This document shows, piece after piece, positions 1 to 64,000 of a stretch of 64,000 nt of DNA. How positions within the stretch are numbered: position 1 is the stretch's first letter; each line of letters starts with the position of its first letter. This stretch comes from Squalus acanthias (lineage: Eukaryota). The notes below the pieces were generated by a model that ran no database searches, was not told the origin of the DNA, and was given only the letters and a program-made list of their open reading frames with translations. Location: contig CM059443.1 of NCBI GenBank assembly GCA_030390025.1, forward strand, positions 50,344,001 to 50,408,000, read 5' to 3'. The translations under genes were made by a program, and so were the position numbers.

Positions 1-200
1 ATTTTAAAGGGAATAGGAGAGTAGCTTGCTATAGAATACAAAAGCAAGACGGTGATGTTGAACATATTCAAGACCTTAGTTAGGATGAGGATGGAGTATT
101 GTGCACATTTTTGGCCATCCTATTATAGGAAGGATGCAGTAATGTTTGAAAGAGTACAGCACAGACTCAGCCGGATCTTATCAGGGATGAGGGGATCATG
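1..200 (+). mobile_element. Degraded CR1 ORF2 C-terminal fragment
   Basis: Remnants of the EYKSK.VML..KTLVR..EYC.HFW motif seen in the intact CR1 at 22324-25260. Confidence 0.6.
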
Positions 201-586
201 AAGTCAGTGAGATTATAACAAGAGAGCCCAGATTTATGATAATCACAAATATTAATAGGGAGGTCAGAAAAAATGTGGTTAGAATGTGGAATTCTCTGCC
301 ACAACCTTAAAACCTACCTCTTTGACCAAGCTTTTGGTCACCTGCCCTAATTTTTTATGTGGCTCGGTGTCAAATTGTTGTTTTATGACACGACTGTGAA
401 GCGCCTTGGGATGTTTTACTACTATTATTAAGTGTCGGCCGTGGCTCAGTGGGTAGCTCTCCAACAAGTTGTTGTTGTTGTACAACTCTTTGGAAAAAAA
501 ACTGGGTGAAGAAGGGATGGGGAGTGAGGAGGATTCAACTAGGTGGAGAAATAAAAGTGGTACAACCTGGATGGAGCGAATGGCCT

Positions 587-1055
587 GTCGCAGCTCGCTG
601 ACTGGGTGAGGCGGCGATGCGCCCTCCGCGGCAGCAGGGGGCGCTGTGGCGAAGTCGCAGCTCGCTGACTGGGTGACGCGGCGATGCGACCTCCGCGGCG
701 GCAGGGGGCGCTGTGGCGAAGTCGCAGCTCGCTGACTGGGTGTGGAGGCGATGCGCCCTCCCCGGCGGCAGGGGGCGCTGTGACGAAGTCGCAGCTCGCT
801 GACTGGGTGTGGAGGCGATGCGCCCTCCCCGGCGGCAGGGGGCGCTGTGGCGAAGTCGCAGCTCGCTGACTGGGTGTGGAGGCGATGCGCCCTCCCCGGC
901 GGTTGGGGGCGCTGTGACGAAGTCGCAGCTCGCTGACTGGGTGTGGAGGCGATGCGCCCTCCCCGGCGGCAGGGGGCGCTGTGGCGAAGTCGCAGCTCGC
1001 TGACTGTGTGAGGCGGCGATGCGCCCTCCGCGGCGGCAGGGGGCGCTGTGGCGGA
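587..1055. repeat. GC-rich 67-bp minisatellite, 7 tandem copies, directly upstream of PSMA4 exon 1
   Basis: The unit start gtcgcagctcgctgactg recurs at 587, 654, 721, 788, 855, 922 and 989 (exact 67-bp period). This explains the repetitive ORFs at 535-1230. Confidence 0.95.
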
Positions 1056-1560
1056 AGGGCCACTCTTGATCCCGCTGAGCGCCTCGTTGGAGCTTGGGCC
1101 GGTGAGCGGGGTGTCGGTGAAGGAGCGGCAGGTGAGTCCCGGCGGGAGGCGGCCCGGAGATCGGCTCAGGGATAGACCCCACTCTCTTCCCCCCCCCCCC
1201 TCCCCTCACGCTCCGAGCGGGGCCGCACAAGCCCGGACTCCCCGGCTCCGAGTGTTACCCCCCTCCCACCCCCCACAAACCCGGGGCCTAGTCAGCCCGG
1301 CCGCCGAAAAGTTGCTGCTTCATCCCCCGGGGAGATGAGCATCCCGGGCCCAGCCTGAGCCCCGGGGGCCCGCGGAGCCTTAGTCCCGGGGGGAGGTGGA
1401 AGCGGCTTCGACTTGGCTCCGGGTGCTGAAAATCCGCGAGTCATCGTGAGCCGGGGAATCGCTTTCGGTTTCAGTTTGTGGAGCGGCCCAGGCCCCGGCT
1501 CCGTGTGTGGGAGGGAGAGAGTGAGAGAGAGCGGCCCAGAACCAGATCTGCGTCCCTGCG
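587..1560 (+). promoter_or_regulatory. PSMA4: CpG island / probable PSMA4 promoter and non-coding first exon (donor CAG|gtgagt after 1131)
   Basis: Very high GC and CpG density, GCGGAAG ETS-like motif at about 1051, strong splice donor at 1132. The next clear acceptor at 5864 leads into the ATG-bearing exon. The TSS position is inferred. Confidence 0.7.
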
Positions 1561-1644
1561 ATCCATGGACCTTTATGCTGACATCCACCTGGAGGCCTGA
1601 GACCTGAACTCTTCACAGCCTGGATGCCAGGGGGTTCTTTTGGA

Positions 1645-3392
1645 GATGAGCACCTCATCTTTCGTTTAGGCATTTTACAGCCTTCCAGACTCAATATCCA
1701 GTTTAACAATTTCAGATCATAACCCCGGCCCCCACCACATATATATACATTTTATCCACCCTTTTGGTTCGTGCCTTTTTCCTTTTTTTTCTCTCTCTCC
1801 CCCTACGGCAGCGGTCTCTCATTCTGCCAGCATTTCACACTTCACCTTTTGTTTCTTAACCTGTCCCATTACCATCTCGTCTTGCCTTGAGCATCTCTTA
1901 ATGTCTCTACTTACCATAGTTATCCCCCTCCCCCCAGCCTCCCCCTTGCATTTTTATCTGTTTCATTTCCTGCTCTTTTCTCAGTTCTGACGAAGGGTTT
2001 CGACCTGAAACGTTACATAAGAACATAAGAAATAGGAGCAGGAGTAGGCCAATCGGCCCCTCGAGCTTGCTCCGCCATTCAATAAGATCATGGCTGATCT
2101 GATCCTAACCGCCAATCTACTATCACAGAACCATCTCCTGCATCTAACAGAATTGCACACACGAAATAGGAGCAGAATCAGGCTACACGGTCCCTGGGCC
2201 CGCTCCACTACCCACAGGGCCATGACCGATCCGAACCTAGACTCATGTCCAAATTCCTGCCCGCTCCCCGTAACCCTTAATGCCCTTTACTTCTAGGAAA
2301 CTGTCTATTTCTGTTTTAAATTTATTTAATGATGTAGCTTCTACAGCTTTTTGTGGCAGCATATTCCATGGACCTACCACCCTCTGAGTGAAGTAGTTCC
2401 TCCTCATCTCAGTTTTGAAAGAGCAGCCCCTTATTCTAAGACTATGTCCCCTAGTTCTAGTCTCACCCGTCATCGGGAACATCCTCCCCGCATCCACCCG
2501 ATCCAACCCCTTCACAATCTTATATGTTTCAATAAGATCGCCTCTCATTCTTCTGAACTCCAATGAGTAGAGTCCCAATCTACCCAACCTCTCCTCATAT
2601 GACCACCCCCTCATCCCCGGGATTAACCGAGTGAACCTTTTTTGCACTGCCTCGAGAGCAAGGATGTCTTTCCTTAAGTAAGGACACCAAAACTGTATGC
2701 AGTATTCCAGGTGTGGTCTCACCAATACCTTGTACAACTGAAGCAATACCTCCCTATTTTTATATTCTATCCCCCTAGCAATGAAAGCCAACATTCCATT
2801 TGCCTTCTTAATCACTTGCTGCACCTGCATACTAACCTTTTGAGTTTCGTGCACCAGGACCCCCAGATCCCTTTGCACTTCAGTACTCTCCAGTTTCTTG
2901 CCATTAAGATAATAAATTGCTCTAGGATTTTTCCTGCCAAAGTGCATCACCTCACACTTTCCAGTGTTGTATTCCATCTGCCAAATCTCTGCCCACTTAC
3001 TTAGCCTGTCTATGTCCCCTTGCAGGTTTTTTATGTCCTCCTCACTCACTACTTTCCCTCCCATCTTTGTATCATCTGCAAATTTTGATATGTTACACTT
3101 GGTCCCTTCCTCCAAATCGTTAATATAGATTGTAAAGAGTTGGGGACCCAGCACTGACCCCTGTGGAACACCACTAGTTACTGATTGCCAGTCTGAGAAT
3201 GAACCATTTATCCCAACTCTTTGCTTTCTGTTAGATAGCCAATCCTCTATCCATGTCAGAATATTACCCCCAATCCTGTGATTTTTTACCTTAAGCAATC
3301 ATTTTTTGTGTGGCACCTTGTCAAACTCTGTTTCTCTCTCCATGGATGTTGCCTGGCCTGCTGAGTTTTTCCAGCGTTTTCTGTTCTTTTGG
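1645..3392 (+). mobile_element. Penelope-like element 3' fragment (1645-2015 plus 3324-3392), split by a CR1 insertion
   Basis: gagcacctcatctttcgtttaggc... matches the end of the Penelope ORF and its 3'UTR at 54670-55130. Confidence 0.85.
2016..3323 (-). mobile_element. 5'-truncated CR1 LINE with an open RT C-terminal frame (ORF 2243..3298)
   Basis: [10 protein letters not shown] and FADDTK motifs; (CTTATGTT)n-type 3' tail at 2016-2031. Confidence 0.95.
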
Positions 3393-4079
3393 AATTGTTT
3401 CGCGGGTTGGAGGGGTACTCCGGAGGTACCCTCCCGACAGCAATTTCTAGGCCAGTGTTCCTCTGCTGACTGGGCAATGCTGAGGGCAGTTTACTAGTAG
3501 TGTGAGCAGCAGGAATACCGAGGCAGAGGCATTGCTTGCATTGAGTTGGAGGCTGTGATGTTTTATAACAGTGTTGCCTAGAAAGTGTGATCGGAGAAGT
3601 GTTACTGGAAGTGTATGATACACATAAGACGTTATGTGTAACTGTATCGTAGATAAATATCATACATGGTGCTACGTATGTGTTGAGAATGTCACACTAC
3701 CTGCTGTGCTTTAGAACTTTTAGATGGCTTGAAGTGTATTGAGCGCGCCCGTGTTTGCTCTTATTGCTAATGAATGTCCACTGTGCTGCGAGTGTTCGTG
3801 TCGAGGTGCTTGGCTATAAAGATGATGCTGCTGATGCGACACGTCATGAGGCCACGAGGCTCAGTGGAGAGATCGTCAGATCTGGGTGACATTCGTCTGC
3901 AAGTCTCTCAATACAAACAAGATCTTAAATCATTTTCACTTTGGGTAAAGTCATTCATGGGGCACTGGGTTTGTCTGGACATTTGCCAATGGATGCCAAA
4001 TCCAGTGCTCTCCAACAAATCAGTGACTATATCCTTTTGGCCTTGAGAGGATATTATACTGCGTTGGCGCTTAATGAAC

Positions 4080-4900
4080 CAGTTCAGTAGGATTCCACAC
4101 TCTTATTGCCTACATAATGGTCTGGTGGCAGAACAGTATTCAGTCCAAATTCTGCACCAGGCAAGGGAGAGAAGGGCATGGTCTTGAGAGAGCAGTGCCA
4201 AAAATTGCATTGGGGCTTGGGAATAAGAATCTGGTTGAGGCAGTGTCCCAGAGCGCAGTTGTGGTCTCGAGCTACAAAAAGGGAGACCCCAGTAAGCCTG
4301 AAAACTGCTGATTCGTCTCACTGATAGCAGTGGTTCTTTAGGTCATTGCATTGTGAATATTGGACGCATTGGTGCAATCAAAAAGGAACAGGGTAGATAT
4401 CCTTGTGAGGAACGTCTAGGACAGGTTGTGGTTTCATAGCAGATGGCGGAGTGTTGTAAGACACCTTGCATTACTTTCATCGATTTACATCGCACTTTTG
4501 AAGCTGAGCAACAAGCAGCCACGGGAGGGAACTGGATGGTACGTGGTTAAATCGTAGCCTTTATCCAGGATATGTACTCCGGTTACAAGGTCCATCCATG
4601 TTAGAATAGAGCAGTGAGGCAAGATTGTCCACCGCCATCCACCTATTTAATGTGGTCTTCACTGATGGGTTGGATGGCACCCTAAGCATGGTCTCGACGT
4701 GTTCTGCAAGAATTGTGGTGCTTTTTTCATTGCCGATTGTTGACGGACTTGCCTGGGGATATACTGCACTGCACTCGCCTGCTCGGGAAGTGGGCTGTGA
4801 AGTGTCCTACTATGTGCACCACTGTGCACAGCAGAGGATCTGTCTTTCACTGTCAGTTCACGTTGGTACCTGAGGGTCCTGGTGAAATTGGAACTTTAGC
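4080..4900 (+). mobile_element. Highly decayed non-LTR RT remnant
   Basis: KKGDPSKPEN and FIDL..xFE-like remnants only; family not assignable. Confidence 0.35.
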
Positions 4901-5864
4901 TTTTGATACAGTCCTTTAGGACCATGCTGCGAGGATGCAAAAGGCTGACCTGTCTCATCAATGATCGTAAAGTAACAATGTAGGTGAAACTTGTGCCTTA
5001 GTCTAAACAATTCTGCCATTGTATAGAGCTCCATTCCAACTAAAGATTAACCAGTATATTTATCTGGCGTTTTTAGATTGAAGAGTGGCAGGAATTCTTG
5101 AATGCAATTCTGTGCAAAAGCCCCATTAGGATGAGTACGATGGCAGTACCTTCCTACCAATGGAATATAAATAGATATTCTGATGGTTCAATGTAACATG
5201 CTTTTATATGGCCATCTCATGAATAGAAGACCAGAGTCACTCCTTGTCCATAACAGACTCCATCACTAACAATATTGTCCTTCCCACTTATCATGTCTGC
5301 TGCCCTCAATTTAATTGTTGTGTTCTTTCTCAGTATAGATGAGAATTCATTATGGAACATGCTTTCACTTTCTCGCCCAGGCAACATCACTAGCTATTAT
5401 TTGAGAAGTATTTGTCAAACATGCATATTTTGTGTGGCAGTCATAGATTTGCACAATAAAGTTCCAGTGTGCACGTGACTCAGAGAACCCACATTTCTGC
5501 TGATAAAGGAATGGGTTAAAAGTAAAAATGATTTTCAGCATAAAATGGCATCTGTTGGTTCTTTGTTTTTCGAGTTTCCGAAAGGCTTTGAGTTAAATGT
5601 CGCATTGACTGAGCTGATCTTGTTGGTGTTCTGCCCTTGAAAATCTGGTTTGTCACTCGGCTCTGTCTTTATGGATGAGCAAAGATGGGCCAAATGGCCA
5701 CCTTCATCTCTGTTGACCTGATCCGACTTCTGTTCAAATGCTTCATGGCAGATTGCTGCTGTTCTTGTCAGTTTTAATAAGATATTATTAGGTGCAGATC
5801 CTTTCACAAACTTGTTGCAGCAGATTATCGCACACATTAACTGATTTCCTTTTTCTGTTCCCAG

Positions 5865-5889
5865 ATTTTTGATCTAGTTTAAGAACACA

Positions 5890-5892
<3 letters not shown>
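5865..5892 (+). CDS. PSMA4: PSMA4 exon 2 (5'UTR plus the ATG only, 5890-5892)
   Basis: Polypyrimidine tract and ccag acceptor; ends acaATG|gtgagt. Confidence 0.9.
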
Positions 5893-14861
<8,969 letters not shown>

Positions 14862-15031
14862 AACTGCAAATTAATCACATTCGTGTTTGAGTAAAACCAG
14901 AAGTTTATTGAAAATCTAGTTGACTGCAGGTTCTTCAATATAGAATTGGCCGTACCAGATACCATCCAGCCTTCTTGTACACTTCCGCACATCAATTGTA
15001 TACGCACTAGTAATTGCCAGATGGGTTTTTA

Positions 15032-15037
15032 AATAAA
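15032..15037 (+). terminator. PSMA4: PSMA4 polyadenylation signal AATAAA
   Basis: First AATAAA about 170 nt after the stop, followed by T-rich downstream sequence. Confidence 0.7.
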
Positions 15038-15504
15038 GAGTAAAGGCAAAAAAAATTTGTTTTCCAATACGTTTATTTGACAATTTTTTTCCCCCTTTTA
15101 AGTTGCTTACTTCTCACTTGCACACGAACTGTTAACAAACTGAAGACTGAAGGGATCCACCAGACCTTGTACAGCAGAGACATTACATGGCCAGGATGTA
15201 GATGGAAGAGTTTGGTACTGGCGATTGGGTACACAGAGGGAGGAGGGGGGTGGGCGAAGGGCACCGAGAACCTCGGAGAGTGAGGCAGTGCCCCTGGCAG
15301 TAGCCCAACAACATGAACGCATGGGTGAGAATTTCTACTGATTCAGCCGAAAAAGTGTGTGATCGTCATCTCGGACTGGTCGTTCCCAGCTCTGTTTATC
15401 GTAGCAGTAAATGCGCGTTTCTAGGAAATGCCGTGTGGCAGGAATTATCCCTGCATGGCACAAGATGCCATAGGTTTACCAATTAGCCCACGGGTGGACC
15501 AAGT

Positions 15505-15930
15505 GTCAGCCGTGGCTCAGTGGGTAGCACTCTCGCCTCTGAGTCAGAAGGTTGTGAGTTCACATCCCACTCCAGGCACTTGAGCACAAAAATTTAGGGT
15601 GACACTCCAGCGCAGTACTGTGGGAGTGCTGCACTGTCGGATGTTTCAGATGAGACGTTAAACCCTGTCTGCTCTCAGGTGGACGTAAAAGTCCCGTGGC
15701 ACTATTTCGAAGAGCAGCAAGGATGTTATCCCCGGAGTCTTGGCCAATATTTATCCCTCAATCAACATCACTAAAACAGATTATCTGGTCATTATTACAT
15801 TGCTGTTTGAGGGACCTTGCTGTGCGCAAATTGGGTGCTGCGTTTCCTACATTACAACAGTGGCGACACCTAAAGTACTGTAAAGCACTTTGGGACATCT
15901 GGCGGTGGTGCAATGCAAGTCTGTCTTTCA
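15505..15930 (+). mobile_element. tRNA-derived Deu-domain SINE (SacSINE1/AmnSINE1-like), near full length
   Basis: A box TGGCTCAGTGG, B-box-like GAGTTCACATCC, Deu core (gatgagacgttaaacc...cccgtggcactatttcgaagagcag...tggccaatatttatccctcaa). Family assignment is from recalled consensus. Confidence 0.8.
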
Positions 15931-16927
15931 AGTGGGACCTCAGCCAGGAGGCAGTGACTCACCGAGTTCTGTTGTGATTTATGTTATTAGCTTGATGTTC
16001 AGCAGGCCATGTCTAAGTGTCTTTCACTGCATTAGAGGCGCTCCCTTTCTCTTCCATCTTCTTTCCCTCTTCTGGACAAATACAAGTATACTCCATCCTC
16101 TTATCCATGAATCTCGCAACCCCTGCCCTGAGATGTAACCACCACAATCTGGGCCAAGGTGAATTCATCATAATCCAGGCATTATCACTCCAATATGCTT
16201 CCGCACGTGGTCGCTAGAAGCCCAATGCTGCAGTAGATTCCATGAGTAATATCGTCTGATCAAGTTCTGGGGCAATGGGAGTTTTGAGAAACAATCCATT
16301 GGCTCATTCATAGGATGTTGGGCATTTTGATAGACCATGACCCAGCTCATTGCCTCACTGACCTGTTGAGAGGTCTTTGTGCCCACTACCCTCCACCACC
16401 AGTACCTCGCCAATGAAAGCAATTGAAGGTTCAAAAATTTAAAAGTGACAGTAAATTGTTAAAATCCAGTGAAGCAAAAAATATCTATGTATTAGATGAT
16501 TTTTTTCCTGTTGTCACAATTTTTGGTCACGCTTTCTATCTCGTCCATTACAATGGGAATTCCCTATTTAGCCTGGTGATACATTAGTTAATGGATGCAG
16601 CCACTAGGTGGCGTAGCTCCACTGTAACACTGCTCTCGCACTGTGAGCAATGGCAGAGGAGGTCCACCATGAGCTGGCCATACAACAAACAGCAATGATC
16701 CACAACAACCAGGCGAACTGTTGAAACAGTTCTGCTTCCCCACCACCAACCTCCTCCATTTCTCCATACAGCGCTGAGCCCAGCACACAGGCTAAGGTGC
16801 AGCTGTGGTTTCCTGAGGAAAGGAGCAGGGCCTACTTTATCAGCCCGAAGGTCAAGGAGAAATGCCGCATTGAGCAGTTTGCAAGGACTGGATCGGGCTC
16901 ACTGGTGCTCCTTGTGGACAATCGACC

Positions 16928-18057
16928 TCTGACGTTCTCAGGGTCACCCATGAAGAATGGGCATTTGGGGAAACTGACAGTGCCTGTGGAATGTACCATG
17001 TCTTGAATCCCTGTAGGGGGAGCATTTCTAATCCATACTTTCAGGGTAAGCGGTATTTTGCTAGGTTGTAAAAATACATCGGATTACTCATCTCTTTCGT
17101 ATGCTCAGTAGGCCTACTCTACAATGATCTAATTTCATTGTGAAGTTTTCTATAGAGAAGTGAGTAAAAAAAATATCCTAGACAACAGGAACCACTTTTA
17201 ATTTTTATCGCGCTCAGCTAAGCTTGGTGGTTTTGGAGAGAGGATCCAAGGAAGAGTAGTTATATTTCCCACCCTGTCGACGCTAGCCTTTCCCTCGGCT
17301 CGATTTCCCGGTTCTCTTGGATGATCTCTCACTTCCCCGCGTTGCGCTCTATCTGCCACAGATTTGCCCACTCATTTAGTCTGTCCATGTCCCTTTAGAA
17401 CTTCCTGCTCCCCACCACACAAATGAGTGTGCCTCCTAACAGTGTCGTTTGCAAACTCGAGTACGTAACACTCTCTTCATCCAACTCTTTGATGTATTTG
17501 GTGAAAAGTTGTGGCCCCAGTACAGACTTCTGGAAAGCACCACTTGCCATATCCTGCCAATCAGAGAATGTTCCCTTTATCCCCACTCCCTCCCTTTCCT
17601 ACCTCCCAACCAATTACCGACCCATGTCACAGGGTTCCCTCCAATTCCGTGTGCATTTATTTTTGCTGCTAATCTGTTGCGTGGCACCTTATCAAATGTC
17701 TTCTGGAAGTCCAAGTAGACGACGTCCATAGACAGCAGTTCTGATGAAACTCTGTATCTGCTCAGGTGCTGCCTGACCTGAGCGTTTCCAGCAGCTTCTG
17801 CTTTTATATCACATTTCCAGCAGCTGTAGTGTTTTGCTTTTTGTTCCGTTAGACACTCCCCTATCCACCACACCAGTGACCTCAAAAAAATTGAGCTAGA
17901 TTAGTCAGACATGACCTACGGCTCCTCTTGGCCCGACAAAAATAACTTTTCACTTCCCCTTTTGAGGCCGTTACCTCCTCGCCACCCCGGTCCAACTGGG
18001 TGGATTCTGCTCAGTTATCCCTCGAAATTGCACGGGGGTCTGGTGCGTGTTACAGGA
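16928..18057 (+). repeat. Local duplication, copy 1 (about 1.13 kb; contains a decayed - strand CR1 piece)
   Basis: Essentially identical to 19647-20776 (offset 2719). ORF sets 17395-17885 and 20114-20604 are identical. Confidence 0.95.
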
Positions 18058-18894
18058 GCCTGATTTGCATACAGGACTCAGGCGCCCACCGGATTCGGAT
18101 GGGCTGCTGAGCGGAAGGCCGCAATGAATATGGCGGCGCAGCGGGAAACGGGGCCACCGTGATTTTAACTCTGCTGCGGCCCAGATTCCGTGGCTAGGTC
18201 GAGTTAAAATCGGCCATTGTGAGGTTTGGCGTCAAGGTATGGGGCTTTACCAGACACTCCTTAATGCCTGCAACCGGTGGCTGTGCTTTTTTAAACCTGT
18301 GAGAATTCACTCTGTTTTAAAATATGGTCATAACACAATCTTCAGTGTAGAAAAAAATGATCAAAAATCCTAAAATGTGACAATTGGTAATATTTTGGCC
18401 CAGTGATATTAATTTAGGACGTCGGTCTCAATTTGAACCATTGATATTAATGTGGGATGTTCGTACTGTGGCACATCGGTATTAATTTGTTTGTCACAAA
18501 ATGAGACTGTTTAAAATATTGCAGAACATGGGAGAACTTCCTGTTCCTTGAACTTGAAAAAAAATGAATGCATCCAATTCACACACTACTGAGGAAAGAT
18601 TGCAGAGCGCAGTACTAAGGATTACAAGCCAATTACTTTTAAGGTCTAGGATTGGTGGGTAAAACCCCAATTGTGTGATGAAGCTAAATGATGAACCTAA
18701 CAGCCTTGAGGGCGTTCATTTCCCCCCCTGGACATACGTTTCAGTTTCTTGTTCTTGGGCGATGCTGAACTAACCACATTATATTTAGAGGTTTGCCTCA
18801 GTAACCAATGTTAAGTTGACTGAAATTGAGGTTAATGCTCTGAAGAGTGAATAGTCATGTTCTCAAACACAAACAGCAATTACACCATTTTTAA

Positions 18895-19150
18895 AAATTC
18901 ATTCATGGGATGTGGGCGTCGCTGGCAAGGCCAGCATTTATTGCCCATCCCTAATTGCCCTCGAGAAGGTGGGGGTGAGCTGCCTTCTTGAACCGCTGCA
19001 GTCCGTGTGATGAAGGTACTCCCACAGTGATGTTAGGGAGGGAGTTCCAGGATTTTGACCCAGCGACGATGAAGGATCGGCAATATATTTGCAAGTCAGG
19101 ATGGTGTTTGACTTGGAGGGGAACGTGGAGGTGGTGGTGTTCCCATGTGA
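18895..19150 (-). mobile_element. LINE family 2 3' fragment
   Basis: attcattcatgggatgtgggcgtc tail; WNSLPNxTVG peptide. Confidence 0.85.
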
Positions 19151-19646
19151 ATGACCTGTTACTGTTTCTGCTGCCACCTGATGCTTGCACATACTTCCAC
19201 ACCCAGCCCAGTCAGTCTCGGCCATATTATCCCGCCCCCCCCCCCAATTCTGATCCCAGCTTTGATTTTTGATTCACTCCCTTTTTCAGCTTTATGAATC
19301 CCCATATTGACACGGTGCTGTGCACCCACTAGAATCTCTTTCCTCCTGGTCCCACCTTTGTTGCATTTGGACCTTTCCACCATATTTGCAACGATTGTGA
19401 TGCAGCGGACAAAATACGAGAATAGAGCCGTTAAATCCAGATTGCTTGTGACTGCATCACTTCCACCCGGGGGTTACCCAAGTTGCTGCTCTGGCAACGG
19501 AACGGTGCCCCATAATCGTGGAGCTGCCAACACTGGACAAAGCCAAGATGTAAGATTCTGTTTAGTTACAAGCCATAAACCTGAGGTGTTCACATCTCAA
19601 AAAACATAAACATGGCTAAAAGCTTCAAGAGAAATTAAAATATTCA

Positions 19647-20776
19647 TCTGACGTTCTCAGGGTCACTCATGAAGAATGGGCATTTGGGGAAACTGACAGT
19701 GCCTGTGGAATGTACCATGTCTTGAATCCCTGTAGGGGGAGCATTTCTAATCCATACTTTCAGGGTAAGCGGTATTTTGCTAGGTTGTAAAAATACATCG
19801 GATTACTCATCTCTTTCGTATGCTCAGTAGGCCTACTCTACAATGATCTAATTTCATTGTGAAGTTTTCTATAGAGAAGTGAGTAAAAAAAATATCCTAG
19901 ACAACAGGAACCACTTTTAATTTTTATCGCGCTCAGCTAAGCTTGGTGGTTTTGGAGAGAGGATCCAAGGAAGAGTAGTTATATTTCCCACCCTGTCGAC
20001 GCTAGCCTTTCCCTCGGCTCGATTTCCCGGTTCTCTTGGATGATCTCTCACTTCCCCGCGTTGCGCTCTATCTGCCACAGATTTGCCCACTCATTTAGTC
20101 TGTCCATGTCCCTTTAGAACTTCCTGCTCCCCACCACACAAATGAGTGTGCCTCCTAACAGTGTCGTTTGCAAACTCGAGTACGTAACACTCTCTTCATC
20201 CAACTCTTTGATGTATTTGGTGAAAAGTTGTGGCCCCAGTACAGACTTCTGGAAAGCACCACTTGCCATATCCTGCCAATCAGAGAATGTTCCCTTTATC
20301 CCCACTCCCTCCCTTTCCTACCTCCCAACCAATTACCGACCCATGTCACAGGGTTCCCTCCAATTCCGTGTGCATTTATTTTTGCTGCTAATCTGTTGCG
20401 TGGCACCTTATCAAATGTCTTCTGGAAGTCCAAGTAGACGACGTCCATAGACAGCAGTTCTGATGAAACTCTGTATCTGCTCAGGTGCTGCCTGACCTGA
20501 GCGTTTCCAGCAGCTTCTGCTTTTATATCACATTTCCAGCAGCTGTAGTGTTTTGCTTTTTGTTCCGTTAGACACTCCCCTATCCACCACACCAGTGACC
20601 TCAAAAAAATTGAGCTAGATTAGTCAGACATGACCTACGGCTCCTCTTGGCCCGACAAAAATAACTTTTCACTTCCCCTTTTGAGGCCGTTACCTCCTCG
20701 CCACCCCGGTCCAACTGGGTGGATTCTGCTCAGTTATCCCTCGAAATTGCACGGGGGTCTGGTGCGTGTTACAGGA
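19647..20776 (+). repeat. Local duplication, copy 2, abutting the 5' end of the full-length CR1
   Basis: Only one mismatch noticed (gtcacccatg vs gtcactcatg); ends at ttacagga. Confidence 0.95.
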
Positions 20777-21331
20777 CCAGCGTCGACAGCGGGGGAGGAG
20801 GAGCCTTTCTTTCTTTCTCTCTCCCACAGAGCGGTCGGCAGCGGGGAAGGAGGAGCGGACCTGGTTGGAGCGGCAGAGGCCTGAGGTGAGTCAATAAAGG
20901 GAGGCCCGAGGCTCAGGTAGGCCTCAGACCAGCGTCGACAGCGGGGGAGGAGGAGCCTTTCTTTCTCTCTCCCACAGAGCGGTCGGCAGCGGGGAAGGAG
21001 GAGCGGACCTGGTTGGAGCGGCAGAGGCCTGAGGTGAGTCAATAAACTCACCTACGTGGCCTTTTTCCCCAGCGGGGTAAGAGCTTCGCGGGCTTTTTCA
21101 AAGGCAGGGGGCGGGGCCAAATCATTGGTACCCGTATATAGGTGGAGCGGTTGCTAAACCCGAGACACTACACTAGTAGTGACTCCCACCCTCCCACCTC
21201 CTCTAACCTTTAGGGGTAGAGGGAATTTAAAAGGTCGGTTCGATTTTATATTTTGTTTTCAGGGACTTAACTCCTGAACCTAAGATAAATAAGTTTAAAT
21301 TTTAGTAATAAAGTAACATAAGGGTTAAGTC

Positions 21332-22276
21332 ATGACAGGAAGTCTCGGACCCGTTTCATGCTCCTCCTGTGCCATGTGGGAAATCAGGGACACTTCCAGT
21401 GTCCCTGACAACTACATGTGCGGGAAGTGTGTCCAGCTGCAGCTCCTGACAGCCCGCATGGCGGTGCTGGAGCTGCGGGTGGACTCACTCTGGAGCATGC
21501 ACGATGCCGAGAACTCGGTGAATCGCTCATTTAGTGAGTTGTCCACACCGCAGGTAAAGGCTAGGACAGACAGTGTATGGGTGACCAAGAAGCAGGGCAA
21601 TATCAGGAAGGTAGTGCAGGAGTCTCCTGTGGTCATCTCCCTCCAAAACAGGTATGCCGCTTTGGATACTGTTGGGGGAGATGGCCTACCAGGGGAAGGC
21701 ACAAGCAGCCAGGTTCATGGCACCATGGCTGGCTCTGCTGCACAGCAGGGCGGGAAAAAGAGTGGTAGGGCTATAGTGATAGGGGACTCAATTGTAAGGG
21801 GAATAGACAGGAGTTTCTGTGGCCGCAACCGAGATTCCAGGATGGTATGTTGCCTCCCTGGTGCAAGGGTCAAGGATGTCTCGGAGCGGCTGCAGAACAT
21901 TCTGAAGAGGGAGGGTGAACAGCCAGCTGTCGTGGTGCATGTAGGTACCAACGATATAGGTAAAAAGCGGGAAGAGGTCCTACAAGCAGAATTTAGGGAG
22001 CTAGGAGCTAAATTAAAAAGTAGGACCTCTAAGGTAGTAATCTCTGGATTGCTACCAGGGCCACGAGCTAATCAGAATAGAGAGAACAGGATAGTGAGAT
22101 TGAATACGTGGCTTGAGCAGTGGTGCAGGAGGGAGGGATTCAAATTCCTGAGGCATTGGAACCAGTTCTGGGGGAAGTGGGACCTGTACAAAAGGGACGG
22201 TCTGCACTTGGGCAGGACTGGAACCGATGTCCTCGGGGTAATATTTGCTAAAGCAGTTCAGGAGGATTTAAACTAA
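21332..22276 (+). CDS. CR1 ORF1p: CxxC...CxxC zinc finger, coiled coil, SGNH/GDSL esterase domain
   Basis: CSSC..CGKC; esterase blocks VIGDS, PGA, HVGTND, DGLHL. Confidence 0.95.
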   Translation: MTGSLGPVSCSSCAMWEIRDTSSVPDNYMCGKCVQLQLLTARMAVLELRVDSLWSMHDAENSVNRSFSELSTPQVKARTDSVWVTKKQGNIRKVVQESPVVISLQNRYAALDTVGGDGLPGEGTSSQVHGTMAGSAAQQGGKKSGRAIVIGDSIVRGIDRSFCGRNRDSRMVCCLPGARVKDVSERLQNILKREGEQPAVVVHVGTNDIGKKREEVLQAEFRELGAKLKSRTSKVVISGLLPGPRANQNRENRIVRLNTWLEQWCRREGFKFLRHWNQFWGKWDLYKRDGLHLGRTGTDVLGVIFAKAVQEDLN

Positions 22277-22323
22277 TATGGCAGGGGAAGGGGAACCTAT
22301 GTAGCGAAACAGGGGGAAGTAAT

Positions 22324-25260
22324 ATGCAGTCAGAAACAAATGTTAGAAGGGTGAGAAACAATAGGGGAAGGCCGAGTAAACAAAGGCAAGAAACACAAAG
22401 GGCCATACTAAATCATAAGTCTAAAAGGACAAAGGATGTTAATAAAATAAGCCTAAAGGCTCTGTGTCTTAATGCAAGGAGTATCCGTAATAAGGTGGAT
22501 GAATTGACTGTGCAAATAGATGTTAACGGATACGATGTGATTGGGATTACAGAGACGTGGCTCCAGAACAATCAAGGCTGGGAACTGAACATCCAGGGGT
22601 ATTCAACATTCAGAAAGGATAGAATAAAAGGAAAAGGGGGTGGGGTAGCATTGCTGGTTAAAGAGGAGATTAATGCAATAGCTAGGAAGGACATCAGCTT
22701 GGAGGATGTGGAATCAATATGGGTTGAGCTGCAGAACACCAAAGGGCAGAAAACGTTAGTGGGAGTTGTGTACAGACCTCCAAACAGCAGTGGTGAGGTG
22801 AGGGAGGGTATGAAACAGGAAATCAGAGGTGCGTGCAAAAAAGGCACGGCAGTTATCATGGGTGACTTTAATATGCATATAGATTGGGCTACTCAAACTG
22901 GAAGCAATACGGTGGAGGAGGATTTCCTGGAGTGTTTAAGGGATGGTTTCCTAAACCAATATGGTGAGGAACCAACTCGAGGGGAGGCCATCCTGGACTG
23001 GGTGTTGTGTAATGAGGAAGGACTAATCAGCAATCTTGTGGTACGAGGCCCCCTGGGGAAGAGTGACCATAGTATGGTGGAGTTCTACATTAGGATGGAG
23101 AAGGAAACAGTTAAGTCAGAGACCATGGTCCAGAACTTAAATAAGGGCAACTTTGATGGTATGAGGCGTGAATTGGCGAGGTTAAATTGGCAAGCGATAT
23201 TTAAGGGGCTATCAGTGGAAGGGCAATGGCAGACATTTAGAGATCGCATGGATGAACTACAACAATTGTACATCCCGGTCTGGCGTAAAAATAAAAAAGG
23301 GAAGGTGGCTCAACCATGGCTAACAAGGGAAATCAGGGATAGTATTAAAACCAAGGAAGTTGCATACAAATTGGCCAGAAGTAGCAGCAAACCCGGGGAC
23401 TGGGAGAACTTCAAAACTCAGCAAAGGAGGACGAAGGGTTTGATTAGGGCAGGGAAAATAAAATATGAAAGGAAGCTTGCAGAGAACATTAAAATGGACT
23501 GCAAAAGCTTCTATAAATATGTAAAAAGAAAGAGGTTAGTAAAAACAAACGTAGGTCCCCTGCAATCGGAAACAGGGCAAGTCGTAGTGGGGAACAAGGA
23601 AATGGCAGATCAATTGAACAAGTACTTTGGTTCGGTGTTTACTGTGGAGGACACACACAACCTGCCGGAAATAAAAGGGGTCAGAGGATCTGGTAAGAGG
23701 GAGGAGCTGAGGGAAATCCTTATTAGTCGGGAAAAGGTATTGGGGAAATTGATGGGACTGAAGGCTGAAAAATCCCCGGGGCCTGATGGTCTGCATCCCA
23801 GAGTACTTAAGGAGGTGGCCTTCGAAATAGTGGATGCATTGACGATCATTTTCCAACATTCCTTAGACTCTGGATCAGTTCCGATGGAGTGGAGGGTGGC
23901 CAATGTAACCCCTCTTTTTAAAAAAGGAGGGAGGGAGAAAGCAGGGAATTATAGACCGGTCAGCCTGACATCGGTCGTGGGTAAAATGATGGAAGCAATT
24001 ATTAAAGATGTCATAACAGACCATTTGGAAAGTGGCGACATGATAGGTCCAAGTCAGCATGGATTTGTGAAAGGGAAATCATGCTTGACAAATCTTCTGG
24101 AATTTTTTGAGGATGTTTCCAATAGGGTGGACAGGGGGGAACCAGTAGATGTGGTGTATTTGGACTTTCAGAAGGCCTTCGACAAGGTCCCACACAAGAG
24201 ATTGGTGAGCAAAGTTAAAGCACATGGGATTGGGGGTAATGTGTTGACGTGGATTGAGAACTGGTTGGCACACAGGAAACAAAGAGTAGGAGTAAATGGG
24301 TACTTTTCAGAATGGCAGGCAGTGACCAGCGGGGTACCGCAGGGTTCGGTGCTGGGACCCCAGCTGTTTACATTATATATTAATGATTTGGACGAAGGGA
24401 TTAAATGTAATATCTCCAAATTTGCGGATGACACTAAATTGGGAGGCAGTGTGAACAATGAGGAGGATGCTAGGAGGCTACAGAGTGACTTGGACAGGTT
24501 GGGTGAATGGGCAAATGTATGGCAGATGAAGTACAATGTGGATAAATGTGAGGTTATCCACTTTGGTGGTAAAAATAGAGAGGCGGACTATTACCTGAAT
24601 GGTGGCAGATTAGGGAAAGGGGAGGTGCAACGAGACCTGGGCGTCATGGTACATCAGTCACTGAAGGTGGGAATGCAAGTGCAGCAGGCAGTCAAGAAAG
24701 CAAACGGAATGATGGCCTTCATAGCAAGGGGATTTGAGTACAGGAGTAGGGAGGTGATGCTACAGTTGTACAGGGCCTTGGTGAGGCCACACCTGGAGTA
24801 TTGTGCGCAGTTTTGGTCTCCTAACTTAAGGAAGGACATTCTTGCTATTGAGGGAGTGCAGCGAAGGTTCACTAGATTGATTCCTGGGATGGCCGGACTG
24901 ACATATCAAGAAAGATTGGGTCAACTGAACTTGTATCCTCTGGAGTTCAGAAGAATGAGGGGGGATCTTATAGAGACATTTAAAATCCTGACTGGTTTAG
25001 ACAAATTAGATGCGGGCAAAATGTTCCCAATGTTAGGGAAAACTAGAACCAGGGGTCACAGTCTAAGGATTAAGGGGAAGCCATTTAAGACTGAGCTGAG
25101 GAGGAACTTCTTCACCCAGAGTGTGGTGAATCTATGGAATTCTCTTCCACAGAAGGTTGTTGAGGCCAGTTCGCTAAATATATTCAAAAGGGAGTTAGAT
25201 ATAACACTCACAACTAGGGGGATCAAGGGGTGTGGCGAGAAAGCAGGAATGGGGTACTGA
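22324..25260 (+). CDS. CR1 ORF2p: AP endonuclease plus reverse transcriptase (978 aa)
   Basis: LNARS, ITETW, VYRPP, MGDFN, SDH (APE); [28 protein letters not shown] (RT). No stops. Confidence 0.97.
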   Translation: MQSETNVRRVRNNRGRPSKQRQETQRAILNHKSKRTKDVNKISLKALCLNARSIRNKVDELTVQIDVNGYDVIGITETWLQNNQGWELNIQGYSTFRKDRIKGKGGGVALLVKEEINAIARKDISLEDVESIWVELQNTKGQKTLVGVVYRPPNSSGEVREGMKQEIRGACKKGTAVIMGDFNMHIDWATQTGSNTVEEDFLECLRDGFLNQYGEEPTRGEAILDWVLCNEEGLISNLVVRGPLGKSDHSMVEFYIRMEKETVKSETMVQNLNKGNFDGMRRELARLNWQAIFKGLSVEGQWQTFRDRMDELQQLYIPVWRKNKKGKVAQPWLTREIRDSIKTKEVAYKLARSSSKPGDWENFKTQQRRTKGLIRAGKIKYERKLAENIKMDCKSFYKYVKRKRLVKTNVGPLQSETGQVVVGNKEMADQLNKYFGSVFTVEDTHNLPEIKGVRGSGKREELREILISREKVLGKLMGLKAEKSPGPDGLHPRVLKEVAFEIVDALTIIFQHSLDSGSVPMEWRVANVTPLFKKGGREKAGNYRPVSLTSVVGKMMEAIIKDVITDHLESGDMIGPSQHGFVKGKSCLTNLLEFFEDVSNRVDRGEPVDVVYLDFQKAFDKVPHKRLVSKVKAHGIGGNVLTWIENWLAHRKQRVGVNGYFSEWQAVTSGVPQGSVLGPQLFTLYINDLDEGIKCNISKFADDTKLGGSVNNEEDARRLQSDLDRLGEWANVWQMKYNVDKCEVIHFGGKNREADYYLNGGRLGKGEVQRDLGVMVHQSLKVGMQVQQAVKKANGMMAFIARGFEYRSREVMLQLYRALVRPHLEYCAQFWSPNLRKDILAIEGVQRRFTRLIPGMAGLTYQERLGQLNLYPLEFRRMRGDLIETFKILTGLDKLDAGKMFPMLGKTRTRGHSLRIKGKPFKTELRRNFFTQSVVNLWNSLPQKVVEASSLNIFKRELDITLTTRGIKGCGEKAGMGY

Positions 25261-25779
25261 GGTAGCATGTTCAGCCATGAACGCATTGAATGGCGGTGCA
25301 GGCTCGAAGGACCGAATGGTCTACTCCTGTACCTATTTTCTATGTTTCTATGTTTCTATGATTCTTCTGGCCTCACAAAGGAATGAAAAATACTTGCCCC
25401 TTCTGCGGCTGGTCCTGGGATGGCCTGGCAGGAAAGTCCTAACGGTTTCACCACTAAGGCCTGAGTTAAAATTGCAACGGGGTCTTGATGACATCATGCT
25501 TTGGACGGGTGCTCTTACCACCTGCTCAGGAGAGCAGGTTAAAATTGCGGACAGCGAGATCTTCGCAGCTCCAGGATGGGCAAGTTATTCGGGGCATTTT
25601 AACAACATACCCGCCCGGTTTCCACCAGCTATGTACGGTTAATATCCCCCCATGTGTTCTTTATTCCGTGCTGGCTCTCCCACCAAAGTATCCGCACCCT
25701 GCCCAGTCCTTCTCCCTCTAATACTGTGGCAGCAGGGTTACAGCTGGAAAGTTAGATAGAAAGCCCAGTAAGGCAATGC

Positions 25780-26030
25780 ATGAGGATGGAAGCAAAGTAG
25801 GAGAGCAGAATAAAGGAGCAGTGGAAGAGAACAGCGAGGAGGAGAGGGAAAGTAAGGAGAGAGAGAGAGACATGAAAGGAGAAAGAAAGAAATGAAGAAA
25901 GAGAATCTGAACAAAAGTGAAAGAGGCAAGAACTAGACAAGAGGACAAGAAAAGGAGGGACCAAGGGAAGAGAGGCGGAGAAAAGAAGCTTACTCAATGT
26001 ATAGGGAGGTTGAAGAAAATGAGGAAGCTG
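25780..26030. repeat. GA-rich low-complexity tract
   Basis: Near purine-only composition. Confidence 0.8.
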
Positions 26031-26559
26031 AGTACCGGCCTGTAAAGCTTCTACAAGCCCTTCTCTGAAGTGAACTCCCTACTTCACAGTAGACCATTGC
26101 TATATTCACGTCCTTGTAATTACAAACGCGGATTAATTTTTAATTAAAAATGGAAAAGCAGATTGAAAAAGGGGGTGGAGGGACTGGAAGGAGGCTTGGC
26201 AGCTCTATTCCAGTCTACCGCTCTTGCAGACTGGGCTAAAGGTGATGCAAGAGCTGGAAGCTGTAAACAAACAGAAGAGAGCAGATGAAGCTAAAGAGGG
26301 TAAGGAGCTCTTCAGGTGTGAGTTGGAAGGTAGGGGAGGTGGAAAGGTGGCAGTCCCCTTCTGATCAGCTGGAGGCAGCAACTGGAAAGGTTCTCGAGAT
26401 AAGCTGGGCGGTCTACCAGGAGTAGAGGGGAAAAACACCACTGAATATCTCTAGCATCTAACGCCAGATCTGCTCCAGGGTACAGTTCTCCCAGTGGGTA
26501 CACAAAGCACTTAGACCATGCCAGGAAGATAGAGCTTACAATCATATGGCACCTTCTAC

Positions 26560-26905
26560 ATCCGTAGGATACCCTGAAGTACTTCACAGGTAGTGAATTA
26601 CTTTGAGGTGTTGGCAAATATGGCAGGCAATTTGCGCACAGCAGGATCCCACAAGCAGCAAATGGGATGAATGACGAGTTAATCTGTTTTGGTGGTGGTT
26701 GAGCATGATTGTTGGTCAGGACAATTCCCTGCTCTTCAAGTTGCGGCCTGGGATCTTCTACATTCCTCTGAAGAGGCAGACGGGGTCTTGGTTTAACATC
26801 CCTCCCTCACTACTGCACTGAAGTGTCCGCCTGGATTATATGCTCAAATTCAGGAGTGGGACTTCCTATGTAAGATGACTGCTACCAACTGAGTCAAACT
26901 GACAC
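26560..26905 (-). mobile_element. Deu-domain SINE, degraded
   Basis: Reverse complement of the 15505-15930 element (aatttgcgcacagca..atccc, gctaccaactgagtca head). Confidence 0.65.
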
Positions 26906-26924
26906 AAAGGAGAATGACTCTGGG

Positions 26925-27065
26925 CAATGTTCCCCCTACGGTGCGCGGCCGCGCATCAATCGGGAGGTCCCGCGCAGGCCGCTCACAAGCTGTTGCCGCT
27001 GGAAGATACCAGCCGCTGCAAACTTAAAGGGACCGCGCACGGAAAAAAAAATTAGAGGAACATTG
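26925..27065. mobile_element. hAT-type MITE (141 bp)
   Basis: TIRs caatgttccccct / agaggaacattg. Flanking 8-bp TSD actctggg / actgtggg (7/8 match). A related decayed copy lies at about 8633-8757. Confidence 0.75.
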
Positions 27066-27134
27066 ACTGTGGGCCATAATTTTTGTGTTCTTTAGATTTC
27101 AGGACAAGCTCAGACCTGAAGCCAAAGACACCAT

Positions 27135-29397
27135 GACTGGTGTGGGAATGTCACTAGGCTAGTAATCCAGAGGCCTGGACTAATGATCCAGAGTTCAAAT
27201 CCCAACACGGCAGCTGGGGAATTTAAATTCAATTAATTAAATAAATCTGGAATAAAAAAGCTAGTATCAGTGAAACTATCGGATTGTAGTAAAAACCCAT
27301 CTGGTTCACTAATGTCCTTTAGAGAAAGAAATCTGCCGTCTGGCCTATATGTGACTCCAGACCCACAGCAATGTGGTTGACTCTTAACTGCCCTCTGAAA
27401 TGGCCCAGCAAGCCACTCAGTTGTAACAAACCGCTGAGAAACAAAATAATAAGAAAGAAACTGGATGGACCACCGGCATCGGACACGGCAACGGCACATC
27501 CAGCCCAGTAAACCCTGCAAAGTTCTCCTCACCAACATCTGGGGACTTGTGCCAAATTGGGAGAGCTGTCCCACAGCCTAGTCAAGCAACAGCCTGACAT
27601 AGTCATACTCACAGAATCATACCTTTCAGCCAATGTTCCCAAACTCCTCCATCACCATCCCTGGGTATGTCCTGTCTCACCGGCAGGACAGACCCACCAG
27701 GGGTGGCGGCACAGTGGTATACAGTCGGGAAGGAGTGGCCTTGGGAGTCCTCAACATTGACTTTGGGCCCCATGAAGTCTCATGGCTTCAGGTCAAGCAT
27801 GGTCAAGGAAACCTCCTGCTGATTACCATCTACCGCCCTCCCTCAGCTAATGAATCAGTACTTTGCCATGCTGAACACCACTTGGAAGAAGCACTGAGAG
27901 CAGCAAGGGCACAGAATGTCCATCACCAAGAGTGGCTCGGTAGCACCACTACTGGCTGAGTCCTGAAGGACATAACTGCCAGTCTGGGCCTGCAACAGGT
28001 GGTGAGAGAACCAACACGAGGGAAAAACTTACTTGACCTCGTCCTCACCAATCTACCTGTCGCAGATGCATCTGTCCATGACAGTATTGGTAGCAGTGAC
28101 CACCACACAGTCATTGTGGAGACGAAGTCCCATCTTCACACTGAGGACACCCTCCATCGTGCTGTGTGGCACTACCACCGTACTAAATGGGATAGATTCA
28201 GAACAGATCTAGCAACTCAAAACTGGGCATCCATGAGGCGCTGTGGGGCAGCAGCAGAATTGTATTCCACCACAATCTAACCTCATGGCCCGGCATATCC
28301 CTCACTGTACCATTACCATCAAGCCAGGGGACCAACCCTGGTTCAATAAGGAGTGCAGAAGAGCATGCCAGGAGCAGCATCAGGCATACCTAAAAATGAG
28401 GTGCCAACCTGGGGAAGCAGCAACACAAGACTACATGCATGTTAAAAAACAGAAGCAGCATGCTATAGACAGGGCTAAGCGATCCCACAATCAACGGATC
28501 AGATCAAAGCTCTGCAGGCCTGCCACATCCAGTCGTGAATGGTGGTGGACCATTAAACAATGAAACAACTAACTGGAGGGGGAGGCTCCATGAATATCCC
28601 CATCCTCAATGATGGTGGAGCCCAGCACGTGAGTGCAAAAGACAAGGCTGAAGCGTTTGCAACCGTCTTCAGCCAGAAGTGCCGAGTGGATGATCCACAT
28701 CGGCCTCCTCCTGAGGTCCCCACCATCACAGAAGCCAGTCTTCAGCCAATTCGATTCACTCCACGTGATATCAAGAAATGGCTGAGCGCAGTGGATACAG
28801 CAAAGGCTATGGGCCCTGACAACATCCCAGCTATCGTGCTGAAGACTTGTCTTCCAGAACAGGCCGCGCCTCTAGCCAAGATGTTCCAGTACAGCTACAA
28901 CACAGGCATCTATCTGACAATGTGGTAAACTGCCCAGGTATGTCCTGTCCACAAAAAGCAGGAGAAATCCAATCCGGCCAATTACCGCCCCATCAGTCTA
29001 CTCTCAATCATCAGCAAAGTGATGGAAGGTGTCATCGACAGTGCTATTAAGCGGCACTTACTCACCTATAACCTGCTCACTGATGCCCAGTTTGGGTTCC
29101 GCTAATACCACTCTGCTCCCAACCTCATTACAGCCTTGGTCCAAACATGGACAAAAGAGCTGAATTCCAGAGGTGAGGTGAGAGTGACTGCCCTTGACAT
29201 CAAGGCAGCATTTGACCGAGTGTGGCATGAAGGAGCCCTAGTAAAACTGAAGTCAATGGGAATCAGGGTGAAAACTCTCCACTGGCTGGAGTCATACCTA
29301 GCACAAAGGAAGATGGTTGTGGTGATTGAAGGTCAATCATCACAGTCCCAGGACATCGCTGCAGGAGTTCCTCAGGGCAGTGTCCTAGGCCCAACCA
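27135..29397 (+). mobile_element. LINE family 2 (CR1/Jockey group, clade uncertain): tRNA-like 5' head plus frameshifted APE-RT, 3'-truncated by a CR1
   Basis: Fragments [58 protein letters not shown]. Confidence 0.9.
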
Positions 29398-30000
29398 TAA
29401 GAACATAAGAAATAGGAGCAGTAGTGGGCCATTCGGCCCTTCAAGCCTGCTCCGCCATTCAATGAGATCATGGCTGATCTTCTGCCTCAACTCCATTCAC
29501 TGGCCCTATCGCCATATCCCTTGATGCCCTTACTAGTCAGAAATCTATCGACTTCTGTTTTGAATATACCCAATGACTGAGCCTCCACAGCCCTCTGGGG
29601 TAGAGAATTCCAAAGATTCACCACCCTCTGTGTGAAGAAATTTCTTCTCATCTCAGTCCTGAATGGCCTACCCTTTATCTTGTGGCTGTGGCCCCTGGTT
29701 CTAGGCTCCCCAGCCAAGGGAAACATTCTCCCAGCATCCATCCTATCAAGCTCTGTAATAATTTTGTATGCTTCAATGAGATCCCCTCTCATTCTTCTGA
29801 ATTCAAGAGAAACAGGCCTAGTTTACTCAATCTCTTCTCATATGACAGTCCCGCCATCCCAGGAATCAATCTCGTGAACCTTTGTTGCACTCCCTCTATG
29901 GCAAGTATATCCTTCCTTAGGTAAGGAGACCAAAATTGTACCATTACTCCAGGTGTGGTCTCACCAAGGCTCCATATAATTGGAGTAAGACTTCTTTACT
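29397..30000 (-). mobile_element. CR1 3' fragment
   Basis: ORF 29487..29792 MRGDLIEAYK; tail cataagaacataag. Confidence 0.9.
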
Positions 30001-30394
30001 GGAGTGGAGCTGTGGTCATTGTTTGGTGTGGAATTGAGGGAAGCAGGACGTCATGAGAAGATGTTAAACATTGCTCAACAGTAATTTCTATGCTATTGGT
30101 ACCTTTCTGCGGGACAACTGCAACTAATTAACCTCGAGTTAGATTTCTATTACATTCAGAATTTCCTCTTTTTCAATTGTTTCTCTGACTCGCGTTTCCT
30201 AAAAAAAGAGGAACGGGTACAAAAACGGAACTGTTCCCACCAGCTGATCAGTAATCTAAACATCAATTTGTCTAAAATGCAGAAGTATCTGAACCTGCTT
30301 TTCAAACTTACTTTCTGTGTGTATATATCCCTCCCCCATGACAGTCAGTGTAATGTTGAGGGACCACTCCGAGCTGCGACAAGCTGAATGAGGG

Positions 30395-30812
30395 ATCCGA
30401 ACTCAGCCTCATGTCCAATTTCCTGCCCGCTCCCCGTAACCCCTAATTCCATTTACTTCTAGGAAACTGTCTATTTCTGTTTTAAATTTATTTAATGATG
30501 TAGCTTCCACAGCTTCCTGGGGCAGCAAATTCCACAGACCTACTACCCTCTGAGTGAAGAAGTTTCTCCTCATCTCAGTTTTGAAAGAGCAGCCCCTTAT
30601 TCTAAGATTATGCCCCCTAGTTCTAGTTTCACCCATCCTTGGGAACATCCTTACCGCATCCACCCGATCAAGCCCCTTCACAATCTTATATGTTTCAATA
30701 AGATCGCCTCTCATTCTTCTGAACTCCAATGAGTAGAGTCCCAATCTACTCAACCTCTCCTCGTATGTCCACCCCCTCATCCCGGGGATTAACCGAGTGA
30801 ACCTTCTTTTTA
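30395..30812 (-). mobile_element. CR1 C-terminal fragment present only in duplication unit A
   Basis: ORF 30409..30780; absent at the paralogous site at about 44285. Confidence 0.85.
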
Positions 30813-30879
30813 CTTTGTGCCTTTAACGTTGTAAAACATCCCAAGCTGCTTCACAGAGGCATAAGCAAAATGGAATCCA

Positions 30880-32600
30880 AGCTAAGGAAGGATATATTGG
30901 CCTTGGAGGGAGTGCAGAGTAGATTTACTAGAACGATACCTGAACTCCGGGGGTTAAATTACGAGGAGAGATTACACCAACTAGGGTTGTAGTCCCTGGA
31001 ATTTAGAAGGTTAAGGGGTGATTTGATTGAAGTTTTCAAGATATTAAGGGGAACTGATAGAGTAGATAAAGAGAAGCTATTGCCGCTGGTTGGGGAGTCT
31101 AGGACTAGGGGGCATAGTCTAAAAAATTAGAGCCAGACCTTTCAAGAGTGAAGTTAGGAAACACTTCTATACACAAAGGGTGGTAGAAGTTTGGAACACT
31201 CTACCAAAGTGGGTAACTTCACATTTATCCACATTATATTCCATCTGCCATGTTCTCGCCCACTCACTGAGCCTGTCGAGATCCCCTTGAAGCCTCTTCA
31301 CATCCTCTTCGCAACTGACACTGCCACCTAGCTTTGTGTCATCAGCAAATTTGGAAATGTTTCATTTAGTCCCCTCATCCAAATCATTGATATAGATTGT
31401 GAATAGCTGGGGCTCAAGCACCGATCCTTGCGGTACCCCACTAGTCACAGCCTGCCATCCTGAAAAAGACCCGTTTATCCCTACTCTTTGTTTTCTGTCC
31501 ATTGACCAATTCTCAATCCATGCTAGTATATTACCCCCAATTCCATGTGCCCTAATTTTGTTCACCAACCTCTTGTGTGGGACCTTATCGAAGGCCTTCT
31601 GAAAATCCAGATACACCACATCTACCGGTTCCCCTTTGTCTACTCCACTAGTTACATCCTCAAAGAACTCCAATAGGTTTGTCAAACAGGATTTCCCTTT
31701 CATAAATCCATGTTGACTCTGCCCAATCTTACTATTAGTTTCTAAGTGTCCAGTTATTGCATCCTTTATAATAGATTCCAACATTTTCCCAACTACTGAT
31801 GTGAGGCTAACAGGTCTGTAGTTCCCCGTTTTCTCTCTCCCTCCTTTCTTAAATAGCGGGGTTACATTTGCTATCCTCCAATCTGCAGGAACCATTCCAG
31901 AATCTATAGAATTTTGGAAGATGACAACCAATGCGTCCACTATTCCAATGACCACCTCTTTCAAAACCCTAGGATGTAGGTCATCCGGTCCTTGGGATTT
32001 ATCGACTTTTAGTCCCATTAATTTCCCTTTTAATGCCATCCCCAACCTCCGCATTACTGTTTGGAGTTCTATATATCACTCCCACTAATGTTTTCTGCCC
32101 CTTGGTATTTCTCAGTTCTACCCATACAGATTCCACATCATCAGAGCTAATATCCTTCCTTACTATTGTGTTAATCCCCTCTTTAACCAGCAATGCTACG
32201 CCACCTCCCTTTCCTTTTTGCCTATATTTCCTGAATATTGAATACCCCTGGATGTTGAGTTCCCAGCCTTGGCCACCCTGGAGCCATGTTTCCGTAATCC
32301 CAATCAAATCATATTCGTTTACCTGTATTTGCGCAGCTAATTCATCCACCTTATTCCGAATGCTCCTCGCATTAAGACACAAAGCCTTCAGGCTTGTTTT
32401 TTTAACGCTCTAAGACCTATTAGAATTATTATTTACTGTGGCCATGTTTGATTTAAACCGTTGATTTCTCTGACTGCCACTTTTGTTTTTCTCCTTCCTA
32501 TCTTTTGCGTTTATCCTTGTTTCCCTTTCCTCTGTCTCCCTGCTCAGGTTTCCAACCCCCTGCCATTTTAATTTAAACCCTCCCCCAGAGCACTAGCAAA
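30880..32600 (-). mobile_element. Rearranged CR1 (inverted + piece 30880-31205; - strand APE/RT 31205-32600 with an internal deletion)
   Basis: ORFs 31362..32054 and 31999..32382. Confidence 0.85.
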
Positions 32601-33228
32601 CACATATTGTAAATAACACCCATTGTTCCAGAGTTAGGTGCTGAAGTCAAGGGCTGGACAATGAGCCAAATGCCAGGGTTATGAGGGTAAATTCACTGAC
32701 TCTATCCCCTCCCCGCACCCCGCCAGCAGTGAGCTCTGCTTGAAGGAGACACAATCTATCAGAGGGGCACAGTGCCAACCCCTGACCCCTGTTTGAGCAT
32801 GGCTGCCCACAAGGAGTGTGGGATTGGTGAATCTAGCGTGAAAGTCCTTTTATCTTACTGAGCCATGCATTAAACATTTCCAACATTAAAATATAAACTT
32901 CTAATTTCAATGTAGTTACACTGTTTTATGCATTGCAAAATACTATTCAGAGATCGGCTGGGGGCAGACAATTTGTACCAAACTTTCCCTTACACAATCG
33001 TGAATTTACAGCTCAGCGTCCTCATAAATTGGGTTCCGCATCCCCCTCCGACCCCTCTCCACAGCCCATTGCCCCCTCTCCACAGCCCATTCCCCCCACT
33101 CCCCCACCCCCTCCTGAGTCTGATTGCAGTGTCCTCACTGAGAGCAGTTCATTCATTTAATTGGTTTGGCATAAAATTCCTGCTGGACAGATAACACAGC
33201 TCGTCGTTTAGTTATAATTTTTAAAGTG

Positions 33229-33234
33229 TTTATT
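33229..33234 (-). terminator. Poly(A) signal (AATAAA on -) of Ig-receptor copy A
   Basis: tttatt inside a block of about 110 bp that is nearly identical to 50190-50310. Confidence 0.6.
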
Positions 33235-33359
33235 GAATGACTTTCAATCGCACAAGTTCCATTTTGTGTCTCACACAGCAGCGATGCGTTATTCTATCTA
33301 AACAGAGTCCAAGGGGGTGAAATTGCTCTTCGCCAGTAGCGTGAAATTCATTACAAATC

Positions 33360-33560
33360 GATATTGGCCAGGACACCGGGGAGAACTCCCCTGCTCTTCT
33401 TCGAAATAGTGCAACGGGATCTTTTACATCACCTGAGAGAGCAGACGGGTCTCAGTTTAACGTCTCATCCGAAAGACGTCACCTCTGACAGTGCAGCACT
33501 CCCTCAGTACTGTACTGGAGTGTCAGCCTGGATGATGTGCTCAGGTCTCTGGAGTGCCAT
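33360..33560 (-). mobile_element. Partial Deu-domain SINE
   Basis: atattggccaggacaccggggagaactcc...tttaacgtctcatccgaaag. Confidence 0.75.
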
Positions 33561-34910
33561 TCAAATTTCTGCATATGCATTCTCAGCTTGTCTGAGATTC
33601 CACAGCGTGAGCGTGAATCCGTAACATCATCTCTACATGCTCCCACGTTTAGCATGGCTCCCTGTATTCTGCTCCAACACCGACACCAGCGTGATTTTCT
33701 GTTTCCCACACCAGCCGTCGCTACAGCTTCCCCATCCCCCCACCCCCGCCCGACTCACACTGGGAATTGAGTGCTGTGCTGTGAGACCATGTGTGAGAAC
33801 TGGGCTGGGCTGGACTGGGCAAAAACACATTTCGCGTCGCTATGCTGCAAGCAGTGGAGAGAGTAGACTGTCATCCAGGCATTCTGGACTGCATTCAAAG
33901 CCAGATGCCAGAGAGAAAAAGTGAAAGGGTATCGTGCTAAAACTGGCGCCAGCTTAGCACGGACTGGCACTCTGACCCAGAGAGGTCACAAGGTCAGGTG
34001 GTGTGGGAAAAGTTGTCTCTGCACCAAACCCGTGCTGTACCAGACCTGGGCCTGCTCGACACTGACACTGGGGCCTAGAAATTGGCTCCGGGTGCAGCAC
34101 ACACCGCACACACCCAATGGGGCTGGCGGCAGGAACACGGCACATTGGACCCCCGGCCTCATTAGTTTATCAGTAGCGAGTTGCAGGCTCCAGTCACGGC
34201 CCCAGAGGCAGCTCACAGGAGGAGGGAGCAGGATTGGCCGACTGGGACCTGAGCTGATTCCGGGATGGGTGGGGGGGGACAGAGGGATGAGGCAAATGGG
34301 AGGGGGACACGCGAGCGGTGTCTGGTAGTGGCTGACGGTTTTAATGTGGGGCCGGGAGGAGCACGCCTGCTTCCTCCTGATTCACATTCAGGTCAGGATT
34401 TGTTTTAAAACTTACTCTTTTGGTGGCGGCCTCCAGCGATCTCTGTAAGGACCCCTGGTTAGGCCTGGTGAGGCCGCGTGGAGACCTGGTCACCCTGAAT
34501 TCAGCAGGCCCAAGGCCGGCAGCGTTCAGGAAAAGTCAGTCTTCGGCTTGGGTCCTAGAACAAGCGGTAGGCCCCTCATTAGCATATTCAAGGTGCCTAA
34601 CGCCTGTTTCAGGCGATCGCCAGGGACGCCTCTACAGTGCCCAAACCAATAAGGCATCAGACGTGTTTCTGACGCTATTCGGGCATGGAGGGTTGGCCCC
34701 CTAAATTGGACCTTTTTTGCACCCATTATCCACCCAGAAAAACGGTGCAACGATGTCCAATTAACCCCCACCCCTGGTGTCTGCAGTGGGAAAATGTTCA
34801 ATACCCAGTGCTGACCATGATGAGTGTAAAATATAGGTATTTTTTAAATCTTGTACCACTATGAGTTTAAACAAGTTATCCGTGGCCTTTCTCCTGTTAC
34901 TCGATTATGC

Positions 34911-37511
34911 TCAGGTTTCCTCCATTTTAGCATAAATAGGATTTTCTTCCATTTTTAACGGGCCAGGTCGTGGATCATCTTCCTCCAGCTGGGACTGTGT
35001 CACCGTGTCTACCGGGCAGCCTATCAAAGAATAAATCTGCTCATTGGACAAAGCAACGGGATCCTCCTTACTGTCCTCTTTGGGCTGTGATTGGCCGCCT
35101 GGTTTGAGTTCAGTAGCTGAAGAGGTTTCAACCTGCCGTCCATGGTCCGTGTGGTCTCTGCCTAGATATTAAGAGAGGAGATCACGTTTGATGGGTTCAC
35201 TTCCAGTGGGGGACAGATAATGAAAGTGGACTGTCTCGTTACTTGAGATAAAGGTCCAGGAGCTTTAGAACAGACACAGTGTTGACTGAGAGGATTATAC
35301 TGAAAGATTGCAACGACTTACATTTTACTCCCTGGTTTTCAGTTTTGTCTCCATCACTAGGAAAACAGAAAATTAAACATGTGAATAATGAGTAACATAA
35401 GATTCAAACAATATTAAACCATTGTAAGTGGAGACTAGGTTAGGTCACTTTCTCCCCAGAGCCTGGATTTCAGTCCAGCCCAGACTGAAATTCTCTCATT
35501 CATTTTCTCTCTCTCTGTCTATCTCCCTCTGACTCTCTGATTGTCTCTCCGTCTCTCTTTCTCTCTGTCTCTTTCTCTGTCTCTCTCTCTCACTGTCTCT
35601 CTCTGCCTGTCTCTCTCTCTGTCTGTCTATCTCACTGTCTCTCTCGCTGTCTCTGTCTCTCTCCATTTTCTCTGTCTCTCTGTCTCTGTCTTTTCCCTGT
35701 CTCTAAGTCTGTCTCTCTCCCTGTCTCTCTCTGTCTGTCTATCTCACTTCTCTTTCGCTGTCTCCCTGTCTCTCTTCATTCTCTCTGCCTCTTTGTGTCT
35801 GTCATTCCCTCCCTGTCTCTATGTCTGTCTCACTATGTCTCTGTCCCTGACTCTCTCTCCCTGTCTCTCTCTCTTTCTCTCTGTCTGTCTCTCTCCCTGC
35901 CTCTCCCTTTCTCTCTCTGTCACTCTCTGTCTGTCTGTCTCTCTTACTCTGTGTTGCTCTCTCTCTGTCTCTCTCTCTTCCTATCTCTATCTCTCTTTGT
36001 CTCCCTCTCTCTCTCTCACTGTCTTTGCTGTGTGAGCAGTCCTCTCTGCAATGAGTTTTCACAGTTCCAATCCAGTTCCTTGCCTAAAACTGCGCATCAT
36101 TCAATAAAATATTTGGACTAAATTGAGCATTATGGTCAGATAAGCCAAATATTGTCCTGAGAAAGTTTAATAAAAATAACTTCACACGGGCACAGTGAAA
36201 GGAGCTATTCTGATGTTGGGATAAAGGAGCACTATCAGGTCAGAGGGCAGAGTGCTTTACACGGCCTCTAGCCATTCTATACCTGACTTAGAACTGTTCG
36301 GTTGTGAGATTGGCTGCACAGCCTGGAAATGTTTTATGCTGGATGGTGGAATAGATTAGTACGGCCCTTGATATTTTAGGATCTGCCAAGTCCAGATTAC
36401 TAGGAATAAAAGTCCTCTTTCTGTATCTCCCTGGTCTCTATCTCTGTCTGTCTCTGTCTCTTTCTCTCTAAGGGTCCTTGATGAAATGAATTTGGTCATC
36501 TTGTTCCAGTTTGTAGCTCATGTGAGCCACAGTACAAAACTACCCCAAAATTGTCACTTTCACTCAAACAGCCCATGAGTTGTGAGAAGTGAAAAGTCCG
36601 AGCTCCCTCCTGAGTTTGGAGTTGAGGAGCATTGTTGGGACAGTCCAGAGGGAGCTTTATGCTGCACCTAATCTGGAGTGCTCCAAATATGACTGTGTGG
36701 CCACAGTGGAAAAGTAACCCATTTGCAGAGTGGGCTCCCCTCACCTTCATTACATTAACAATCTCCGAACCCTCCATCCCAAAACAAACCCGTGGTCAGT
36801 GTTGAACGTTGCCGGGGCCGACAGCTGTCACTCTGCTTACCCTTTGACCATTGACTCTTCGATCAAACAGTACACATGCTCTGTAGAGTCAGACTTTGGG
36901 CCAGTGCTCTCCATTCCTTCACCAGGCCTTGGCTGGCTCGATGGCGTTGGAACTCTCGTCACCGAGTACGCAACATGCTCGTTGTCATCGCTCTGATCCC
37001 TTCTGGGAACCACAGAGTACGGGAAACCTAGACAGAAGGACGAGTAGACGATGTGTGCTTTTAGTTTCAACTCTCAAAGGGACAGGCTCGGAAGAGCTGG
37101 GCAGTAATTCTAGTCACTTACATTCAGCCACCTGTGTCAGCTGCACATCACCAGCCCTACAGTTAGCAAAGAAAAGCAACCTGTAAATGTTCCATTAAAT
37201 GAGGAAAACTATGCATAAAGTCTGCCCGAAAACTGAACGAATCCCATCCCTACCTGGGTCCTGGTGCTGAGGATCCTTCACAACACATGCCATAAGATTG
37301 GAAAGATAAATTTAAAAATCTTTGTAAGGAGTCTGCACTTACAATTTTCTAGATTTAGAGCAAACATTTTAAAGCACTTGCTTACCTTTGGCAGCTTGTC
37401 GTTTCCTGTGGATTATGCAAAGTGCCCCAACAATGCAAAGTACCCCAACAATGCAAATGATCACAACCGCACACACTATGGTTACTTTCACAGATGTGGC
37501 AGTGTCTGGAC
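34911..37511 (-). CDS. Ig-receptor copy A, TM plus cytoplasmic exons: complement(join(34911..35161,35322..35356,36841..37027,37122..37156,37254..37275,37386..37511))
   Basis: Six exons of 126, 22, 35, 187, 35 and 251 nt with GT-AG borders and matching phases (1-1-2-1-2-1) form one open frame: SPDTATSVKVTIVCAVVIICIVGVLCIVGALCIIHRKRQAAKGSSAPGPRAGDVQLTQVAECFPYSVV...VAYSVT...EHVYCLI...GDGDKTENQGVKCRDH...EQIYSLI...EENPIYAKMEET*. Confidence 0.82.
35505..36030. repeat. (CT/CTGT)n microsatellite in the copy A intron
   Basis: Direct inspection; a shorter paralogous tract lies at about 50965-51115. Confidence 0.95.
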
Positions 37512-40313
37512 CTGCAGAGGAGAAGCAACATTAAGTTCAGTCTGTGCAATCCCGTGTTATATGTACAGCTGATCACACTGGTTACCTGGGCTGAGGAACA
37601 GACATTTCCGGTTAGAATCTGGAATAGTGCAATGGCGAAGAAAGGAAATCGAACCAACTTTTAATGGGTACAAACTGGACAACTGATCTGGAATCTATTG
37701 TTGAGGCTGCCGCGAAACACGAATTAAGGCTGAATCCATGTGTGGAAAACAAGAGACTTTTTTAATACAACTGCATGGTACAAAATGGCTGAACAGACTG
37801 CTCCCAGAATTCTCTGGAAAAACCCTGAGGCCCCGCCCACTCCTGCCTTAAAGGGAATGTGCCTTAAAGGGAAGGTGATCGATATATTGTCCACGGACGG
37901 AAAAGTGGGTAATGCCCGTTTAGGTGGTGATCCGCCACACTATCAACTTTAATTTTTTTTATTCATTCATGGGATGTGGGCGTCATTGACAAGGCCAACA
38001 TTTATTGCCCATCCCTAATTGCCCTTGAGAAGGTGGTGGTGAGCCACCTTCTTGAACCGCTGCAGTCCATGTGGTGAAGGTACTCCCACAGTGCTGTTCG
38101 GGAAGGAGTCCCAGGATTTTGATCCAGCGACGATGAAGGTTCGGCGATATATTTCCAAGTCATGATGGTGTGTGACTTGGAGGGGAACTTGGAGATGATG
38201 GTGTTCCCATGCGCCTATTGCCCTGTCCTTCCAGGCGGTAGAGGTCGCGGGTTTGGGAGGTGCTGCCGAAGAAGCCTTGGCGAGTTGCTGCAGTGCATCT
38301 TGTAGCTGGTACACACTGCAGCCACGGTACGCCGGTGGTGGTGGGAGTGAATGTTTAAGATGTGGATGGGGTGCCAAACAAGCGGGCTGCTTTGTCCTGG
38401 ATGGTGTCGAGCGTCTTCAGTGTTGTTGGAGCTGCACTCATCCAGGTAAGTGGAGAGTATTCCATCACACTCCTTACTTGTGCCTTGTAGATGATGGAAA
38501 GTCTTTGGTGAGTAAGGAGGTGAGACACTCGCTGCAGAATACCCAGCCTCTGACCTACTCTTGTTGCCACAGTATTTATGTGGCTGTTCGAGTTACGTTT
38601 CTGGTCAATAGTGACCTCCAGGATGTTGATGGTGGGGGATTCAGCAATGGTAATGCCGTTGAATGTTAAGGGAAGGTGGTTAGACTCTTTCTTGTTGGAG
38701 ATGGTCATTGCCGGGCACTTATGTGGCGCGAATGTTTCCTGCCACTTATCAGCCCAAGCCTGAATGTTGTCCAGGTCTTGCTGCATGCGGGCATGGACTG
38801 CTTCATTATCTGAGGGGTTGCGAATGGAACTGACCACTGTGCAGTCATCAGCGAACATCCCCGCTTCTGACCTTATGTTGGAGGGAAGGTCATTGATGAA
38901 GCAGCTGAAGATGGTTGGGCCTAGGACACTACCCTGTGGAACTCCTGCAGTGATGTCCTGGGGCTGAGATGATTGGCCTCCAACAACCAGAACCACCTTC
39001 CTTTGTGATAGGTATGACTCCAGCCAGTGGAGAGTTTACCCCCTGATTCCATTGACTTCAATTTTACTCAGGATCCTTGATGCCACACTCGGTCAAATGC
39101 TGCCTTAATGTCAAGGGCAGTCACTCTCACCTCCCCTCTGGAATTCAGCTTTTGTCCATGTTTGGACCAAGGTTGTAATGAGGTCTGGAGCCAAGTGGTC
39201 CTTGCGGAACCCAAACTGGGCATCAGTGAGCAGTGCTGCTTAAAAGTACTATCGACAACACATTCCATCATTTTGCTGATGATTGAGAGTAGACTGATGG
39301 GGCGGGAATTGACCGTTTTGGATTTGTACTGCTTTTTGAAGACAGGACATACCTGGGCAATTTTCCACTTTGTCGGGTAGATGCCAGTGTTGTAGTTAAA
39401 CTGGAACAGCTTGGCTAGAGGTGCGGCTAGTTCTGGAGGACAAGTCTTCAGCACGACAGCCGGGATGTTGTCGGGGCCCATAGCCTTTGATGTATCCAGT
39501 GCGCTCAGACATTTCTTGATATCACATGGAGTGAATCCAATTGGCTGAAGACTGGCTTCTGTGATGGTGGGGACTGCAGGAGGAGGCCGAGATGAATCAT
39601 CCACTCACCACTTCTGGCTGAAGATGGTTGCAAACACTTCAGCCTTGTCTTTTGCACTCACATGCTGGGCTCTGACATCATTGAAATGGGGATGTGCATG
39701 GAAACTGCTCCCGTTAGTTGTTTAATGGTCCACCACTATTCACGATATGGCAGGACTGCAGAGCTTTGATCTGATCCATTGGTTGTGGGATCGCTTTACT
39801 CTGTCTATAGCATGCTGCTTCTGCTGTTTAGCATGCATGTATTGTAGCTTCACCAGGTTGGCACTTCATTTTTAGGTACGTCTGGTGCTGTTCCTGGCAT
39901 GCTCTTCTGCACTGCTCATTGAACCAGGGATGGTCCCCTGGCTTGATGTTATTGGTAGGGTGAGGGATATGTCGGCCCATGAGGTTACAGATTGTGGTGG
40001 AGTACAATTCTGCTGCTGCTGATGGTCCACAGTACCTCATGGATGTCCAGTTTTGAGCTGCTAGATCTGTTCTGAATCTATCCCATTTAGCACGGTGGTA
40101 GTGCCACACAACACGATGGAGGGTGTCCTCAGGGTGAAGACGGGTCCTTGTCTCCACAAGGACTGTGCGGTGGTCACTCTTACCAATACGGTCATGGACA
40201 GACGCATCTGCGACAGGTAGATTGGTGAGGACGAGGTCAGGTATGTTTTTCCCTCGTGTTGGTTCTTTCACAACCCGCCGCAGGCCCAGTCTGGCAGCTA
40301 TGTCCTTCAGGAC

Positions 40314-40820
40314 CTCATCTTTCACCTCATCTTTCGTTTAGGCACCCTACAGCCCTCTGGACTCAACATCGAGTTCAACAATTTCAGATCATAACCTCAG
40401 CCCCTTTCACATTTATATTTTATTTTTTCATCCACCCTTTTGTTTGGCCCCCCCTTTTTTTTCCCTCCCAGAAGCTGGCAGCTGTCCTTCATTCTGCCAG
40501 TGCATTTCACACTTCATTTAGCCTCAACCTGTTACACCAACACCTCCTCTTGCCTTGATTATCTCTTAATGTTTCTCAATGTCTCTTAATCACTCCTTTT
40601 GTTCTATCATCCCCTCCCCCTTTTCCCAGCTTTATACTTGTTTTATACTTGCTTTAAATCTATTTCATTTCCTGCTTTTTTCCAGTTCTGATGAAAGGTC
40701 TTCGACCTGAAACGTTAACTCTGTTTCTCTCTCCACGGATGCTGCCTGGCCTGCTGAGTTTTTCCAGTATTTTCTGTTGTTATTTCGGATTTCCAGCATC
40801 CGCAGTATTTTGCTATCGTA
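40314..40820 (+). mobile_element. Penelope-like 3' fragment with a 15-bp TSD
   Basis: TSD tatgtccttcaggac at 40299-40313 and 40821-40835; matches 54680-55159. Confidence 0.9.
40684..40720 (+). ncRNA. Minimal hammerhead ribozyme motif
   Basis: agtt-CTGATGA-a-aggtc-ttc-gacct-GAAA-cg-TT-aact. Confidence 0.8.
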
Positions 40821-41266
40821 TATGTCCTTCAGGACTTGGCCAGCTCCATCAGTAGCGGTGCTACCGAGCCACTTGGTGATGGATGTTGAAGTCGCCCACC
40901 CAGAGTACATTCTGTGCCCTTGCTACCCTCAGTGCTTCTTCCAAGTGGTGTTCAACGTGGAGGAGTACTGATTCATCAGTTGAGGGAGGGCGGAAGGTGG
41001 TAATCAGCAGGAGGTTTCCTTGCCCATGTTTGATCTGATGCCATGAGACCTCTTGGGGTCAGGGAGTCAATGTTGAGGACTCCAAGGGCCACTCCCTTCC
41101 GACTGTATACCACTGTGCTGCCACCTCTGATGGGTCTGTCTTGCCTGAGGGACAGGCCATACTTAGGGATGGTGATGGAGGAGCCTGGGACATTTCGTGA
41201 AAGAATTATTTATATTAAATTATTTATATTAAATGAGTCGCATTGTTTCTAGATTGTATCACTTAC

Positions 41267-41457
41267 TTTGAGTATTTGTAGGAGTTAAGCTGCTGGTCAC
41301 TGAGGAGATTCCAGATGTTGAGGTGGGGGTGTCTGAAGTCTCTGCACTCGCCTCTGTCACAGTAAGGGAGATGTATGCTGCAATCTTCCAGACACGTTTC
41401 CCTGAATCCTGACTGTGGACAGCACAGAGATACCTCCCAGTGTCCACCACATCCGCT
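41267..41457 (-). pseudogene. Copy A truncated V-set/stalk exon (3' half only)
   Basis: ADVVDTGRYLCAVHSQDSGKRVWKIAAYISLTVTEASAETSDTPTSTSGISSVTSSLTPTNTQ then donor gtaagt. Four substitutions versus 55900-56090. The 5' half is replaced by LINE sequence. Confidence 0.9.
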
Positions 41458-43033
41458 AATGAATCAGTACTTTGCCTTGTTGAACACCACTTGGAAGAAG
41501 CACTGAGAGTAGCAAGGGCACAGAATGTACTCTCGGTGGGGGACTTCAATGTCCATCACCAAGAGTGACTCGGTAGCACCACTACTGACCGAGCTGGTCG
41601 AGTCCTGAAGGACATAACTGCCAGTCTGGGCCTGCGACAGGTGGTGAGAGAACCAACACGAGGGAAAAACTTACTTGACCTCGTCCTCACCAATCTACCT
41701 GTCGCAGATGCATCTGTCCATGACAGTATTGGTAGCAGTGACCACCACACAGTCATTGTGGAGACGAAGTCCCATCTTCACACTGAGGACACCCTCCATC
41801 GTGTTGCGTGGTACTACCACCGTGCTAAATGGGATAGATTCAGAACAGATCTAGCAGCTCAAAACTGGGCATCCATGAGGCGCTGTGGGGAAGCAGCAGA
41901 ATTGTATTCGACCACAATCTGTAACCTCATGGCCCGGCATATCCCTCACTGTACCATTACCACCAAGCCAGGGGACCTACCCTGGTTCAAAAAGGAATGT
42001 AGAAGAGCATGCCAGGAGCAGCATCAGGCGTACCTAAAAATGAGGTGCCAACCTGGGGAAGCAGCAACACAGGACTACATACATGTTAAAAAACGGAAGC
42101 AGCATGCTATAGACAGGGCTAAGTGATCCCACAATCAACGGATCAGATCAAAGCTCTGCAGTCCTGCCACATCCAGTCGTGAATGGTGGTGGACAATTAA
42201 ACTACTAACTGGAGGAGGAGGCTCCATGAATATCCCCATCCTCAATGATGGTGGAGCCCAGCACGTGAGTGCAAAAGGCAAGGCTGAAGTGTTTGCAGCC
42301 ATCTTCAGCCAGAAGTGCCGAGTGGATGATCCACATCGGCCTCCTCCTGAGGTCCCCACCATCACAGAAGCCAGTCTTCAGCCAATTCGATTCACTCCAC
42401 GTGATATCAAGAAATGGCTGAGCGCAGTGGATTCAGCAAAGGCTATGGGACCTGACAACATCCCGGCTATCGTGCTGAAGACTTGTCTTCCAGAACTAGC
42501 CGCACCTCTAGCCAAGCTGGTCCAGTACAGGTACAACACTGGCATCTATCCGACAATGTGGTAAACTGCCCAGGTATGTCCTGTCCACAAAAAGCAGGAG
42601 AAATCCAATCTGGCCAATTACCGCCCCATCAGTCTACTCTCAATCATCAGCAAAGTGATGGAAGATGTCATCGACAGTGCTATTAAGTGGCACTTACTCA
42701 CCTATAACCTGCTCACTGATGCCCAGTTTGGGTTCCGCCAAGACCACTCTGCTCCCGACCTCATTACAGCCTTGGTCCAAACATGAACAAAAGAGCTGAA
42801 TTCCAGAGGTGAGGTGAGAGTGACTGCCCTTGACATCAAGGCAGCATTTGACCGAGTGTGGCATGAAGGAGCCCTAGTAAAACTGAAGTCAATGGGAATC
42901 AGGGTGAAAACTCTCCACTGGCTGGAGTCATACCTAGCACAAATGAAGATGGTTGTGGTGATTGAGGGTCAATCATCACAGTCCCAGGACATCGCTGCAG
43001 GAGTTCCTCAGGGCAGTGTCCTAGGCCCAACCA
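41455..43033 (+). mobile_element. LINE family 2 fragment (duplicate of 27845-29397)
   Basis: Paralogous ORFs 41641-43044 with the same 3' breakpoint. Confidence 0.9.
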
Positions 43034-43640
43034 TAAGAACGTAAGAAATAGGAGCAGTAGTAGGCCATTCAGCCCTTCGAGCTTGCTCCGCCATTCAATG
43101 AGATCATGGCTGCTCTTCTGCCTCAACTCCATTCACTGGCCCTATCGCCATATCCCTTGATGCCCTTACTAGTCAGAAATCTATCGACTTCTGTTTTGAA
43201 TATACCCAATGACTGAGCCTCCACAGCCCTCTGGGGTAGAGAATTCCAAAGATTCACCACCCTCTGTGTGAAGAAATTTCTTCTCATCTCAGTCCTGAAT
43301 GGCCTACCCTTTATCTTGTGGCTGTGGCCCCTGGTTCTAGACTCCCCAGCCAAGGGAAACATTCTCCCAGCATCCATCCTATCAAGCCCTGTAATAATTT
43401 TGTATGCTTCAATGAGATCCCCTCTCATTCTTCTGAATTCAAGAGAAACAGGCCTAGTTTACTCAATCTCTTCTCATACGACAGTCTCGCCATCCCAGGA
43501 ATCAATCTCGTGAACCTTCGTTGCACTCCCTCTATGGCAAGTATATCCTTCCTTAGGTAAAGAGACCAAAATTGTACACAGTACTCCAGGTGTGGTCTCA
43601 CCAAGACCCTATATAATTGGAGTAAGACTTCTTTACTGGA
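43033..43640 (-). mobile_element. CR1 3' fragment (duplicate of 29397-30000)
   Basis: ORF 43123..43428. Confidence 0.9.
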
Positions 43641-43667
43641 GTGGAGCTGTGGTCATTGTTTGGTGTG

Positions 43668-43907
43668 ATTGCCGTGATTATCTCTCTGCCGAGGTGTGAT
43701 AAAGGGCAGTTAGAAAGATTAACTGTAATCATCTGGCAGTGTTCTCTGACTATATATGCTGTGCCGAAATACATCTCTTCACTTCACCTGACGAAGGGGC
43801 AGCAGCTCCGAAAGCTTGTGATTTCAAATAAAACTGTTGGACTATAACCTGGTGTTGTGCGACTTCTCACATTTGTCCACCCCAGTCCAACACCGGCATC
43901 TCCACAT
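43668..43907 (+). mobile_element. Insertion of about 240 bp with a 15-bp TSD and hammerhead motif (Penelope-type terminal fragment, different family)
   Basis: TSD tcattgtttggtgtg on both sides; the empty site is at about 30016 in the paralogue. Confidence 0.8.
43784..43821 (+). ncRNA. Minimal hammerhead ribozyme motif (different stem sequences)
   Basis: tcac-CTGACGA-a-ggggc-agca-gctcc-GAAA-gc-TT-gtga. Confidence 0.75.
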
Positions 43908-44399
43908 CATTGTTTGGTGTGGAATTGAGGGAAGCAGAACGTCATGAGAAGATGTTAAACATTGCTCAACAGTAATTTCTATGCTGGTGGTACCTTTCTG
44001 CGGGACAACTGCAACTAATTAACCTCGAGCTGGATTTCTATTTATCACATTCAGAATTTCCTCTTTTTCAATTGTTTCTCTGACTCATGCTTCCTAAAAA
44101 AAGAGGAACGGTACAAAAACTGAACTGTTCCCAACATCATATCAGTAATCTAAACATCAATTTGTCTAAAATGCAGAATTATCTGAACCTGCTTTTCAAA
44201 CTTGCGTGTGTATATATCCCTCCCCCATGACAGTCAGTGTAATGTTGAGGGACCACTCCGAGCTGCTACAAGCTGAATGAGGGATTGGGGGTGTTGCCTG
44301 TGACGGGCTTAAGGAAATACCACAGCAACTTAATATAGTGCCTTTAACGTTGTAAAACATCCCAAGCTGCTTCACAGAGGCATAAGCAAAATGGAATCC

Positions 44400-45812
44400 A
44401 AGCTAAGGAAGGATATATTGGCCTTGGAGGGAGTGCAGCGTAGATTTGCTAGAACGATACCTGAACTCCGGGGGTTAAATTACGAGGAGCGATTACACCA
44501 ACTAGGGTTGTAGTCCCTGGAATTTAGAAGGTTAAGGGGTGATTTGATTGAAGTTTTCAAGTTATTAAGGGGAACTGATAGAGTAGATAAAGAGAAGCTA
44601 TTGCCGCTGGTTGGGGAGTCTAGGACTAGGGGGCATAGTCTAAAAAATTAGAGCCAGACCTTTCAAGAGTGAAGTTAGGAAACACTTCTATACACAAAGG
44701 GTGGTAGAAGTTTGGAACACTCTACCAAAGTGGGTAACTTCACATTTATCCACATTATATTCCATCTGCCATGTTCTCGCCCACTCACTGAGCCTGTCGA
44801 GATCCCCTTGAAGCCTCTTCACATCCTCTTCGCAACTGACACTGCCACCTAGCTTTGTGTCATCAGCAAATTTGGAAATGTTTCATTTAGTCCCCTCATC
44901 CAAATCATTGATATAGATTGTGAATAGCTGGGGCTCAAGCACCGATCCTTGCGGTACCCCACTAGTCACAGCCTGCCATCCTGAAAAAGACCCGTTTATC
45001 CCTACTCTTTGTTTTCTGTCCATTGACCAATTCTCAATCCATGCTAGTATATTACCCCCAATTCCATGTGCCCTAATTTTGTTCACCAACCTCTTGTGTG
45101 GGACCTTATCGAAGGCCTTCTGAAAATCCAGATACACCACATCTACCGGTTCCCCTTTGTCTACTCCACTAGTTACATCCTCAAAGAACTCCAATAGGTT
45201 TGTCAAACAGGATTTCCCTTCCATAAATCCATGTTGACTCTGCCCAATCTTACTATTAGTTTCTAAGTGTCCAGTTATTGCATCCTTTATAATAGATTCC
45301 AACATTTTCCCAACTACTGATGTGAGGCTAACAGGTCTGTAGTTCCCCGTTTTCTCTCTCCCTCCTTTCTTAAATAGCGGGGTTACATTTGCTATCCTCC
45401 AATCTGCAGGAACCATTCCAGAATCTATAGAATTTTGGAAGATGACAACCAATGCGTCCACTATTCCAATGGCCACCTCTTTCAAAACCCTAGGATGTAG
45501 GTCATCCGGTCCTTGGGATTTATCGACTGCTAGTACTGTTTTTTTACTAATAATAATTTGTTTAAGTTCCACATTCTCGTCACACCCTTGGTTTTCTCAT
45601 ATTTCTGGGAGGTTTTTTGTGTCTTCCTCCGTGAAGACAGAAACAAAGTATTTATTTAATTTCTCTGCCATTTCCTCATTTTCCATTATAAATTCTCTCG
45701 TCTCTGACTGTAAAGGACCTTCGCCAGTCTTTTCCTTTTCACATACCTATAGAAGCTTTTACAATCCATTTTTATATTTTTTGCTAGTTTGTGCTCATAT
45801 TCCATTTTCCCT
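44400..45812 (-). mobile_element. Rearranged CR1 (duplicate of the 30880-31990 piece)
   Basis: ORF 44883..45572. Confidence 0.85.
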
Positions 45813-46775
45813 TTCTTCAGCTGCTTCATTAATGACCTTCCCTTCAACATAAGGTCAGAAATAGGGATGTTCGCTGATGACTGCACAGCGTTCAGTGCCA
45901 TTCACAACTCCTCAGATAATGAAGCAGTCCATGCCCGCATGCAACAAGACCTGGACGACATTCAGGCTTGGGCTGATAAGTGGCAGGTAACATTCGCGCC
46001 ACAGAATTGCCAGGCAATGACTATCTCCAACAAGCGAGAGTCTAACCAATGCCCCTTGACATTTAATGGCATTACCATCACCGAATCCCCCACCATCAAC
46101 ATCCTGGGGGTCACCATTGACCAGAAGCTTAACTGGACCAACCACATAAATACTGTGGCAACAAGAGCAGGTCAGAGTCTAGGTATTCTGCGGCGAGTGT
46201 CTCACCTCCTGACTCCCCAAAGCTTTTCTACCATCTACAAGGCACAAGTAAGGAGTGTGATGGAATACTCTCCACTTGCCTGGATGAGTGCAGCTCCAAC
46301 AACACTCAAGAAGCTCGACACCATCCAGGACAAAGCAGCCTGCTTGATTGGCACCCCATCTAACACTTTAAACATTCACTCCCTCCACCACCAGCATACC
46401 GTGGCTGCAGTGTGTACCATCTACAAGATGCACTGCAGCAACTCGCCAAGGTTTCTTCGGCAGCACCTCCCAAACCCGCGACCTCTTCCACCTAGAAGGA
46501 CAAGGGGAGCAGGCGCATGGGAATACCACCACCTCCAAGTTCCCCTCCAAGTCACACACCATCCTGACTTAGAAGTATATTGCCGATCCTTCATCGTCGC
46601 TGGGTCAAAATCCTGGAACTCCCTCCCTAACAGCACTGTGGGGGTACCTTCACCACACGGACTGCAGCGGTTCAAGAAGGCGGCTCACCACCACCTTCTC
46701 AAGGGCAATTAGGGATGGGCAATAAATGCTGGCCTTGCCAGCGACGCCCACATCGCATGAACGAAAAAAAAAAAA
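45812..46775 (+). mobile_element. LINE family 2, 5'-truncated, open RT C-terminal frame and A-rich tail
   Basis: FINDLP..FADDCT..WNSLP; tail gaacgaaaaaaaaaaa. Confidence 0.9.
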
Positions 46776-47234
46776 TCGCACGGTAAAAATGCATCAAATT
46801 ATTAACCAGCAGGAAAACCCAAAGACTGAATCCATTTTTATATCCGGCTGAATCTCTCACCCACTTCTACACCAATAAGCTGTAAATAGCCAAGCCTTTT
46901 ACACTTGCATCATTGCCCATCATCAGTTTAAATTTCACAATCATCGCACACTTCCTGCCACTTTGTATTGAGGAGGCTTTCGTACTGAGTTCATTTGGAT
47001 TCACTTCACAGCAGTCCTTGTTGTGTGTGGTGTTCATATTGTAAATAACACCCACTGTTCCAGAGTTAGGTGCTGAAGCCAAGGGCTGGACAATGAGTCA
47101 ATGCCAGGGTTATGAGGGTAAATTCACTGACTCTAACCCCTTCCCGCACCCCGCCAGCAGTGAGCTCTGCTTGAAGGAGACACAATTTATTAGAGAGCCA
47201 CAGTGCTAACCCCTGACCCCTGTTTGAGCATGGC

Positions 47235-49005
47235 TACCGGCATGTAAACAGTAAGTGGGTAGTAAGAGGCGGGGTGGGGCCTATTAGAGACAAAGAAGGT
47301 GATATATGCTTAGAGGTGCAGGGCAAGGTTAGAATATTCAATGAGTACTTTGTATCGGTGTTTACTAAGGAGGTGGATGCTGACAAAATATCAGTAGAAG
47401 TGGAAAAGGTAGAAGCAATGGAAGGGGTGAAAATTGATTGACAGGATGTACTAGAAAGGCTGGGTATGCTTAGAGTGGACAAGTCGCCTGGTCCAGATGG
47501 CTTGCATCCCAGGTTGCTAAGGAAATTGGGGAGGAGATAGCAGAAGGGCTTGCCATAATTTTCCAATCTTCCCTAGATGCGGGGGAGGTGCCTGAGGATT
47601 GGAAAGTGGCAAATGTGACACCATTGTTCAAGAATGTGTGTAACGACAATTCTAGTAACTACAGGCCGGTTTAACATCAGTGGTGGATAAAGTTTTAGAA
47701 ACAATAATCAAGGAAAAAATTAACAGGCATTTGGAGAGGTTTAAGCTAATTAAGGAGAGCCAACACGGATTTGTAAAAGGCAGATCGTGTTTGACTAATC
47801 TAATTGAATTTTTTGATGAAGTAAGAGAGGATCGATGAAGGGAATGCAGTGGATGTTTTCTACATGGATTTTCGGATGGCGTTTGACAAAGTACCACATA
47901 GAAGGCTGGTTAACAAAATTGAGGCTCATGGAATAGGTGGGTCAGTGGCAGCTTGGATAAGGAATTGGCTTAAGGACAGAAAACAGCAAGTTGTGGTAAA
48001 TGGCTGTTTTTCAGACTGGAGGATGGTAGACAGTGGTGTTCCCCTAGGGTCAGTGCTGGGGCCACTGCTTTTTTTGATATATATATAAATGACCTGGATA
48101 TTGGAATACAGAGTAGAATTTCTAAATTGCAGATGACACCAAACTTGGGGGTGTGGCAAACAGTGATGATGATATCAATCGACTGCAACAGGACATAGAA
48201 AGGCTAGCAGAATGGGCAGACAATTGGCAGATGGAATTTAATACAGAGAAATGTGAGGTGATGCATTTTAGCAGAAGGAACAGGGAGAGGCAATATACAC
48301 TTAATGGCACAGTTTTAAAGAGTGTGCAGGGACAGAGGAACCTGGGAGTTAATGTGCATAGGTCCCTGAAGGTGGCAGGACATATTGAGAGAGTGGTTAA
48401 CAAAGCATATGGGATCTTGGGCTTCATAAATAGAGGTAGAGTACAAAATTAGAGAAGTTATGCTGAATCTTTATAAGCGCTGGTTAGGCCACAACTGGAG
48501 TATTGCGTCAGGATGTGAAGGCCCTTGAGAGGGTACAGAGGAGATTTACCAAAATGGTTCCGGGGATGGGGGATCTTAGTTACAAGGACAGGTTGGAGAA
48601 GCTGGATTTGTTTTCATTACAGCAAAGGAGGTTGAGGGGTGATTTGATAGAGGCGTACAAGATTATGACGGGTTTGGATAGGCTAGACGGGGAAAGGCTG
48701 TTCCCACTTGTTGATGGTACAAGGACTAGGGGACACAGATTTAAGGTTTTGGGCAAGAGATACAGGGGGGACGTGAGGAAAAACTTTTTTACGCAGCGAG
48801 TGGTGATGACCTGGAATTCGCTGCCGATGGAAGTGGTGGAAGCGGAGACACTCGATGTTTTCAAGGGGAGACTGGATAGGTACTTGGGAGAAATAAACTT
48901 GCAGGGCTACGGGGATAGAGCGGGGGGAATGGGACTGACTGGATTGCTCTACAGAGGGCCGGCACGGACTCGATGGGCTGAATGGCCTCCTTCTGTGCAT
49001 CTATG
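47235..49005 (+). mobile_element. CR1 5'-truncated copy, unit B-specific insertion
   Basis: Frameshifted RT fragments. Inserted between gagcatggct and acaaggagtgtggga, which lie a few bases apart at about 32800-32820. Confidence 0.88.
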
Positions 49006-49669
49006 ACAAGGAGTGTGGGACTGGTGAATCGTGAAAGTCCTTTTATCTTACTGAGCCATTGTTTAACATTTCCAACATTAAAATATAAACTTCTAATTTT
49101 AATGTAGTTACACTGTTTTATGCTTTTCAAAATACTGTTCAGAGATCGGCTGGGGGCAGACAATTTGTACCAAACTTTCCCTTACACAATCATTAATTTC
49201 AGCGTCCTCACCCCTCCCCCACAATCCCCACTCCACCCCCTCTCTCCTCCCACTTTGCCCTCTACCCCTGCGCCCTCCCCCCACCACAGTATCTAAACAG
49301 AGGAAATGCATGATGGATCAGGGAAAGCTCCGTACCAAATGACCACATTTAACCAGCAGCTCACCACAGCAACAGGAAGCACTCGGACCGTGAGGGTTTA
49401 TGGGAGAATCAGTGCAATTCACTTCCCCTTTTGAAAGCATCTGTATTTGGTTTGATTTCATTTGTTTTTTCTTCAGTTATCGCCTCTCTCTCTCTCTCTT
49501 ATCTTGAAGGCTCTAACTCTCACTGGGGATCAAGCACTGGGAACTCCAGCCAAATGACAACTCTTCATGTGCGAGTGTAGGCTGCGACTGTTTGCCTGCT
49601 GTCTGATCTTGAGACCATCACAAGTAGAGGTCCTGATCTTGTTCTCCCATAGCCACACATGTGGAACAG

Positions 49670-50040
49670 GAGCCCTAGGAACAGGAGGAGGCCATTCAGC
49701 CCTTGGAGCCTGCTCCATCATTCAATGAGATCATGGCTGATTTGTACCTCAACTCCATCTACCTGCCTTTGCACCATATCCCTTGATACACTCGCCTAAC
49801 AAAATCTATCGATCTCAGTCTTGAAAGCTCCAATTGTCCCCCAGCATCCACAAGCTTTTGGGAGAGAGAGTTCCAGATTTCTACTACCCTTTGTATGAAA
49901 AAGTAGTTCCGATTTCACTCCTAAATGGCTGAATCTAAGCTTTCAAGATTATGTCCCCTTGTTCTTCATAGTTTCTCTGTATCTACCCTTTGAATCATTT
50001 TAACATTATAATCTTCTACACTCAAGGGAATACAAGACAA
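49670..50040 (-). mobile_element. CR1 3' fragment
   Basis: CR1 3'UTR motif (aggccattcagccc...agatcatggctga). Confidence 0.75.
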
Positions 50041-50215
50041 GTCCTTGGGCACCAATCAGTGTTGGGAGCCCTGCTGATCTTTCTCCTCTCTAACCCAGGG
50101 GCACTGAGTCTGATTGTAGTGTCCTCACTGAGATCAGTTCATTCATTCAATTAATTTTGCAGAAAAAAATCCTGCTGGACAGATGCCACAGTTTAGTTAT
50201 AGTTTTTAAACAGTG

Positions 50216-50221
50216 TTTATT
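50216..50221 (-). terminator. Poly(A) signal (AATAAA on -) of Ig-receptor copy B
   Basis: Paralogous to 33229-33234. Confidence 0.6.
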
Positions 50222-50634
50222 GAATGACTTTCAATCACACAAGTTCCATTTTGTGTCTCACACAGCAGCGATGCGTTGTTCTATCTAAACAGAGTCCAAG
50301 GGGGTGAAATTCATTTCCATCAAAGTCGAAACTGGCGAGGACCAATTTCTGCCCCGAGCATGTAGCCGTTACATTCTTCAACTGTGGGTTCCCATCGCCC
50401 ACATCCCGTGTCGGTGAGAGTGGAAATCTCACGTTGAATCTGTCTCCGTGTTTTGTGTCGGTCGTCACAAAACTTCAGAACAGTCTGTGAACGCCAAGGA
50501 GCTGACGCCAGCGGTTTAATATAATTAGCGGAACATTGGGAGAAGATTTCTCCGCACACAATCCTGCGCTTCAAGCAGCCTCAGTGTTACAATCTGTGAA
50601 AACACACTTGCATTCGAGGGGGGCCGGTTGCGCA

Positions 50635-51298
50635 CCTGCCGTCCATGGTCCATGCGGTCTCTACCTAGATATCAAGAGAGGAGATCACGTTTGATGGGTT
50701 CACTTCCAGTGGGGGACAGATAATGAAAGCGGACTGTCTCGTTACATCAGATAAAGCTCCAGGAGCTTTAGAACAGACACAGTGTTGGCTGAGAGGATTA
50801 TACTGAAAGATTGCAATTACTTACATTTTACTCACTGAATTTCACTTTTGCCTCCATCACTAAGAATACAGAAAATGAAACATGTGAAGCATCAGTAACA
50901 TAAGATTCAAACAATAATAAACATCTGTAAATGGATTTGCTATTTTTAACCCCTGGATTTGAATCCGTCTCTCTACTCTTCAATTTTCGCTCTCACCATC
51001 TCCCATCACTCTCCCTTGCCCTCACTCGCCCTCTATCTCTCCCTCCCTCCTTTCTCTCTCTCTCTATGTCTGTCTCTCTCACTCTACCCCTCTCTCCATC
51101 CCTCCTCCTCTCTCTGGACTGTAAGGGTAATTTAGGAAATGATTTACATTCAGCTTCCTGTGTCAGCCACACATTAGCCTCCTACAGTTATTAAAGAAAT
51201 GCAACTGGTAAATGTTTCATTGAATGAGAAAAACTAAACAGAAAGTCTGAATGAAAACTGAGTGAATCACATCCCTGCCACTACCGATGCTGAGGATC
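50635..51298 (-). CDS. Copy B residual short cytoplasmic exons (51285-51298, 51148-51181, 50825-50859, truncated last exon), tyrosine-free
   Basis: Paralogues of the copy A small exons. One in-frame path gives GSSASEANVWLTQEAELMEAKVKFSE*. The donor at 51284 is weak, so the exact tail is uncertain. Confidence 0.5.
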
Positions 51299-52661
51299 CT
51301 TCATAAAAATAAATAACGGGGGGAACTTACTAGATTTAATATAAGTTTTAAAAACGGTAATGGAGAAAATAATGGGACTTAAGTTTGACAAATCTCCAGG
51401 ATCTGATGGCTTCCACCCCAGGGAATTAAAAGAAGCAGGTGAGGAAATTGCAGATACTCTAGTCATGATCTTCCAAAACTCTCTTGATTCAGGAATTGTC
51501 CCCTTGGATTGGAATACTGCCAAATGTTACTCCATTATTTCAGCAGGGTGGGAGAGAGAAACCAGGAAATTATAGACCTATTCGTCCAACGTCTGTTGTG
51601 GGGAAGTTACTAGAATCTGTTACTGGGGACAGAGCAACTGAGCACTTGGACAAATATGAGTTGACCAGAGAGAGCCAGCATGGATTGGTAAAGGGTATGT
51701 CAGGTCTAACTAACCTCGTTGAATTTTATGAGGAGATCACTAACGTGGTAGATAAGGGAGTGTACATGGATTTTAGATGGACTTCCAGAAGGCATTCAAT
51801 AATGTTCCACACAAGACACTCTTAGCAAAAATGAAAGCACATGGCTATTGACAAGGCTAGGGAATTGGTTAGGAGGTTGGAAGCTGAGAGTAGGGATAAT
51901 GGGTAATATACTCCAATTGGCAGGATGTGACTACTAGTGTCTCCCAGAGATCTGAACTGGGGCCTCAGATTTTCACTATATTTATAAAAAAAGACTTAGA
52001 TAAAGGAATAGAGCGCCAAATATCCAAGGTTGCTGACAACACGGAGTTAGGTGCCACAGTAAGTAGTGTTGTCAAGGGATGTTGACAGATTAAGTGAGTT
52101 GGCAAAACTGGCAGATGGGGTTCAGTGTAGGGAAGTGTGAGGGGATCCACTTTGGACCGAAGAAAGATAGGTCAGAATATTTTCTAAATGGTGAGAAGAT
52201 AGGAACTGTGGAGGAGCCGAGAGATTTCGGGGTCCAAGTACAGAAATCACTAAAAAGCTAAAAACAGGGACAAAAAAGAATTAAAAAGGCGAATAGAAAG
52301 TTAGCTTTATCTCAAGTTAGCTGGAATACAAAAGAGTAGATGTTATGCGACAGTTGTATAAAGCTTAGGTGAGACCACATCTGGAGTGCTGTATTGAGTT
52401 CTGGGCACTGCACCTCAGGAAGGACATACTGGCCTTAGAAGGGGTGATACTGGGGCTAAAAGGGTTAAATTACGAGGACAGGTTGCAGAGACTAGGCTTG
52501 TATTCCCTCGAGTATAGAAGATTAAGGGGTGATCTGATTGAGGTGTTTAAGATGATATAAGGATTTGATAGGGTGGATAGAGAGAAAGTATTTCCTCTGG
52601 TGGAGGAGTCTAAAACAAGGCGGCATAACCTTAAAATTAGAGCCAGGCACTTTAGGGGTGA

Positions 52662-54749
52662 GCTTGGCACGATGCTGAGCTCTTTTTCCGCCGCCTCCGT
52701 CTCCGTGCCCACTTCTCTGGCCAGGAGTCTTCCCCCCGCACGGCTGACCCTTTCTCCCGCTTTCAGAATTCTCGTTCCACCTGGACCCCTCCCTCTGGCC
52801 TCTTACCCTCTCTAGATCTTTTCATTGCTAACTGCCGCCGTGACATCGGCCAGCTCAATTTCTCTGCTCCCCTCACTCACTCCAACCTACCTCCCTCTGA
52901 ACTTGCAGCACTCCATTCTCTCCGATCCAACCCTGACATTGTCATTAAACCTGCTGACAAGGGTGGCGCTGTTGTTGTTTGGCGAACCGACCTCTACCTA
53001 GCGGAAGTTGAACGCCAACTCTCTGACACCTCCTCCTACCTCCACCTGGACCATGACCCCACTACTGAACATCAAGCCACCGTGTCCAAGACCGTCACTG
53101 ACCTCATCTCCTCTGGAGATCTTCCCCCCACGGCTGCCAACCTCATAGTTCCCCAACCGCGCACAGCCCGCTTCTACCTCCTTCCCAAGATCCACAAACA
53201 GGACTGCCCCGGTAGACCCATCGTTTCAGCCTGTTCTTGCCCCACAGAACTTATCTCTTCCTATCTCGACTCTATTTTTTCTCCCCTTGTCCAGTCTCTT
53301 CCCACCTACATCTGCGACTTTTCCGATGCCCTCCGCCATTTTAACAGTTTCCAGTTTCCCGGCCCCAACCGTCTCCTCTTCACTATGGACGTACAATCCC
53401 TCTACACCTCCATTCCCCACCAGGATGGCCTGAGGGCGCTCCGCTTCTTCCTTGAACAGAGGCCCAACCAGTCCCCATCCACCACCACCCTCCTCCGCCT
53501 GGCTGAACTTGTTCTCACATTGAACAACTTCTCCTTTGACTCTACCCATTTCCTCCAAATTAAAGGTGTTGCTATGGGTACCCGCATGGGTCCTAGCTAT
53601 GCCTGCCTTTTCGTGGGATATGTGGAACACTCTTTGTTCCAGTCCTACTCGGGTCCCCTCCCTCACCTCTTTTTCCGGTACATTGATGACTGTATCGGTG
53701 CCGTCTCCTGCTCTCGCCCTGAACTAGAACATTTCATTCACTATGCTTCCAATTTCCACCCTTCCCTCACCTTCACATGGTCCATCTCCGACTCTTCCCT
53801 TCCCTTCCTCGACTTCGCCATCTCCATCTCTGGGGATAGGTTATTGACTAACATTCACTACAAGCCCACTGACTCCCACAGCTATCTGGACTACACTTCC
53901 TCCCACCCCGCCTCCTGTAAGGACTCTATTCCATTCTCCCAGTTTCTCCGTCTCCGCCGCATCTGCTCTGATGATGCCACCTTCCATACCAGTGCTTCCG
54001 ACATGTCTTCCTTTTTCCTCAACCGAGGATTCCCCTCTACCGTGGTCGACACGGCCCTCGACCGTGTCCGTTCTATCTCCCGCACTTCTGCCCTCACCCC
54101 TGCCCCTCCCTCCCGGAACCACGATAGGGTTCCCCTTGTCCTCACCTTTCACCCCACCAGCCTCCACATTCAACGGATCATCCTCCGCCATTTCCGCCAC
54201 CTCCAGCGTGATCCCACTACCAAACACATCTTCCCCTCACCTCCCCTTTCAGCATTCCGCAGGGACCGCTCCCTCCGCGACACCCTAGTCCACTCCTCTA
54301 CCACCCCCAGCACCCCTTCCCCTTCGCCCGGCACCTTCCCGTGCACGCGCAGGAGATGCAACACATGCCCTTACACCTCCCCTCTTCCCACTGTCCAGGG
54401 CCCCAAACACCCCTTCCAGGTGAAACAGCGATTTACTTGTACTTCCTGCAATTTAGTATACTGTATTCGCTGCTCACGATGTGGTCTCCTCTACATTGGG
54501 GAGACCAAACGCAGATTGGGTGACCGCTTTGCGGAACACCTCCGTTCAGTCCGTAAGGGGGACCCCGAGCTCCCGGTGGCCTGTCACTTTAATTCACCGC
54601 TTCACTCCCACTCTGACCTCACCGTCCTCGGCCTATTACACTGTTCCACGGAAGCGCAGCGTAAGCTCGAGGAACAGCACCTCATCTTTCGTTTAGGCAC
54701 GCTACAGCCCTCTGGACTCAATATCGAGTTCAACAATTTTAGATCATAA
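52662..54749 (+). CDS. Penelope RT plus GIY-YIG endonuclease (frame open from the insertion edge; includes ORF 53082..54749)
   Basis: KPADKGG, YLLPKIHK, GRPIVS, MDVQSLYT, GVAMG, RYIDD, Cys-rich linker CTRRRCNTC, and VYCIRCSRCGLLYIGETKR (GIY-YIG). Confidence 0.95.
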   Translation, partial: AWHDAELFFRRLRLRAHFSGQESSPRTADPFSRFQNSRSTWTPPSGLLPSLDLFIANCRRDIGQLNFSAPLTHSNLPPSELAALHSLRSNPDIVIKPADKGGAVVVWRTDLYLAEVERQLSDTSSYLHLDHDPTTEHQATVSKTVTDLISSGDLPPTAANLIVPQPRTARFYLLPKIHKQDCPGRPIVSACSCPTELISSYLDSIFSPLVQSLPTYICDFSDALRHFNSFQFPGPNRLLFTMDVQSLYTSIPHQDGLRALRFFLEQRPNQSPSTTTLLRLAELVLTLNNFSFDSTHFLQIKGVAMGTRMGPSYACLFVGYVEHSLFQSYSGPLPHLFFRYIDDCIGAVSCSRPELEHFIHYASNFHPSLTFTWSISDSSLPFLDFAISISGDRLLTNIHYKPTDSHSYLDYTSSHPASCKDSIPFSQFLRLRRICSDDATFHTSASDMSSFFLNRGFPSTVVDTALDRVRSISRTSALTPAPPSRNHDRVPLVLTFHPTSLHIQRIILRHFRHLQRDPTTKHIFPSPPLSAFRRDRSLRDTLVHSSTTPSTPSPSPGTFPCTRRRCNTCPYTSPLPTVQGPKHPFQVKQRFTCTSCNLVYCIRCSRCGLLYIGETKRRLGDRFAEHLRSVRKGDPELPVACHFNSPLHSHSDLTVLGLLHCSTEAQRKLEEQHLIFRLGTLQPSGLNIEFNNFRS

Positions 54750-55026
54750 CCTCAGCTCCAATCACATTTATATTTTATTTTTTCCACCCTTTTATTTGCC
54801 CCCCCCCACCTTTTTTTTCCTCCTAGAAGCTGGCAGCTGTTCTTCATTCTGCCAGTGGATTTCACACTTCTTTCAGCCTTAATCTGTCACATTAACACCA
54901 CCTCTAGCCTTGCATATCTCTTAATGTCTCTTAATGTCTCTTCATCTCCCCCTTTGTTCTTTTATCCCCTCCCCCTTTTCCCAGCTTTACTCTGGCCTTA
55001 AATCTATTTGATTTCCGGCTCTTCAC

Positions 55027-55063
55027 AGTTCTGACGAAAGGTCATCGACCTGAAACGTTAACT
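55027..55063 (+). ncRNA. Minimal type I hammerhead ribozyme motif in the Penelope 3' region
   Basis: agtt-CTGACGA-a-aggtc-atc-gacct-GAAA-cg-TT-aact: stems I and II pair and stem III is the palindrome AACGTT. Ribozymes of this type are known in Penelope-like elements. Confidence 0.8.
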
Positions 55064-55538
55064 CTCTTTCTCTCTCCACGGATGCTGCCTGGCCTGCTGA
55101 GTTTTTCCAGCGTTTTCTGTTGTTATTTCAGATTTCCAGCATCCGCAGTATTTTGCTATCACTTTAGGGGTGATGTCAGGAAGCACTTCTTCACACAAAG
55201 GGTGGTGGAAATCCGGAACTTGCTCCCCCCAAAAAGCTGTTGAGGCTGAGGGTCAATTGAAAATTTCAGAACTGAGATTGGTAGATGTTTATCAGTTAAG
55301 GGTATGAAGGCATATGGAACCAAGGCGGGTAAATGGAGTTAGGTCACAGATCAGCAATGATCAAATTGAATGGCGGAACAGGCTCGAGGGGCTGAATGGC
55401 CTCCTTCTGTTCCTATGTCGCTATGGTCACAGTAAATGTGATAAGATCAGAACTATGAATTTAAAAATCATTGTAATAAGTCTGTACTTAAATATAATTT
55501 TCCGGATTTAGATCAAACATTTTAAAGCTCTTGCTTAC

Positions 55539-58500
55539 CCTTGGCAGCTTGCCGTTTCCTTCGGATTATGCAAAGTGCCCCATCAATGCAAACTAGCACA
55601 ACCAAGTACAGAACCAAAACACACATACGTATGTCACTGCAGCTGGTGTAAGGACCTGCAGAGGAGAAGCAACATTAAGTTCAGTCTGTGCAATCCCGTG
55701 TTATATGTACAGCTGATCACACTGGTTACCTGGGCTGAGGAACAGACATTTCCGGTTAGAATCTGGAATAGTCCAATGGCGAAGGAAGTAAATCAAAGCA
55801 ACTTATAACGGCTACAAACTGTACAACTGATCTGGAATCTCTCAGTTTGAATTATTGATATTAAAAGATTCACATCATATTCTAGATTGTATCACTTACT
55901 TTGAGTATTTGTACGAGTTAAGCTGCTGGTCACTGAGGAGATTCCAGATGTTGAGGTGGGGGTGTCTGAAGTCTCTGCACTCGCCTCTGTCACAGTAAGG
56001 GAGATGTTTGCTGCAATCTTCCAGACAGGTTTCCCTGAATCCTGACAGTGGACAGCACAGAGATACCTCCCAGTGTCCACCACATCCGCTGAGTGAATAG
56101 TAAGGTTGTGAGACTGGCGTCTAGCAGTAGGATTGTCTGAGCTTTGGGCAGAGATTCTTTGTGACGACCTTCTGTCCACACAGCGTGTGTTAATTTTTGC
56201 CTCATAACCCTCAATGTGAACAGAGTGCAGACACTTGTTGACGTTTCCAGATCTGATCCAAAACAGAGTGAAGGCGAGGTTTTTTGTATTCTCAAACTGG
56301 CAGGGTAAAGCCACATTTGCTCCCTTTGACACTGTCAGCGACCAGGAGTTTTCTTCAGTAGAAAATATTTCATCTGAATCTATAAACAACATTGAAAAGA
56401 ACCTTTGTTACTAATTATTTAGAAGTGCTGTTCCCACATGTTATCCAGCTGTTTGATGTAAGTGTGAGTCTGACTGTAACTAGCTGTATTATCAGCAGTG
56501 GAGACAGCAGGCGTGGGCCAGGGCCAAATCCTTGTTTGGAATATTTGTCTGATTTTCCCACCGTTAGATTAAACATTCCCCAGCTAGAGGCAGATTGTGT
56601 AAGATCAGGAAACACTCGGGGACTGAGAGCAAGGAGCGAGAAGACAGGACAAATAATGAAAGATCGAACACACAAAGGCAAAAGACAGGGGCAGACACTA
56701 AAGGACAGAGACAAGGGGGGGAGACTTCAAACTCGCTTCTCTGTATCTCGATACCTGGGAATTTTATCCACCCCACCCCCCCCCCGCCCCGCCCAGATAT
56801 TTCCCCAATACCTCCCCTGATACCTCCCCCGATATTGCCCCAGTACACGTACCACTCTGGATTATCACAAAGAACAAGTCGTGGTTTTCACTTCCCTCTC
56901 CTGACAGTGTGAGCCAGGACGGACACTTCGATGATCCTCCTTCTGTGGAATCCTGAGCCGAGCAGGTAAATACCATCGAGTTAAACGTCTTCACATCGAA
57001 TGTCAGAGACTGAGACTCCGTTTGTTCTTCATTTAATTTGCATTTTCTACACTCTGGCTTACTCTGCCTGTTTGTCCAATTAGGACTGATATTTTCACAA
57101 AATTGCATTTCCTTCTCTTTATTCTCACATGTATTGTCAATTTCTGCTCCGAGATCAGTGAAGCTGCACAAGGTGACTTCATCCCCAGCACCAGTGGTCA
57201 CGTTGCACTGCAGAGTGGTGACATCTCCTGGTCCTCGGGAGAAGAGATAAGTGGATCCTGCAGGGAAAGGGCAGAATCGGATAGAGATAAATAACATTCC
57301 ACACAGGAAAGATCATTAAACACTCAATGTGACACAAGCCTCTCACAGTAAATGAGCCTAGATAGACCCCCACCACCCCCTTTACACATTGTGATAGACT
57401 GCCCTCCCATTACACAGTCTGAATCCAGTCCACACCACCCCCTCTCCCTGCCTCCATCACACAGGCCTGGACAGAGATCCCACCCCCACCATAACACATT
57501 CTGACCGAGACCTCACCCCCATCCCCATCATAGCCTGAATAGAGACCCCCCACCCTTTCACTGAGCCTGACTACAGTCATACATAGTACATAGGTTGAGG
57601 TTATTGGAAGTCAATCATCTCAGCTCCATGACATGGCTGCAGGAGTTCCTCAGGGCAGTGTCAAAGCCCAACCATCTTCAGCTGCTTCATCAATGACCTT
57701 CCCTCCATCATGAGGTGACACGTGGGACTGTTCACTGATGATTGCACAGTGTTCAGCTCCATTTCCAATTCCTCAGATAATGAAGCAGTCCGTGCCTGCA
57801 TGCAGCAAGACCTGGACAACATCCAGGCTTGGGCTGATAAGTGATAAGTAACAGTCACACCACATAATGACCATCTCCAACAAGAGAGAGCCTAACCACC
57901 TGCCCTTGACATTTGATGGCATTACCATCATCGACTCTCCCACCATTAACATCCCGGGGTCATCATTGACCAGAGACTTAGCTGCAACAACCACATAAAT
58001 ACTGTGGATACTAGGGCAGCTCAGAGGCTGGGTAGTCTGCGGCAAGTGGCTCACCTGACTCCCCAAAGCCTTTCCACCACCTATAAGGCACATGTCAGGA
58101 GAGTGATGAAATGCTCTCCACTTACGTGGATGAGTGCAGCTCCAAAAACACTCAGGAAACTCAACACCATCCAGGACAAAGCAGTCCACTTGATCGGCTC
58201 CCTATCCGTCCCCTTAAACATTCACTCCCTCCACCACTGGCGCACCATGGCTGCAGTGTGTACCATCTACATGATAGTACCTCGCCAAGGCTTTTACGGC
58301 AGTATCTCCCAAACCCCTGACCTTCACCACCTATAAGAACAAGGGCAGCAGGTGCTTGGGAACACCATCACCTCCAAGTTTCCTTAAAAGTCGCACAACA
58401 TTCTGATTTGGAAATATATTGCTGTTCCTTCATTGTTGCTGGGTCAAAATCCTAGAATTGGCTACCTAACAGCATTGTGGAGCACCTTCACCATTTGGAG

Positions 58501-60171
58501 TGCAGAAGAAAGGCCAAACCCAACTGACCTTCTCAATGGCAACTAGGGATTGGGCAATAAATGCCGGAATTGCCAGTGACACCCACATCCCGAAGAAAGA
58601 TAAAATAAATATGAAGTAATCATCCACTTAATGAGGGAACTTAATTTAAGACGTGGCATTGAATACTGGTTCCTAACTTTCAGGGAGATTATAATAACTG
58701 ATAATTGGTGTGAGGACATTAGTTAGTCCTGTAAAAGGAAAACTTCTGGGTAAATATTATCTTTTTAGTTGGGGTTTCTGTAGAAGGAGGGAATTAGCTG
58801 AAGTTGAATGGTGCAGACCAGAGAGATATTTATAATTGAAAGTATCACTTGATGGAGAGCAATTATATGTAACAAGAGCCGAATTATTTATAAGGTAATG
58901 AAGTAGAGTTATACCAATCTCATTAGCCGAATGGAAAAAGAGCTCGTTATTTAGGAAACCAGCAGTTAGGTAAAGTTATCGATAAGAACTCAGTTCAATT
59001 AGACTCTCCTTATATGGAGTTGTTTTTCAATGCAGAAATGTGCAAATTGTCACATAGTCGGAGTGAGGGGTAAGTACAAAAAGTGGCAGAGTGTAATCAG
59101 TATTTGGATTCGAAGGGGTTTGATTGGCCTAAAACACTGAACATTAACGCGTTTGAGTCGCCAGCCATCAGCTCTTGTAAGTTCTTGTGGTTCTTTGCCA
59201 GAATCAACTCACGGCCTCGCTCTCCCCACAGTGCTCCTGTCTCTTTCACAACTTCAAATGTTTATCCAATTCTCACTTAAATGATAGAATCATAGAATCA
59301 TAGAAAGTTACTGCACGGAAGCAGGCCATTTCGGCCCATCGTGTCTGCGCCGGCCAACAAAGAGCTATCCAGCCTAATCCCACTTCCCAGCTCTTGGTCC
59401 GTAGCCCTGCAGGTTACAGCATCCCAAGTGCACATCCAAGTACTTTTTAAATGTGGTTAGGCTTTCTGCCTCTACCACCCTTTCAGGCAGTGAGTTCCAG
59501 ACCCCCACAACCCTCTGGGTTAAGAAATTCCCATCAAATCCCCTCTAAACCTTCCACCAATGACTTCAAATCTGTGCCCCCTGGTTTTTGACCCCTCTGC
59601 TAAGGGAAATAGGTCCTTTTTGTCCACTTTATCTCGGCCCCTCATCATTTTATACACCTCAATAAGGTCTCCCCTCAGCCTCCTCTGTTCCAAGGAAAAC
59701 AAACCCAGCCTATCCAGTCTTTCCTCATAGCTAAGATTCTCTACTCCCGGCAACATCCTTGCAAATCTCCTCTGTACCCTTTCTAGTGCAATTATATCTT
59801 TCCTGTAATGTGGTGACCAGAACTGCACGCAGTACTCTAGCTGAGGCCTAACTAGTGTTTTATACAGTTGATAAGATCCAAAGCTCTCTGCCTCAACCAT
59901 TCGCTGTGGTAAAGCATTCTCTGCTCCAACAACATTTCTCCTAACGTCTCTCCTCACTGTCTTAGTGCCATTTTTAAACTGATGACCCATGATTAAACCG
60001 TGTTAAAATGCCACAGCAAGGACTGTGATGCGAGCACATTAAACATATTCACAAGAACACCACTGTTTTATATCCTTATCCTATGCTGAAGATTAACTGA
60101 AAGTATTAATCCTTACCTGTAACATGTTGGAACAGAAGGAAAAGACCCACAAACACAGCACCGAGCGCCAT
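55539..60171 (-). CDS. Ig-superfamily type I receptor copy B: complement(join(55539..55655,55900..56379,56853..57257,60117..60171)) = signal peptide, Ig1, V-set Ig2 plus stalk, charged TM
   Basis: All introns are phase 1 and GT-AG. Leader MALGAVFVGLFLLFQHVT. Ig2 has LPC..LFW..LTI..DTGRYLC. TM exon reads SPYTSCSDIRMCVLVLYLVVLVCIDGALCIIRRKRQAAK. An alternative in-frame acceptor exists at 56373. Confidence 0.85.
57595..58600 (+). mobile_element. LINE family 2 3' fragment, decayed
   Basis: gcaggagttcctcagggcagtg through the tail cccacatcccgaagaaa. Confidence 0.85.
59283..59875 (-). mobile_element. CR1 3' fragment
   Basis: ORF 59520..59990; (CATAGAAT)n tail. Confidence 0.9.
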
Positions 60172-60664
60172 TTCACATTCCTAGCTCGTTCTTTGCTCTT
60201 CAGAAGCTGGGTGGCTGTTTCACCATCACATTCTGATCTGTGAGATAAAGAGAGAAGTGTAACTTTTGATGATGGTGGAAGAGAAAAGCAGCTTCCTGTT
60301 TGATCAACTCAGATGATATGTGTGCACTGACATTGTATTAATGGGCCTGGGGACAGAGTTTGGGCTGTTCGTTCAACCCTCCAACCACAGAAGTGTCTGG
60401 AGAGGTGAGAGGCTCTGAAATACAAAGTGTACACTATGAGTGTGCCACTGTGCACCACAGTGATAGTGGGTAACACACTCGGCAGACATGTTAACAGCCC
60501 CCTGTTACAATGTAGATAATAACCATCTGGAGCACAAGAGCTTTTAGTCAACAGTAACATTGGGTCACTCCCACTCTCGGAGAGGATTAACATGGGGGAC
60601 AGTTTGGATGTTGGGTTACAAGATCACAACATCAATACAGATGAGAGTGTTAGCTCCTCCCCTA

Positions 60665-63372
60665 TCATGCTATAGAATGGTTACAGCACAGAAGGAGGCC
60701 ATTCGGCCTGTCGAGCCCGTGCCGGGTCTCTGCAAGAGCACTTCAGCTCGTCCCACTCCCCCGCCGTTTCCCCGTGGCCCTGCAATTGTTTTCCTTCAGG
60801 TACTTATCCAATTCCCTTTTGAAAGCCACGACTGAGTCTGCCTCCACCACCCTTTCAGGCAGTACGTTCCAGATCCTAACCACTCACTGCGTAAAAAAGT
60901 TTTTCCTTATGTCGCATTTGGTTCTTCTGCCAATGACCTTAAATCTGTGTCCTCTGGTTCTCGACCCTTCCACCAATGGGAACAGTTTCTCTCTATCTAC
61001 TCTGTCCAGACCCCTCATGATTTTGAATACCTCTATCAAATCTCCTCTCAACCTTCTCTGTTCTAAGGAGAACAATCCCAGCTTCTCCAGTCTATCCACG
61101 TAACTGAAGCCCCTCATCCTGGAACCATTCTCATGAATCTTTTCTGCACCCTCTCTAAGGCCGACACATCCTTCCTAAAGTGCGGTTCCCAGAATTGGAC
61201 ACAATACTCCAGTTGAGGCCGAACCAATGTTTTATACAGGTTCATCATAACTTCCTTGCTTTTGTACTCTATACCTCTATTTATAAAGCCTGTAAGCTTT
61301 TTTAACCACTTTCTCAACCTGCCCTGCCATCTTCAACGATTTGTGCACATATACCCCCAGGTCTCTCTGTTCATGCACGCCCTTTAGGATTGTACCCTAT
61401 ACTTTATGTTGCCTCTCCTCGTTCTTCCTACCAAAATATATCACTTCGCACTTTTCTGCGTTAAATTTCAAATGCCACGTGTCCACCTATTTCACCAGCC
61501 TATCTATGTATTTTTGAAGTCTTATCCCTATCCTCCTCACTGTTCGCTATACTTCCAAGTTTTGTGCAAATTTGAAATTGTGCCGTGTACACCCATGTCC
61601 AAGTCATTAATATATATCAAGAAAAGCAGAGGTGCTAGTACTGACCCCTGGGGAACACCACTGTATATCTTCCTCTCATCCGAAAAACAACCGTTCACCA
61701 CTACTCTCTGTTTCCTGTCACTTAGCCAATTTTGTATCCATGCTGCCACTGTCCCTTTTATTCCATGAGCTTCAACTTTGCTGGCAAGCCTACAATGTGG
61801 CACTTTATCAAACTCCTTTTGGACGTCTATGTTCACCACGTCAACCGCATTGCCCTCATCAACCCTTTCTGTTACCTCATCAAAAAACTCGATTAAGTTA
61901 GTTAAACATGATTTGCCTTTAAGAAATCCATGCTGCCTTTCCTTAATTACTCCACACTTGTCCAAGTGACTGTTCATTTTGTCCCTGATTATCGTTTCTA
62001 AAAGCTTCCCCACTACTGAAGTTAAACTGACTGGCCTGTAGTTGCTGGGTTTATCCTTACACCCTTTTTTGAACAAGGGTGTAACATTTGTAATTCTCCA
62101 GTCCTCTGGCACCACTCCTGTATCGAAGGAGGATTGGAAGATTATGGCCAGTACCTCCGCAATTTCCACCTTAACTTCCCTCAGCATCCTAGGATGCATC
62201 CCATCCGGTCCTGGTGACTTATCTACTTTAAATACAGCCAACCTTTCTAGTACCTCCTCTTTATCAATTTTTATCCCATCCAGTATCTCCACTACCTCCT
62301 CTTTCACTATGACTTTGGCAGCATCTTCTTCCTTGGTGAAGACAGATACAAAGTACACGATCAGTACCTCAGCCCTTTTATGAGCCAGGTCTCCAGTATC
62401 GCCATGACATCATATTCCCATGTGGCTATTTGCTTCCTGCAGCTCCCCAACCTTATTCACCAGGCTTCGTGCATTTACACACATGCACTGTAAACCTCTC
62501 TTAGACCTTCTTATATTCTCTCTTAGTCTGACACCACCTAATACCTTACTATTTCTTATCTAGTGCTACCTGTCTCTCCCAACCCTTTGTGCACTTTGTT
62601 TCTCCCTTCGAATGGAACATCCTGGTTCCCATCACCCTGCAAAATTAGTTCAAACCCTCCCCAACAGCACTAGCAACCTCTCCGCCCCACCCCGCGAGGA
62701 TATTGGTCTCGGCTCTTTTGAGGTGCAACCCGTCTGGCCTGTACAGGTCCCACCTCCCCCAGAACAGGTCCCAATGTCCCATGAATCTAAAGCCCTCCCT
62801 CCCACACCATTTCTCCAGCCATGCATTCATCTGCTCTATTCTCCTATTTCTATACTCAGTAGCTCATGGCACCGGGAGTAAGCCGGAGATTACTACCTTT
62901 GAGGTCATGCTTTTTAATCTCTTTCCTAGCTCCCTAAAATCTGCCTGCAAGGCCTCATCCCTCTTTCTACCTATGTCGTTGATACCGATATGCACCACGA
63001 CCTCTGGCTGCTCCCCCTCCCCCCTCAGAATGTTCTGCAGCCACTCAGTGACACCCTTGACCCTGGCAGCAGGGAGGCAACATACCATCCTGGAACCACA
63101 TCTGCAGGCGCAGAAACGCCAAGCCGTTCCGCCAACTATCGAATCCCCTACCACTATTGCCTCTGTACAGCTGAGCCACCCGTGGTGCTGTGGACTTGGC
63201 TCTGGCTGTACTCCCCAGAGGAACTACTGCCCTCACCAGTATACCAGTTAGAGAGTGAGATGCACTCAGGGGACTCCTGCACTACCTGCCTGGTCCTCCT
63301 TGTCTGTCTGACGGTCACCCATTCCCTCTCTGCCAGCACACTCCTACGCTGCGGCGTGACCACCTTCTGAAA
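60665..63372 (-). mobile_element. Decayed, internally deleted CR1 (ORF1 esterase and ORF2 remnants)
   Basis: VGDS/HIGIND/DGLHL at 62645-63363; RT ORFs at 60884-62358. Confidence 0.9.
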
Positions 63373-63674
63373 CGTGCTATCTTTCCAGGTCTGCGCTGTC
63401 CTCAGGCTCCGCTCTGTTTAAGTACTGTCGCCGGTCCTGCCGCTTATTTCCAGGATCTAACTGGGTCTTGAATAAATCGAAGGTCTCCCTCCCCACTTCC
63501 TTACCAGCAACAACAGTCCAAGTGGTGGTCAGTCTTTGTGTGAAGACATTCTTCACAATGTCTGTGTTCAAATTGATTTTCACCAGTTTTAGCTCAAACA
63601 CATTGTTCTGGTATCTTGACTTACTGTCAAGTAGCGTCTGGATTGCTGGATCCACAGGGTTCCATATTTTTTTT

Positions 63675-64000
63675 AACTCATTTTGCAGTATGTGGGCATC
63701 AAGGGCAATTGCGGAATTTATTGCCCATCCCTAGTTGCCCTTGAGATGGTGATAGGCCCTCTCCTTGAACTGCTGCTGTCAGTGTCGTGAGGTTGCTCCC
63801 ACAGTGTTGTTAGTTCAGGAGTTCCAAGATTTTGACCCAGCGACAATGAAGGAACTGCCGATTTATGTCCAAGTCAGGATGGTGTGTGACTTGGAGGGGA
63901 ACTTGGAGGTGGTGGTGTGTCATGCACCTGCTGCCCTTGTCCTTCTTAAGTGGGGGAGGTTGCGGGTTTGGGAGGTGCTGTCGAAGAAGCCTTGGTGAGT
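63675..64000 (-). mobile_element. LINE family 2 3' fragment (runs off the window)
   Basis: tttattgcccatccctagttgcccttgag tail. Confidence 0.85.

Follow-up and report, generated by a model that had tools for sequence, protein, structure and literature searches.

Does a single locus of the spiny dogfish encode both halves of a paired immune receptor? Paired activating and inhibitory receptors are central to the control of NK cells and myeloid cells in mammals, and to our knowledge very few paired-receptor families are known from cartilaginous fish, the oldest jawed vertebrates. The window analysed here is a stretch of 64,000 nucleotides from Squalus acanthias (GCA_030390025.1 CM059443.1:50344001-50408000). 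An initial annotation had read positions 33229-60171 as two tandem paralogues with a near-identical V-set/stalk exon and opposite signalling ends, forming an undescribed activating/inhibitory pair of a cartilaginous fish. The reading that we consider probable is somewhat different: the region would be part of a shark multigene cluster encoding an unnamed type I Ig-superfamily receptor with two signalling forms, A and B, of which copy B is complete and copy A is a 3' part.

Gene structures in the window

Copy B was an intact gene on the minus strand (60171-50828), and every splice site read from the sequence was canonical. Its parts were, in order, a leader, a Cys-rich Ig-like domain (D1), a V-set domain with a Ser/Thr stalk, a transmembrane (TM) exon carrying Arg and Asp, and a tail lacking tyrosine. 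Exon 1 (60117..60171), located by tblastn with shark homologues and read in the sequence, contained the ATG and the signal peptide MALGAVFVGLFLLFQHVTG and ended in phase 1 at the donor GTAAGG. Exon 2 (56853..57257; tblastn and sequence read; phase 1-1) encoded D1 in 135 codons with eight cysteines. D1 of copy B matched no Pfam family; in an AlphaFold2 model of the Mustelus orthologue P0079 the D1 region was beta-rich, and Foldseek matched two-V-domain proteins. Exon 3 (55900..56379; 160 codons; phase 1-1 by the splice sites read) encoded the V-set domain and the Ser/Thr-rich stalk. The V-set call of the initial annotation was upheld by Pfam PF07686 (34.4 bits, cut-off 26, E 2.7e-8), and the exon was 64-73% identical to shark homologues, with 70-73% for the Heptranchias V domain.

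The TM exon of copy B (exon 4, 55539..55655, phase 1-1, sequence read) encoded ...SDIRMCVLVLYLVVLVCIDGALCIIRRKRQAAK, followed by RRKRQAAK. It fell in the B clade of the TM tree described below and was 84% identical to the Pristiophorus B-type TM. The Asp lay within the hydrophobic core and the Arg at its outer edge. Since the Arg was at the very edge of the hydrophobic stretch, with an Asp two residues before it, it may be juxtamembrane rather than buried. The terminal coding exon (50825..50859, sequence read) was the mini exon of the family, here entered in phase 1 and not in phase 2, and read VMEAKVKFSE followed by a stop at 50830-50828. A remnant of a last exon was found at 50525..50664 by self-BLAST, tblastn and sequence reading. 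Its homology to copy A ended after 13 codons, and it was usable as an alternative tail of 46 residues, similar to the tails of Heptranchias X1/X3 and Heterodontus B proteins. Both possible tails were free of tyrosine, and poly(A) signals were present at 50520 (ATTAAA) and 50221 (AATAAA). Two cysteines kept in 19/19 other shark rows of the V-domain set were absent from copy B, a loss that could be a first sign of decay.

Copy A (41457-34911, minus strand) had a neutral TM and intact tail exons, and retained only the last 191 nt of the V/stalk exon. This remnant (41267..41457), delimited by alignment to copy B, covered the F-G strands and the stalk and ended at the donor GTAAGT. Between 41457 and the donor (41267) it agreed with copy B in 186 of 190 aligned bases; upstream of the break identity was at chance level (44/90), and the sequence there was a LINE-like repeat. 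The adjoining LINE fragment (41452..43667, plus strand; self-BLAST, RT-like ORFs) was 96% identical to 27915-30030 and belonged to a colinear repeat in which self-BLAST aligned 27843-35432 with 41452-50935. By tblastn and word-7 blastn there was no second leader, D1 or first 289 nt of a V exon in the 64-kb window, where the best exon matches had E 0.64 or worse. Because homology began only at 41457 and no second set of these 5' parts was present in the window, copy A is a 3' gene portion and not a full paralogue. With the leader, D1 and about 60% of the V exon missing, the window does not show two complete paralogues; of the two proposed, copy B stands as complete, and the near-identical shared V-set/stalk exon is reduced to its last 191 nt.

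What remained of copy A was open throughout, from the TM to the stop (6/6 exons). The TM exon (37386..37511, phase 1-1, sequence read) encoded a neutral TM, with zero charged residues in its core, and carried an in-frame 18-nt tandem duplication before HRKRQAAK. Five tail exons followed, open, with canonical splice sites and fitting phases. Exon x1 (37254..37275, phase 1-2) encoded SSAPGP and matched A-type proteins of Pristiophorus, Heptranchias and Scyliorhinus. The other four were found by tblastn with homologues and by sequence reading: x2 (37122..37156, phase 2-1) encoding RAGDVQLTQVAEC; t1 (36841..37027, 187 nt, phase 1-2) with FPYSVV, VAYSVT and HVYCLI, which had no copy B counterpart; the mini exon (35322..35356, phase 2-1) encoding DGDKTENQGVKC; and the last coding exon (34911..35161) with QIYSLI, NPIYAKM and the stop TGA at 34913-34911. 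Their lengths summed to a tail of roughly 180 residues with these five tyrosine motifs, as had been proposed, and the opposite signalling ends of the two copies were likewise borne out. The proposed limits of the locus also fit, since the leader starts at 60171 and an AATAAA at 33234 lies downstream of the copy A stop.

When the two copies were compared around the TM exon, the boundary was sharp. The intron just upstream was identical in 110/110 bases, acceptor included; the core of the TM exon was identical in 37/63 bases with 9 additional gap columns, and its remainder in 50/55. The open exons and the 100% identical intron beside the TM would fit a copy that is still used, recently truncated or dead alike. 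By itself, copy A most likely makes no receptor.

The same features could be explained if the region were a single transcription unit with two alternative cassettes, in which the copy B exons from leader to V/stalk are joined either to the TM of copy B or, by read-through past the poly(A) sites of copy B, to that of copy A 18 kb further on. In that case the two signalling ends would share one ectodomain. The junctions involved are all phase 1, so the V donor at 55900 would join the copy A acceptor at 37511 in frame; the identical 110 bases place the same acceptor before both TM exons, and copy A has its TM and tail exons all open, yet no leader, D1 or complete V of its own. Models from other sharks point the same way: NCBI models of Heptranchias merge neighbouring units of this family, and all three isoforms of a Heterodontus model begin within the V exon and have an A-type tail. 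However, copy B has its own stops and both poly(A) signals, in a block homologous to the 3' end of copy A, the path crosses about 9 kb of nested repeats, and other sharks have A-type genes that are complete, each with a leader, D1 and V. We therefore regard a single unit as unlikely.

The truncation might also be an artefact, with copy A complete in the real genome and its 5' part lost by collapse or misjoining of the assembly in a cluster that is rich in repeats and recently duplicated. Regions of this kind are easily misassembled, the break coincides exactly with the edge of a LINE copy whose identity to another, 13.6 kb away, is 96%, and over about 8 kb the two units run colinear with 89-99.5% identity. 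But the window contains no N run, the junction reads through without a gap, and the structure is the one expected from a tandem duplication with breakpoints in the V exon and the LINE. An assembly error is very unlikely in our view, and the reading of copy A as a truncated member of a cluster was retained.

Two signalling forms across sharks

Among the proteins retrieved, both forms occurred in seven shark species. The A-type combines a neutral TM with a tail of about 180 residues in which tyrosine motifs are conserved. The B-type has a short tail free of tyrosine; an Arg is invariant at the outer end of its TM, and a polar residue (Asp, Asn or His) lies deeper in the membrane segment. The Arg was present in 8/8 B-type TM segments, and the deeper residue was Asp in five, His in two and Asn in one.

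The ectodomains of the two forms were near-identical within species, while the TM core stayed different. V domains of 11 within-species A/B pairs were 85.2-100% identical, and between-species means were 64.7-65.0%. In the V-domain tree (20 rows) sequences clustered by species, and the labels A and B needed nine changes each. In the TM tree (21 rows) the two types were split by one change with support of 100/99, and 0/500 label shuffles gave a number as low; copy B of the window was placed among B-types and copy A among A-types. The A and B forms are old, and orthologous across sharks. Clustering of V domains by species together with clustering of TMs by type is, at the level of sequence, the signature of paired receptors. 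Because the B-type TM with its invariant Arg made up one clade over eight species including the window, we take it to be conserved rather than decaying.

The short tail can be traced to the loss of exons. B-type genes miss exons x1, x2 and t1, so that translation passes into the following small exon shifted by one base and runs directly into a stop. The shifted tail VMEAKVKFSE of copy B was found in four other species (Heptranchias X4 and the Mustelus, S. torazame and Pristiophorus B-types).

The proposal of a paired receptor is supported for the family, with both forms in seven species, V domains grouped by species and TMs by type, and not as two complete paralogues of the window. The ectodomain similarity expected of paired receptors was seen in the V domains of the 11 family pairs (85-100%), and within the window copy A offers only 191 nt of V/stalk for comparison. 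Copy B had the charged TM, with Arg and Asp, and tyrosine-free tails. Copy A had no canonical ITIM.

The last point concerns the designation "inhibitory". None of the five copy A tyrosines lay in a canonical ITIM, (S/I/V/L)xYxx(I/V/L), or ITSM; the motifs included three that were ITIM-like (YxxV/I) and one YxxM inside an NPxY. A canonical ITIM occurred at the first motif in 6/12 shark A-type proteins. YxxM and NPxY are also able to serve activating or adaptor pathways. Because copy A scored 0/5 and only half of the shark A-types had a canonical ITIM, an inhibitory role of the A-type is unproven, and the word used in the initial annotation was an inference only.

An adhesion protein or other surface protein, in place of a paired immune receptor, was also considered, with the short form as a splice or decay product that does not couple to an adaptor. 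Copy A has no canonical ITIM or ITAM, a sequence-profile search for solved structures returned only generic Ig domains as relatives, and the distant bony-vertebrate relatives examined all have long tails and neutral TMs, which would suit such a protein. It accounts poorly for a B-type TM that forms one clade with an invariant Arg over eight species, or for tail tyrosine motifs whose conservation reaches from sharks to monotremes. Ectodomains that are homogenised while the TM difference next to them is protected are, moreover, the known pattern of KIR, SIRP, Siglec and CEACAM pairs. We give this alternative little probability, and a receptor with two signalling forms remains the preferred reading.

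Relatives and comparison with named receptors

Relatives were found in at least 13 shark species, and more distant ones from sturgeon to monotremes; a profile search returned 32 proteins at E 1e-5 or better. Full-length shark homologues of like architecture came from Heptranchias, Mustelus, Rhincodon, Stegostoma, Hemiscyllium, Heterodontus, Scyliorhinus torazame, Carcharodon, Cetorhinus, two Chiloscyllium species and Pristiophorus. Outside sharks the architecture was found in sturgeon, teleosts, frogs, a newt, turtles, lizards, alligator, echidna and platypus; the family extends beyond cartilaginous fish. The V-set domain of the family was recognised by W-x8-9-C and (C)C, D-x-G-x-Y-x-C, and a W in the G strand. 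In a 45-sequence alignment W192, C201, D254, G256, Y258, C260 and W272 were invariant and the copy B exons aligned; copy B has the Cys-rich Ig-like D1 ending in ...FF(I/V)V followed by the V-set domain.

Leader, D1, V plus stalk, TM and tail exons of the window corresponded exon by exon to uncharacterized shark proteins, which are unnamed and functionally unstudied computer models. Examples of the A-type are the Pristiophorus japonicus isoform UPI00398F31E1 (UniRef), Heptranchias perlo XP_067829442 and Mustelus asterias LOC144480561, and of the B-type the P. japonicus isoform UPI00398F8CE3 (UniRef), H. perlo XP_067829354-57 and M. asterias LOC144480428. Copy B shared with the B-types the Arg/Asp TM and the shifted tail VMEAK..., and copy A shared with the A-types FPYSVV, VAYSVT, HVYCLI, xxYSLI and NPIY. 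Unlike the public proteins, copy B lacks the two cysteines and copy A the 5' exons. Most public relatives are named uncharacterized, hypothetical or Ig-like domain-containing; "serine-rich adhesin for platelets-like" and one submitter's PD-L1 label were judged spurious, and the others had no functional name. Thus "undescribed" applies in that we found no published description of the D1 + V-set family in the literature and no functional names, but gene models of the family already exist in NCBI annotations.

CD300, TREM, NKp44 and pIgR, together with fish NILT, skate and zebrafish MDIR and carp SITR, resemble the family in having a V-set domain, a stalk, a TM and multigene activating/inhibitory clusters, and one pIgR-like fish protein (P0015) was among the weak matches (E 1.6e-12). 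In SITR, as in the shark family, a non-V Ig domain is N-proximal and the V domain C-proximal, which is a rare arrangement (PMC3031540). V domains of the CD300/TREM/pIgR type have an inner Cys pair of Cx3C or Cx6-9C and a WC(R/K) motif in strand C (bioRxiv 10.1101/2022.04.21.489081; PMC3031540). By these features a V domain of CD300/TREM/pIgR/NILT/MDIR type was rejected, since the V exon in the window reads FWIRSGNVNKC...NTRC, with no Cys after the Trp and inner cysteines 16 residues apart. D1 of the shark family has no counterpart in CD300/TREM/pIgR-type receptors. The V domain of NITR has a J-like GxGT motif, and NITR was rejected because the copy B V exon contains no G.GT. A Siglec/CD22-like protein was rejected as well: PF24518 reached 21.4 bits where the cut-off is 27, and the position of the V-set domain here is membrane-proximal, not N-terminal. 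The ectodomain thus could not be assigned to these named families, in agreement with the initial annotation.

The signalling ends invited other comparisons. FcalphaRI, NKp46, LILRA/PIR-A and GPVI are FcR-gamma-coupled receptors with a short tail and a single Arg near the extracellular end of the TM. B-types are alike in the short tail and in the Arg close to the extracellular end (8/8), but only B-types carry an additional polar residue further into the TM. An Asp in the TM is a typical feature of adaptors rather than of receptors. The ectodomains are unrelated, being C2-type and encoded in the leukocyte receptor complex in one case and D1 + V-set in the other. KIR, SIRP alpha/beta, Siglec-11/16 and CEACAM1/3 combine, through gene conversion, near-identical ectodomains within a species with opposite TMs and tails, and the shark family resembles them in that TMs and tails are orthologous between species and identity boundaries are sharp at the TM exon. 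It shares no sequence relationship with them beyond the Ig fold, and its long tail differs in that S. acanthias copy A has no canonical ITIM and ends in NPxY/YxxM.

Putative signalling and significance

The ectodomain of the shark receptor consists of the Cys-rich Ig-like D1, the V-set domain as D2 and the Ser/Thr-rich stalk. In the B-type the TM Arg is predicted to pair with an ITAM-bearing adaptor (FcR-gamma, CD3-zeta or DAP12), through which the receptor would activate the cell. The A-type may signal through phosphorylated tyrosines, with YxxV/I, NPxY and YxxM recruiting SH2 or PTB proteins, and its net effect is probably inhibitory or mixed.

A wider reading, which we consider unlikely, would join several of these points. 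It supposes an ancient, never-described family from shark to monotreme, apparently lost in therians, with a unique Cys-rich D1 disulfide-linked to the V-set domain and with EC-x-P-Y-(A/S)-V conserved in the tail. Among sharks the family would be a paired system in which three tail-exon losses and a frameshift turned the long-tailed form into the Arg-TM activating form. Copy A would be an alternative 3' end, a headless A-type TM/tail cassette downstream of the intact B gene, and a single promoter and one ectodomain may serve both outputs.

The claim for the more limited reading, that of a shark cluster with A and B forms, is bounded by the existing public gene models and the incomplete long-tailed copy of the window. 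Within these bounds, the A and B forms of the D1 + V-set family are clearly orthologous in both main lineages of sharks, and the short tail can be derived from the long one by a simple, traceable route. The family would allow the antiquity of adaptor-coupled pairing to be tested. Relatives that carry no functional name are spread over sturgeon, teleosts, amphibians, reptiles and monotremes, a distribution that points to a vertebrate receptor which has been neglected.

An intact short-tailed gene in repeat-rich DNA

A complete gene, copy B, was located on the minus strand of the window by mapping homologous shark proteins, and its exon limits were read from the sequence; all searches of the window were made exon by exon. 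Copy B starts with a leader exon containing the ATG and the signal peptide (60171-60117), followed by a 405-nt exon for D1, the N-terminal Cys-rich Ig-like domain (57257-56853), a 480-nt exon for the V-set domain and a Ser/Thr stalk (56379-55900), and a 117-nt transmembrane (TM) exon (55655-55539). All acceptors were AG behind a pyrimidine tract, all donors were GTAAG or GTACG, and all junctions were in phase 1. The V-set domain in the third exon scored 34.4 bits in Pfam against a cut-off of 26; D1 and the tail exons had no Pfam match. The TM exon was translated as SPYTSCSDIRMCVLVLYLVVLVCIDGALCIIRRKRQAAK, which contains a hydrophobic stretch of 21 residues with Arg at its outer edge and Asp within.

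The window was eukaryotic DNA rich in repeats, with no N runs. An apparently intact LINE on the plus strand (21332-25260) encoded an ORF1 of 314 aa with a GDSL/SGNH esterase domain and an ORF2 of 978 aa with AP-endonuclease and reverse transcriptase (Pfam E 2.3e-34), and may be an active element. An open 555-aa ORF on the plus strand (53082-54749), lying within the intron that separates the TM exon of copy B from the mini exon of its tail, looks like a Penelope-like retroelement, with weak matches to reverse transcriptase and GIY-YIG that were both under the Pfam cut-offs. A GC-rich 67-bp tandem repeat in seven copies with 95% matches (587-1053) lay where the window is richest in GC, and a 1.13 kb direct repeat of 99.9% identity was found at 16928-18057 and 19647-20776, 2.7 kb apart.

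Distribution and fold of the family

With the V exon as query, a full HMMER scan returned 71 proteins at E <=0.001, 19 at 1e-10 and 4 at 1e-30, and a profile search returned 32 proteins at 1e-5 among 4594 candidates. The close relatives were from sharks, and none was marked as encoded by the window itself. The nearest were Pristiophorus and Heptranchias, which places the window in a shark close to the squalomorphs. Distant relatives with the same layout as in sharks (D1, V-set, TM and a tyrosine tail) were found in a sturgeon, teleosts, frogs, a newt, turtles, lizards, an alligator, echidna and platypus. When the echidna member was used as the query, only itself and the platypus protein matched among 2435 candidates.

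The relatives were named uncharacterized, hypothetical or Ig-like domain-containing in their sources. Two names departed from this pattern: "serine-rich adhesin for platelets-like", given to Heptranchias models in which two ectodomains are fused, and "Programmed cell death 1 ligand 1", one submitter's label on a Komodo dragon protein. In Heptranchias perlo XP_067829354-57 (our protein handles P0076, P0004, P0074 and P0075), which bear the adhesin name, two tandem D1-V units preceded a B-type TM, the type with Arg in the TM and a short tyrosine-free tail; these models represent a genuine double ectodomain or else a merger of two neighbouring genes.

The initial annotation had been unable to assign the ectodomain to a named family, and our searches led to the same result, as Pfam, PDB and Foldseek gave generic Ig matches only. 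Pfam provided only generic Ig models for the V-set domain (D2) and none for D1 or the tails; PDB searches gave only generic V-type or two-V-domain matches by sequence and only generic Ig matches by sequence profile; and D1 hit unnamed or generic V-set clusters in the ESM Atlas (0.90-0.93). CD300, NILT, MDIR, SITR, NITR and Siglec were ruled out by their defining motifs, which were taken in part from bioRxiv 10.1101/2022.04.21.489081 and PMC3031540. Literature searches found no description of the family. We concluded that the receptor family is real and conserved, without a name or a study found in these literature searches.

AlphaFold2 modeling of the Mustelus B-type protein with a 45-sequence alignment gave a mean pLDDT of 80.7 and a pTM of 0.73, with a beta-rich D1. 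Foldseek matched the model to proteins with two V-type domains (scFv, JAML, CD226 and pIgR) at low TM-scores (<=0.31). The alignment retained 45 of 89 proteins after removal of fragments, fused models, near-duplicates and hits that resembled members of other Ig families. Two cysteines, one closing D1 and the other being the second of a CC pair in the V domain, occurred together in 30 of the 45 and were jointly missing from 12; the D1 Cys was found alone in 3 and the CC pair alone in none, although relatedness inflates these counts. This paired presence and absence suggests a disulfide between D1 and the V domain. Copy B had Ser in place of the last D1 Cys (in the G-x-G-C-E motif of other sharks; D1 at 56853-57257) and one Cys where other sharks show CC (V at 55900-56379). 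This independent co-loss fits an interdomain disulfide.

A headless long-tailed copy and the origin of the short tail

The second copy, copy A, was found on the same strand as the 3' portion of an A-type gene, the type with a neutral TM and a long tyrosine tail. It comprised six exons: TM_A (37511-37386), the small tail exons x1 (37275-37254) and x2 (37156-37122), t1 (37027-36841), mini (35356-35322) and the final coding exon, last (35161-34911). All six had open frames, canonical splice sites and matching phases. An arrangement of x1 and x2 as a single exon, which would be out of frame or interrupted, was ruled out by the canonical sites and fitting phases of the two separate exons. TM_A contained an in-frame 18-nt tandem duplication that makes the TM six residues longer (CIVGVL CIVGAL); a similar duplication was seen in Pristiophorus A-type proteins and in no other sharks.

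A near-identical V-set/stalk exon had been proposed for both copies. This held for 41457-41267, the sole stretch of copy A matching that exon of copy B, where 186 of 190 bases were identical and all four differences alter the amino acid (too few for a test of excess). It did not hold for the rest of the exon, because only 44 of 90 bases upstream of the break matched copy B, which is chance level. Ahead of the break lay a LINE fragment that shares 96% identity with another at 27915-30030, and tblastn and word-7 blastn detected no second copy of the leader, of D1 or of the opening 289 nt of the V exon in the window. Two colinear units, 27843-41469 and 41452-56102, shared blocks of 83-100% identity, with one breakpoint within the V exon and the other within a LINE.

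In Heterodontus francisci, three isoforms (XP_067871421-24; P0118, P0003 and P0119) all have their start Met within the V exon (MDTGRYLC...) and continue into a TM and tail of the A type, and a complete A-type gene (XP_067871420) adjoins. As read from its models, this gene is a headless A-type copy in a second shark.

In A-type genes, the TM exon ends in phase 1. Next come x1, x2 and t1 (187 nt, ending in phase 2), and the tail is completed by a mini exon of 35 nt (phase 2 to 1) and the last exon. Exon-level searches found no x1, x2 or t1 in copy B, and because these are absent its mini exon (50859-50825) is entered in phase 1, reading VMEAKVKFSE to a stop at 50830-50828. The shifted tail was annotated in other sharks as VMEAKLKSRE (Heptranchias), VMEAKVKSRE (Pristiophorus), VMEANVKFRK (S. 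torazame) and VTEANVKFKN (Mustelus). Homology between the last exons of copies A and B ends after 13 codons, and the copy B remnant (50664-50525) gives a possible 46-residue tail like that of Heptranchias and Heterodontus B-type models. Neither possible tail of copy B contained a tyrosine, which, with the Arg and Asp read in its TM exon, bore out the charged TM and tyrosine-free tail claimed for this copy. The +1-frame stop was present in both mini exons (35322-35356 and 50825-50859); therefore, an A-type transcript skipping t1 would also gain a short tyrosine-free tail, and splicing, in addition to the choice of gene, could switch between long and short tails.

Signalling motifs and evidence for pairing

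All five tyrosine motifs claimed for the copy A tail were found in its open exons. By the motif definitions quoted in bioRxiv 10.1101/2022.04.21.489081, the tail had no canonical ITIM; FPYSVV, HVYCLI and QIYSLI were ITIM-like, one YxxM lay inside NPIY, and the tyrosine of VAYSVT was outside all of these motif classes. Under the same definitions, the first motif was a canonical ITIM in 6 of 12 shark A-type proteins, and NPxY was present in 12 of 12. The first tail motif continues the EC-x-P-Y-(A/S)-V signature of the bony-vertebrate relatives.

Both forms were among the proteins retrieved from Heptranchias, Mustelus, Hemiscyllium, Stegostoma, Heterodontus, S. torazame and Pristiophorus. In the V-domain tree (20 rows) the sequences grouped by species, and each label needed 9 changes. 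A TM-segment tree of 21 rows separated A from B in one step (support 100/99), its inner forks being weak because it had only 38 columns. The V tree excluded Heterodontus A (P0003, without a full V), Cetorhinus, both Chiloscyllium species and further Pristiophorus and Heptranchias isoforms; the TM tree had the same exclusions, except that Heterodontus A and window copy A were included.

Between the window copies, 110 of 110 bases were identical in the intron just before the TM exons, compared with 37 of 63 in the TM core and 50 of 55 in the rest of the exon. Repeated gene conversion, combined with selection against conversion of the TM core, would produce this mosaic. The history was not attributed to one recent tandem duplication alone, a reading that was rejected: B-type features are common to other shark orders, and the window flanks are 83-100% identical, so gene conversion or unequal crossing-over is also needed. 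The window contains one intact gene with Arg in its TM and, of a long-tailed gene, only the back half. As for the paired activating and inhibitory locus proposed in the initial annotation, the family, judged from its sequences, shows the hallmarks of paired receptors.

Follow-up and report, generated by a model that had tools for sequence, protein, structure and literature searches.

A conserved arginine-bearing transmembrane exon in a shark paired-receptor family with homogenised ectodomains

The exon at positions 55539 to 55655 of a 64,000-nucleotide stretch of Squalus acanthias contig CM059443.1 (the window) is, judged from its own sequence and those of its relatives, a real, ancient and conserved transmembrane (TM) signature in a shark paired-receptor family. 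The gene that carries it (gene B) encodes the short partner, with no Tyr in its tail, of a receptor pair found across sharks, and the exon provides its membrane anchor. From residue conservation and by analogy with characterized receptors, we put a probability of about 0.55 on this member being an activating receptor that couples through a TM Arg to a zeta/gamma dimer; an Arg that is invariant among short forms, together with a tail devoid of Tyr, fits an adaptor-coupled activating receptor.

The TM exon of B comprises 117 nt of the minus strand (55655-55539), is preceded by AG and followed by GT, and is in phase 1 at both ends. Splicing of the V exon to it, across an intron with GT..AG ends, is present in contigs of all four runs, which derive from two studies (eight runs were listed) and whose RNA nature is a guess. 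The two listed contigs that span the TM exon differ from the window at no letter. An exon with a TM Arg and Asp had been predicted at this position, and its reality is borne out by its minus-strand splice sites and by the contig splicing in all four runs. The original prediction had picked out the correct exon, with two of the four residues that matter most in it, missing Tyr(+7), and the Ser that led its peptide belongs to the junction codon with the V exon rather than to the TM exon proper, which translates as PYTSCSDIRMCVLVLYLVVLVCIDGALCIIRRKRQAAK. The features of the exon are listed below, with Arg numbered 0 and conservation counted over eight short and 14 long TMs.

55539..55655, minus strand: TM exon of gene B, C-x3-R-x6-Y-x7-D-G, supported by splice sites, spliced contigs and conservation
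55639..55641, minus strand: Cys(-4), one helical turn above Arg, present in all 8 short forms but none of the 14 long
55627..55629, minus strand: Arg(0), which likely docks the adaptor, present in all 8 short forms but none of the 14 long
55606..55608, minus strand: Tyr(+7), in 8 of 8 short forms, with Cys in 14 of 14 long
55582..55584, minus strand: Asp(+15), with Asp in five, Asn in one and His in two of 8 short forms, and Val in 14 of 14 long

Read in the coding direction, the Arg, Tyr and Asp (GAT) codons occupy 55629-55627, 55608-55606 and 55584-55582, respectively, with Arg close to the top of the helix and Asp close to its bottom. A check of the TM boundaries placed the start of the best 19-residue hydrophobic window three residues past Arg, so that the Arg of the predicted TM segment would lie at the outer edge of the membrane. 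A scan of the window in six frames finds the pattern YT-x4-[IL]RM a single time, in this exon, and comparison of the exon with the PDB gave one match, at chance level.

The other exons assigned to gene B also lie on the minus strand:

60117..60171, minus strand: coding part of the signal-peptide exon, from ATG to a GT donor, matching the N-termini of shark homologues
56853..57257, minus strand: domain 1, rich in Cys and without an assigned fold, linked to domain 2 in contigs of four of four runs
55900..56379, minus strand: domain 2, an Ig V-set domain with a Ser/Thr-rich stalk (PF07686, E 2e-8), the acceptor at 56379 being taken from contig joints
51298-51285 and 51181-51148, minus strand: two diverged, putative cytoplasmic mini-exons, with 82% identity to the corresponding region of copy A
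50825..50859, minus strand: likely tail-ending exon of 35 nt in a shifted frame, giving an 18-residue tail
50525..50664, minus strand: last exon, diverging from the Tyr-rich last exon of copy A after ∼30 nt

The tail of B is without Tyr by each of the eight splice routes tried. The translation of the 50859-50825 exon matches the ends of three short orthologues (P0006, P0011 and P0012), and the joint that links it to the TM exon is predicted, being absent from the contig matches shown. The intron between domains 1 and 2 has GT..AG ends in contigs of all four runs. These contigs also carry a 3-base insertion at window position 56180, which restores the second Cys of a Cys-Cys pair present in the homologues, whereas the window allele encodes a single Cys. 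What appears to be the beginning of a second stalk exon (55690-55735, minus strand) lies in the intron that precedes each of the two TM exons; sawshark proteins use this exon in full, and a similar piece is found in one run X5 contig.

A Foldseek search with the model of the sawshark orthologue returned PD-1 and TCR V domains at 12-27% identity. Domain 1 has no Pfam match with E < 0.1, and a search of 1.84 billion proteins gave six matches, of which five are members of the shark family; the sixth, P0026 (E 2e-4), was discarded as weak and unrelated. Modelled alone, domain 1 reached a pLDDT of 31, and there was no confident model of it in the full chain either. Profile comparison with domain 2 gave a probability of 0.04, Atlas matches to V-set clusters scored < 0.9 and are a lead only, and sequence matches in the PDB had E values of 0.3-0.7 only. 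Strand-like motifs in domain 1 give a hint of a very divergent Ig fold. Relatives of this domain were found in sharks only.

Relatives of gene B were recovered exclusively from sharks, in 13 named species, under automatic names such as 'uncharacterized protein'. Homologues from rays, skates, chimaeras or bony fish were not among the matches of exact-word searches and of a search scoring 7988 candidates, and no MDIR or CD300 protein surfaced in the homologue searches. The 56 family proteins examined comprise 17 with a polar TM, 33 with Val in the TM and six without a TM. Polar-TM proteins have tails of ∼6-52 residues that lack Tyr in 15 of the 17, and 32 of the 33 Val-TM proteins have tails of 125-195 residues with 4-8 Tyr. 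Short and long forms occur together in seven of the 13 species, under separate LOC identifiers in three of those seven. Tallies and trees were based on 20 of the 56 proteins, one per distinct form, plus the exons of the window, with isoforms, TM-less models and two partial models from the small-spotted catshark omitted. Of 15 long tails, only 8 contain a canonical ITIM, all 15 have at least two YxxL/I/V motifs and none has an ITAM or ITSM, so that the inhibitory role proposed for the long form is not secure. Long tails, including that encoded at 34911-35161 (minus strand), also have a conserved terminal NPIY (NPxY-type) and carry VAYxV and HVYC besides the ITIM-like motifs. The short form P0002 (Heptranchias) contains the two-domain unit twice (four domains), reflecting either a real duplication or a fused gene model.

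Common to all eight short TMs are Pro(-8), Cys(-4), Arg(0), Leu(+4), Val(+5), Tyr(+7), Cys(+13) and Gly(+16), and position +15 is occupied by a hydrogen-bonding residue in every one (Asp in five, Asn in one, His in two). The 14 long TMs have no Arg at 0 and, without exception, Cys at +7 and Val at +15. Lack of conservation of Arg and Asp had been set beforehand as grounds for rejecting adaptor coupling, and this outcome was not observed: Arg is kept in every one of the 8 short forms and missing at that column from the 14 long ones, while +15 varies to Asn and His. The short forms P0017 and P0021 (Hemiscyllium and Stegostoma), which have His(+15), show a shortened hydrophobic stretch after +15, and the helix register may be shifted in both.

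The motif likenesses that had been proposed for the exon do not extend to the family. The LRC-like YTxxxxIRM is complete only in the window sequence (1 of 8), with Tyr(-7) in four, Thr(-6) in four, Ile(-1) in two and Met(+1) in four of the short TMs. The NxxR of FcR-gamma-coupled LRC-type TMs, as given in the available part of PMC2413239, is in none of the eight, the residue three before Arg being Ser in seven and Thr in one. Likewise, the FxxDT of CD16 and FcepsilonRI (PMC13107469) occurs in 0 of 8, with Ile (six), Val (one) or Ser (one) at its -3 position and Gly at its +1 position in 8 of 8.

The window contains a second copy, A, of which there remain only 190 nt from the 3' end of domain 2, a TM exon without charge and a tail in open frame with five Tyr:

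41267..41456, minus strand: remnant of copy A domain 2 (3' 190 nt), 97.9% identical to B and fused to an L2-like element
37386..37511, minus strand: neutral TM exon of copy A, containing an 18-nt duplication
37275-37254, 37156-37122, 37027-36841, 35356-35322 and 35161-34911, minus strand: copy A cytoplasmic exons, in open frame with five Tyr
55652..55772, minus strand: run of 121 nt without a difference between A and B, which extends 4 nt into the TM exon, with neighbouring introns 79-88% identical

The tail of copy A closely resembles the sawshark long tail, and a tblastn search within the window found no signal peptide, domain 1 or 5' part of domain 2 for this copy. A and B share 94-99% identity in their 3' flanks, and the junction of A with the L2-like element at 41456 (41452-41469) contains three shared bases, a microhomology. 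We read this arrangement as two tandem genes with subsequent loss of the 5' half of A by deletion, with an assembly error as the alternative. The long, Tyr-tailed copy A of this haplotype may then be a pseudogene, or its tail may be spliced from the V exon of B. Long domain 2 contigs from all four runs carry the letters of B and run on into the TM exon of B; among the contigs listed, none has the letters of A at 41375, at 41395 or across the L2 junction, a result that is uninformative on expression of A.

A marker for the locus is provided by the neighbouring gene PSMA4:

6527..13653, plus strand: PSMA4 exons, with a Pfam proteasome match in 4 of 127 ORFs and matches to PSMA4 chains at E 1e-31

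A GC-rich tandem array with seven copies spaced at 67 nt lies at 520-1122, near the presumed 5' end of PSMA4. Downstream of the gene, a 1130-nt direct repeat with 99.9% identity (16928-18057 and 19647-20776) is either a recent duplication or an assembly artefact, and an apparently intact LINE, which we take to be CR1-like, has open frames of 315 and 1002 residues (21329-25257, plus strand).

The TM exons of A and B are 53% identical over the 5' 66 nt (40 of 75 columns) and 90% identical over the 3' 51 nt (46 of 51). The low 5' value agrees with the earlier statement that this half does not align with A, although the misalignment is partly due to an 18-nt tandem duplication (17 of 18 identical) within the exon of A. 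The one-base difference noted at the Asp position, GTT in A and GAT in B, is seen, but the change is common to members of what we take to be five shark orders. Acquisition of the 5' half from another gene, for example an LRC-type receptor, at any time including before the shark radiation, would fit both the identity of just 53% and the partial likeness to the LRC motif, but the acceptor context and phase are the same as in copy A, both types of exon start with Pro-Tyr/Asp-Thr in some species, the spacing to Cys(+13) and Gly(+16) is constant, and the motif is complete in just one of eight sequences. We regard such an import as highly improbable; the original suggestion of an imported TM piece is countered by the sharing of Cys(+13), Gly(+16) and splice phase between short and long exons. 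The 121-nt identical run is likely to be a gene-conversion tract. Over the Arg-Tyr segment the identity drops to 53%, and it is back at 90% from the surroundings of Asp onwards; since the identical run stops at the start of the TM exon and similarity resumes at Asp, homogenisation would have spared the Arg-Tyr-Asp segment. Conversion appears to have reached the signature from either side and to have left it intact.

The same opposition of parts is evident across species. V domains cluster by species, each short form being 86-99% identical to its own long partner versus at most 69-80% to the short forms of other species, and monophyly of the short V domains is rejected (p-AU 4e-95). Domain 1 follows the same pattern, with 90-99% identity to the own partner versus at most 57-77% to other species. 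The TM exons, by comparison, split by type with a support of 100/100 (32 columns only), and the short TM exons of all species fall on one side of this branch, contrary to the view that the Asp is a recent one-base change from A. On these trees, the TM exon of B is an old paralogue of that of copy A, and the proteins are paired receptors with homogenised ectodomains; gene conversion would be the cause of ectodomains that group by species and TM exons that group by type. The short/long pattern covers what we take to be five shark orders and both shark superorders. The split of the superorders, at > 200 million years, is older than that of rodents and primates. It is conceivable, as one part of a joint reading that we hold only tentatively, that the opposite signalling exons of the pair have been kept since before that split. 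The contrast between ectodomains grouped by species and TM exons grouped by type corresponds to what is named merohomogenisation for mammalian paired receptors in the available text of PMC3210942.

We propose that Arg(0), at the top of the helix, likely pairs with both aspartates of a dimer of CD3-zeta or FcR-gamma, and that this dimer would provide the short form with its activating signal. In CD89, NKp30, NKp46 and TCR-alpha, the zeta/gamma (RDD) signature is an Arg close to the top of the TM; the pairing has been described for CD89 and TCR-alpha, whereas for NKp30 and NKp46 it is assumed (PMC13107469, in the part available). CD3-zeta is expressed in sharks (PMC10529500, PMC10768021) and a 2014 survey of early assemblies did not find FcR-gamma in shark genomes (PMC4016189), which, going by the accessible portions of these papers, makes zeta the only documented shark adaptor. 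A literature search found no paper joining FCER1G, CD247 and shark, and term searches for shark adaptor genes returned nothing relevant from one supplement file each of PMC3964593 and PMC10529500. PMC6795676 contributed nothing further.

Tyr(+7) and the Asp, Asn or His at +15 probably contribute further hydrogen bonds, either with the adaptor helices or with another receptor chain. Tyr(+7) may touch the adaptor Asp pair, as the Tyr of TCR-beta does; that Tyr joins the RDD site, and in simpler receptors a well-placed basic residue suffices (PMC13107469, available text). Both shark positions lie roughly on the Arg face of the helix, which is a weak argument, with three random positions sharing an 80-degree arc 15% of the time. 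In a modified version of the original suggestion, Arg would bind the adaptor Asp pair and the lower Asp, Asn or His the adaptor Thr, like the Asp of CD16 and the Asn of CD64, both contacts being required. The +15 residue is in the lower half of the helix, remains hydrogen-bonding in 8 of 8 though adjacent codons are homogenised with a Val-bearing paralogue, and shows an Asp/Asn exchange that mirrors the FxxDT of CD16 and the FxxNT of CD64. However, the motif-defining Phe and Thr are missing in 8 of 8, and the shortened hydrophobic stretch below +15 in the two His-bearing orectolobiform proteins changes the depth of the residue, and docking that depends on both levels seems unlikely to us.

Cys(-4) probably forms an interchain disulfide, and the disulfide of zeta likewise sits one turn above its Asp pair (PMC13107469, partial text). 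NKG2D, a disulfide-linked homodimer, binds DAP10 via Arg, and an activating receptor coupled to DAP10 or DAP12 would suit the combination of Cys(-4) and Arg; yet the partners of DAP12 have a central Lys, DAP10 is apparently used by NKG2D alone, and the shark Arg sits at the top of a type I helix, which makes this form of coupling quite unlikely. Arg(0) could instead be an interfacial anchor to lipid headgroups, with no adaptor involved, the Cys, Tyr and polar residue building a homodimer or a heterodimer with the long form and the short form serving as a decoy or regulator. The placement of Arg at the membrane edge is in keeping with this, as is the usual homodimer design of zeta and CD28, in which Tyr hydrogen bonds accompany a disulfide. 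An anchor could be Lys, however, yet Arg is kept in all eight short TMs and missing from every long TM (14 of 14), and none of the eight has the Y(sm)xxxT motif of homodimers; we consider a receptor of this kind improbable. Coupling through Arg to a zeta/gamma dimer is the reading we prefer. In its most elaborate form, which we advance with considerable doubt, the pair is undescribed and its activating member would represent a fourth way of zeta/gamma assembly, one helix gripping the adaptor at both levels, with Arg and Tyr at the Asp pair and Asp, Asn or His at the lower Tyr-Thr staple; Cys would be level with the adaptor disulfide and the link may be covalent.

If Arg docks an activating partner, the family would be an unusually old on/off immune receptor pair. 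To our knowledge, few adaptor-coupled innate receptors have been described in cartilaginous fish, and the family offers a clean activating/Tyr-tailed pair at one locus across sharks, in which the natural Asp, Asn and His variants at +15 make the rules of TM assembly directly testable. It also bears on whether Arg-type zeta/gamma coupling predates bony fish and on which adaptor sharks use, given the 2014 report without shark FcR-gamma. The persistence of both signalling types under ongoing ectodomain homogenisation points to a lasting, fast-changing ligand, which the short and long forms would bind with opposite outcomes. The loss of the 5' half of A would make this an activating-only haplotype, if there is no intact copy elsewhere. 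A literature search found no description of the family, most subscription journals being outside its coverage, PSMA4 was absent from the papers that one such search listed, and the family is apparently undescribed.

The short form resembles CD89/FcalphaRI, LILRA, GPVI, OSCAR, NKp46, NKp30 and Xenopus XFL TM1 in having Arg near the top of a type I TM, and it shares with Arg-type (RDD) receptors a short, motif-less tail and a Tyr-tailed partner (available text of PMC13107469 and PMC2413239). Unlike the Arg-type receptors as described there, its TM lacks NxxR (0 of 8), has an invariant Cys one turn above Arg and adds Tyr(+7) and Asp/Asn/His(+15), and its ectodomain consists of the Cys-rich domain 1 and one V domain. 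In XFL a single exon encodes both TM1 and the tail (PMC2413239, same part), but the shark tail has exons of its own. Unlike LRC/KIR-like receptors and XFL, the family has no homologous Ig ectodomain, and searches recover shark proteins only. The Y(sm)xxxT dimers (zeta, CD28 and CTLA-4; PMC13107469, in part) also differ, the residue at Tyr+5 in the shark TMs being Ile in six, Ser in one and Val in one, with a small residue at Tyr+1 in two of eight. As in KLRC, KLRI, KLRB, KLRA and PIR, ligand-binding parts are homogenised per species and opposite signalling parts persist, but the shark pattern spans an older split than the mammalian merohomogenised pairs in the accessible part of PMC3210942. 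An Asp or Asn low in the TM helix is reminiscent of CD16A, CD64 and FcepsilonRI-alpha, in contrast to which the shark TMs have neither Phe(-3) nor Thr(+1) in 8 of 8, tolerate His and carry a basic residue that CD16A is without. The modular domain immune-type receptors (MDIR) of skate, which like CD300/TREM are V-type, are chondrichthyan receptors with activating and inhibitory forms. The shark family would be set apart from MDIR/CD300 by the additional domain 1. Shark members of the CD28/PD-1 family share the V-set fold, PD-1 being the top Foldseek match at 22-27% identity, but they have a single V domain rather than two domains, most CD28 members have a CDR3 proline motif that is missing here, and their synteny markers are other than PSMA4, which the shark pair adjoins (PMC11599192, as far as available). 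By the features tested, the family is placed outside the LRC receptors, the classical FcR and the CD28 members, and in its working it would be an Arg-type paired receptor.
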